Source of the DNA: Mustelus asterias
Taxonomy: Eukaryota
DNA length: 64,000 bases
Assembly (NCBI RefSeq): GCF_964213995.1
Contig: NC_135825.1
Coordinates: 51,088,001 to 51,152,000 of the forward strand
Direction: 5' to 3'
Below the pieces are notes generated by a model. The model was given only the letters and a program-made list of their open reading frames with translations, made no database searches and was not told the origin of the DNA. The position numbers were made by a program, and so were the translations under genes. How positions within the stretch are numbered: position 1 is the first letter of the stretch; each line of letters begins with the position of its first letter. Below are positions 1-64,000 of this stretch, piece after piece.

Positions 1-780
1 ACTGCTTTACCCCACTTGCTGCTGAAACTCTTATCAATCTCTTTATCTTCTGACTCAACAATTCAATGCTCACCTGACTAGCTCCTACCCTTCATAAACT
101 GTTTATATTTATATAGCATTTTTAATGTAATGAAACATCCCAACTACTTCACAGCAGCATTACAAAATACTCCTCTTGTGTTTGAGTATCTTGCTACCAC
201 CTCTTTCCATCTGGTATCAAGTCTTCCTCTTCTTTCTGGCAGTTCCATGTCCACCACTCACCTCATTACATTTTCTCTCTCTCCCCTTAACAGGTGACCA
301 TATCATATCATTTCAATCTCTTCTTGGGTACTTTTTGTCCTGCTTCTACAATTTTCACTGACCCCCTAATGTGCTAGTTCCTGATTTTGTACACTGAGCC
401 ACACAAGGAGACATTAGGTCAGGTGACCAAAAACCCAGTCAAAGCAATGTCTTAAAAGGAATAAAATGAGATAGCGTGGGAATTGCAGAGCTTGCAACCT
501 ATGCATCTGAAGGCATGGTCACCAATGTGGCAGCAAATATGATTGGGAATGCATAAACATCAACTTACCCAGAAGTCTGCCGCCTGTATCCTATCCGATA
601 TCACGTCCCATCATTCCTGTATTAGTTGAGTATTACACCTGTACTAGTACTCCTGTACTAGTAGGTACTCCTGTACCAGTTCCAAATCCTCCAACACCTT
701 CTTCAAAAATTCCATTCCAGCATTTAAATCCTTTAATAGCTTCACCTCCTTACTTCTGTACCACCTCCAGTTCTACACTC
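1..780. mobile_element. Degenerate L2-type LINE fragments in both orientations
   Basis: Plus-strand remnants resembling the L2 ORF2 C-terminal region (gctgctgaaactcttatc...) interleaved with a minus-strand L2-like 3' end (tatatagca...gaaacatccc); no intact ORF. Confidence 0.45.
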
Positions 781-904
781 CCACACCACCCAGACACCTC
801 CTGCCTCCTGGATCTTTACTTTGTTGTAGCTTATCACAGAGTCCCCCAATGATCTATTCTTGGATCCCATCCTCATCTCCTTATTGCCCTTTTGGCTTCA
901 TTCC

Positions 905-1140
905 TGTAGAGGTTCAATTCCCGGCTTGGGTCACTGTCTGTGTGGAGTTTGCACGTTCTCCCCGTGTCTGCGTGGCTTTCCTCCCGAGTGCTCCGGTTTC
1001 CTCCCACATTCTGAAAGATGTGTTGGTTAGGTACAATGACCTGAACAGGCGCCGGACTGTGGCGACTAGGGGAATTTCACAGTAACTTCATTGCAATGTT
1101 AATGTAAGTCTTACTTGTGACTAATAAATAAACTTTACTT
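905..1140 (+). mobile_element. V-SINE, tail type B (5'-truncated)
   Basis: B-box ggttcaattcc, V-domain core gtgtggagtttgcacgttctccccgtgtctgcgtgg, tail ttcacagtaacttcattgcaatgttaatgtaag...tgtgactaataaataaac. Confidence 0.85.
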
Positions 1141-1717
1141 AGCCACCAAGCCAATGTGTGGATTTCCCCTCGCCTTTCCACTTCCCACTCCTTTAAGTCC
1201 GTCCTTAAAACCACAGCATCTATCTTTATTTGATTTACCTTACAATATTTTTCTATGTGAAAGGCATTGAATAAGTTACTGTGCTAAATAATAAAAATGT
1301 AAACGCTCATATTTAGGGCTTGCATTGAGAACCATTTAACGTTAGTTCTTCCAAAATAACTGCTCATAAAAATAAAAAAATTGTAATAATTTAATTCACA
1401 AAAGAAAGGACCCTGCTCAGAGTAATCCATGTGTCAGCTTTCACTTCAACTGTATTTATGCTTGGTTTGTTCTAGACTTGCAACAAATCTACTAAAACAC
1501 CTTACACATGTGTTTTACTGTCAAAATTACTTTAGAAAAGTTGATTGCATGGTTAAGCTTGATCTAGTGTTTTGTACAAATTACTGTTACTGATAGCCTG
1601 GGGTATTTGTGCAGTAATCTTTCAGTATAAAAAGAGAGAGCTTGCATGGCAATTCCTTTCATGCACCGTGAATGGCTAAAATTTGTGTCAATCATAATTA
1701 TAGGCACACCTTAGTTT

Positions 1718-2041
1718 CATAGAAGTTTCACAGAATCCCTACAGTGCAGAAGGCCATTCGGCCCATCGAGCCTGCAGCACCAACAATCCCACCCAGGCTT
1801 TATCCCCAAAACCCCATACATTTATTCTGCTAATTCCCCAACACTAAGGGACAATTTAGCATGGCCATTCAACTTAACCCACACATCTTTGGGGTGTGGG
1901 AGGAAACCAGAACGCCCAGAAGAAGCCCGCACGGACATGGACAGAACAAGCAAACTCCACACAGACAGTCACCTGAGGCCAGAATTGAACCCGGGTCCCT
2001 GGCACCGTGAGGCAGCAGTGCTAACCACTGTGGCACCATGC
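1718..2041 (-). mobile_element. HE1-type V-SINE (CR1-like tail)
   Basis: Reverse complement gives a tRNA-like head (ggtgccacagtggttagcactgctgcctcac, B-box ggttcaattc), V core and tail gatgggccgaatggccttctgcactgtagggattct. Confidence 0.9.
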
Positions 2042-3199
2042 TGAGAGCTTGGTAACTTGGGGTCTTTAGCCAACACTCATTGCGTTGTACCCAATATTAA
2101 TATTTGACTCAATTACTGCTAGTATCTATATTTTGCTGCTCTAAAATTTTTCTCCCTAAATCTATGAAATAAATAAATAATTGTGTGCTTGGCTATTAGG
2201 GAGTTGTCCAGATTACAATAGCATTTTGTGCAACTTTTTTTTCCCCCAGTGAGTTAGGAATCACAAGGCAAATTAAGGGAATACCTGCATTTTGCAAACT
2301 GCATACAAGAACCGTATGATTTTAATTAGGATTTTCTGCAAACTATTAAAGTAGTTTACTCCCAAAGTGTAGATGGACATTTCGGATGAGATTTTCCAGC
2401 CGTTCAGGCAGGTGGGATCTTCTGGTCCCACTGATGGCACATTCCCAACACGGGTTTCATGGCGATGAAGAGTTCATTCAACAGGAAACCACGTTGATGA
2501 CAGCAGGACTAGAAGATGCCCCTGCCAGCCAATGAAATATGCTGGTGGGTTGCCCCCACACCACATTTTAGTAAAGTTTCTGAATGTGTTTTTCCCCCCA
2601 AAAAAATTACCATTAAAAAGCAACGAGGACAGAAAAAAAACCAATCGACATAGGCTTATAGCTTCCTTGAGTTCTATTTAAAGGGATCTGATTCTTAAAT
2701 GTGCAACTCTATTTTTTTTTTAAAAACATGTTTTCAGGGTTTTAATTTTACAAGAACTAGGTGGCTGTATGATAATCCAATGTAATGGAAAGTACAAGAC
2801 CACTCAAAACTCTGTGACCTCAAAACATACTTGCTCAAACAAACACTGCATACAGGATGAAGTGTTGCAAACACAGACTTTCCTGCATGACTCAGAAGTA
2901 TAAGCTTCATTTCCAGTCATCACCATATTGGTCATATACTCAAAACAAACCCTGAAAATTGAACACATCTGCAATTGATTGCCTTAGGGTACAAGTATGC
3001 CACTCATATGTCCTCTAATACCTAGTTATACCTATGCAAATAATGTAATGAAGCACAGCATGTACAGTGTCACCTGCCTAAAACAGAGCCACTAAAATTT
3101 TAGTCCCATTCATTTTTAGTTAAATTTGAATAATTGTGTCCATCAGAAAATTTACAAATGAAGTGTGCCTTTAGGAGAGACCTGAAGTTACTATAACTT

Positions 3200-3620
3200 T
3201 GTTACATCTCTACAGAAAGCACCCAAATTACTTCTGAAGGCAATTTTTCTAAACTGTAAAAGGCTGCTTAGGTAAGCAATAAGACCACCATTTTACACAG
3301 AAAATCCCACAAGAAGCTGCGTCATTTTTTTTAAAATGGTGCTATTTGAGGAATCGAATCTAAATCTAATATAAATGCAAATGGTACTCCTGGCTTATTA
3401 CAAAAAAGTGACACGATGACATCTTTAATACCAACCCGAAGGAACAACAATCAGATATGGCCTTAGTTTATCATTTCAACTGAAGGGCATTACCTTCAAT
3501 AATTTAACACTCCTTCAGTATCATACTGCAATCTCAGTTGAGATTATGTGCTTACATTCAACAGTTGGGCTTGGGCATAAATTTTCTGACATAGTCACCA
3601 CCAGGGCCAAGCTGACACTC
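3200..3620 (-). mobile_element. Ancient Deu-domain SINE (SacSINE1/AmnSINE1-like), degenerate
   Basis: Resembles the reverse complement of the Deu domain (gacatcttt...ggccttagttta...cactccttcagta...gattatgtgct); a related copy lies at about 48.9-49.6 kb. Confidence 0.5.
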
Positions 3621-3961
3621 ACCTAATGAGAAAACTCTGGCCCGTTTGCCTACCTAACAATAATTACCTTCAAAAATATAGCACTTGAAGTATTTTGACA
3701 GGAAAGAAAGCATTATAAATGAAAGTTCTTGTTTCATGGTGTAGGCAGGGGTCTAGCCAAATGCAAATATGCAGAGGTAAGGTCACTCATCGACCTCAGT
3801 ACTGCAATGGCTCAGTTAATGTAGTTCCCGCTACTTTCAATAGGCCCTGAACATGCTACAAGGCAAATTTGACAGGAACAGACTGTTTATAGTTACTGCA
3901 AATTTGAAGATAATTTTGCTATTAAACTTTCAAATGATACAGCTTGTGCAAAGTCATGATA

Positions 3962-4912
3962 AGAACATGAGAACATAAGAAATAGGAGGAGTAGGCCAAC
4001 TAGCCCCTCAAGCCTGTCCCGCCATTCAATAAGATCATGGCTGATCTGATAGTGGTTTAGTTCCACTTACCCGCCCGCTTCCCATAACCCTTAATTCCCT
4101 TATTGATCAGAAATCTATCTACCTTTGTCTTAAACATATTTAACGAGGTAGCCTCCACTGCTTCAATGGGCAAAGAATTCCAGAGATCCACAACCCTCTG
4201 AGAAAAAGTTCCTCCTCAACTCTGTTCTAAACTGACTCCCCCTTATTTTGAGGCTATGTCCTCTAGTTCTTGTTTCCTTTCTAAGTGGAAAGAATCTCTC
4301 TGCCTCTACCCTGTCTAGCCCCTTCATTATCTTATATGTCTCTATAAGATCTCCCCTCAGCCTTCTAAACTTCAACAAGTACAGGCCCAATCTACTCAAT
4401 CTTTCCTCATAAGCTAACCCCCTCATCTCCGGTATCAACCTGGTGAACCTTCTCTGTATTCCCTCCAAGGCCAATATATCCTTTTGCAAACGAGGGGACC
4501 AAAATTGCACACAGTACTCTAGTTGCGGCCTCACCAGTACCTTGTACAATTGCAGCAAGACCTCCCTGCTTTTATACTCCATCCCCTTCGCGATAAAGGC
4601 CAACATTCCATTTGCCTTCTTGATCACCTGCTGCACCTGCAAACTGAGTTTCTGTGATTCATGCACAAGGACCCCCAGGTCCCTCTGCACAGTAGCATGG
4701 TGTAATTTTTCACCATTTAAATAATAGCCCATTTTACTATTATTCCTTCCAAAGTGGATAACTTCACTTGTCAACATTATACCCCATCTGCCAGATCCTC
4801 GCCCACTCACTCAGCCTATCCAAATCTCTCTGCAGACTTTCCGCATCCTCCACGCAATTCGCTTTCCCACTCATCTTTGTGTCATCCGCAAACTTTGTTG
4901 CCCTACACTCGA
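3962..4912 (-). mobile_element. CR1 LINE, 5'-truncated 3' end (ORF2 C-terminus + 3' UTR)
   Basis: ORF 4163..4810 has CR1 ORF2 motifs QRDLGVLV, LVRPQLEYCVQFWSP, RGDLIETYKIM, TRGHSLK; tail repeats gaacatgagaacataaga. Confidence 0.95.
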
Positions 4913-5989
4913 TTGATAACACTCGATTGATACATGATTGATACTTCGTGAATATAGCCAGGAACTTCGCCAGTGTTAGAAAGATTTCTACAGGTTAACA
5001 ATTCTAAAAGCACTTAGATGTCTACAGTCAGTCAGAAAATGGCAGCCCATCGTCAGAACATACCGACTGCCTTAAATACCTCTTGCAACGTAAAAAGTAG
5101 CAACACTCTTCTGCATCTAGATATTCAGGACTGAAGTAGGACACTCAAAATTTAACAGATTTGCAATTTGTAATAATTCTTGTTTCACGTGACTACTGAT
5201 TCACAAGCACAATTCTGTGCCACTCACTGAACTAAATCAATATAGGCAAATTTGCACTGTGAACTTATATTCCCTGTTCATCTAGGAGAAGTTTAATCTT
5301 GCTCTTGCTAAACATCTAACCACTGACTTTTCCAGAGGTTGAGATGGGGGTGAAATGACTAACACTGGATTGTGACAGATAAGAAAAACTCTGGAAAAAT
5401 TAGGATGCCATTACTATATGTAGCACTAAACTACCTCAGCTGAGATAAAATCATGGATCAAATCTTGGACTTGTCTCTTTTTTAATTGATTAAGTATTTG
5501 GGGACATTTACCAACTCCTCCATAAGGTTAACACTGAAACTCTTCACAAATACAAGACAACAGACTAAGGGCACATTTAGTTTGTATCAATGTTCACCCT
5601 CCACAAGGTCAAACTGTTCTAATCACATTTAGCCACCCTGTTTTCATATCCGTTAACTCCTTATCCTTCATCCGCATATTCAATCTAATCTTCCATATTC
5701 ACAGTTTCTGTCTGAATCAGTAACCTTGGAAATTAATTTCCCAATTTCACAACATCATGTAAAGAAGCTTTTTTTCTGATAGATTTAAAATCTAATACAT
5801 TCAATTTGGATTTCACTATTCCCTGTTCCTGATCTCTTAACAATTGGAAACAACGTAAATACATGGATACACACCTATTCAGCATTTGTCTTTCATAATT
5901 TAAAAACTTCTATTATATCAGCCTGCAATTTACATCATTACAAATTAGCTAGTCCTGGGTTTAGAGGGCACAATTTCAAAATTTCCAAA

Positions 5990-6800
5990 CACAAAACTTG
6001 TTGGACTTGAAGATTATCAAGTTATCAGAATAGGCAACCACTTAGCAGGTAAAATTTAATACAGCAAAGTGATACATTTTGGTAGCAAGAGCAAGGAAAG
6101 GGCAATATAAAATAAGGTTAACAATTCTAAAGGTAGTGAAGGAGCAGAGAACTCTGGGGTATATGTGCACAAATTGTCCAAAGATTGAAAATGTGGTTAA
6201 TAAGGCATATGGGATCCTGGGCTTTATAAAGAGTAAAAAGCAAAGAAGTTATGGTGAATCTTTATAAAACACTGGTGTGGCCTCAACTGAAATACTGTGT
6301 CCAATTCTGGACATCATGGTGTAGGAAGAATATGACGACATTGAAGAGGGTGCAGAAAAGACTTATGAGACACCTCAATTACCAAAATAGATTGAAGAAG
6401 CTGAGCCTGCTCTCTTAGGAGAATATAGAGGTGATTTGATAAAGATGTTCACAATTGTGAAGGACTGAGCAGAGTGGATAGGGAGAATTTGTTCCCGCTT
6501 GCAGAAAGGTCACTGGAGGGCAACAATTAGGTTAACTGGCAAAAGAACTAAATGATGACAAGAGGAAAAACATTATTTTTTTAAAAACACAGCAGCTGGT
6601 TTGGATCTGTAATGTGCTGCATGAAAACGTGGTGGAAGCAGATTCAAATCGTGGCTTTCAAAAGAAGGAGAAAAAACTTACAGGGCTGGGGAAAAGGTTA
6701 GGGGATTGGGACTAGCTGAACTGCTCTTAAAGAACTGGCCCAAATATGATGAACAGAACTTCCTCCTTCTATGCTATAACCATCCTAACATTCTATAAGG
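5990..6800 (+). mobile_element. Older CR1 LINE 3' fragment
   Basis: Broken frames with NKAYGILGFI, cctcaactgaaatactgtgtccaattctgg (PQLxYCVQFW) and gaggtgatttgata (RGDLI). Confidence 0.85.
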
Positions 6801-7292
6801 CTAATTTTTCAAGCGTCTATATTGTTGTATTTCCTCATACCAGGCAACATCCAATGAATCTGTATTGTATTCTTTCTAAAGCGTAGATATTCTTTCTACC
6901 AAAACCAATAGGGATATGACAATGAAGACTCCATATTTATAAGCTACTATATATTAATCAAATCGTATTAGTTGATCACAGTTGATACCCAATATTTATC
7001 TTATTTTGGAGTTTATACAGCGTTCAACAATGAATGCTTCAAGGTCAGGCATTTTTAAAAAATCAAGTTTGAAAATAAATAATGCAGTAACTTCTCTACA
7101 TATGGTCTGAGTAAATTGGCACATTATTTGCTTACAGAAAACTTAACTGCACAACACAGCTCAAAGTTTAACCTTACATTGTAGGGTAAAATGATCAGTG
7201 CAAATGCTTGGCTGAAAACAATTAAGAAACAAATGCTTCCCCAGGCGAACATGATGGATAGCATGAACGAACAAAAATGTCCAAAATTTATA

Positions 7293-7502
7293 TATAGAAT
7301 ATAGAATATATATATAGAAATATAGAAACCCTACAGTGCAGAAGGAGGCCATTCGGCCCATCGAGTCTGCACCGACCACAATCCCACCCAGGCCCTACCC
7401 CCACATATTTACCCGCTAATCCCTCTAACCTACGCATCCCAGGACTCTAAGGGGCAATTTTTTTAACCTGGCCAATCAACCTAACCCGCACATCTTTGGA
7501 CT
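7293..7502 (-). mobile_element. HE1-type V-SINE, 3' half
   Basis: Reverse complement of agtccaaagatgtgcgggttaggttgattggcc...gatgggccgaatggcctccttctgcactgtaggg with a tatagaa-type tail. Confidence 0.9.
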
Positions 7503-9155
7503 TTAGTCAAATTATATTTAGTCAAATTATATTTTTTAAAGCACTTCATGGTTGAACCTTGAGCAGCATACATACATTTTACTTAATTATGCTGGGGAAA
7601 GGAAGGATATCAATTGTATGAACATGGAAAAATACAATTGGAGACACCAAGTACTTTCCTTCGCTTCTGCCTCCCTCCCCATGCCAGACATGATTTGTAA
7701 CATGAACCAGTGAACACATTGTACACTTCAGGTTTGAACTTGCTGCAACTTGGTACATTTTTGAAATAGAAATCACACAATGAGTGCCTCCAATTGGACT
7801 ATAATCCTGATAAAATGCATCCACTGAACAGCCTAATCCTTTACAAACACACAACCTGTTTCACATAGAAATGGGAACAATTCATGCAAACACTGGTTTC
7901 GCTTCACTGTTTTCAAATTTCCGTTTGTACCGACTGCAGAACCCCCTAAAAATAAACCGAATCGTAAGGTTTGCACCCCAATAGAGTATAACATTTTAGA
8001 ATAGAAAATGTGCTGGGGATTATTTTCCCTTTCCTGACAACAGGGAGAATCTGACCTCAGAATTAAATCAGACATTGCATCTTAACTGCACGGAAAGTGT
8101 GGTTTACATGTAGATGATGTGGGAAACAATTCTCTTCACTGTAAAAATGCTTAACTATCCTTTGATTTTCCCAGTTCCCTTCTTTTCAGATCAAAGTACA
8201 GATTTCTGTAACTGACTGCAAACTCATATGGGGGGGGGGCCTCAAGAGAAAACTATCAGATGAGTAAGATGACAGAATTGTTATATTCAAAACAAGGGAG
8301 GCATTGCTGAGTGTAGCAGAGCAGAAAAACTTTCAGAAAACCTACATCCAAATCAGACAGCCACCAACTACACCCATGGATGGCTGAAACACTACTACAA
8401 AAATGTTGCAATTGGCCATTTTCTCCTGCAAAATAAAATCTATTATTGAACCTAAAACTGGTATTCTCTGGCTAAAAATCAGTGCCAGTCTTATCTAATG
8501 TGGTTAGTGCAATGACAGTCTAATGAGCTGCTTATTAGCTTGTTGATCAAGCAAACTAGTGAGTAAGCACAGTTGTTCCTGCCCAAAACAGTATTTAAAA
8601 ACCATAACTGACAATCTGAAATAGGTATGGATAATATTCAACACCTTTTGCCTGACATTCGTAACTTTCAGTGTGTAAATCTGGATGTTTTAAGTGGTGG
8701 AGACTGTACTTGCTTAGTCAACAATCTTTTTCCTACTCAACAACTATTTTCATTTCTATTTAGTTCTTCCACTAATTAGGTCATAAGTTTGATCTGAACA
8801 TTCCTCATTCTGAAATCACCCCAGCCAAAAGGCAGATTGGAGAATTGGTGATGTCAAAGTCAATTTCATCTCCAACCCACATTCTTTTAGAATATACTTT
8901 GCCAATGGGAGCACTGGATAAAATGAATTTATGCAGTGGGATGGAAATTAGACAAGAATGTGAACACAGCCTAGGCTTTAAATTAGTGGCATCAGGGGTG
9001 GGGAACAAGGGATTTGATGCAAGTCCTGACCTCCACAACGCATTCCAACATATAAAATCCTCCTTTGTACTGGAGATCAAATTTGGTTTAGTCTTTGAAT
9101 TATTACCACAATCAATGCTCTAAACCAATGAGAAGAATTAGAAACTATATACCTA

Positions 9156-10271
<1,116 letters not shown>

Positions 10272-11969
10272 TTATAAATCCTCCGATTAGACACAAACTC
10301 TACTTATGCACAAAACTGTAGATATCACAACACATAGTCAAAGACCTTAATGAATACATCTCAGAAAATTAAAATTTTCAAAATAAATTTTCTTTCTGGT
10401 TACAAGCAATCCATGGACCAGACAAAACAGTTAATTTGCATATGCTTATTCCAAAGATGAACAGAATCGAAGTGTTCACTGTACTGATTGGTAACTGAGA
10501 AGTGAAATTCTCAAATGTATTCCCAAAGTTAACCAAAGTAGTTTTATCGGCGGACTTTTCCAAAACACTTCAAATGGAAGTAAAAGATTTAAATATATTC
10601 AATACTAAATAACTCAGCAAATGCATTTTGTTTCCAGAAGTTTGTAAATCAAAAAAGCTCCTCCAAAGAACCAAGAATAACTTTCTCAATGAAATATGCA
10701 GCAGTGATATTCATTAGGTCAAAAATAAATGCCTATGTATAGGTTTCATTCGTATGAGTTACTTGCAAAAATCAGAGTGCGACCGTACCATTTTTAGAAA
10801 ACTCAAATGCAACTATCACACAGATCTCGCTATCTAAAAGTAATATGTAGGAATGTAGTATTAAGTCATAGAAACCAAAATATCTGATATTTGACCTCTA
10901 TATGGAGTTCTCAGCTAAGGTCGGGTAGCTGATAGGTCAGTCCAATCGGTCTCAGTGCATTGAACCTAGAATAGATGGAATTTTTTAAAGTGTACTGCCT
11001 CCACCATCATGTATTCTACTGATTGTAATTCTAATCATTGTTTAAGCTCATAGATGAAGGATGGTTATTTGGTTGAAGTGTCATTGCCCTGTCAGCACTT
11101 GTGGAGTCATAACTCAGCTGGAGCAGTATTCCTTAGCAATGAGAAAACTATACAAAATGACAGGAGAAAGGAAATCTAACTTTTGCTATTTAGTACCATA
11201 TGCACTGTGTTAAGTAGGAAAAGTAGGATCTGAGCAACACTGAGCTTGTTGATCATACATTGCAGAAAGGATGCAATGGACTTCAGCATCCTTGGGCAGG
11301 AGTTAACTCTCCCAATGGCTCCATCTGGAAAGGGCATATATGTAAATGTCAAGATTGTGTCCACAACAGTGCTGTCTCCCCTCTCCCATTAATCCTGATC
11401 CACATAGAGTGGGTGAAAATTCAAGGATGCCAAATCCTATGGAGCCATATATTCACGTAATAGAAAAGTTTTTTGCACCTGTAGAAATGTGTTGCTGCTT
11501 TTAAGAAATGCATTTGGTTACCACCTTCCCCACTGCAAAACACACATTTGCTATTCCTTCATTCTAGTAACTCAAAATTGCAATAATCTAACCCACGGTA
11601 AACATTTACTGAGTTATTATATTTTAGCATCATTTCCATCGACAATGCATCTACAATACATCCTCAGCATCAGAACATGATGCAGTCAGTGTAAATGAAA
11701 CTGCATCTAATAACATGAAACTGAAAAACAGACCAGAGAATTATAGTTCCAATCCACTTCATTTTGGAATCAGTTCTGGTCTTCAAGTCTAATTTATCTA
11801 ATTCACAGTAATGTATGTTAACTTGGTGTAAATGCACAGTGACTTCGATATGCACTTTTTAACGAAATAAAAGCAGTATCAAAACCTGTTCAAAACTCAA
11901 ATTTACATGTAATCAATATTCAAACATCCAATATTAGAGAGGGAATAAAGTTGCAAACGCTAGAAATTC

Positions 11970-13560
11970 TACTGGGCTTGTTAACTTCTGACAGGGAAAG
12001 GGCAGTTTTGATGGTCAGATTGTGTGTATCCCCTGAATGGGATGATTTAAAAGGGGAATGCCTGCATATTAGGGAGGCCTGCAAAAAGAAAATTATTAGT
12101 AGGAAAGTTTAACCTTTATATACATTAGGTAGAATTAACAGCACAAGCACAAAAACTTACTTGATTTGTTCAGGATAGTTTCCTAAAAGCAGTGCGTCTT
12201 CAACCTGACGATTTTCAATAACAAATCAAAAATAGTTAACAATCTAGCAGTGAATGACCACATGGGCAATAGTGACCACATACAAGTGAATTTATCAAGT
12301 TTACTGGGACAGAAAGGGTAAGTGTAAAAGTTTCCATTTGTAAACTTTGGCATTTGAAAGTCTGCACAAGGTTAATCCTGAAGGAATGACAAAGTACAAC
12401 TAAAATAGGGTGTGAAAAACATAGTAAATTTATAGATCAAGAGTAAAAGCAATTTGTGGATTACAAATCAAGTCCATACTTCTGAAATGCAAAATGGGAA
12501 CTTCAGAGTAATACAACCACATTCTAAAAATGTTGTTAGGTTTGTATTAAACAAAAGGAGATTATACAAGGTTGAAAAATAACAGGAATGAAGGCTGGGA
12601 GGATTACAGAAAGCAACATAAAGTTATATAAGGGGACGAATTAAAAAAGCTTGCAAGTGTTATCACAGCCGAGTTTCTTTTTATTGGAGAATAAAATAAA
12701 AGGAGGTGGGTGCAATAAAAATAGATTTAGATAAAAGACTTGCAACATTGAGTCTGTGCCCCTTTTAGACTGCCCTGGAATGTACAGCTTTCCTAAGGGA
12801 GGTGAGGCAGAGCATCTGCACATGAAGTAGGTACAAGCCTGCAGCGATATCAACGTTCATGGAGGAAAATTCTTGTCCTCCCACTCCCCTGGACTTCCAG
12901 TTGAGAGGCTGGAGGTAATAGACTGTTTCAAAATGCCACCAGCAGGTTGTAACTAGCTGGACCCTGCCAGGGGTGGGCCTGCACTTGGTGCCCTCTGCTT
13001 GTATTGGTCGCCTAGGACAAGGAATGGTGCAATGCATTTCAAGAGCGCTGGGAGGTGGATGGTGAGGTAGAAAAATGAACCCCATAGCGTTAAAATAATT
13101 TCAGGAATAGTATTATGATTAGAAGGCAGTTACTGTGTACCTTTTACTCAAAAAAAGGGACATACCAAGCTATTACAAATTAGGTTAAAATCACCGTAAT
13201 AAATTACTTTGAAAGTTTCTATAATCCATCATCGGGGAAAATATGAGCAAACTGATTAGAGAGTGCCATTCTAACTGAGTTTTTTTTGACAATAACTGAG
13301 GCGACAGATAAACAGAAATATGTGTTTATGAATTATATTAGATACGGTTGCATACAAAACTAAAATTGAAGTTCAAAGAATTTGGTAGCCGTACAATATG
13401 CACAGGGGATAGTTTGGGCAGAGTTGAAATGAAAAAGGACATTCTTGTACTGAGAATGCGCAACAAGAGGACACAATCTTTTAATGTGGGCTAAGCCAAT
13501 TAAAAGTTAACCCACAAAAACTTCACCAAAAGAGGACATTAATAATGTGAAACACATCAC
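11970..13560 (+). mobile_element. Highly decayed CR1-like LINE remnants (endonuclease to RT region), interrupted
   Basis: Remnants resembling GxFN (ggaaagtttaac), SDH (agtgaccac) and CR1-like 3' pieces at 13.1-13.56 kb; no ORF. Confidence 0.4.
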
Positions 13561-14004
13561 TCTGCACCATCCTGGATTTTCCAAGACTGTCCCAAGTCCT
13601 GACTTCCTGGGATGCATTTTGTCACAGAATTCAACTGCATTGGCTAGTCTTTGTGTTTGCACATGCTTTCACCAGGCTTTTGTGTGTGCATGTGCCAGCC
13701 CCAGGAAGTTTGTGATTTGTGTTCGGGGGTTATCAGCACATGACCGGGGTGGATTACATTACCAAACTTGCACTGGGTCACAATGATGTGGTGGGTCCCC
13801 CTTCATTCTAACCCTGCCAAATTACAGGTTAAACAAATCACCACCCGACACATCACCACCCTCCCCCCACACCACCCATCTCGGTTACAAGTTTGTCAAG
13901 AGTTTGTCACCTTGGTATTAATGTATACTCTGAAAGGCACAAAACTGGTACAAAGGGTTGCCATGGCTAGTTAAATGAGTAGATCCAACTGGCCTAATTC
14001 AACT

Positions 14005-14083
14005 CCTAAGTTTAAGTTTATTTATTCGTGTAACAAGTAGACTTACATTAACACTGCAATGAAGTAACTGTGAAAATCCCCTT
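14005..14083 (-). mobile_element. V-SINE tail type B fragment
   Basis: aagtttatttattcgtgtaacaagtagacttacattaacactgcaatgaagtaactgtgaaaatcccc is the reverse complement of the type-B tail. Confidence 0.8.
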
Positions 14084-15979
14084 CACCAAACTTCTGACAG
14101 TTTTAATTTAAAAGTTTCTCCTAAAGTTTTGCAGTATCCAAGTCTTTTTTTCCTCTGTAAGCCAGAGCAATTTAAAGATGAAATTATAATACTCAAGTTA
14201 ATGTGCCCATTAATTTACATATATCACCAGCTTCAAATACTAACATATGCTTATATTTCACTTAAGATTTATCTACCAGGAAGGAGTTCCTGTGCTGCCA
14301 GAGGTAAGGGTCACACTTTGAACATCCCCACATTAACTTGCCAGGTGCTCATTAACCAGGTGAGTATTTTCAGCATGTTCTGTTCTTATTTCAAACATTC
14401 AACAGATCTTTCAATTTTTCAGATGTTGAATACGCATCTTATACTTAAAAAGTCAATCTGGCTCAGAGGGTCCAAAATAAAATGCCTAACTGACCCAGAA
14501 AGGCACAGGGGGGATATCAGTGTGAATTTCAACCGATTGGAATGTCTGCTAAGCAGTGTCTCACTGCCCTGAGCAAAGCACAGCAATGCCCGTTGTGTCA
14601 AGGGTACACAATGCTGCAAAATAATACATTATGCATTACATGTTCTATAATTCTCAATTGAAAAAGAATGTGCTTACCATCTGAGCTCATACTGTTACTG
14701 TTGAACCAACCTTTATTTAAAAAAAACATTATAAAAGAACATTACCATCAACAGTTCCACGAGAGCCTAACATTACCATAATATGCAGCTCTTCACTTAT
14801 TGCCATCTTAAGACATTCAGTCACCATATAGTTACTGTAGATTTCTGGTCTATCTTTTTGACTACCAATTATCTTAATACTGGTCCCATAGAGATGCACT
14901 TACAAAATAAAACTACTCAAATAAAGGACAACACACCCACCTTGTACAAGCAGTCACGCCACCAAACCCCACCAGCAGCTCCTGTCACGACGAAGTTCCT
15001 GAAGTAGCCAGACTTCCTCCAGTCCGCAAATCCTTCTACACCAGCCAGTTTTCTCCCAGACCAGATCCACAACACAAATCCTTTCCTCTCAGTAAGTACT
15101 GTTTCCAGTCCAAACAACTCCGCCTCCAATCCAGCTTTTCATTAAACAATTATAACTCCTCCAAAACAGTAGTGGCTTCCTTCCTTACGAATGATGGTTC
15201 CAGAACTATACAAAAGGTTACTTCAACTTCTGTGCACTTCTCCTCTTGACGTCACCAAGATCAGTCTGCCTTACTTTCCAGTAGAAACCTGTGTAAACAT
15301 TAAAGAAAACTTTTATTAAATCTGTAAATTCTGCGTAACATGGGAAAATGGTGATTCATTCTTGTTAACTCAGTTGTGGAATATACAGTACTTTTCCACA
15401 CTACGACATTCATCAAGTTAATGCCACAATTTCTCATGGTGTAACTTTTCTGGGCAATTTTCTAATAGTTTCATGTACCTTGATGTCATGTTTTGTTTAT
15501 TTTCATTTCCCTGTGATTCACTGCTGCTTTTTGACAGAGTTGGCAAGCTACTAGGTTTTTTCACCCACCCACAGTGGGAAGATGCACATTAAAATCTCCT
15601 TCACCCCCTTGTTGGACACTGGGGGGGTGGAGAGAAAAAGTTAATCTAGTACAAAATAGCACCTGACATGTTTTTGTGTTATGCAGAAGCTCATTTCCTC
15701 ACACCAACCATTAACACCCAAAATACCCTGAATTTTAATTTCAGTTCCAAATAAAATCAAAGGTTGCTGATTTGTTAACCGTTCAATAGTAATTTTTCAG
15801 CAGTAACAGCCTAAACCCAAATGACCAGCACTTCCATTTTCAGTGATGACAATGGGACGATGCTATAACCAGAAAGGTCAGACAGAGGCTTTATAATGTA
15901 TTGGCCATGAGTAATTTGAAATGTTATGCAAGACTTTCACCACCCTGCTTCAAAAAGGACATTACATTGGGAGTGCTCA

Positions 15980-16370
15980 NNNNNNNNNNNNNNNNNNNNN
16001 NNNNNNNNNNNNNNNNNNNNNNNNNNNNNNNNNNNNNNNNNNNNNNNNNNNNNNNNNNNNNNNNNNNNNNNNNNNNNNNNNNNNNNNNNNNNNNNNNNNN
16101 NNNNNNNNNNNNNNNNNNNNNNNNNNNNNNNNNNNNNNNNNNNNNNNNNNNNNNNNNNNNNNNNNNNNNNNNNNNNNNNNNNNNNNNNNNNNNNNNNNNN
16201 NNNNNNNNNNNNNNNNNNNNNNNNNNNNNNNNNNNNNNNNNNNNNNNNNNNNNNNNNNNNNNNNNNNNNNNNNNNNNNNNNNNNNNNNNNNNNNNNNNNN
16301 NNNNNNNNNNNNNNNNNNNNNNNNNNNNNNNNNNNNNNNNNNNNNNNNNNNNNNNNNNNNNNNNNNNNNN
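15980..16370. other. Assembly gap (391 N)
   Basis: Run of N. Confidence 1.
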
Positions 16371-17095
16371 TAGCATGCCAAGGCTCTTCACAGAGACATC
16401 ATAAATCAAAATACAAAGATATTGAGGAAGATGGCAAAAAGCTTAGTCAAAGAGGTAGATATTATGGTGTAGCTTAAAAGCAGAAAAGTTAGAGGTACAG
16501 GGAAAGAATTCCAAGCCTTCAGACCTACACGTATGATGGGACAATTAAAATTGAGAAACTCAAGAGGCTACAATTAGAAAAGCACAAGTGTCTTGGAGAC
16601 TCATAGGGCTAAAAGAGATTAGAGATAGGGACAGGATAGACCACAACAGGGGTTTGAAAACAAGGATGAGATTTTTTAAACAAGGCATTGTTAAATGCCA
16701 GTGTAGGTCAGTGATCACCAGGATGACGGATGAACAGCATTTGATGCAATTAGGACATTGTAAACTTGAGTCATCCAAAACTTTGTTGCCACAGTAGAAT
16801 GTGAGTGACAGGCCAGAAATGCATCAAAATAGTCACGTCTGGAGGTAACAAAGGCATCTATAAGGAAAAACGGAAGCAGGTAGAGACAGGCAACATTATG
16901 GAGGTGGAAACAGGCAATCTTACAGATCGATGGGATATGTGGTTGAAAGCCCATCTCAGGGTCAAATACAGCACTGAGGTTGTGATCAGTCTGGTTCAAC
17001 CTCACTCAGTTGCCAGAAGGATGGAATCAGTGGTAAGGGATCAGTTTGTGGTGAGGACCAAACACAATCACTTCAGTCCTCCCAATACTGAAGTA
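16371..17095 (-). mobile_element. L2 LINE ORF2 3' fragment, decayed
   Basis: Minus-strand ORFs contain NLSAVFDPEMGFQPHI..ICKIACFHLHN, FVTSRRDY, LHW...KNLILVFK, typical of the L2 ORF2 C-terminus. Confidence 0.8.
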
Positions 17096-20000
17096 CTGTA
17101 ATAAGCAGTCACACTGTTTGTCTACTTTGCCTACTGGCCTTTCTCCAGTGTTGTGGAGTACTGCACCTTTAAGGACTGCTTGACTAAAACCACTTATAAC
17201 CTTTATAACCAAGTCGACTAAAAATAGTCACAAGCATTGGAATTAAGTACAGCTAATTTACTTGTTTATTCACAGCCCCTAAATACTATGATGCTGACAC
17301 ACCACTTTCACCTGATGCCTAGGACTGGGACATTTGAGAAGTTCCCAACCAAGCTGGCAAAGTCTGCAATTTACTGCATGTGCACCATACCATCAAAAGC
17401 ACTTTTGCAACTTTGCAACAAACAAACATTTAGGGATCCGGATCATGGATAATTCAACAATGTTACAAAATCAACTGCAGCTGAAAGGAAAAGCATAATT
17501 CAGTACAACAAAACCTAACAGTGAGTGAACAGAGGAGAGAATTCAGACAGCAACTAAACTTTACAAATGTAAATATTAAGTTTCAAGTTTCATAAATGAA
17601 TTTTAAAAAACTTAAGGGTACATTATCCACCCATTGTGCCAAAACATGGCTTGAGGTTTTATATTTTAATGTATGGCAGAAAAGCCATATAAACAGTGCA
17701 AAAACCAGTATCAACTTCTGCAATCCAACATACTTTATTTTGGTGGTGAATCAACTTTCCTCAACTCTTAATTAGGTGTGTTTCTATCCTTAATAACATA
17801 GAAATGCTGTCTTCACAGTTAAATACAGCTACGTACAGTAAACATGGTCCCTTTATATGGTAGCACAAATTCTTCAACGGTAATACTAGTGGGATATTGC
17901 TGGCTGTTAACAAGCCTTAAATTGCTCCTTCTGCAGCAGTCACTATAAGACAAGAGGTACCTTTAGAACTCAACTGCTGAATTTCAGCCATGTCCTCAGC
18001 TAGTGTACATATTATGGACGAGTTTTAACAAAACACAGATGAGAAAGAAAATATGAAGTTTGGGAGTTAGAGGAATAAACACACCCATGTTATTTGCAAG
18101 TTAATGTGTTACTTTGTTTTCTACTGTCGAGAAAGATATCAGGCAGTAACCTGCACTAACAAGTTAGAGTGGAATTTCCCAGCAGTGTTCCAAACACTAC
18201 TGATCAGTAACCATAAAACAGTGCAAATACCCTGACAATTCATAAATGGTCTATTCCTCAACATTGCAAAATATTTATGAAGCTTTATAGCTTTTATAAA
18301 GTTTGGGGAATTTACATATTTATCTCCTGTTCCATATATTCACAACAACACAATAACATTTCTTTGCCAGAGATCCTAGCTCCATGTACTAAAGAGTTTT
18401 TTTTTCAGATCCCCTATTCAGAACTTATTGGACAATGGTACTGTGTCAATTCCAATCTAACACTTAAAAACAGTACACAAGTGAAGAGGGTTCTCAACAA
18501 AGTGCATACTTCCATCGCGCTGTTTTAACTCAAATTTCATTACAATTACAGAGCTCTCCCTTGAGAATTTCTCTGCCTGGTTGTTGCTCTGCAAGGACAA
18601 AGTTGAAAAAAAAACACATTTTTATTAAGAGCATCCATCTCACTGAGGTGACTTCAGGCCAATCCACATTCAACAACCTGCTCTGAAAACTCTGCTCACA
18701 TTTTGACAACCATGACAATTCTACGATTCTATAAAAAAACTGCATCATAGCAGCCAAGACAATTCACAACATTCTAAAACAATTAGAAATGTTCTAAATA
18801 AAACAATCCACCGCATTCCAAGAAATGTCAATTCACCCTATTGCCCAATATTAACAGATTCTTTAAAAAATTCTAGGATCCAGACCTTCACCACAAACTA
18901 AAGTTCTTCCTTGGGTATCTGTCTACCACATATCATTGAAATATACCCATTAGTTTTTGAGCTACATTGCTTATAGACAGACTTACAAACAAGGGCAAAA
19001 TCGTTACCTCTGCCCCGAGGTAATCGATGCCTATAATTGATAAAAACTGACATTGCTCATTCATCAATGGAAATGTTAGCATTGTCTTGAATAGTGCAGC
19101 AGATTTTGAATAGGATTTAGAAGAGAGCCACACAGTGTGAAGGAGCTGAATTAGCAATGTGAATGTCTATCGGAGCAATTTAGTTTAGGTTCTTCAATCA
19201 GTAATGTTAATGCCAGCCCCCTTGCTGGTTGTACATAAATTGCAGTGACACTAGAACATAAAATGCAGATAGGCAGGAAAATTTCAATCTCCATTTAACA
19301 TTTAGGTCAGCTGACAAATTAATATGACCAGCCATGGCTCATCTGCTGCTTCCATTGCAAATAAATCTCAACAAAGCTTCTTAAAAATTGTGGCATTAAA
19401 TTAAAATTATTGCACAAATTCAGCATACAAACGTGGAATGTTAGCCAGGTTACCAATGACAACACCCACCCAATTCCTTCTCAACAAGGTTTATGCAAAA
19501 ATACTACTTCAAAAAAAAAAGCAGAAGATGGGTGAAGGTGGTGACTCAGACTTCAAGTTGCTATGTAGGTTGCATTGGACTGTTTGCGCAGCAAGGTTAT
19601 GGACAATTATTAATTATTTCAATGTTTGTTGACAAGGGTTTTTAGACTCATCACGCTGCAAATTCTTTGTACTGAAATGTACTGTTGGAATCCTAAAGAC
19701 TAAATATTACAGCATAACACTTCGACTTCTGTCAATATAATTATCAGTAAGGATAGTACTTCTTAATCTAACCCAAGAAATATAATTGAACATAAGAAAC
19801 GTATTCACAGTCTTTAGGTACAACATAAAGACATTGCTAAAAAATGTAAATACAGAAAGGAGCTATGCGAAGGCTATAATCGAATTTTGCACATAATCTG
19901 TCATACAAACCTCAATTTACAGTTTGCAACTTGCTCTCTCTCACCGAATCCTCATATCCAAAATAATTCAATGCACACAATCATGAAGAACTCACGGCAC

Positions 20001-21103
20001 TTGTTCTTGAGTATACAATTAATGCTACACAAGATACCCTGCCTGATCTAGCAACGTTTTTAAAAAAGGTTCTGTAAACATTTCCAGTATCAGCATTTTA
20101 ATATCCTAACTCCAACCCTAACTGTTATTAGCCATTCTGAAACATTAACAGTACAAAAATGAACACTGATCCTACATAGATGTAAATGGACCACATTCAG
20201 CTACCCGTTGCTATGCAATACCTCAAAGGGAAAAGGCCCAAGAATACAAGCAGATTACACAATACATTTTACAATTTTAAAAATCTGTGCTAATGCTGTA
20301 CATAAAGTTGTTGACTATGTTCTATTTCAGATAGTAGTTTCCATAGCTAATTAGTGGGCTCTGCATTTACTCTTGCTTTCTCAATAACAGTATTCATTAT
20401 CCAATAAATTGGTGGCTCTGCCTTCTGCTGCCTAGGCCTCAAGCATTAGAAGTCTCTCATTAAACCTGTCCACCTGTCTTTCCTCCTTTAAGATGCTCCT
20501 TAAAACCTATTTCTTTAACCAAGCTTTGGCCATCTTCCCGAATATTGCCATCTGTGACTCAGTAACAAATTTTGGATTATAATGTTCTTGTGAAACACCT
20601 TGGGCAATTTTATCACATTAGAAGTATGACATTAATACAAGTTTTAGTGATAAAGTTTATTTCTGATTAACTGTACTAGTGCAACTAAGGGTTTAGGAGC
20701 AGCCCCTTCCAATAGCTAGATGGGCAGCAACCTCCTCTCAAAATAAATATGAACAAGAAGCCAGTCATCATCCAGAACAAAGCAGCCGACAGATTTACAC
20801 ACCACCTACTGCTTAAACATGCAGCAGGTAGCATTAACAAAGGGCACTCCAGCAACTTGTCAAAGTTCCTTCAACAGTTTCTCCCAAATATACAACCTCA
20901 ACTGCCGAGGAGGACATGGGTAACAGGAGCATGGGAATGCCACCAACGGTACACGTGCCTCATGAATGCTAAAAAATCAAAAGTAATGAGTTGTTCTATT
21001 GAATATTTTCAGAACCTACAATCCTAACATCTTTAACATTTTTGTTAGAAGAATTCAACTGACCACTGAAACTCATAATGTGCTATGATAGTGGAGAACA
21101 TCA

Positions 21104-21187
21104 AGAAATCTCACAACACCAGGTTAAAATCCAACAGGTTTATTTGGCAGCACAAGCTTTCGGAGACTCGCTCCTTCTTCAGGTGAG
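21104..21187 (-). mobile_element. Solo Penelope terminal-repeat fragment containing an intact hammerhead motif (21151-21187)
   Basis: Matches the terminal repeat of the Penelope copies at 37-46 kb; flanked by direct repeat gagaacatca (21094-21103 and 21185-21194). Confidence 0.8.
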
Positions 21188-21203
21188 AACATCAGTGGAG
21201 AAC

Positions 21204-21843
21204 ATGACCATCAATGGGGACGAAGTAGAAAGGATCAAGAGCTTCAAATTTTTAGATGTCCAGATCACCAACAACCTGACCTGGTCCTCCCATGCTGACA
21301 CTATAGTTAAGAAAGCCCACCAACACCTCTACTTTCTAGAAGACTAAGGAATTTTGGCATGTCAGCTCCGACTCTCACCAACTTTTACAGATGCACTATA
21401 GAAAGCATTCTTTCTGGTTGTATCACAGCTTGGTAAGGCTCCTGCTCTGTCCAAGACTGCAAGAAACTACAAAGGGTCATGAATGAAACCCAATCCATCA
21501 CGCAAATAAGCCTCCCATCCACTGACTCTATCTACACTTCCTGCTGCCTCGGAAAAGCAGCCAGCATAATTAAGGACCCCGTGCACCCCGGACATACTCC
21601 CTTTGGGAAAAAGATACACATACCAACTGATTCAAGAACAGCTTCTTCCCTGTAGCCATCACACTTTTGAACGGACTTACCTCGCATTAAGCTGATCTTT
21701 CTCTACACCCTAGCTATGACTGTAGCACTACATTCTGCACTCTCTCCTGTCCTTCTCTATGAATGATATGCTTTGTCTGTAAAGCATGCAAGAAACAATA
21801 CTTTTCACTGTATACTAACACATGTGACAATAATAAATCAAAT
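21204..21843 (+). mobile_element. Rex1/Babar-type LINE, 5'-truncated
   Basis: INGDEVERIKSFKFLDVQITNNLTWSSH..KKAHQHLYFL, FYRCTIESIL-like segment, tail catgtgacaataataaatcaaa. Confidence 0.85.
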
Positions 21844-24800
21844 ATTAACATTTTTATAAAGATCCACTGGGCTAACACCAACTGAATTTGAATGCTTCAA
21901 CTACCAGGATCTTTCGACCTTATTGCACAACTGACAAGACAGGTTGATCTGGCTTTAGCTTACTATAACTAAAACCTAAACAACAATTCTTTGGCAGATT
22001 ATTTTTACCAGATCTTTAACCCTAAAAATTGCAGTGGTAATGTTCAAATGCACATGTTTGACTTATTTATTTTGCAAAAGAAAAACAGGGTTTGCATTTA
22101 AGAAAGAAAAGTCCTGTCTACCCTAAAATATTGTGCTAATTGCATGCCATTAATCAGAGGATCAGATTTGTAACTCACCATACATGCAAATGAACTACTT
22201 CTCTTTTAGGTTCAGCTGAACAGTTATTTCAAGAGTTAGATCTGCAGGTGCAATCTGTTTCGTTCTATAAGTACTTTGTTGATGGGTAAGATGCCACATG
22301 CAGTTGAACTAATGAGCAGTTTAAGGTTAAATATGGCTCTGAAATCCTATGGGATTCTGTCCCAAGTTGAAAAATGTCAGAGATCAAAAGCTGCTGGTAT
22401 TACAGAAGGCCAAAATTCTGATCAAATTTTCACATTCCAGCAACCAAGTTGCGAACCCAACCAGTGTTAAATTCCAGCTTATTTTCAAGCCTCAAACTGA
22501 AACTACACATAATATGTGAAAAGAAACTGTCCTAACTGAAGACACAAAAGTTTCATGTAAAAAGCCATAAAAACACAATGGAGTCTTAATGTAATTTTGG
22601 TGCTGTGTTTATTGTTCAAATTGTACTGGACAAATACTGCTGACATTACCTTACTGCCTCTCTACAAAGCTATGTTTTGTTTTACATGTATCTGTGTGAT
22701 AAGTAATGTCGGTACAGAAAGCCACTTTTCAATTATTACTAATGGAAAGCATTACTCCTGCAGCAGCTCTTCTCAACTGATGATGGAGGACAGTTCGCAG
22801 CATGCCAGAGCAATCAAACACACTAGCATCACTGCTCTTACTGCATCATAAGTATATTGAAAAAAAGTACATCTTAGTAACAGAAATAGTGGGTCAATTT
22901 GCTCACCTCACTAAGTGTATTCCTTGGTATCAACTGATTATACAGCAACTCCCACCAGAGTCTGTATGCATTAATTAGCTCTCAAGTGTAACCCCTCCAC
23001 TTAAAGCCATTTTCTACAGACACTCCTGTGTATTTTCTCTCCATACTATTTATTTTTCCTATGTTTCCCTTTTCCTTGATACCCTGCCTAAGTAGTTATT
23101 CTTCAACTAGCAATTACAATAGCCTATTTGTAGACCATTCGACTGCAAGGGCATCACAGTGAAAATGAATCTGCACTTGTCCTAGATACACGTTCAAATA
23201 TTTTTGCATCTCTTTTCAGTGTCTGAAGTGAAAAGCCTGGTTTATGCTCGTCTCCTCAATCTGGAGGCATATTATAGTGCCTCTTCCTCCATTCAAGCAA
23301 AGATCACTAAGCTACCTGGATAGTTCCGAAGTTAATTTTGTAATTTCAGTTAAGAAACTTTTAAAACTGCAAAATGTGCACTACATATAATTGTAAGCTT
23401 ACATCAAATCAAAACGCTGTTTAACTATACTCCCTGAGGCAGACCTGTTATATAAATTATCAATGTCTCTAATCTAATAGCCATATTAAATGGCCAAAGT
23501 CCTTACAGTGTTATCCAGTATACAACCGCCTTTGTCTTTGATTAAGTTCTGCAGCCAAAATCACAAACATGACTCAAGCAACTGTACATGCGCATATCAC
23601 ATACGTGTAATCATTCTGATACTGGGATGATAAATGCGTGAATGAAATTTGTTTGGGACAGCCCAGCAGCCCCAGAGAATGGTGGACAACAATGTAGATT
23701 CTTTTATTCATAGAACTCAATCACTTTCAGATCTCGCAATCCCTCAAAAGAACTTTACAAGCAACTGCTTTATGTCTATGCAACAGAGAGGTCCACTGTA
23801 TCAGACATGAGCCTATATTAGGACCTTATTACAACAGGACCTGATAGCCTACTTCATTTGCTTACACAATTTGATTTACTTAATTTCCATTTTTTTAAAA
23901 ATCAGAATTTGTTCTTAATAACATACGTTCATCTCGGCACTCAATGTCACATTAGGCCGAATGAATTCAGCAGACTCCACTATTAGAATCTCTCAACTAT
24001 GCTAAACATAGCCACAGGCTGTGTAACCTTGTAAACTGTACACCCACCACAAGAAGAGCCTACAGAAAACACATATCTGATACGTGTTTTTCCAGATAAG
24101 TACAACGGTATATTTCCTGTAAAATACATATTATTGTCAACATTTATACAAAAGTAGTATTCTCGGATAGTGACAAGCTCCTGTTAATGCAGTAGAAACT
24201 TTATTCATAAATTACAAACTAACCACATTGGACACAAACACAGGTAGGCTTCAACAAGTACAATGAGAGCGAGTTCAGTGAAGAGAAACCCCCCAATAAC
24301 TGTTGTTTTTAACCTTACTCACGAAGTGACAAAGAACAGGGTTAAGTTGAATCCTTGCCTCTTGATAAACAATATATGAAAAACAATTTTAACTTCACAT
24401 TGTGCCTGAGAAAATGCATTCCAGCTGAATACTCGTCTTCCCCAGTCCAAGTCCAAGGGCAGCAATTTAATAACAACTGACAAGGGATATCCCCACCTGC
24501 TACATTGTCTCTCCCACAATCCGTTTAGGATTAATGTATATAAAAATGTATACAACCTGGCAAAGAAATCAATTGGTGATGCAAATGTTAATCCATAATA
24601 AACATATTTAATATCAGAGTTCAGTCATAACTCTCTATATGGTGTTACCTTTGGTCCGTAATCACTACTGTGTGTTGACCATATCACCAATAGTATTCCG
24701 TAAATATCATTTCCAAAATGCACAGAAGTTAGGTCAGCATTATCATAGTAAACTAAACTAGTTAACAAAATTCAGTGCTTAGATTTTGCATCCAAGATAA

Positions 24801-25783
24801 AACGTCTTGCTTGAATCTTTAAGTGCCAAATTGTCAGAATGAATCTCGAAAATAAACAGCTGAAATTCTCAACACAATATTTAAATAGCTGGATGAACAG
24901 ATACTCCCTGACTTCTCTGTAAGAGCAGAAAAACATTTATCATAAAATACCAAAGACACATGGGACTAATAACACCATTATCAGAGGCACGCTTCAATGC
25001 TATCTACACAAATGCTAAAAGGTATCAACACATATGTTCATGGTTTGAATGATTCTGGCTGACAAACTTATAAGCCTGGGTACAGAAAGACTTAAACAAG
25101 ATTGAAGGGTTCTCAAATTCAAGACTAGCTGCTCCATTGTTCACAGAATCAATACCTTACACTGAGTCTAGAAATCTATAACTGACCTGTGAGAAAAATC
25201 CAATAGTTCATAGATGCAAATCAACATTAAATGTTGAATTAAATCAACAGGAGCAAGGACTAAACCAGACCTCGAACAAAGACATGTACATTTACAGTAC
25301 ATTACAGAACGAACACATCTCAGCATCAAAGGGCACTAAAATGCTACGAAACTAGCCATCTATTTTCTCACTTGAGAAGGGGGGGGGTGTTGTGAAGGGA
25401 AATACCTCCTCCTCACTGGAACGACTTTGTTACAAATGACAAGTCAATGCGCCGAAAGTAGATCACTTTCCCATCTGATCCCAGCAAATCTAACAAATGG
25501 ATTGGGTGGGTGGGGGAAGGAGAAAGAGTTTGAAATCAGAGCTAGTAAATATGGCAACGATGCCCCCCCGGATCCCCCAATTAGGTAAAGTCAAGTCCTG
25601 ATCCGGAGAGAAGGGGGGGGGGGGGGGGGAAAGAGGGTGAGTGTGTGAGGGAAGGGGGTGTGTGTGGGGGGTGCGGATATTTTAAATGTCTCTTTAATCC
25701 CCTCTCTCCCCTCCCCCAACAGCTGATGGGGGGGGGGGGGGGGGGGCAGAGAGGGGTATTGCAATCGGTGGACGGAGGCTTAC

Positions 25784-26320
25784 CTGGTGGCAGAGCCCGG
25801 GGCTCAGTGCAGTGAGGGTGAGAGAAGGCCCGCACAGTCCTGAGGCCACCCAAGCATGTTGTTTGTTGCTGCTGCTCCTTCTTCCTCCTCCTGCTGCTGC
25901 TTCTTGCTCCTCTTCCCCCTCTGTTGAAGGGGAGGTGGTGGTGGGTTTTGGGGGGGGGGGGGAGGTGGGGACCCGGGCTTGGACTGGCTGGCTGGCTGTC
26001 AACAACAGGCGAGGTAGCGGGGCGGCAGGGTGTGAGAGTCAGGCCGCATGGCCTCGCTCCTGGCCCGGGCTGCTCTGTGGCCCGAGCTCGGCGATTCTCT
26101 CTCTCTCCTTTTTTTTCCTCCAATTGTTTTGTTTCTGCGCCCCCGGCGCGCGACCCGTGCGTGCGCGTGACCCGGGTCGCCGGGCTCGCGCACGTCGTCG
26201 CGCGCGCTCGAGGCCGCTCCGCTATCGAAGCGGTTGGAAACCAGCGGCGGCGGCGACGCCGAGTCTCCCCCTCATGAACGCATTGCCGAAATGAAATTAA
26301 CTCTTTCCCCCCCCCCAACC
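25784..26320 (-). other. HIPK1: Putative HIPK1 exon 1 (GC-rich 5' leader); 5' boundary uncertain
   Basis: Strong donor CCAG|gtaagc at 25784/25783 at the edge of the CpG island, on the same strand as exon 2; G-runs and CAG-rich leader; TSS not determinable from sequence. Confidence 0.65.
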
Positions 26321-26750
26321 ACCTTGGGCCGGCTATATAAAAATATATTTTGAAAAAAACATTAATAAAATTCGTTAAAACCGGTGGCACCGAGCGACAT
26401 GCTTTTCCCCTCCCCCCGCGCCCCTTCACACTCTCCCCTCCGCCTCTAGACTCCGACTCCAGCCAAGCCAAGTCGATCACCTACCGCATCGATTGGGAAT
26501 GTTGTGCCGGAAGTCCCGCCTTCTCCGCCCGGCCTCGCGCGCCGCCCACAGTGCGGGCTACTCCGATTGGCCCAGGCAACGCCCGTCTCCCCTTGCGTGA
26601 GCGGGTTCGAGCACGGACGTCATGACATCAGAGGAGGGGGGAGGCCGCACGCGCAACCGTGCGTGACTGCTTGGCAGCCGTGGTGCCGTCTGGGAGTTGG
26701 CGTTTCCCCCGCCCTCCCCTCACCGCCTCATCTCCCCAACGCACAATGAC
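25950..26750 (-). promoter_or_regulatory. CpG-island promoter of HIPK1
   Basis: Dense unmutated CpG in an otherwise AT-rich, CpG-poor region. CCAAT boxes (ATTGG at 26492 and 26566), ETS site CCGGAAGT 26507-26514, GC boxes 26515-26530, CRE-like GACGTCA-TGACATCA 26616-26630, TATA-like AT patch 26334-26350. Confidence 0.8.
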
Positions 26751-26784
26751 AGAGGCTGTGATGCTATCAGCTGTGTCAATGCAA

Positions 26785-26834
26785 TGAGTCACTTAGCAGC
26801 AGGGAGTTTTGACTCAACTCAATCACTTGACTCA
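26785..26834. promoter_or_regulatory. Cluster of three AP-1 consensus sites
   Basis: TGAGTCA 26785-26791, TGACTCA 26810-26816, TGACTCA 26828-26834. Confidence 0.5.
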
Positions 26835-27129
26835 TTTTTTTTTAAAAAAAGAAAGGCACTGAAAAATCAATTTAAAATTAGAAGTTAAAAATTTTAAATG
26901 ATAATTTTTAATTTTAATTTGCCACTTCATTCACATTGGGTTAGTCAACCCTACCCTTTCAAAAGCTTTGCATCAGTGCCTACTGATTAATCAGGGATAA
27001 GATGGTTTATCATCACTTTTGGTAATCACAACTGACATTCCCGAAGACTTCTCAGCCTCTCTGCAGCCTTCCACACAGCTGGCCATACCAACCTGCTCTT
27101 GTTCAGCTCTAGTCCCGGTTCCACTGTTA

Positions 27130-27645
27130 TAAAAGCAAAATACTGCGGTTGCTGGAATCTGAAACTGAAATAGAAAATGCTGGAAAATCTCAGCCGGTCT
27201 GACAGCACCTGTGGAGCGCCATTTACCGGTCCAGGCTGCGGGCGATCGAGGGGGCCGTCCATCCTGACTGTCTGCCCCTCTACCGCGGCTACGTTCGCGG
27301 CCAGGTGTCCCTGGAGAGGGAGCATGCGGTGTCCACGGGCGAGGTTGACGCTTTCCGCGCCCGCTGGGCACCGCAGGGGTTGGGGTGCATTATTGACCCT
27401 AATAATCACATTTTAATTTGATGTTTTTAAGTTTCCTTTGTACTTTGATTTCTGTTCGGGCTGTTCCCCCTCCTTTTTGGGGAGCTGCCCCTTTTACTTT
27501 GTCCTGATTTAATCTGAGTTTGTTTACTTGGTTTGGTTTGACCTGAAAAGAGGACAGCACCTGTGGAGAGATAATAGAGACAAAGTTCTGACAAAGGGTC
27601 ATCCAATGGCTCTGACGAAGGGTCATCCAGACTCAAAACGAATTG
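27130..27645. mobile_element. Short element of a second Penelope-like terminal-repeat family (27130-27216 and 27553-27645), split by a Tx1 insertion
   Basis: aaatactgcggttgctggaatctgaaa..gaaaatgctggaaaatctcagc..gacagcacctgtggagag followed by a degenerate hammerhead ctgacgaagggtcatccagactcaaaacg; family assignment from recall. Confidence 0.5.
27217..27552 (+). mobile_element. 5'-truncated Tx1-type (L1 clade) LINE with 16-bp TSD
   Basis: 27218-27421 translates AIYRSRLRAIEGAVHPDCLPLYRGYVRGQVSLEREHAVSTGEVDAFRARWAPQGLGCIIDPNNHILI*, resembling the Tx1 ORF2 C-terminus; T-rich 3' UTR; gacagcacctgtggag at 27201-27216 and 27553-27568. Confidence 0.8.
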
Positions 27646-28589
27646 GTATGTCCTTAGACAAGAAGCACAGGCAAACAATTATGAAATCAAATGATATATT
27701 GGCCTTCATTACAAAGGGATTCAAGTATAAGAGCATAGGGCCTTGGTGAGGTCACAGGTTGGATATTCAACCTGGAGTCAGGAACCCAACGCCAAGATCA
27801 TTTCCAGGTCCCAACCCTGCAATGCATCAGCATCAATGATGTGACATAATTTTCCTATGCAAAGGGCCTAATTGATCCAGGACTGAGTTGACACCCAATA
27901 AGAGGTGTCAGGAGCATCCTGGCAGTGGCACCCAGTAACCAAGGACCCTCCAAGATGGGGGTAGAAGCCACAGGCATCTCAGCCACAAACAGGGGCAAGG
28001 GAACAGACTGCCTCCACCCTCATCCTCAATCATGGGGATGGGGAGCATCTTGTAGAAGTGGGTGTGAACACAAGGCACCATATTGTTAGTTACACTTCAT
28101 GAGTTACCTGGATAATCTTTTCTCAGTTTCTTCATTTTTTCCAATGATAATTGCTTATGTTTTAAATCAAACTTCTGTGTTATTAATCCTTAATATCAAT
28201 AGGGAAATGAAGGTGGGGGTGGCTGAGTTTTATACAGTTCCATGGTTTGTGATGTGGGAATAATGTAGGTGCTGGAATTGCCATTATCAGTGGCTAGTGA
28301 ACCTATAGAATTCTCTACCACAGAAGGTTTCTATGCTTCTGGTTTTTGGATGACAATGGGATTCTTCAGATGCAGGCTATTTTCTAATTGATGGAAAGTG
28401 AGTTACACGGTCATTAGTCATAAGGGCTGTGGAGCACTCAAATGAAATGTTGCTGAATTAGTGTGGCCCTTACTGCCATGTCAGCTTGGTGATCACCATG
28501 AGCCCTGAGACAGCATTGTTGGTCTTCTATCAGTGCCTGGAGACTAGGCACTCTGGACCACCCACTTCATCCTACTTTTCCTCCTCTTC

Positions 28590-29135
28590 TTCCTTATTTC
28601 CATCCTCTGGTAAAGAGTGGTGTTCCAGTCCTCTTTGTATAATCATGTTGGGCACACATCAGATAACCACAATACATCTGGCTGGCTCATTCCTGAGGGC
28701 ATCGCCCAAGTGGTCAAAGCAACAGAAGCGCATCTTCGAGATGCCAATGGTCGATTCAGTGCAGGCTCGTGATAGGAGATGGCTCTGGTTCTCTCGTGCC
28801 TCTCTCTATCTGGGTACTGGACGGAAATCATGAGCCATATTCTCAGAGGATAACCCTTTGCACCCAGCAGCCACCCATGGCAAGTGGATGTTGGCCTGAG
28901 GAGATGTCGCACCTGGGATTCTCATCGGATGAAGAAATCATGACAGGAGCCGAGCACAGACCTGAAAGATGCGTTTCCTGTGACTCTGGAACAGCTGGAT
29001 AGACCTGCTTTGTTCAGGAATCCAGCTCAATGGACTTTTGATGCCTTGATGGCTACATGGGTACAATCAATAGCCCACTGGACCTGAGGAAACTTGGATA
29101 GATGGCCCGCCCTCCCTTTAGCCAAATAATAGCCA
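28590..29135 (-). mobile_element. PIF/Harbinger DDE transposase remnant (internally deleted)
   Basis: FPQVQWAIDCTHVAIKA and GWLLGAKGYPLRIWLM correspond to the Harbinger/HARBI1 motifs GAIDCTH and LLGDxGYP; frames broken. Confidence 0.8.
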
Positions 29136-29559
29136 CTTAAAGGCCTCTTCCCACACTCACTGCAATTTACCCCGCAGTGGGTGGAAGCTAAGCGGGAAGC
29201 CTGGCAGCTTGCCCTGCTTGGGCTGGTGGCAGGCAAGAGGGGGTTACCTCTTTCACGTGAATTCTGGTGGGCCTCCGTGCAATGTAAAATTCCGCCTTTA
29301 AACAGTAGCTCATTATGTCCATAACTCAAATCATTTCCTGGCAAGTGTTCAAATCTAGCATTGTGAGAGGATTTCAAATGCAGAATAGCAGCTCAGACTT
29401 GAAGCCATTACACCTAGTGCTTTCCAATTTCGATAAGCTTATTCAGGACTGAACAGGAATCAAATCTTGAACCTTCATTTATGGGAGAAATGAATTTACA
29501 AAATAAACTTTACTGTGCAAAAGGATAGGACAACAAGTGAATGAATGTATCAGCATCTC

Positions 29560-30560
29560 CAATTTCCCCCCAATTCCTACACCATCCTGATTTTGCTGCT
29601 CCTTCATTCTTGTCAAGTCAAAATCCACAATACAAACACAGCCCTTATCAAAGTCAAAAATAGCACCCTATGTGACTTTGACAAACATAGAAGCATAGAA
29701 ACTAGGAACAGGAGTAGGCCATTCAGCCCTTCGATCCTGCTTGGCCACTCAATATGATCATGACAGATCCTCAATCTCATTGCCATTTTCCTGCTTTCTC
29801 CTCCATACCCCCTGATGCCATTAAAATCAAAAAAACTATCTCTTTCTTGAATACATTCAGTGACCTAGCCTCTAGAGCCTTCTGTGGTAGAGAATTCCAT
29901 AGGTTCACTACCCTTTGAGTGAAGAAACCTTTCCTCATCTCAGTCCTAAATGGTCTACCCTGCATCCTGAGACTGTGTCCCTGGTTCTAGATTCAAGACC
30001 CTGGTATCAGCCTAGCAGACCTCTGCTACACTCTGTCTTTGGTCTCTCTCCTTTTCTTAGGTAGAGAGAGACGAAAACTACACGCAATACTCCAGGTGTG
30101 GTCTCACCCAGGCACTGTATAACTGCAGTAAGATATCCCTCCTGCAGAACTAAAATATCTTCATCCTTTTCAACCTATCTGTAGCCTTTCACATGGCTGA
30201 CCACTCCATCCTCCTCCAACACTTCTCCACTGTCATCCAGCTGGGTGGGACTGATCTTGCCTGGCTCCATTCTTACCTAACTCATCCAAACCTGAGAGTC
30301 AATAGCAATGGCTTCTTTTCCTGCTCCCACACTGTTAACCTCTGGTGTCACCCAAGGATCTATCCTTGGTCCCTTCCTTTTTCTCATCCACATGTTGCTA
30401 CTTGGCAACATCATCCAAAACCACACTTTTCTCACCTACCTTGATGACACCCAGCTTTACCTCACCACCACCTCTCTTAACTTCTCCACTGTTGCTGAAT
30501 CATCAGACTGCTTATCCGATATCCAGTACAGTTCTGATGATCAGAAAATTCCTTCAGTTA
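29560..30560 (+). mobile_element. L2 LINE RT fragment interrupted by CR1 (29684-30150)
   Basis: HNTNTALIKV, AFHMADHSILL, TSGVTQGSILGPFLF, YLDDTQLYL. Confidence 0.85.
29684..30150 (-). mobile_element. CR1 LINE 3' fragment nested in L2
   Basis: FRTEMRKGFFTQRVVNLWNSLPQ; tail aacatagaagcatagaaactagg. Confidence 0.9.
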
Positions 30561-30561
30561 T

Positions 30562-30883
30562 GGGGCGGCACAGTAGCACAGTGGTTAGCACTGCTGCTTC
30601 ACAGCTCCAGGGACCTGAGTTCGATTCCCGGCTTGGGTCACTGTCGGTGTGGAGTTTGCACATTCTCCTTGTGTCTGCGTGGGTTTCCTCCGGGTGCTCC
30701 GGTTTCCTCCCACAGTCCAAAGATGTGCCGGTTAGGTGGATTGGTCATGGTAAATTGACCCTTAGTGTCAGGGGGATTAGTAGGGTAAATACATGGGGTT
30801 ACAGGGATAGGGCCTGGGTGGGATTGTTGTTGGTGCAGGCTGGATGGGTTGAATGGCCTCCTTCTGCACTGTAGGATTTCTAT
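30562..30883 (+). mobile_element. HE1-type V-SINE, full length
   Basis: ggggcggcacagtagcacagtggttagcactgctgcttcacagctccagggacctgagttcgattccc head, V core and CR1-like tail. Confidence 0.92.
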
Positions 30884-30949
30884 AATGTTGTTGTGAAGTG
30901 TCTTGGGACATTTGTGTTAATCAAATATAGGCTGGTGTAGCGGATGGTT

Positions 30950-32120
30950 AAATCCTTGAGCTACTTCAATTGTTGTTGGAGGTGAAGGTAGAGGGGACAG
31001 GGAGAGGGTTTAAGAAGATGGTTTGCAGTAGGGAAAAGAAAGCAGGGGTTATCTTTTCATTCTAGGATGAGTCTGGAATAGTGAGCAGCCTTAGCAGACA
31101 GGAGTCGGGTTTGATGGCGCTTAAAGTGGTCCAATGGCTGAACCAATTATCCGCCACACTGGATCAAGTTTGCATTCCTTGGACTTAAGGGAGCAGAGTT
31201 GAGGGACAATGGACAGGGACAGTTGACTGGGGAATGGCCAGTGTGAGAGAGAGAGTGATGGGGACAAGGGCATCAAAAATGGAGGTGAGGGTGTGGTTGA
31301 TCAGATTGGTATGGGCAGTATTTTCCTGTCCCTCCTGCCATGGGAATCGTAGCAGGTGGGGGGCGGACCAGGCATTGACCTTGGGTGGGATTTTCTGGTC
31401 TTGGAGCAAGCACGGCTGGAAAACCACGCCCGTAGTTGCAGCAATGTCATGGTGAACAGAGGATCAAAGGCTAGATCGTTGGTAGTTTGAAAGTGCAGCC
31501 CTAAGTGAATGGGAAGACAGTTTCTTCTGAGCTAGACCCTGAAGGAGGTACAGTTGGGTAGGTAAGTGAAATGTGAGTGGAGAATAATACAAGTATGGGA
31601 TAGGGATGGTCACATCTGTGTTTGATGTGATGAGAATAATGAAAGACATGTGAGGTGGCGAGGGCAAAGGGGTGGCCATGAGTATGGGTTGGGGAGGTTA
31701 TATGAAGGGAGCTATTATAGGTGGATAAGAGGACAGTGAACTCAGAGGAGAGAGAGCATGATGCCATAAGGTGGAGGTTGAAATCAGCAAAGATGAGAAA
31801 TTGCTCAATGCTGAGGCTGAGTGAGGAAAGCAGTGAAGGTATCTTGGTGAGAAAATTTTGATGGTACTTGGTTGAGAAGTAGTTAATGAGAATTTTAAAT
31901 GAGAGGTGAGTGAGGTGGAACAAGGTGGCGTGCTCAAAGGAGGAGTAAGGACTAACAGGGAAACAGATCATGGCGAGAGTTAGTGATAAGAGTCAAGCCA
32001 CCATGGCAACAATCTAGACAGGACAAATGGTGAAAGGTATAGCCAGGAGGTGAGGCTTCAGTTAGGGGAGAGCATCATCACTACTTAGTCAGGTTTCACT
32101 CAATGCTGCCATCCACAATG
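30950..32120 (-). mobile_element. L2 LINE endonuclease-region remnant
   Basis: SSFEH..., LIFADFNLH, PTHTHGHP motifs on the minus strand; small GC-rich insert at about 31333-31432. Confidence 0.7.
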
Positions 32121-32164
32121 AGCTGCTGGTTGGCACAAGTGAACAAGTCCCATTTCTTATGTTC

Positions 32165-32320
32165 TTATACATTTAAGACCGAGATCGACAGATTTTTCAT
32201 CTCTCAGAGCAGGTGGGAAAATGGAGTTGAAGCCCAAGATCAGCCCCTGATTGTATAGAATGGCGGAGCAGGTTCAATGGCCTATGTAATCTACTCTTAC
32301 TCCTATTTCTTATGTTATTA
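32165..32320 (+). mobile_element. CR1 3' tail
   Basis: atttaagaccgagatcgacagattt...aagatcagcc...aatggcggagcagg...ctcctatttcttatgtt. Confidence 0.75.
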
Positions 32321-34494
32321 ACAGACGTTCTGGAGGGAGATACAGAGAAGGGTGGTGGTGAAAGCTGATCCACTGGCAGAGGCCACAGGTGTGGAGATGC
32401 GCGGCGTTGGACTGGGGAGTGGAGAGAATCTCCAAGAAGATTGCGCATATTGACACAGACATCAAGTTTCTACAAAGAGGCCACAGGGTCAGCATTGGAA
32501 AGGGTGTATTGGATGGGAATTAGATTGATAAGATTTGTCCCCAGCAGGAGAGAAAAATGGCAGAGTGGCATAAATCGACCAGCGGGTTCTGGAGATTCAG
32601 AACTCAATGGCAAATTTCTTACCATCCTGAGCTTGCCGGCCAATTTGCACATTAATAACAATCTGTGTCATTAACACGCTGTTATTTTTTCAACAGGATT
32701 CAGTTCTTTATTCCTCCAAGATTTTCACTGCTCTGTTGAAGACGTAGTAATTTAATTGCATTACTGTAATAGGACAGTATGTATGTTGAGACTGTACTGT
32801 CTCTGGCAGCTTGCTAAATGCAAAACATAATCACTAGCAAAAGTATGAATGTGTTTGGATGATGTCTGCAGGAGATTGTTAATATGGAGAGAGAACAGAG
32901 CACTCGGCAATCATGGACTGATGGAGAAAGAACTTGTGATTTATTGCCTAACCATCACTTAACTATTCCTGAGGATTTGTGTTACAGAGGCCAGCAGATT
33001 GAGATTGTCTAAAGCCCTGCCACCAATTACCCTCAAAACTCACCTGAGAGAAGAGGTTCATCCCATTTATAGGGTCACAATTTGAACGCAGATGTGAAAG
33101 AATTGTCCTGCTGCTAATACACTGCCCCACTCAGCCTCTCTAAATGGGAATTACTGCGTTGTTAATGATTTCATGCCATGTGGAAAATATAATAAATTCA
33201 GCATAATTCTCAATTCTTCACTTCATCCCATGGAGCAGCAACTAAATAAATAACTTCAATAGTTTTCAACCCAGTAAAATATTCCTATTCCTGAAACAGG
33301 CGCTGTTGATTGTGGAAAACTATTGAGGTGGACTTTATTTGCCTGTTGAATTTGTTACCGTGAAATTGAGTATCATTGTATCTTGTAGGCTTGGAATATA
33401 CTAATCACAGACTACATCAGTCTGCTAGCCTTGAGGCTGCTTCCAGCTGTCAGATATATAGGGAGGTGGCGGAAGGAATGCACAAAACCTCCAAGCAACA
33501 CATCTACCCAACCCTTCAAGCACCATTATGTGGCAGAGTCAAGTGACTGTCTTATGTTTATGGCCCCTATTATTGGTCTCCTAACATGTGCAAATATCTT
33601 CTCTCCGTTACCCTATCAAACCCTTTCATAAACTTAGATCTTGATCAAATCATCTCTCAGTCTTCTCTTTTCTCGGGTAAAGAGCCCCAGCCTGTTCAAT
33701 GCTTCCTGGTAGCATTGATCCCACAGTTCTGATTTCATTCTAGTAAATATGTTTTGCTTCTTCTCCAGCATTTCTACAGCCTTTTTAACACAGAACCATA
33801 TGTTGAGCCATATACATACTCCAGGAGCAATATCCTGATTGGCCTCCAACAACCAAAACCATCTCCCCTTGTGATGGGTATGACTCCAGGCAGTAGACAG
33901 ATTTTCCCCCTGATTCCCTATGCATATGTTCAGGCAGCAAACACCAACTAACGACCAGCAAGAGGAATTCTGCTGGATTAATTTTCCACAATCATCGATA
34001 CTTCAATTCTTGACAGAAGCCAGAAGAACCTGAGACTGATTTATTCAGCCACAGACTTACGAGGTGAAATTTTATTTGATTACTGGGTAACAAATGCAGC
34101 ACTGACAGATTCAAAGGTAAATAAAGTTCACCTCATTGGCTTCCTTTTTCCATTATCAACAGGACCTGTTTCAGGGTTAGGAATGGTTTATGGTTAGAAA
34201 CTATTTAAATATTTATTTAGTGCAGAAAGCTTTGCTGCCTCATGGGATGAAGGACAGAATTTAGATTTGTGTTTTATTTATTATACTTTCCACGTAGCCT
34301 GGAATCATGACCAGTGCAGTAAATCACATTTAGAATGGCTGCGTATCAAAAACATCACAAATCTTTCTCCCATCAGGGTGAATTCAGCCCCCAAGACAGG
34401 ATGAAAATCTCCTCTTCTCAAGTGGATTTTGTGTGCAATTAGGGTGCAAGTTTGGTTGACAGTTCTTAGTTGACCTAAATCTGCAGACGGGATA

Positions 34495-34785
34495 AGCCAG
34501 AGGTGGTAGTGGTATTGTCAATGGACTAGTAATCCAGAGCCCCAGACTAATGCTAACCAGGGTAATGAACACAGGACCCATATTCGAATCCCACCATGGC
34601 AGATGCTGAAATTTGAATTCAATTTTTAAAAATCTGGAATTAAATGATGCCATCTTTATCTGGATGTTATCTGCCTCTTAAATGCCTGCTGAATTGGCCT
34701 AGCTATCCAATTCAAGGGTAATGAAGGAATGGCAATAATTGCTGATCGAGACTGCAACATCCACAACCAATGATTTAAAAAAAAC
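34495..34785 (+). mobile_element. tRNA-derived SINE, family C (other copies 52590-52892 minus, 60168-60498 minus, 62858-63203 plus)
   Basis: gtggtattgtcaatggactagtaatccagag...ttcgaatcccaccatggcag...aatttgaattcaa...aaatctggaat; four mutually similar copies in the window. Confidence 0.75.
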
Positions 34786-35027
34786 ACCACCTCAACAAAG
34801 AGCTGGGATATCTCTGGCATGCATAGCTCTGACTTAGACTCCTGCTGCTGAGTGGCAGGACAGTCCTCCTTTAGTTCAAAGCTTAGACCGCTGCTTCACA
34901 AGTGATAATCAAAAGTGGTCCAGATCATTTTCAGTGGGACTAGCAAACTCAGAATAACTGTCCTCTAAAAAAAGGTGAATGTTGAGATTAAATTATCTGG
35001 CATGAATTCTAAATTTATATTCAGTTA

Positions 35028-37436
35028 CTGACAGTGAATTCAGAGTGTTCCTGATTACTATAAACTCTGATGGTGATTTCAGAGTGCCTCTGATCACTAT
35101 ACACTGTGACAGTGAATTCAGAGTGTTCCTGATCACTGTACACAGTGAATTAGAGTGATCTTGGTCACAATATACTGTGACAGTGAATTCAGAGTGCCTC
35201 TGATTGCGATACACTGACAGTGAATTCAGAGTGTTCCTGATCACTGTACACTGTGACAGTGAATTCAGAGTGATCTTGGTCACAATATACTGTGACAGTG
35301 AATTCAGAGTGCCTCTGATCACTATACACTGTGACAGTGAATTCAGAGTGATCTTGGTCACTATACACTGTGACAGTGAATTCAGAGTGATATTGGTCAC
35401 TATACACTGTGACAGTGATTTCAGAGTGCTTCTGATCACTATATACTGTGACAGTGAATTCAGAGTGCCTCTGATCACTATACACTGTGACAGTGAATTC
35501 AGAATGTTCCTGATCACTGTACACTGTGACAGTGAATTCAGAGCGATCTTGGTCACTATACACTGTGACAGTGAATTCAGAGTGTCTCTGATCACTGTAC
35601 ACTGTGACAGTGATTTCAGAGTGCCTCTGATCGCGATACGCTGCGACAGTGAATTCAGAGTGTTTTTGATCACTGTACACTGTGGCAGTGAATTCAGACT
35701 GATCTTGGTCACTATACACTGTGACAGTGATTTCAGAGTGCCTCTGATCGCGATACACTGTGACAGTGAATTCAGAGTGTTCCTGATCACTGTACACTGT
35801 GACAGTGAATTCAGAGCGATCTTGGTCACTATACACTGTGACAGTGAATTCAGAGTGTCTCTGATCACTGTACACTGTGACAGTGATTTTAGAGTGCCTC
35901 TGATCGCGATACACTGTGACAGTGAATTCAGAGTGTTCCTGATCACTGTACACTGTGACAGTGAATTCAGAGCGATCTTGGTCACTATACACTGTGACAG
36001 TGAATTCAGAGTGTCTCTGATCACTGTACACTGTGACAGTGATTTCAGAGTGCCTCTGATCGCGATACGCTGCGACAGTGAATTCAGAGTGTTTTTGATC
36101 ACTGTACACTGTGGCAGTGAATTCAGACTGATCTTGGTCACTATACACTGTGACAGTGATTTCAGAGTGCCTCTGATCGCGATACACTGTGACAGTGAAT
36201 TCAGAGTGTTCCTGATCACTGTACACTGTGACAGTGAATTCAGAGTGTCTCTGATCACTGTACACTGTGACAGTAATTTCAGAGTGCCTCTGATCGTGAT
36301 ACACTGTGACAGTGAATTCAGAGTGTTCCTGATCACTGTACACTGTGACAGTGAATTCAGAGTGTTCCTGATCACTGTACACTGTGACAGTGAATTCAGA
36401 GCGATCTTGGTCACTATACACTGTGACAGTGAATTCAGAGTGTCTCTGATCACTGTACACTGTGACAGTGAATTAGAGTGATCTTGGTCACTATACACCG
36501 TGACAGTGAATTCAGAGTGTTCCTGATCACTGTACACTGTGACAGTGAATTCAGGGTGTCTCTGGTCACTATACACTGTGACAGTGAATTCAGAGTGATC
36601 TTGGTCACTATACACTGTGACAGTGAATTCAGAATGTTCTTGATCACTGTACACTGTGACAGTGAGTTCAGAGTGATCTTGGTCACTATACACTGTGACA
36701 GTGAATTCAGAGTGTCTCTGGTCACTATACATTGTGACAGTGAACTCAGTGTGTTCCTGATCACTGTACACTGTGACAGTGAATTCAGAGTGTTCCTGAT
36801 CACTGTACACTGTGACAGTGAATTAGAGTGATCTTGGTCACTATACACCGTGACAGTGAATTCAGAGTGTTCCTGATCACTGTACACTGTGACAGTGAAT
36901 TCAGAGTGTTCCTGATCACTGTACACTGTGACAGTGAATTCAGAGTGATCTTGGTCACTATACACCGTTACAGTGAATTCAGAGTGTTCCTGATCACTGT
37001 ACACTGTGACAGTGAATTCAGAGTGATCTTGGTCACTATACACCGTGACAGTGAATTCAGAGTGTTCCTGATCACTGTACACTGTGACAGTGAATTCAGT
37101 GTGTTCCTGATCACTGTACACTGTGACAGTGAATTCAGAGTGATCTTGGTCACTATACACTGTGACAGTGAATTCAGAGTGTTCCTGATCAATGTACACT
37201 GTGACAGTGAATTCAGAGTGTTCCTGATCACTGTACACTGTGACAGTGAGTTCAGAGTGATCTTGGTCACTGTACACTGTGACAGTGAATTCAGAGTGTC
37301 TCTGGTCACTGTACATTGTGACAGTGAATTCAGAGTGTTCCTGATCACTGTACACTGTGACAGTGAATTCAGAGTGTTCCTGATCACTGTACACTGTGAC
37401 AGTGAGTTCAGAGTGTCTCTGGTTACGATACACTGT
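35028..37436. repeat. 39-bp minisatellite, about 62 units, resuming at 38162-38213 and 40005-40099
   Basis: Unit CACTGTGACAGTGAATTCAGAGTG(TTCCTGAT/ATCTTGGT/CCTCTGAT/TCTCTGRT)CACTRTA; 13-codon period explains the long repetitive ORFs. Confidence 0.98.
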
Positions 37437-38161
37437 AAGAAGTCTCACAGCACCAGGTTAAAGTCCAACAGGTTTATTTGGTAGCACAAGCTTTCGGAGT
37501 GTCACTCCTTCTTCAGGTGAGTGAGGAGTTGTGTTCACAAACAGGGTATATATAGACACAAACTCAATTTACAAGATAATGTTTGGAATGCGAGTTTTTA
37601 CAGGTAACCAAGTCTTAAAGGTACAGACAATGTGAGTGGAGAGAGGGTTAAGCACAGGTTAAAGAGATGTGTATTGTTGCCAGCCAGGACAGTTAGTGAG
37701 ATTTTGCAAGCCCAGGCAAGTTACAGTGGGGGTTACAGATAGTGTGACATGAACCCAAGATCCCGGTTGAGGCCGTCCTCATGTGTGTGAAACTTGGCTA
37801 TCAGTCTCTGCTCAGTGACTCTGCGTTGTCGGGTGTTGTGAAGGCCGCCTTGGAGAACGCTTACCCCATGATCAGAGGCCGAATGCCCGTGACCGCTTAA
37901 CCCTCTCTCCACTCACATTGTCTGTACCTTTAAGACTTGATTACCTGTAAAGACTCGCATTCCAACCATTATTTTGTAAATTGAGTTTGTGTCTTTATAT
38001 GCCCTGTTTGTGAACAGAACTCCCAATTACCTGACGAAGGAGCAGCGCTCCGAAAGCTAGTGGCTTTTGCTACCAAATAAACCTGTTGGACTTTAACCTG
38101 GTGTTGTGAGACTTCTTACTGTGTTTACCCCAGTCCAACGCCGGCATCTCCACATCATGAC
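37437..38161. mobile_element. Penelope foldback insertion (minus arm 37437-37897 with GIY-YIG C-terminus, plus arm 37895-38161)
   Basis: Two inverted terminal repeats, each with a hammerhead motif; imperfect TSD tacgatacactgt (37424-37436) / tactatacattgt (38162-38174). Confidence 0.88.
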
Positions 38162-38213
38162 TACTATACATTGTGACAGTGAATTCAGAGTGTCTCTGGT
38201 CACTATACACTGT

Positions 38214-40004
38214 CGAGGGCATCCTGAAACCCATTGTACAAAGAACCTCCAGCTTCTGTCGCGACACTACGGACTTCCTACAGAAACGCAGCACACATGG
38301 AGCAGTTGAACCAGGAGCAATCCTCGTCACAATGGGTGTCTCGGCACTCTACACCAGCAACCCCCACAATGATGGCATTGCTGCAACTGCCTCAGTACTC
38401 AATGCCGACAACTGTCAATCTCCAGATGCAATTCTACAACTCATCCGTTTCATCCTGGACCACAACGTCTTCACCTTCAACAACCAGTTTTTCTTCCAGA
38501 CACACGGAACAGCCATGGGGACAAAATTCACACCTCAATATGCCAACATCTTCATTAACAGGTTCGAACAAGACCTCTTGACCACACAGGACATTCAACC
38601 GGCCCTATACACTAGATACAGCGATGACATTTTCTTCCTTTGGACTCATGGCGAACAATCAGTGAAACAGCTATATGATGTCATCAACAAGTCCCATCCC
38701 ACCATCAGACTCACATGGATTACTCTCTGGAATCAGTTGCATTCTTGGACACATGCATCTCCATCAAGGATGGTTACCTCAGCACTTCACTGTACCGTAA
38801 GCCCATGGATAACCTCACAATGCTCCACTTCTCCAGCTTCCACCCTAAACACATTAAAGAAGCCATCCCCTATAGACTAGCCCTCCATATACACAGGATC
38901 TGCTCAGATGAGGAGGATCGCAACAGACACCTACAGACGCTAAAAGATGCCCTCATAAGAACAGGATATGGCGCTCGATCCATCACTCGACAGTTCTGAC
39001 GTGCCACACCTCCTCAGAAGACAAACACGAGACACGGCAGACAGAGTACCCTTCGTTGTCCAGTACTTCCCCAGAGCAGAGAATCTACGACATCTTCTCC
39101 AGAGCTTTCAACATGTCATCGATGAAGACGAACATCTCGCCAAGGCCATCCCCACACCCCCACTTCTTGCCTTCAAACAACCGCACAACCTCAAACAGAC
39201 CATTGTCCGCAGCAAACTACCCAGACTTCAGGAGAACAGTGACCACGACACCACACAGCCCTGTCACAGCAACCTCTGCAAGATGTGCCGGATCATCAAC
39301 ACGGATGCCATCATCTCACATGAGAACACCATCCACCAATACACGTTACATACTCTTGCGACTAGGCCAACATTGTCTACCTGATACGCTGCAGGAAAGG
39401 ATGTCCCGAGGCATGGTACATTGGGGAGACCATGCAGACGCTACGACAACAAATGAATGAACACCACTCGACAATCACCAGGCAGGAGTCTTCCTTTCCT
39501 GTCGGGGAACACTTCAGCAGTCATGGGCATTCAGCCTCTGATCTTCAGGTAAGCGTTCTCCATGGCGGCCTTCACAACATACGACAACGCAGAATCGCCG
39601 AGCAAAAACTGATAGCCAAGTTCCGCACACGAGGATGGCCTCAACTGGGATCTTGGGTTCATGTCACACTATCTGTAACCCCCACGACTTGCCTGGGCTT
39701 GCAAAATCTCACTAACTGTCCTGTCTGGAGACAATACACATCTCTTTAACTTGTGCTTAAACCTCTCTCCAATCACATTATCTGTACCTGTAGAGACTTG
39801 ATTACCTGTAAAGACTCGCATTCCAACCATTATCTTGTAAATTGAGTTGTGTCTATGTATGCCCTGTTTGTGAACACAACTCTTCACTCACCTGAAGAAA
39901 GAGCAACACTCCGAAAGCTTGTGCTACCAAATAAACTTTAACCTGGTGTTGTGAGACTTCTTACTGTGCTTACCCCAGTCCAACGCCGGCATCTCCACAT
40001 CATG
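38214..40004 (+). mobile_element. Penelope-like element (Neptune-type), 5'-truncated, RT + GIY-YIG pseudogene with 3' terminal repeat
   Basis: RDTTDFLQK, GTAMGTKFTPQYANIF, YTRYSDDIFF, FLDT, Cys linker PCHSNLCKMC, GIY-YIG region with YIGET and VGEHF; frameshifts and stops; TSD actatacactgt (38202-38213 / 40005-40016). Confidence 0.93.
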
Positions 40005-41602
40005 ACTATACACTGTGACTGTGAATTCAGAGTGTCTCTGGTTACTATACACTGTGACAGTGAATATGAAGAGTGTCTGATCACTATGCACTGTGACAGC
40101 TCGAGTGACGATTCCGTCTGTCCATTATTTATAATGAACCTGGTAAGGTGTTTTTTCTAAAGACATTGATGATTTCACAGAAATACTAAATAGAGGAAAG
40201 CCTTGTGTCCTTGTTTGTGATGTTCTTGCACATGGCAGCCACGGATGTCAGTCTTGTGTGTCTGCTATGTTTGGTCCACTTAATAAAATCCTCTCACTTC
40301 CACTCTTTGATTTTTCTCCTTACTTTATAGATCTTAATTATTTCAACTTTTACTGTTACCTTTACCATTTCATTTCACTAAAGAATAGCATTTGTTATTA
40401 TTTTAGTCAGTTTTTGCAGCACAGATGTCAATCTCTTCATACCTTTTCCATTCATTTATGCTGTGTCCTCCCTGCTGCCTTGATTTACTGACATGTATTT
40501 TGCATGACTCACTTGGGGTGGCTTTCACTTCGTTTCTGAAATTCACAGGATGCCATAGCTCTGCCCTTGCCCAATCGTGCCAATGAGAGGCACGAGCCAA
40601 GCTGGAAACTCAAAATTCCAAAATCAGTCAAGACGTTCATTTGTGTCAAAGTTCAGAACAGATGCCTTTAATCTCCTTATTTTAATTCTTTTACAAGGGT
40701 GATGATATTTGATGTAAGGAGCTGGGCTGCATTGATGGCAAGCATCATGGCGAGAAGCTTTCCCAGATTGAAACCCTCATCTCCTCTGGGTTGGCTGCCT
40801 ACATGAGTGAGCCAAGGTGTCACAATTAGCCTCCTGGCGCAGCTTGTAACTGGATAGCTCAACCAGGAATCCCGTTCCTGCTCTCTATCCATTGACTCTG
40901 GCTGGGGTATGTATTTATGTGGAAGTCATGTGAAAATTGACTCACTCAAAGCTGAGAGTAACCCTACTGTCGCAACACACTCCACCCCAATACACCACCC
41001 CCATCCAACACCCCCACCCCACTCCCCATCTGCCCCCGCTGCCAACACCTTACTGTCCAGTCTGATGCACTACAATTGGTCATGCATCATTCAGGACATG
41101 ATGGGAGAAAACAGATTAATTCTGCAAAATTGTCCATAAGCTTGTTAAAACCGACTATGATATGATGTGTAATCAGTTGAGAAAACATCCAATTATAAAC
41201 AATGATTAAGAGGCCATTAAAGTATCTTACTGATCACTAATAATAGGTTATACGAACCTGATTTCTTTGTGAGCTGCAGCTAAATCACACATACATACGC
41301 AGACACACACGCTCACACACACACAAAACCACTTTCCAGTGCGTGTACAGGCAGGCTAAGCTGCAAAAGAACCCGACTACTTCAAAGGTCTCAAGGTTTT
41401 TCATAATAATGACCATCCCCCGTAAACTTTCTCTGGAAAATTCCACCCACTTGTGATAGGCCCAAACCTCCTCACTGTGTAAAAAAATGAAATTAGCTGT
41501 GTGGTGTGACTAAACAACAGTGACATTAGGAAGAAAAAAAAAGGAAATGAATAAAAAAGAAAGACAACAAAAAAAATGCTAAGAAAGAGAGACATGTACC
41601 AA

Positions 41603-41797
41603 AGTCCAAAGATGTGCGGGTTAGGTTGATGGGCCATGTTAAAAATTGCCCCTTAGTGTCCTGAGATGCGTAGGTTAGAGGGATTAGTGGGTAAAATATG
41701 TAGGGATATGGGGGTAGGGCCTGGGTGGGATTGTGGTCGGTGCAGACTCGATGGGCCGAATGGCCTCTGTACTGTAGGGTTTCTATGATTCTATGAT
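41603..41797 (+). mobile_element. HE1-type V-SINE, 3' half
   Basis: agtccaaagatgtgcgggttaggttgat...gtgcagactcgatgggccgaatggcct...tttctatgattctatgat. Confidence 0.9.
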
Positions 41798-42018
41798 GTA
41801 GTCATCATGTTGTTCCTGTTGGTAACCGAGCTGTCATTGTTGTATTTTACGTACATGTTCTCTAGCCCCTTATTGTCATACATTCCACTTCCCTTCAGTT
41901 CTCTCTGCTCCACTTTTTGTGGAGGTATATTTGAAAACCAATGCAGAAGCTAATATCTCCTCTAATTCCTCACCAAGTAGCTGTTTCTCATGTGTTGGCA
42001 CCAACTAGCAATCAAAAG

Positions 42019-42084
42019 AGGCCTTGTGGCACAGTGCTAGCGTCCCTACCTTTGTACCAGAAGCTCTGGGTTCCAGTCCAACAA
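42019..42084 (+). mobile_element. tRNA-derived SINE head, continued at 46342-46405 after the Penelope insertion
   Basis: A-box-like gtggcacagtgc and B-box-like gggttccagtcc; the sequence resumes as ttcaagtccaacaccaggac at 46342. Confidence 0.6.
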
Positions 42085-43585
42085 CAGTAAGAAGTCTCAC
42101 AACACCAAGTTAAAGTCCCACAGGTTTATTTGGTAGCACAAGCTTCTGGACTGTCGCTCCTTCTTCAGGTGAGTGAGGAGTTGTGTTCACAAACAGGGCA
42201 TATAGAGACACAAACTCAATTTACAAGATAATAGTTGGAATGCGAGTCCTTACAGGTAATCAAGTCTTAAAGGTACAGACAATGTGAGTGGAGAGAGGAT
42301 TAAGCACAGGTTAAAGAGGTGTGTATTGTCTCCAGCCAGGACAGTTAGTGAGATTTTGCAAGCCCAGGCAAGTCGTGAGGGTTACAGATAGTGTGACATG
42401 AACCCAAGATCTCGGTTGAGGCCGTCCTTATGTGTGCAGAACTTGGCTATCAGTTTCTGCTCAACGATTCTGCGTTGTGTGTCGTGAAGGCTGCCTTGGA
42501 GAACGCTTACCTGAAGATCAGAGGCTGAATGCCCGTGACTGCTGAACAGAACACTCCTGTCTGGTGATAGTCGAGCGGCGTTCATTCATCCATTGTCGTA
42601 ACGTCTGCATGGTCTCCCCAGTGTACCATGCCTCAGGGCATTCTTTCCTGCAGCGTATCAGGTAGACAACATTGGCCGAGTCGCAAGAGTATGTACCGTG
42701 TACCTGGTGGATGGTGTTCTCACGTGAGATGATGGCATCCATGTCAATGATCCGGCACATCTTGCAGAGGTTGCTGTGGCAGGGTTGTGTGGTGTCGTGG
42801 TCACTGTGCTCCTGAAGTCTGGGTAGTTTGCTGCGGACAATGGTCTGATTGAGGTTGTGCGGTTGTTTGAAGGCAAGAAGTGGGGGTGTGGGGATGACCT
42901 TAGCGAGATGTTCGTCTTCATCAATGACATGTTGAAGGCTCCGGAGAAGATGCCGCAGCTTCTCCGCTCCGGGGAAGTACTGGACGATGAAGGTTACTTT
43001 GTCCGCCATGTCCCATGTTTGTCTTCTGAGGAGGTTGGTGTGGTTTTTCGTTGTGGCACTTCGGAACTGTCTATCGATGAGTCGAGCGCCATATCCTATT
43101 CTTATGAGGGTGTCTTTCAGCATCTGTAGGTGTCTGTTGCCATCCTCCTTATCTGAGCAGATCCTGTGCATACGGAGAGCTTGTCCGTAGGGAATGGCTT
43201 CTTTAACGTGTTTAGGGTGGAAGCTGGAGAAGTGGAGCATTGTGAGCTTGCAGTACAGTGAAGTGCTGAGGTGACCGTCCTTGATGGAGATGTGCGTGTC
43301 CAAGAATGCAACCGATTCCGGAGAGTAGTCTATGGTGAGTCTGATGGTGGGGTGGAACCTTTTGATGATATCATATAGTTGTTTCAGTGATTGTTCGCTA
43401 TGAGTCCAAAGGAAGAAAAAGTCATCGATGTATCTAGTGTATAGTGTCGGTTGAAGGTCCTGTGCGGTGAAGAGGTCTTGTTCAAACCTGCGCATGTTGG
43501 CATATTGAGGTGTGAATTTGGTCCCTATGGCTGTTCCATGTGTCTGGATGAAGAACTGGTTGTTGAAGGTGAAGAAGTTATGGTC
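42085..43585 (-). mobile_element. Penelope (Neptune-type) inverted arm: RT C-terminal half + GIY-YIG + terminal repeat
   Basis: ORF 42518..43732 contains GTAIGTKFTPQYAN, YTRYIDDFFF, PCHSNLCKMC, NVVYLIRCRKECPEAWYTGET. Confidence 0.93.
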
Positions 43586-46341
43586 ATCAGGCGAATGAAG
43601 CTGCGGGAGCTCTTCCACAAACCCCAAGAGGCCAACAGTGAACACAATGAGACAGCCAATGAACCGGAACAGCCGACAGAGAGATCTGCGGTGCAGCAAC
43701 CCGAAGAGGAAAGAGTTGAATCGGGGCGGCACGGTAGCACAGTGGTTAGCACTGCTGCTTCACAGCTCCAGGGACCTGGGTTCGATTCCCGGCTTGGGTC
43801 ACTGTCTGTGTGGAGTTTGCACATTCTCCTCGTGTCTGCGTGGGTTTCCTCTGGGTGCTCCGGTTTCCTCCCACAGTCCAAAGATGTGTGGGTTAGGTTG
43901 ATTGGCCAGGTTAAAAATTGCCCCTTAGAGTCCTGAGATGCATAGGTTAGAGGGATTAGCGGGTAAATATGTAGGGGTAGGGCCTGGGTGGGATTGTGGT
44001 CGGTGCAGACTCGATGGGCCGAATGGCCTCCTTCTGCACTGTAGGATTTCTATGATTTCTATGATTGGACTCCTCCGGAAGGCCGCTGCCCTTGCCTTGA
44101 CTTGTATGCCCAAGCCAGCAGGAGGTGTGTCAATGCCAGATTCATCAGCCGCACTCACAAGCCAGCCGTGAATGTCACCAAGCACAACGCAACACCATCC
44201 ACGCTCCCAAGACCAACCGCAACATTGTCATCAAACCAGCAGACAAAGGAGGGGCCACTGTCATACTGAACAGAACGGATTACTACAAAGAAGTGTACCG
44301 ATGACTGAAGAACAAGGAACACTACAGACAGTTACCCACAGATCCGACCAAAGAACACATCCATCAACTCAACAGACTGATCAAGACCTTTGATCCGGAC
44401 CTTCAGAGCACCCTCCGTGCTCTCATCCAACGTACTCCCCGCGTTGGAGTTCTCTACTGCCTTCCGAAGGTATACAAGGCAAACACACCCGGCCGTCCCA
44501 TCGTACCAGGCAATGGGACCCTGTGTGAGAACATCTCCGGCTACGTCGAGGGCATCCTGAAACCCATTGTACAAAGAACCCTCAGCTTCTGTCACGACAC
44601 TATGGATTTCCTACAGAAACTCAGCACACATGAAGCAGTTGAACCAGGAGCACTCCTCGTCACAATGGATGTCTCGGCACTCTACACCAGCATCCCTCAC
44701 AAAGATGGCATTGCTGCAACTGCCTCAGTATTCAACGCCACAATTGCCAATCTCCAGATGCAATTCTACAACTCATCTGCTACACCCTGGACCACAACGT
44801 CTTCACCTTCAACAACCAGTTCTTCATCCAGACACACGGAACAGCCATGGGGACCAAATTCGCACTTCAATATGCCAACATTTTCATTAACAAGTTCGAA
44901 CAAGACCTTCAACCGATGCTATACACTAAATACACCGATGACATTTTCTTCCTTTGGACTCATGGCGAACAATCAGTGAAACAACTATATGATGACATCA
45001 ACAAGTTCCATCCCACCATCAGAGTCACCATGGACGACTCTCTGGAATTGGTTGCATTCTTGGACACACGCATCTCCATCAAGGACGGACACCTCAGCAC
45101 TTCGTTATACTGCAAGCCCACGGATAACCTCACTATGCTCCACTTCTCCAGCTTCCACCCTAAACACGTTAAAGAAGCCATCCCCTATGGACAAGCCCTC
45201 CGTAAACACAGGATCTGCTCAGATAAGGAGGATGGCAACAGACACCTACAGATGCTGAAAGACACCCTCATAAGAACAGGATATGGCGCTCGACTCATCG
45301 ATCGACAGTTCCGACGTGCACAGCGAAAAACCGCACTGACCTCCTCAGAAGACAAATACAGGACACGGCGGACAGAGTACCCTTCGTCGTCCAGTACTTC
45401 CCTGGAGCGGAGAAGCTACGGCATCTCCTCCGGAGCCTTTAACATGTCATCGATGAAGACGAACATCTCGCCAAGGCCATCCCCACACCCCCACTTCTTG
45501 TCTTTAAACAACCGCACAACCTCAAAACAGACCATTGTCCACAGCAAACTACCCAGACTTCAGGAGAACAGTGACCATGACACCACACAACCCTGCCACA
45601 GCAACCTCTGCAAGACGTGCCAGATCATCGACACGGATGCCATAATCTCACGTGAGAACACCATCCACCAGGTACACGGTACATACTCTTGCAACTCGGC
45701 CAACGTTGTCTACCTGATACGCCGCAGGAAAGGATGTCCCGAGGCATGGTACATTGGGGAGACCATGCAGACGCTACGACAACGGATGAATGAGCACCGC
45801 TCGACAATCACCAGGCAGGAGGGATCTCTTCCTGTCGGGGAACACTTCAGCAGTCACGGATTTTCAGCCTGTGATCTTCGGGTAAGCGTTCTCCAAGGCG
45901 GCCTTCATGACACACGACAACGCAGAATCGCGGAGCAAAAACTGATGGCCAAGTTCCACACACATGAGGACGGCCTCAGCCAGGTTCTTGGGTTCATGTC
46001 ACACGATCTGTAACCCCCACGACTTGCCTGGGCTTGCAAAATCTCACTAACTGTCCTGGCTGGAGACAATACACACCCATTTAACCTGTGCTTAACCCTC
46101 TTTCCACTCACATTGTCTGTACCTTTAAGACTTGATTACCTGTAAAAACTCGCATTCCAACCATTATCTTGTAATTGAGTTTGTGTCTGTATATACCCTG
46201 TTTGTGAACACAACTCCTCACTCACCTGAAGAAGGAGTGACACTCTGAAAGCTTGTGCTACGAAATAAACCTGTTGGACTTTAACCTGGTGTTGTAAGAC
46301 TTCTTACTGGGCTTACCCCAGTTCAACGCTGGCATCTCCCC
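43584..46341 (+). mobile_element. Penelope (Neptune-type) forward arm: N-terminal region, RT, GIY-YIG, terminal repeat; interrupted by a V-SINE
   Basis: RRMKLRELF, WTPPEGR (after the SINE), IKPADKGG, MDVSALYTSIPH, YTDDIFF, NVVYLIRRRKGCPEAWYIGET, VGEHF; several frameshifts. Confidence 0.93.
43722..44065 (+). mobile_element. HE1-type V-SINE, full length, nested in Penelope
   Basis: Complete head, core and tail with tttctatga repeats; splits the Penelope ORF. Confidence 0.93.
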
Positions 46342-46559
46342 TTCAAGTCCAACACCAGGACTAGTTGGTCATGGAAGGAGTGTCCATAATGTGGTTTTTA
46401 CAGGCTGATAACCAACTTGGGAATCCTTCCACTGTTCCCTAAAAGGAAAAAAAAAGTGTGTGAAGATACAATTTATTTTATTTCGGGAATGTAAAGTCCC
46501 TAAGACAAACAATTTATCCCAATTTATACTGAAAGGGACTATCAGATGGTTGCTTGCCA

Positions 46560-47215
46560 AAGAGGCACAATAAATTGTACGGGGAGTCCTGCTGTGGTGA
46601 GTGCAGATAGGCCTTCAATGAGTCTGTGGATCGGACATTCTTCTATGATGTGGTGTATAGTTTGCTCTCTCCCACAGGTTCATAGGAGGCTGGCACTAAA
46701 GTTTATTTATTATTGTCACAATTAGGCTTACATTAACACCGCAATGAAGTTACTGTGAAAATCCTCTAGTCGCCACACTCCAGCACCTGTTCAAGTACAC
46801 CGAAGGAGAATTTAGCATGGCCAATGCTCCTAACCAGCGCATCTTTTGGACTGTGGTAGGAAACCGGAACACCCAGAGGAAACTCACGCAGACAAGGGGA
46901 GAATATGCAGACTCCTAACAGACAGTGGCCCAAGCCGGGAATTGAACCCGGGTCCCTGGAGCTGTGAGGCAGCAGTGCTAACCACTGCGCCACCGTGCTG
47001 CCCTTTGGTACCCCATTGGTTGGCCAAGCAGAGTCCATGGCCAGTCCTGAACCTGATGAGGGTGAACCACTCTTCCCTTGGAAGGTTGAAACCAGGCAGC
47101 TGTTGGGTTGGGTTTGAGACCAGATACTTGTTTGTCATTTCCAATGATTTCCGTTCATTTGTCCAGGTGGAATTTGCGTTGAAGTTCTGTGTGGGGTTGG
47201 CCTTCTGATGGGATT
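46560..47215 (-). mobile_element. RTE-type LINE 3' end interrupted by a V-SINE
   Basis: NPTQQLPGFNLPREEWFTLIRFRTGHGLC followed, beyond the SINE, by CGREQTIHHIIEECP. Confidence 0.7.
46697..47003 (-). mobile_element. V-SINE tail type B, full length
   Basis: Same head and core as HE1 but with tail ...gtggcgactagaggattttcacagtaacttcattgcggtgttaatgtaagcc..tgtgacaataataaataaac. Confidence 0.9.
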
Positions 47216-47432
47216 GGCCAACCTTAGGTAGGCTGAATAGATCAGGAGGAAGTAGCAGGTGAGGGGCATTGCAAACTTTTTCTGTCACTAACATAAAAAA
47301 ACAGCGATCAAAAGCTAATATCCTGGATGATTTTTACCTTTTCCTCCCACAGGGATCTAGTGATATCTGAAAGTTCCTTTAACACTAACTAGACTCAGAC
47401 CAACCACTTCATAAATCACCACAGGTCAAATC

Positions 47433-47510
47433 TACCTGTTGAGTATCCTTTATCCAAAACCCTTGGGGCCAATTGCAGTTTGGATTTCAGATCATTTTGA
47501 CTTTAGGATA
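47433..47510 (+). mobile_element. TcMar-Tigger-like terminal inverted repeat fragment
   Basis: acctgttgagtatcctttatccaaaacccttggggcc..gtttggatttcagat resembles the Tigger/MER46 end as recalled; partner end not found. Confidence 0.45.
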
Positions 47511-47844
47511 TCACATATAAACTTACGTTGCAATATCCTAAGCCTAGTGTTGCAAAGTTGAGTTAGTGAAGTTGGAATGTGATGTTGATAAAGATGTAAA
47601 AAATTGTAAAAAAATGCTGGAGGAGAAAAACATTGCGGTATCCCTTTAACAGCTGGTGTTTTGTTTCAGTGTTTGGAGGTTTAAAATGCAAAGTACATCC
47701 AGGGCCCAAACATTTGTATCAAGAAGCCAAGCAGTAGTCTTGACAAGGCAACCTGTTTGTGTTTGAATTCTGCTCAGTTAATTTAGAGCAGGCACTCGGC
47801 TACCAAGAACCTAAACCTCCGCATCGTAACACTAATCTTAAAAT

Positions 47845-48103
47845 AGTTTATTTATTAGAGTCACAAGTAAGGCTTACATTCACACTGCAATGAAGCTACT
47901 GTAAAATTCCCCTATCTGGCGCCTGTTCAGGTCAATGCACCTGACCAGCATGTCTTTCAGACTGGGAGGAAACCGGAGGACCCGGGGGAAACCCACGCAG
48001 ACACAGGGAGAACGTGCAGACTCCACACAGACAGTGACCCAAGCCAGGAATCAAGCCCAGGTCCCTGGCACTGTGAGGCAGCAGTGCTAACCACTGTGCC
48101 ACC
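47845..48103 (-). mobile_element. V-SINE tail type B
   Basis: Head, core and type-B tail on the minus strand. Confidence 0.88.
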
Positions 48104-48341
48104 CCTAGCTAGTCTCGCTACAGTCTGAAGTAAATAATATGGCTCGGAAAGTAAGATGTACCACTGAATAATTAATACAGGAAATAAGTAAATTTCTTTT
48201 TGACATGTTCACCACAAAAATCTCAAGGTAAAAAGTGCAGACAAATAACTAGATTCCCCGCACTAAAGGTCGACAAGGTTCAATAAAAGTGCGGTAGTGC
48301 ATTCTTCAGATTTCACTTGATCTGCATTAGTAATGGTGTTT

Positions 48342-48530
48342 GTTTAACTCAGTTGGCTGGGCGGCTGGTGAGTGATGCCAACAGCGCAGGTTCAATTCCC
48401 GTATTGGCTGAGGTTATTCATGAAGGTGCCACCTTCTCAACCTTGCCCCTCCCTGAGGTGTGGCAATTCTCAGGTTAAATCACCACCAGCCTATGGTTCT
48501 CTGGGACCATGGTGACTTTACTTACTTATT
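48342..48530 (+). mobile_element. tRNA-derived SINE, family D
   Basis: A-box-like taactcagttgg, B-box ggttcaattcc, tail catggtgactttacttactt. Confidence 0.6.
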
Positions 48531-48929
48531 AATGGAGAGCTGTGCACAGAGCCATCGGGGAAGATGTGAAGCCTGGTTTTTATATAGGACTAGTTCGCTA
48601 GGCCAAGGTCAGTGAAAAGGACTCAGAGTGGCTCAAGGTTAAGGAATGGAGTCCAGAGCAACTGGGACTAAAGGTCAGAATGCGGAGTTGTCCAAGAGCA
48701 GGGGTTATGGAACAACAGGTCTCAGGTTGGAATGGAGTTTATAAATTCAGGTTTTGGTGAAGGATGTACCAACCAATGAGATTAATGGTCTTATGATGAT
48801 GATCGGTCCTTAGCAATAGCTTCAACTCACAGACAAATCAGATCCTTTGATGACACATGGATGGACTCAAGATTTTCCATAATACCAGTGGATCTCTCCT
48901 GACGCTGCACTCCATTGATCAAAGAAATA

Positions 48930-49610
48930 ACTTGCTTTAATATTAAACTTTTCACATCCAAATGCATTTTACTGATCATTTATTTTTTTGAAAGTACAGC
49001 CACTGTTGTTTTTAGTATAGTCAATTTATGCACAGGAAGGTCTGAGAAACCGCTGCAGAATTAATGAGTATTTAATTTATTTGTGAAGGTGAGGGGGAAA
49101 TGCTAAACCAGCACAATCTCCCTCATCTTCTTCATATCATGTCACAGGATCCCTTACACCCACCTGAGTCAAACAAGCGATTTATTGTTTGATCCAGAAT
49201 GTAGCATTTCAAACAAAGTAGCACTCCCTCACTGCTGGACTGAATGATCAGCATAGATGATGTACTTAGTTTATTTATTCGTGTCACAGTTAGGCTAACA
49301 TTAACACTGCAATGAAGTTACTGTGAAAATCCCTAGTCACCACACTCCGGTACCTGTTCGGGTACACTGAGGGAGAATTTAGCATGGCCAATGCACCTAA
49401 CCAGCACGTCTTTCGGACAGTGGGAGGAAACCGGAGCACGCAGACGTGGGAGAGCGTGCAGACTCTGCACAGGCATTGACCCAAGCTGGGAATCGAACCC
49501 AGATCCCTGGCACTGTGAGGCTAACCACTGTGCACCGTGCTGCCCAATGGGGCTTGAACCCTCAACCTTTTGACTTAGAAGTACGAGCGCTATTACTGAT
49601 CCAAGTCAGG
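48930..49610 (-). mobile_element. Deu-domain SINE interrupted by a type-B V-SINE (49267-49545)
   Basis: ggatcccttacacccacctgag...gcactccctcac...gcatagatgatgtactt before the insert and ggggcttgaaccctcaaccttttgactt after it. Confidence 0.65.
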
Positions 49611-50424
49611 TATTTCATTAATTCACAAGTACCAGAATTTACAAGTACCTAAAACATACAGTGCATTATTCTGTTACTAAAGTGGATTTGTGTTTAAGGA
49701 GGCCTGTATCTAAGGCCACTAAGTCCTAAAGGCGTAAGTAAACATGACCTAAGGTCAATCAGAGTTTAGCTGCTATTTGGTGAGGGAAGTTTGAGGATTA
49801 AGGTGCTTATAAATGTTTGGTTTCATGTAGGAAAAATAGTCTTCCCTTTTCTCTCTTAGACACCCTCACACTTCAGTGTCTGGATTGTGGCTTCTGAGTT
49901 GTGCTGTAATGACATGAAATGTACTGACCGAATTGCTACATATTACACTTATCTTCAATCCTGGTCACCTCTTGCTATAGGGTTGAATTACCAGTTAGAG
50001 GCAGCCTAAAGATTTATTCAAACACAAAATCCAACAAGTTTCACACCCTCAACCATCTATTGCTCCCATTTATGATGTCACAGTACTGGAATTTCCTGAT
50101 GTCACATGAATAAGGAAGGATTCTACGCAAAACATCAGCTTCAGGCTGTATCCCATTAACCCTGAAGCATTACGCAGTGTAATGAGGAATGTTTACGAGA
50201 ATTAGCTAAATGCCCTTTGCCTCAAATAATTGAAATTATGGAAGAATTCTCGAATTCTGCCGAGTTAAGATTCAGGCTGGAATCTTATCACCGTTCACGC
50301 CGTGGGATTTTCCCATCCTGCTGCAGTGAGCAGAGGTTAGTTTGGCCGCCAGATTCTCCGACTTCGCTGCAGTGGGAGCGTGGCATGAACAGCAGGTAAG
50401 ATCGTGCCCACTGTTTTACAATCA

Positions 50425-52560
50425 CCAGTGTCTCACACGCCAGCCTGACTTGGAACTGTATCTCTGCTTCTTCACCGTCACTGGGTGAAAAGCCTGGAAT
50501 TTCCTCCAAACAGCACCGTAGGTGTACCTACACCACATGGACTGCAGCGGTTTAATGGGGCACCTCACTGCCACCTTCTCAATTAAGGATGTGGCCTTGC
50601 CAGATGTCCATGTCCCTTGAATGGATAAAGAAAGTGCCCATTCACCAGGCATGAAGATACTGTTGAGCCTTGCTAAGTTGCTGCAGTGCATCTTGTATAT
50701 GGTACATACTGTTGCCAATGTGCATCAGTGGTTCAGGGAGTACAAGTTGGAGCTGGTGATTGGGGTGCCAAACAAGAGGGCTACTTTGTCCTGTATGGAG
50801 TCGAACCTTTTGAGTGTCATACTCTAGACAAGTAGCGAGTATTCCATTACATTCATCTTCCTTTGTGCTAGATATTCCCATTGATGCTAGGGTTCCTGAT
50901 GACACACTCAGTCAAATGTGACCTTGATATCAAGAGCAGTCACTCTCACCTCACCTCTTGAGTTTAAGTCTTTTGTCCATGTTTGGACGAGGGTTGTAAT
51001 GAGGTCAGGAGCTGAGTGGCCCTGGAAGAACCCAAACTGGTCGTCAGTGAGCAGGTTATTGCTGAGTGAGTGCTGTTTGATAGCACTGTTATTGACCCCA
51101 TCCATCACTTTACTGATGATTGAGGGTAGACTAATGGGGGCAGTAATTGGCTGGGTTGGATTTGTCCTGCTTTTTGTGAATCGGATATACCTGTGAAATT
51201 TTCCACATTTCTGGGTAGATACCAGGGTTATAGCTGTACTGGAGCAGCTTGGCTAAGGGTGCTGTTAGTACTGGAGCACGTCTTCCGTAGTATTGCTGGA
51301 ATATTGTCAGGGGCTGAGTGCCTTTGCAGTATCCAGTGCCTTCAGCTGCTTCTTGATATCACGTTGAGTGAATCGAATTGACTGAAGGCTGATGATGGGG
51401 GTCTCCAGAGGAGGCCGAGATGGATCAACCATTCGATGCTTCAGCTTTATCTTTTGCACTGAGGATGGGGATATTTGTTGAGCTTCCTCCTCCAATGAGT
51501 TGTTTAGTTGTCCACCACCATTCACGACTGGATGTGGCAGGATTGCAGAGCTTAGATCTGATCTGTTGGTTGAAGGACCACTTAGCTCTGTCTAATGTAT
51601 GCTGCTTATGCTGTTTGGCATGCAATTAGTCCCATATTGTAGCTTCAGCAGACTGATTTTTTGGTACATCTGGTGCTGCTCCTGGCATGCCCTCCTGCAT
51701 TCTTCATTTAACCAGGATTGATCCCCCAGTATAGAGGGAGATATGCCGGGCCATGAGGTTACAGATTATGGTTGTTTCTAATTCTGCTGCTGCTGGTGGT
51801 CCACAGCACCTCATGGATGTGTAATCTTGAGTTGCTAGATCTATTTGAAGTCTATTCCATTTAGCTCAGGGGTAGTGCCACACAACATGATGGAGGATAT
51901 CCTCAATGTAAAGATGGGACTGCGTCTCCACAAGAACTGTATGGTTGTCACTTCTACTGATACTGTCATGGACAGGTGTGTCTGTGGCAATGATTGGTGA
52001 GGACAAGGTCAGGCAGGTTTTCCCCTTTTCTTTGTTCCCTCATCACCTGCTGCAGACCCAATCTAGCAGTTAGAATTCAGCTAACTTGGTTTGTGGTGGT
52101 ACCACCAAGCCACTCTTGATGATGGACATTGAGGTCCCCCCCCCCCAGAGTATATTCTGTGCCCTTGCCACCATCAATGCTTCCTCCAAGTGGTGTTCAA
52201 CATGGAGGGGCGAGGGGGTGGGTTGGGGTAATTGGTAATCAACAGGAGGTTTCCTCGCCCGTGTTAAACCTGATGCTATGAGGACTCCCATGGTAACTTC
52301 CACCCGATTGTCTCCCATGTCACTTCTGTGTCTGTCCTGTTACTGAACACTCCCAAGGATAATGATGTCTAGGACATTATCTGTAAGGTACAATTCCATG
52401 AATATGGCTATGTCAGACTGTTGCTTGACTAGTCTGTGAGACACCTCTCCAAATTTTGGCAAAACCCCCCAGATATTAGGAAGGAGGACTTTGCAGGGTA
52501 GAGATCTGGTCTTTGTTATCATTTTTGGTGCTTAAGTCAATGCCAGGTGATCTGTCTGCT
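50425..52560 (-). mobile_element. Decayed LINE of the CR1/Jockey superclade (EN, RT start, C-terminal piece); 3' end at 50425-50635 is on the plus strand
   Basis: LLTDDQFGFFQGHSAPDLITTLVQTW..VTALDIKVTFD, SSREWWWTTKQL, LDTAKA, VCTIYKMHCSN. Confidence 0.8.
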
Positions 52561-53134
52561 TTCATTCCTTTTTGCAGATTTTCTAATTGTTTGATACAAC
52601 TAAGTGGTTCGTTGGCCATTTCCAGGGGCAGTTAAGAGTCAACCTCATTGATGTGTCTGGTGTCATATGTAGGCCAGACCAGGTAAGAATGGCAGATTTC
52701 CTTCACGAAGGTCAATCAGCTGGGTTTTTAATCACAATCAACAATAGTTTCATGGTCACTATTAATTCTGGACTTTATTGACAGGATTTAAATTCCAGCA
52801 GCTGACGTGGTGGGATTTGGACCTGGTCTCCAAAGCACTAGCCTGGGCCTCTGGATTACTTGTGCAGTGACATTACCACTACACCACCACCTTTCCTTCA
52901 CTGTCAGCTATTTGTCCCCCCTCTTTTCAATATTTTTATATCTGGCGAAGAGAAATTTTTGAAGAAAATGACAAGGAAAATCAATTGCTTTAATGTCCCG
53001 ATAATTCTGCTCCAGGGCTACACACCCTTCTTCAATTGCTGGAGACTCCAGGTCAGTCCTGAAAGGCTGGTAATCCTGCTAACATGCCAATGACAATCAG
53101 ACCTAAATCTGAGGTGATTAGAAGGAGGATTTGA

Positions 53135-53405
53135 GTGGACGTGAGAAAAATGGCTTCACCCTGAGGGATGGGGGGAGCGTGTTTGGAATTCGCTGCCTGG
53201 TTTGATGGTGGAGACAGAAGCCCTCAACTCACTGAAAAGGAATCCGGATCTGCAACTAAAGTGCTGTAACCTGCAAGCCTACAGACCGGGTGCTGGAAGG
53301 TAGGGTTAAAATGGGCAGTTAGATTTTTATTTTCTCTTTTTCAGCCAGTACAGCCACGATGGGCTGAACGGCCTCTTTCTGTGCCAAGACTTCTCTATGG
53401 TTCTA
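53135..53405 (+). mobile_element. CR1 3' fragment
   Basis: gtgagaaaaatggcttcaccctgagg..tggaattcgctgcctg..gatgggctgaacggcctctttctgtg. Confidence 0.7.
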
Positions 53406-53440
53406 AATAAAAAAAGTCTAGGAATGTTCTAAATCTGTTT

Positions 53441-53734
53441 CATAGGATCATCGAATCCCTAAATTGCAGAAGGAGGCCATTCGGCCCATCGAAACTGCAC
53501 TGACAACAATACCACCAGGTATACCCCGTAACCCAATGCATTTACCCTGCTGATCCCCCTGATACTAAGGGGAAAGTTACCATGGCCAATCAACCTAACC
53601 CACACAACTTTGGAGTGTGGGAGGAAACCGGAGCACCCAGAGGAAACCCACGCGGACAGGGGGAGAACATGCAAACTCCACATAGACAGTCACCCAAGAC
53701 TGGAATTGAACCTGGGTCCCTGGCAGTGCTAACC
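53441..53734 (-). mobile_element. HE1-type V-SINE
   Basis: Reverse complement of the V core and CR1-like tail; head partly deleted. Confidence 0.88.
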
Positions 53735-55192
53735 CAGTCTGTGATTTGGCCAGACTGACTGCAGGATTGCCATAGTACCCCTGGATATCTGAAGACAGGG
53801 AGGAGGAAATTCTATCCAGTGACACCTCTTGGAAATCGCACTTGTGGAGGCAATGAGTGAGCCCAGGGATCCAAGCCAACTGCAACACTGCTGCTGCCTG
53901 ATAGCCAGGAGTCACTCCCTAAACATCCATCTGAAAAATGTTCATCTGGACAAAAGTACCAGAAGGTGGTTGCTGCCTGTCAATCTATAACTCATCCCAG
54001 TAGGGGAGGGCAACTGGGAGGACCAGGGGGAAATCTACAACCAATTTCTGGTGAAATTGGAAAATGAAATCCCCTAGTCACTGTGCATTTGTGATGTTGT
54101 AAACACAACAGGAAGATGCCCTCTGGCCACATGTGTCAGTGAGGTTGTAAGCACAAACATAGACGAGGTCCTTTGATCACTTTATATCCCTAAAGAAATC
54201 GCAAGTCTTTTTTTAAAATGCATTTGCAATTTCAGAGGGGGGAACCCCTCTAAATGTTGAAATAAATCTCAGACACCCCCCACCCCACCACTCCTAAGTT
54301 TTGAAAGGCAAGGAACACATTTTTATCATTACAAAGAAAAAAGAAGTACTGTGCTAATAAGCAAATACAGAAAGCTAATGATATTGTTCACCCTTGGGAT
54401 TCCTTTGGAGGGAGCCTACTTTGAAAATCTACTGTTTATGATGTTGCAAGCAAATGACTAGAGGAAATATTTCCCTTGTGAGGATGGCTGAATAATTTTT
54501 TTAAATAAATCATCCATTAAGTCCTGGTAGAGTTACTGAATTATTTGCTTAGGAAACCAATACCCCAATGGAAATTATTTATTCACCGAGTGAAGGAAAC
54601 AGAATTAAATGATAAACTTACTAGGGCCAGGTGCCTCTTCTGATTTTTTGGAAAGTAGACAATTGGATTGTGGCCATTTGTAAATAAACCCGCTGCCTGA
54701 TTGAAAGAAATTCTCCATGAATTTTTGTTAAAATTTTAATACATTAAAACGAGGCTGCACTTGGATTGCTGGGAGGGCCGTCGTTATACATTGTAGTTTC
54801 AGTGTGTCCTTTTGTTGAAGGAAGTCAGTGTGTAATGAAAGAAACCACTTAGAATTAAAACCTGCAAAGTGTTTCCTTTGGATAACTTTTTCCGAAGCTG
54901 CTGACTCATGCTGGCATAAGTTCCAGGGTATCAATCAAGTGAGATGCCATCACATCCAGCCGCAGATTTGAATACAGCAAACGTGTATTTTACATATTGG
55001 AAACATACAAGGGGTTGGGAGTGAGGGATCATTTCCACTGGAAGCACATTTCTTGTGGAAACCACCAAAAATGTCAGTCAGACACGGAGGCAAATCTAGA
55101 TCACCGGAGCGCAAACATTTATGATTTCCTTGAGCGCCACACTAGTACATAGGCTAGCAATGTCAAAAGAGCACATAGACACAGTTTTGTTT

Positions 55193-55317
55193 AAGGTTAA
55201 AGTTTATTTATTAGTGTCACAAGTAGGCTTACATTAACACTGCAATTAAGTTACCGTGAAAATCCCCTAGTCACCACACTCCAGTGCCTGTTCAGGTACA
55301 CTGAGGGAGAATTTAGC
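55193..55317 (-). mobile_element. V-SINE tail type B fragment
   Basis: aaagtttatttattagtgtcacaagtaggcttacattaacactgcaatt...gagggagaatttagc. Confidence 0.85.
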
Positions 55318-55608
55318 CCTCTAGCTTCGAGAGCTCACCAACTGCCCTTAATTGAGCAGTGAATGCCAATTGATCCCCCATGAAAATTCCAATGAGTGAC
55401 TGTTTCCCTTTCGGGATCAGGAAAACAGTCCCAACTTCTGTTCCTTACACCAGGAGGGAAATTCCTGCCCTACATGTTGGAATATTTCCAAGGAGCTCCC
55501 TCCTCATGGGTATCCGGAGCTTGAATGTTGCAGTATTTCCAAACTTCTTTCGCGATGTAAGTCACTAACTGGGGCAGAATGCTGCTCATGTCTGGCTATT
55601 AAAATCAG

Positions 55609-56352
55609 GATGTGGAGATGCCGGCGTTGGACTGGGGTAAACACAGTAAGAAGTTTAACAACACCAGGTTAAAGTCCAACAGGTTTATTTGGTAGCAAAA
55701 GCCACACAAGCTTTCGGAGCTGCAAGCCCCTTCTTCAGGTGAGTGGGAATTCTGTTCACAAACAGAGCTTATAAAGACACAGACATTGGGGAAACTATGC
55801 AGACGCTGCGACAACGGATGAATGAACACCGCTCGACAATCACCAGGCAAGACTGTTCTCTTCCTGTTGGGGAGCACTTCAGCGGTCACGGGCATTCAGC
55901 CTCTGATATTCGGGTAAGCGTTCTCCAAGGCGGCCTTCGCGACACACGACAGCGCAGAGTCGCTGAGCAGAAACTGATAGCCAAGTTCCGCACACACGAG
56001 GACGGCCTCAACCGGGATATTGGGTTTATGTCACACTATTTGTAACTCCCACAGTTGCGTGGACCTGCAGAGTTTCACTGGCTGTCTTGTCTGGAGACAA
56101 TACACATCTTTTTAGCCTGTCTTGATGCTCTCTCCACTCACATTGTTTCGTTTCTTAAAGACTTGATTAGTTGTAAGTATTCGCATTCCAACCATTATTC
56201 ATGTAAATTGAGTCTGTGTCTTTATAAGCTCTGTTTGTGAACAGAATTCCCACTCACCTGAAGAAGGGGCTTAGAGCTCCGAAAGCTTGTGTGGCTTTTG
56301 CTACCAAATAAACCTGTTGGACTTTAACCTGGTGTTGTTAAACTTCTTACTG
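55609..56352. mobile_element. Penelope foldback insertion (minus terminal repeat + plus GIY-YIG C-terminus and terminal repeat)
   Basis: IGETMQTLRQRMNEHRS..VGEHFSGHGH..GLNRD; perfect 12-bp TSD tattaaaatcag (55597-55608 / 56353-56364). Confidence 0.92.
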
Positions 56353-56731
56353 TATTAAAATCAGTGCAATGCTGGGACATGGGCTAATTTTTGGACTCCA
56401 TTGTTCAGATCAATTCTACCATCTCCAGCTTTCCTGAATGAAGGCTCAGCACAGGTTGAGAATGAAAGTTGGTTTTATATGGTCTATAATATAACAGGTG
56501 GACAGTGCCTTAACCCAGAGACCCCGGCATGAGCCGTGCCTTCAGAGAGGATGTATCTCTCAGGCTCTCCCTCATTTGTTCTCTCTTCCTTTCTCCTGCT
56601 TCCAATTTAGTCAAATTTTACCTCAATATGGCCAATATTGGGTTTAAAAATAGGATACTGAATGGATGTCCACATTATTTGTTTTTCCAATCTTAAAATG
56701 GTTCAAGATTGAACGGCCCAAATTCTGCTGC

Positions 56732-57081
56732 AGGGAACGGCAGCACAGTGGTTAGCACTGTTGCCTCACAGCACCAGGGACCTGAGTTCAATACTGACCT
56801 TGGGTAAGTGTCTGTGTGGAGTTTGCACGTTGTCTGCATGGGTTTCCTCCGGGTGCTCCGATTTTTTCCCACACTCCAAAGATGTGCAGGTTAGACAGAT
56901 TGGCCATACTAAATTGCCCCTTAGTTTCACAGTAACTTCATTGCAGTGTCTGTTAGTGCCAGAGGATTTATCAGGGTAAGTATGTGGGGTTATGGGGATA
57001 GGGCCTGGGTGGGATTGTTGTTGGTGCAAGCTCGATGGGCCAAATGGCCTCCTTCTGCACTGTAGGGATTTTATGATTCTA
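56732..57081 (+). mobile_element. HE1-type V-SINE with an internal piece of the type-B tail
   Basis: Full head, core and CR1-like tail, with tttcacagtaacttcattgcagtgt at 56925-56949. Confidence 0.85.
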
Positions 57082-57365
57082 TCAACCCTGCTTGTTTGAT
57101 TTGTTTGTGCATGTTTTGGTTTATAAATTTTTCTCCCACAAAGTTGGAAGAGAGGCAAGCTGATGACAGGGAGGAGGCCACAGAGCAGTGGAAATCTTGA
57201 TCAATAATGGGACAAAGAGTACATCTCCAAAGAGTTGAGAAATAAACAAGGGAGATAGGAAGGAGGGTAAATTAGACTGAGTGAATTAAATACAAATTAA
57301 ATCCAGAGAGGGAAATAAACGGAAAGCAAGGATTAGATTATGAGAGAGGAAGAGACAGAAAGGAA

Positions 57366-57843
57366 CCAACTCACCAACTTTTACAGATGCACCATAGAAA
57401 GCATTCTTTCTGGTTGCATCACAGCTTGGTATGGCTCCTACTCTGCCTAAGATCACTAGAAACTACAAAAGGTCATGAATGTAGCCCAATCCATCACGCA
57501 AACCAGCCTCCCATCCACTGATTCTGTCCACACTTCCCACTGCCTCGACAAAGCAGCCAGCATAATTAAGGACCCCATGCACCCCAGATATTCTCTCTTC
57601 CACCTTCTTCCGTCGGTACCAACCGACTCAAGAACAGCTTCTTCCCTGCTGCTGTCAGACTTTTGAATGGACCAACCCCGCATTAAATTGATCTTTCTCT
57701 ACACCCGAGCTATGACTGTAACACTGCATTCTGCACTCTTTCCTTTCCTTCTCTATGAATGGTATGCTTTGTCTGTATAGTGCCCACAAACAATACTTTT
57801 CACTGTATGCTAATACATGTGACAATAATAAATCAAATCAAAG
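57366..57843 (+). mobile_element. Rex1/Babar-type LINE 3' end
   Basis: Closely similar to 21370-21843; ends catgtgacaataataaatcaaatcaaa. Confidence 0.88.
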
Positions 57844-58394
57844 TGAGGAAAACATGATTTTAGTTTCAAATTTGGTATTGCTGAGGTTATGGGGATAGGG
57901 CCAACAATAATTGCAAACTTGAGAGAAAGAAACTTCACACTATTAATGGTTCATTTTTGTGCAGCAGAGGTCAATGAGAAGTCATTAACAATTTTCACCC
58001 TGTTAGAAGGGTACTTAACTTTTTTGTCAAGTTTAATAGGTAACTATCAGCCATGATCGTGATGAATGGCGGAGCAGGCTCAAAGGGCCAAATGGCCTCC
58101 TCCTATCTTCTATGTTTCTAATGTGCAAATACAGCAGAAAGTAAGGGAGAGCTCAAAGGTGAGATGCTGTTTTTGCTAATGGTGGCATGATGCAAATCAT
58201 CCTGAACTCACAGATGGTTGCTTCCTTGTTGTAGGTTTCTGGTGGTATTGCATTAACGATGGGAATGTGTCATTCACATATCATTACTTTTTCAGCCAAT
58301 CCTGGATCTATAGCACGTGCTGTGCTGCAACATTGCCACAAGTAGAAATTTAGATTTCCATACTGGCTCAGTGCAGGTTCAGGGTGACATTCCG

Positions 58395-59350
58395 AAGGAG
58401 TGATTTTCCAACCTTGCCACGCCTGGTGCACACTGCGCCGATCTCGGAAAATAGCGTGCAGGCCTAAATTTGGTTTTGCACTCAGCGCCGAATGGTGCCA
58501 AATCACCCCAATCCCTTTCTAATGGTGTAAACCAGATTGTGCCCAGAAAGGTGTTAGGCCAATTAGTATTGTTAAAGTGGTATTTAAATATGCATAGCCC
58601 GTTCGACGCCGGATTCTTCCTGCTCCCAGGACCTTCCAACCTTTGGGTGTGGCACGAAACCAGCGAGAATCACTATTGGTCTCCACTAACAGAGACCAGG
58701 TGCAACGGCCCACCTGAGACCCTGGCAGTGCCAATTGGACACTGCCAGTATGTCAGGGGCAGTGCCAAGGGTTGATGCCCGAGTGGGTGTGGGGATTTAG
58801 AGGGGACTATGACAGGGGACAATGATGGGGGACTATGCTGGGGTCTATGCAGAGGAGGCTATGCAAGGGGTCTATGAAGGGTAGGCTATGCAGGGGAGCA
58901 TGCAGGGGAGGCTATGCAGGGAGGTCTATGAAGGATAGGCTATGCAGGGGGTCTATGCACAGGGCCATGAAGGTGGAACATGAAGGGGGACATGTCAGAG
59001 TTCATGTTGGGAGACCCATTGGGAGTGTCCCAATGCCGGCGTTATGCGTCGGGAAGAGGTGGAGAAACATGCCTCTGTTGAGGGGTGGGGGGGCCCGATT
59101 TCTGTGAGGGGAGGGGTCTCCCAGTGCACTGTGAGATTAGGCGCCCTTCCAAAACTGTGCCCAATTGCTTTGCAGCTGGGCTCACCAATGTGTTTCGGCC
59201 CTGACTCCCAGAACAGTCGTGCAACTCGCCAGTCTCCCAGAAAATGACTGACTGTGGGGTGGTTGCGGTACAGACCACGCCAGACAGACTGGCATGGATC
59301 ACGCCGGTATTATCACCGTTATGACACATTTTTTGGAGGAAAATTCCATT
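58395..59350. mobile_element. Putative non-autonomous DNA transposon with an internal G-rich minisatellite (ctatg core, about 58805-58965)
   Basis: GC-rich block bounded by loosely inverted ends (gattttcc ... ggaaaattcc); similar short elements at about 2390-2560, 50300-50410 and 61687-61815. Confidence 0.4.
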
Positions 59351-59443
59351 CTGACTATTGTTCATTCCATCTAAATTGAAAACGTCACATTGTGCCAGAG
59401 TCTTGTTATTTATTTACTGAGGCTGTGTGGCTTATCCCAAATT

Positions 59444-59795
59444 ATGATGTGGAGATGCCGGCGTTGGACTGGTGTAAACACAATAAGAAGTCTCACAACA
59501 CCAGGCTAAAGTCCAACAGGTTTATTTGGTAGCAAAAGCCACTAGCTTTCGGAGCGCTGCCCCTTCGTCAGGTAAGTGGGAGTTCTGTTCACAAACAGGG
59601 CATATAAAGACACAAACTATAATAAAATATAAACACAATATAAAGACACACATTGAGTTTGTGTCTTTATATGCCCTGTTTGTGAACAGAACTCCCACTT
59701 ACCTGACGAAGGAGCAGCACTCCGAAAGCTAGTGGCTTTTGCTACCAAATAAACCTGTTGGACTTAACCTGATGTTGTGAGACTTCTTACTGTGT
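59444..59795. mobile_element. Miniature palindromic Penelope derivative (two inverted terminal repeats, no coding sequence)
   Basis: Arms about 59480-59617 and 59654-59795 are reverse complements; one hammerhead motif per arm; TSD ttatcccaaa (59432-59441 / 59796-59805). Confidence 0.9.
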
Positions 59796-59829
59796 TTATC
59801 CCAAACTAAGCAAGGTTAGGGTCATCTCA

Positions 59830-59946
59830 ACACCCCCCTCTCCTCCCCATTCCACCCTTCCCCTCCCCTCCCCACCCAACCCTTCCCCTCCCCTCCCCTC
59901 CCAACCCCTCCCCTCCCCACCCAACCCCTCCCCTCCCCACCCCACC
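59830..59946. repeat. (CCCCT/CCCCA)n pyrimidine tract; G-quadruplex-prone on the minus strand
   Basis: About 20 C-runs of 3-6 nt with short spacers. Confidence 0.85.
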
Positions 59947-61261
59947 TGAAAAGCTAATGTTTAGCAAAGAAGGTCGACCTGTGAGTGTGGGGTAGTCTGG
60001 GCATATTGTACTCAAGCTAAAATACAAGAATACTTTCAACTGCTTTGATCTTGACCACAACATTAAGTCTGCGAATACTAGTTAAGAGATATCAGATGGG
60101 ACAGTTCATTTCTTTCCTTTCCATTTTTCTCTGCTCTTCTCAAGGTGCTGGTTTCTGCTGAGATACATTTTTTTAATTTGTGGGACATGGGCGTCACTGG
60201 CTGGCCAACAGTTATTGCCCATTCCTAGAGGGCATTTGAGAGTCAACCACATTGCTGTGGCTCTGGAGTCACATGTAGGCCAGACCAGGTAGATTTCCTT
60301 CTCTAAAGGACATTAGCGAACCAGATGGGGTTTCCCGACAATCGACAATGGTTTCATGGTCATCAGTGGATTCTTAATTCCAGATTTTTAAAATTGAATT
60401 CCACCATCTGCTGTGGCGGGATTCGAACCCGGGTCCCTACAACATTAGCTGAGTTTCTGGATTGAGAGTCTAGCGATAATACCACTAGGCTATCGCCTTG
60501 CACAGGCGGCAACCGTTGAGGCAGTGAAACTACTTCAATGTCACTGGGCTGGGCATGATCAATCAGCCAGGGATCCCCCAGTAAATCCCACTGGATGGCA
60601 AGCAGGTGTGTGATGAGGATGGAGTGAATATCAGTTACAATGTTCTTTGTGGTACATTGACAAGCAGTCTAGCCTCACTTCAAAATTGAAGTTTTTGATT
60701 ATGTTCCACTTCTGAGTTTTCTAAAGGCCTCTGTTTCCTCTGTGTGCTATTCCTGTCTGAGTTACTTTTAATGCAGTCTTTCAGCTGCTTATTTAAAACT
60801 GATTAACAACTGTATTAGAATAGAGCACTGGAGCAGACTGGAACTTAACATGAGCACATTTACCAGTGAGCTAAAAACGGAGCATGTGAAACCCTGATCA
60901 GACGATGGCACACACCACCTCAGAGCAGATGCAAATCTTACCAAAGGGCAACGCGGTGATAACACTCAACTTTCATGGGTATGATCCTCTGCATAATAAT
61001 TTACAAGTCTCAACTAAAGTTTAGACAGTACGGGGAAAGAGTCAATCTGTTTGGCCACATTATTAAAGAACCTTTATAGCCATCGAGTCTTGAGTGGGAC
61101 TTGGCTCAGAACTTCAGACCCAGAGATGCTACCACTGCGCTGCAGTGTCTGGTCAGTACCAGAGGGCAGTGCCAGAGGGCAGTGCCAGAGGCACTGCCAG
61201 GGAGCCCTGCTTAGGAGGAGGGTTACCATTGGGAGGTCCATAGGGGTCAGGTTCAGGTTTT

Positions 61262-61386
61262 TTAAAAGTTTACTTATTATTGTCACAAGTAGGCTACATT
61301 AACACTGCGATGAAGTTACTGTGAAAATCCCCGAGTCGCCACACTCCGGCATCTGTTCGGGTACACTGAGGGAGAATTTAGCATGG
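61262..61386 (-). mobile_element. V-SINE tail type B fragment
   Basis: aaagtttacttattattgtcacaagtaggctacattaacactgcgatgaagttactgtgaaaatcccc. Confidence 0.85.
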
Positions 61387-62409
61387 ATAGATTTTAAATA
61401 GTAACATAAAGGGAGAGAGAGAGGTAGTGAGTCGGACAGCATTAGAGAAGGTGGTCAAAAGCTTAAAGGCAAGGTGAGGAAAGAAAATTAAAGAGGCGCA
61501 ATAGCTATTATTTACACTGGACTTCCTGTACTTCCAAAGTCAGCAAATTGCCCTACAAACTCTTGGAGATGTCTGCACCCCTTCCCTACTGTACATCCTA
61601 CTTTAATGTCTCCACCATTGCCAGCAATGCCTTCTCTGATTCAATACCTTGCTTTCTCCTCCTCTGTGCTGCTGATTTAAATCTACGGGCGGGATTTTCC
61701 GTCCGCACTCGCCCCAAAACTGGAAAATCCCACCCGAGGTCAACGGACCTTTGCATGGTCCGCCCTCCCCCCATCCGCTACGATTCCCGTGGCAGGTGAG
61801 ACGGGAAAATTCCCCTCCTACATCTTTGACAAAGCTTTTGGTCATCTGCCCTTTCCTGTGAAATGCCGTGTCACATTTTACAACAATAAAGGAGCTACAT
61901 AAATGAAAATGTGTGGCTCACCTTCTCATTCGGCACTGCGTCCATCACTCAGCGAATCCAGAGCCCTGTTAACAATTCCAACAGTGTTATAACGGCCATT
62001 CCATGTGTCATGCTTGATTCATTGCTTGAGCAGCTCGGCTCAAGAATAGGGGGATATTTTACTGCTAAATAGGCAAACTAATTGCTTTGGCTTAAATATG
62101 GTAACCGTGGCAACTTCAATACCCGTCATGAAGGAGTAAAGTGTATGAGGCTCTTTAGCAGCTTATTAGATTGAAGCTATTTCACTTTACAGTCCAGTAA
62201 GTAGAAACCTTTGAGAGGTCTCACTGTGCATTAGCCTCATTAGTCAACTCGCCCTCTTGATTAGTCTTAGTTACTGACTGCAAACCCAATCTGTTGCTAG
62301 AATCCAGCTGCCCAAATATTTCTGTATCTCATTGCTCATGTTTCTTGTTGCAGAGTGGGATTCAAATATTAGTTGGTTAGAGTGATAGAAAAGTTTAACC
62401 TGTTCTTCC

Positions 62410-62572
62410 AAGAGGAATTTAGATTTGGCTCTTGGGGCTAAAGGGATCAAAGGATATGGGGGGGAAGGTGGGATCAGGATACCGAATTTGATGATCAGCC
62501 AGGATCAAAATGAATGTTGGAGCAGGCTCGAAGGGCTGAATGGCCTACTCCTGCTTCTAATTTCTATGTTTC
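62410..62572 (+). mobile_element. CR1 3' tail
   Basis: gatcaaaggatatggggg...gatcagccaggatc..gagcaggctcgaagggctgaatggcctactcctgcttct. Confidence 0.8.
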
Positions 62573-63692
62573 AGTGTTTACCCTATTTGTTCTCTGATGC
62601 AGGCCCTGACTCTTTGCTGCAACTTCTTCAGCTTTTCCTATTTGACCACAGAAGCTATTCTTTGCGTTTGAACCCTGCGGGGAACGTCAACAGCACCTTG
62701 TGGGGGAGCCACAGAATCAAGCCTAGTGTCAGAGCCCATGGGCGCTGCGTAAGGCGCATGTGTTAGAAGCAGTAGCCACAGGAATTTCCCAAAGATGGGA
62801 AAGAAGAGACTTTTAAAAGAATGTGGACAAGTTAAGGGAGAAGCGTAGATGAGAGATGCTGGTGCGTGGTAATGTCACTGCACTGGTAATCCAGAGGCCC
62901 CATGCCCTGGGTTCAAATCCCACCACGGCAGCTGGTGGAATTTAAATTCAATTAATAAAATCTGGAATGCAAAGCTAGTCTCAGTGACGGTGACAACTAC
63001 CATCAATTGTTGTAAAAGAATCTATCAGATTCACTAACATCTGCTGTCGTTACCCTACATGTGACCCCAGAGTCAGACTCACAGCAATGTGGTTGACTCA
63101 TAACTGCCCTCTGAAATGGCCAAGTGTGCCACTCAGATCCAGGGGCAATTAGGGATGGGCAACCAGTATAGGGGCCTTGCCAGTGATGCCACATCCCATG
63201 AAAGGTGCTGGAAGGATATTCTAATCCTGGAGGATTGGCATGGAAGGGAGGTTACACAGGACTAGAGGATCAGGAGCAAGTGAGAACTGGATGGAGAGCT
63301 AAAAGAAAGGGATCCAGATCAAAGGAAACATGTTGGTGAGGACAGGGCTGATGGATGATCGCTGGAATGAGGCAGGATGGGCGGTGCAGGTTGGAGTTGA
63401 GGAGGCTGGAGAAGGAGACATGTCAGGTTTCAGATTAGCCCCGTTCCAAATCGATATAGATATAGCCAGTGTTACAAGTCAATGATTAGAAAATCTAGCT
63501 TGTCAAGTGTTGAGGCAACTGAAGCATGGATCAGGACCTCATTGAAGGTGAGGGCAGGATCGGAATAGACACAGAAGGAAGCAGCCTCAAGGATAGATCA
63601 CAGACAATCTTGGAGCTTTATAGATTCTGGCTGGGCTGAAGTTTATACATTTGTTGCAACCTGATGCAGCTAACGCAATTCAAACTTCAAAT

Positions 63693-64000
63693 AGGGGCGG
63701 CATGGTAGCACAGTGGTTAGCACTGCTGCTTCACAGCTCCAGGGACCTGGGTTCGATTCCCGGCTTGGGTCACTGTCTGTGTGGAGTTTGCACGTTCTCC
63801 TTGTGTCTGCGTGTGTTTCTTCCGGGTGCTCCGGTTTCCTCCCACAGTCCAAAGATGTGCGGGTTAGGTTGATTGGCCATGATAAATTGCCCCTTAGTGT
63901 CCTGAGATGTGTAGGTTAGAGGGATTAGCGGGTAAAATATGTAGGGATAAGAGGGTAGGGCCTGGGTGGGATTATGGTCGGTGCAGACTCGATGGGCCGA
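63693..64000 (+). mobile_element. HE1-type V-SINE, cut by the window end
   Basis: Nearly identical to the copy at 43722-44065. Confidence 0.92.

Follow-up and report, generated by a model that had tools for sequence, protein, structure and literature searches.

Hammerheads of the kind considered here are best described from the pLTRs of metazoan Penelope-like elements (PLEs), where the minimal type I form (min-HHR) has CUGANGA with an extra base, a G10.1-C11.1 pair, palindromic 15.2-16.2, an NUH triplet and a short stem I (Cervera and De la Pena 2014, PMC4209133). As presented in the available part of that paper, their activity in vitro is low and in vivo evidence goes unreported; the relevant passage of PMC8557442 calls PLE hammerhead function unclear. 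A Poseidon-clade element of Anolis carolinensis, PAc, offers protein-assisted cleavage together with internal reverse transcription starts, two of which define its tails; both DNA strands are cut and extended, and the hammerhead is near the ORF start, with the cut inside the ORF and reverse transcription starting 111-118 nt into it (Frangieh et al. 2024, PMC11167929). According to the portions of that study at hand, RNA-seq yielded no reads terminating at the cut, and mutating the ribozyme did not stop insertion in vitro. A different type of relative is the non-LTR retrozymes, which either derive from PLE pLTRs or are related to them and whose type I hammerheads reach very large copy numbers (126,247 in axolotl), as head-to-tail tandem repeats giving circular RNAs (PMC7229834; 10.64898/2026.07.22.740005, both as excerpted). 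The question addressed below, from the record left by copy ends, is whether and to what purpose such minimal hammerheads of PLEs cut in vivo; the case is a young shark family whose more than 100,000 copies provide enough numbers to read such cutting.

The motif class is thus already known; what is new is an excess of copy starts at the cut site in one subfamily. The setting is a 64,000-nt stretch of Mustelus asterias DNA (the window), where a sequence-only reading had assigned ten hammerheads to terminal repeats of a PLE of Neptune type. All ten are at the positions and on the strands it gave, and nine have both boxes, CUGANGA and GAAA, intact, the exception reading AGAA. Their assignment as minimal type I hammerheads also holds, fitting the published consensus for PLEs. 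The suggested covariance-model check gave a different outcome, an Rfam scan returning no hammerhead match at E up to 1. (Its output consisted of weak miRNA-like matches on hairpins only.) The intact core, searched as an exact pattern, has 116,021 matches in the genome as against none for the pattern reversed, a lower bound on intact cores that corresponds to at least 31 per Mb, and a downstream anchor has no match in 300 kb of shuffled DNA. The figures given for coelacanth and Xenopus in PMC4209133 are about 4,000 and 9,000. No cartilaginous fish is among the 56 motifs listed in that paper, and a literature search yielded no report of shark hammerheads of this kind, though Lunse 2017 may already list some.

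Ten copies do not amount to ten independent pieces of evidence, as had been implied, since they derive from six insertions, four of which are head-to-head opposite-strand pairs. Such opposite-strand pairs are unable to dimerise within one transcript. The first insertion is a solo 85-nt stump (21103..21187, minus strand) of ribozyme plus short tail that starts 5 nt 5′ of C3; it is flanked by a 12-bp target duplication (21090-21101 and 21194-21205), is sense-oriented within what is likely a HIPK gene's first intron, and its motif (21151..21187, minus) has an intact core and a CUU triplet. The second (37435..38160) is a head-to-head pair within a 39-bp satellite, and its tandem-repeat flanks make the target duplication ambiguous. 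Its arms come from different subfamilies, the left (minus) with a short tail and an intact motif at 37485..37519, the right (plus) with a long tail and an intact motif, triplet CUA, at 38028..38062. Likewise in satellite is the third (38214..40004, plus; 12-bp duplication, 38202-38213 and 40005-40016), a 5′-truncated copy comprising a broken RT-endonuclease ORF, 3′ UTR, ribozyme and long tail, whose motif (39889..39923, plus) has an intact core with an A-C mismatch in helix II.

The fourth insertion, a long head-to-head pair (42085..46345), has a short-tailed left arm (42085-43585, minus) with the damaged GAAA box (motif 42137..42171, minus) and a long-tailed right arm (43586-46345, plus) with broken RT, a C-x4-C-xx-C linker and a GIY-YIG region, a SINE interrupting this arm at about 43722-44062; the right-arm motif (46223..46257, plus) has an intact core, its C11.1 having become T via CpG decay. 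In the two remaining head-to-head pairs the left arm has the long tail and the right arm the short one, and all four cores are intact. One (55609..56352; 12-bp duplication, 55597-55608 and 56353-56364) belongs to a subfamily with a 6-bp helix II, its motifs being at 55705..55741 (minus) and 56255..56291 (plus). The other is shorter, with an AT-rich spacer (59445..59795; 13-bp duplication, 59432-59444 and 59796-59808; motifs 59540..59574, minus, and 59700..59734, plus). No PLE copy in the window retains an intact ORF. Taken alone, these ten copies are ordinary repeat debris, and genomic stumps are neutral leftovers.

Intact ORFs of 892 aa are present elsewhere in the genome, each element having a single ORF for RT and, C-terminally, a GIY-YIG endonuclease with CCHH. 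In Pfam, RVT_1 is above cut-off and GIY-YIG gives no match for the shark protein itself, the VVY-x-YIG and C,C,H,H of which align with relatives matching PF01541. Between RT and endonuclease, window and intact copies have the same C-x4-C-xx-C linker. This organization is that of Neptune-clade EN+ PLEs (Arkhipova 2006, summarised in the part of Craig et al. 2021, PMC8557442, consulted here), which have RT, a CX2-5CxxC linker and, at the C-terminus, a GIY-YIG with CCHH. Like these, too, the family has pLTRs, an inverted 5′-truncated partner and a 30-40-bp tail at one end only. Unlike the microsatellite targets that the same source gives for Neptune PLEs, the shark insertions have clear 12-14-bp target duplications in mixed sequence. 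Of the claim of a Neptune-type element, the terminal-repeat location and the Neptune/Nematis linker stand, with Neptune as the candidate clade; per PMC8557442, Nematis shares the linker; in vertebrates only Neptune and Poseidon PLEs were found in what is accessible of Li et al. 2026 (10.64898/2026.07.22.740005).

In complete elements one motif precedes the start codon by 97-99 nt, and another lies about 3.0 kb downstream on the same strand (spacing 3,016-3,096 nt). Copy 3′ ends fall at two fixed sites, giving a long or a short tail, the long end being at the start codon. Parallels with PAc are the pair of tail-defining start sites, the cutting and extension of both DNA strands and a hammerhead near the ORF start, with the difference that the shark cut and long end are, respectively, before and at the start codon rather than within the ORF. 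Opposite-strand copies 100-700 bp apart are common to the shark family and the PLEs treated in PMC4209133. Among pairs with a duplication of at least 8 bp (6 of 45 candidates fell short of this), 35 of 39 combine one long and one short end; 90 of 135 anchors are in candidate pairs, and stumps are mostly head-to-head. Derivation of the two arms from different RNAs is not general, subfamily class being common to both in 17 of the 20 informative pairs (14 of 34 were uninformative). Where retrozymes are head-to-tail units without an ORF, each shark copy is the truncated end of an element that has one.

Base by base, the motif was followed in 84 whole sampled copies (4 of 88 were dropped for shifted register), 62 of which have intact boxes and an NUH triplet. 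Helix III is, as proposed, only the palindrome AGCU (15.2 is G in 83 and 16.2 C in 82), and an extra A separates A9 from G10.1 in every copy. The first helix II pair, G10.1-C11.1, is G-C in 65 of 83 and G-U in 15, the third is A-U, G-U or G-C, and the first pair of stem I is C-G in 61 copies and U-A in 15. The cleavage triplet is also CUC genome-wide (21 of 84). Position N7 is freely T, A or C (31, 30 and 23), and H17 is T in 42, C in 21, A in 20 and G in one; across the genome G17 accounts for 893 cases against the 116,021 with H17, or 0.8%. Shared non-CpG variants occur at none of 11 obligatory core positions versus 48 of 127 upstream columns (p about 0.009), which supports selection on the core in master lineages, with variation at the free positions N7 and H17 only. 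The expectation of a specially conserved core is accordingly borne out for master lineages and not for individual copies, which decay like the flank (9/756 in the core versus 42/2352 in neighbouring conserved flank, p=0.32). A 35-nt downstream block equals the core in invariance, and in two other organisms U4 is C at about 9-10% of depth; conservation across distant elements is judged from the published alignment and comparison with other organisms. Pairing-compatible change in helix II, another element of the earlier case, survives in part: several cited instances are CpG decay only. CUCU for CUCC, one of them, reflects CpG loss at C11.1-G12 (16 of 84 copies with C to T, 12 with G to A) and is no compensatory change. 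Variation of loop II is similarly in part CpG decay in helix II and loop, for helix II is usually 5-6 bp and some of the supposed loop is therefore a CpG-prone fifth pair.

It is the 5′ ends of copies that bear on cutting. In the 6-bp-helix subfamily, tagged copies start at the predicted bond in 970 cases versus 178 at +3, cut-site starts being about 6% of 47,463. Its 5′ ends number 1,083 at 0 against 243 at −1, 124 at −4 and 7 at −9, where the control patterns allow differing letters and that at −4 penalises A; the −1 count is explained by chance T fillers alone (299 expected), and counts at +1 and +2 are inseparable. By eye, about a third of the 0-matches listed for this subfamily could be either 0 or +1. 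All 20 cut-site loci fetched have true 5′ ends. Internal deletions were found in none of these loci, and stem I microhomology junctions, excluded by the pattern, are absent from them as well. A second subfamily has a weaker spike, 270 at 0 versus 70 at +3 and 220 at −2 (corrected, 1,415, 403 and 708), with about 40% of the matches listed representing one palindromic junction. Copy 5′ ends thus lend indirect support to the predicted cut position, and the spike is likely a record of ribozyme cutting in living germ cells.

A second and larger accumulation is just upstream of the core, at −30 to −40, with 26 of 135 ends (2.4 per nt versus 0.8 or less elsewhere, the mapping reference set having few old-subfamily copies and some alignments being maybe shortened). 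Pattern counts give 722 ends at −37 and 89 at −47. Going by copy ends, this pile-up is probably the RNA start. A splice acceptor in its place is rejected, by eye, on the lack of a conserved AG and on upstream letters that are inverted partner or target, with no exon. More ends just 5′ of the core than at the cut imply that most templates are uncut, and since most copies that extend as far as the ribozyme continue past it, copying can proceed without cleavage.

The favoured reading, which has a fair balance of probability behind it, is that these are minimal hammerheads in truncated shark PLE ends and that the ribozyme of the active element cuts a minority of germ-cell template RNAs. RNA synthesis would begin some 6 nt ahead of the core, reverse transcription would be primed by the element protein at two tail sites, and cDNA would run off whichever RNA 5′ end it met, the uncut start or the cut. 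By analogy with other PLEs, cutting may require two motifs paired via AGCU along with help from the element protein, and may serve to cut tandem or read-through transcripts down to single units. Nearest-neighbour folding does not favour stem I, which the monomer forms rarely, nor does it favour the strand-swapped dimer. A further proposition, given slightly better than even chances, is that the genome is a base-resolution fossil record in which about 3,000 subfamily copies come from hammerhead-cut germ-cell RNA, the larger class represents the uncut start, and long-tail/short-tail pairs reflect one stereotyped insertion reaction. If true, it would amount to in vivo evidence for cleavage by minimal PLE hammerheads, and the source genome would be among those with the densest ribozyme loads known. 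From a practical perspective, copy ends name the exact bond, the RNA start and the reverse transcription starts as test points.

In the leading rival, though unlikely, selection maintains the motif as an RNA structure or as a site for protein binding, with cutting in vivo rare or absent and the spike due to reverse transcriptase stalling or junction repair bias. The normal insertion of anole ribozyme mutants in vitro, the lack of anole reads ending at the cut (PMC11167929) and the low published activity in vitro (PMC4209133) fit such a structure, as does the weak spike of the second subfamily, and Naiad PLEs thrive without hammerheads according to the section of PMC8557442 seen. Against it, master lineages obey catalytic rules, leaving N7 free and keeping G from H17. 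A stall or repair bias is, moreover, at odds with an edge sharp to a single base (0 versus −1), and stalling at a structure should put the ends at the 3′ foot of stem I, whereas the count at +3 is lower by a factor of five. Nor can the perfect double-cut palindrome, excluded from the pattern, produce the spike.

Improbable, but with a published precedent in the model that PMC4209133 proposes in its available text, is cutting at both motifs of a unit and ligation to a circle on which long copies would mainly be made, with linear cut RNAs as by-products. The paired same-strand motifs of complete elements accord with this, and ligation would rebuild the motif and render long copies indistinguishable. 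A circle has no preferred 5′ end, however, and the observed ends cluster at −30 to −40 and 0. A further view, very doubtful, treats the short copies as a non-autonomous family in its own right, similar to a retrozyme or SINE, that makes circular RNA of its own or serves the host by regulating HIPK. In its favour are the very high copy number, the many stumps that begin at a common point just before the core, the sense copy in the likely first HIPK intron and the retrozymes reported from one chondrichthyan in the part of Li et al. 2026 at hand. Against it, stumps occur in every subfamily with lengths continuous into the ORF, are mostly head-to-head and not tandem, and decay neutrally as individual copies, and motif density in the window (10 in 64 kb) is comparable in magnitude with that of the whole genome (0.85 anchors per 10 kb). 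As to wider affinities, the closest non-shark protein relatives include turtle, at 42-44%, and the painted turtle motif of PMC4209133 (Fig. S3, as available) has the same G-C-U-U arrangement as that of the shark.

The shark ribozyme is a real, new case within a class, the hammerheads of Penelope-like elements (PLEs), that PMC4209133 already describes; the motifs listed in the available part of that paper include none from cartilaginous fish, and the literature searched (Lunse 2017 and Repbase lay outside it) yielded no account of PLE hammerheads in sharks, nor of copies that end at the cut. All ten motifs claimed by the sequence-only reading are present where it placed them, with both catalytic boxes intact in nine, the GAAA of that at 42137 being damaged, and an Rfam scan of the window gave no matching hammerhead family at E up to 1. 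Self-comparison and junction reading assign the ten to six insertions: a solo stump (21103-21187), a 5'-truncated copy (38214-40004) and four head-to-head pairs, i.e. two arms on opposite strands (37435-38160, 42085-46345, 55609-56352 and 59445-59795). Where flanks are unique the target duplications are 12-13 bp. The reverse transcriptase (RT) and endonuclease ORF pieces in the window are all broken fragments.

The 3.68-Gb genome has 116,021 exact-pattern matches to the intact core and none to the same pattern read backwards. In a spaced sample of 159 evenly placed 10-kb stretches (1.59 Mb), an anchor, taken from downstream sequence without the ribozyme, occurred 135 times, or 0.85 per 10 kb, scaling to about 310,000 repeat ends; the whole motifs (84) and intact cores (62) in this sample scale to about 190,000 and 140,000. 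Though over ten times higher than published PLE hammerhead counts, the shark count is not a record, since 126,247 canonical hammerhead motifs are reported for axolotl. Several open frames of 912-917 codons occur among 150 scored RT matches, and a whole 892-aa ORF starting at its ATG is found in five fetched loci. Three of these loci have one motif upstream, which places the predicted cut 97-99 nt ahead of the ATG, and another in the same orientation 3,016-3,096 nt downstream. Very recent activity is indicated by four loci where head-to-head pairs of 4-6 kb are nearly full length and have open frames of 830-910 codons. The best named relatives of the element protein are from sharks (80-92% identity), followed by turtle and echinoderm (about 41-44%); the clade is likely Neptune, because Neptune and Poseidon are the only vertebrate PLEs in the available part of a recent survey (10.64898/2026.07.22.740005).

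Single copies decay neutrally, with non-CpG changes at 9 of 756 core letters versus 42 of 2,352 flank letters in the sampled copies (p=0.32), and with the CpG at C11.1-G12 hit in 28 of 84. Of the helix II and loop variation initially read as pairing-compatible or free, this CpG decay accounts for CUCU and for a large share of the loop differences. Helix II pair 3 varies as A-U, G-U and G-C. Master lineages, unlike single copies, keep the catalytic rules. In the 84 whole motifs N7 is T (31), A (30) or C (23) and H17 is T (42), C (21), A (20) or, once, G, with G17 genome-wide numbering 893 versus 116,021 intact cores. Among 38 long copies, shared non-CpG variants occur at 0 of 11 obligatory core positions versus 48 of 127 upstream columns (p about 0.009). 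N7=A falls in two separate groups of a tree built from flank only, stem I shows a compensatory change of C-G to U-A (61 and 15 of 84), and in contigs of other organisms H17 varies only to C or T. Counter to selection on the core, however, a 35-nt block downstream of the ribozyme, within which the anchor lies, is equally invariant, and for two of the four other organisms covered, contigs carry C at U4 at about 9-10% of depth. The block (38068-38115, and in all copies) is invariant in every subfamily and precedes the short RT start, and may be where the element protein binds or primes.

The 3' ends of the 135 sampled copies form two classes, short (69) and long (60), in agreement with the two RT starts described in the available part of PMC11167929. 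Among the 39 head-to-head pairs whose duplication is at least 8 bp (most pair duplications being 12-14 bp), 35 combine a long arm with a short one, as do all four window pairs; this agrees with the one-sided PLE tail of PMC8557442, as far as its available part goes. Arms share a subfamily in 17 of 20 informative pairs and their 5' ends are often near-equal, as expected equally from twin priming on a single RNA and from fold-back copying of a single cDNA.

The 5' ends accumulate immediately outside the core, in the stretch 30-40 nt ahead of the cut, where 26 of 135 fall (about 18 insertions since eight pairs have both arms there), at 2.4 per nt versus 0.8 downstream, 0.7 just upstream and below 0.1 further up; genome-wide, 722 copies of the 6-bp-helix subfamily start at -37 and 89 at -47, counting from the predicted scissile bond. 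The site presumably resembles an initiator, and we read the pile-up, from the positions of these ends, as probable run-off at the RNA start. In Drosophila Penelope the promoter is reported as internal to the terminal repeat.

A second accumulation lies at the bond itself. With a pattern in which 20 element letters come after four letters foreign to the element, so that copies beginning at a given base are counted, the 6-bp-helix subfamily gives 1,083 starts at the bond, 243 at -1, 124 at -4 and 7 at -9 (3,390, 771, 439 and 45 when corrected for the letters each pattern allows), and, when a subfamily tag is required, 970 at 0 versus 178 at +3 (corrected, 3,037 versus 550); at -1, T fillers arising by chance would by themselves give 299. 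By the corrected count, cut-site starts make up about 6% of 47,463 tagged copies. Of the first 39 matches listed, 20 were chosen by hand; every one is a true 5' end and 17 have an inverted partner. About a third of the matches listed have a one-base ambiguity. In a second subfamily (270 at 0 versus 70 at +3 and 220 at -2) the excess amounts to no more than two- to 3.5-fold after correction, about 40% of the matches listed being one palindromic junction. In the spaced sample, 4 of the 135 ends fall at the cut or one base from it. As judged from these junctions, cut-site ends offer a testable hint of in vivo cleavage. At the fetched cut-site loci (L242-L261) the junctions often have short A-rich fillers that repeat sequence of the arm next to them, reminiscent of the templated insertions that end joining leaves, and in 13 of 17 pairs the long tail belongs to the cut-site arm.

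Mechanistically, the RNA would begin just before the first motif, the element protein would prime at two tail sites, and the cDNA would halt at the 5' end of the RNA, whether that RNA was cleaved or not. Since a long copy can form only from RNA whose downstream motif is uncut (or religated), cleavage would be partial and not needed for insertion. By analogy with other PLEs, cleavage may involve a dimer formed via AGCU with protein help; folding energies favour neither stem I nor the swapped dimer, and in some subfamilies a competing hairpin is predicted to cover the cut.

In the window, the solo stump sits in sense orientation between the large first coding exon of a HIPK-family kinase (9156-10250, minus strand) and an upstream GC-rich CpG island (25500-27500). 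Two PLE insertions landed inside a tandem satellite whose 39-bp unit recurs more than 50 times, with higher-order periodicity (34990-37430, 38160-38213 and 40005-40100). One or two SINE-like repeats, which we take to resemble shark HE1/V-SINE, recur at 910-1137, 1714-2043, 7314-7507, 30552-30886, 41599-41797, 43722-44062, 46697-47003, 53437-53725, 56734-57085 and 63685-64000; one of these copies breaks the PLE ORF in the pair at 42085-46345 and was therefore inserted later. A fragment at 4163-4810 (minus strand), with no Pfam RT match, presumably resembles the C-terminal part of a CR1/L2-type LINE ORF.
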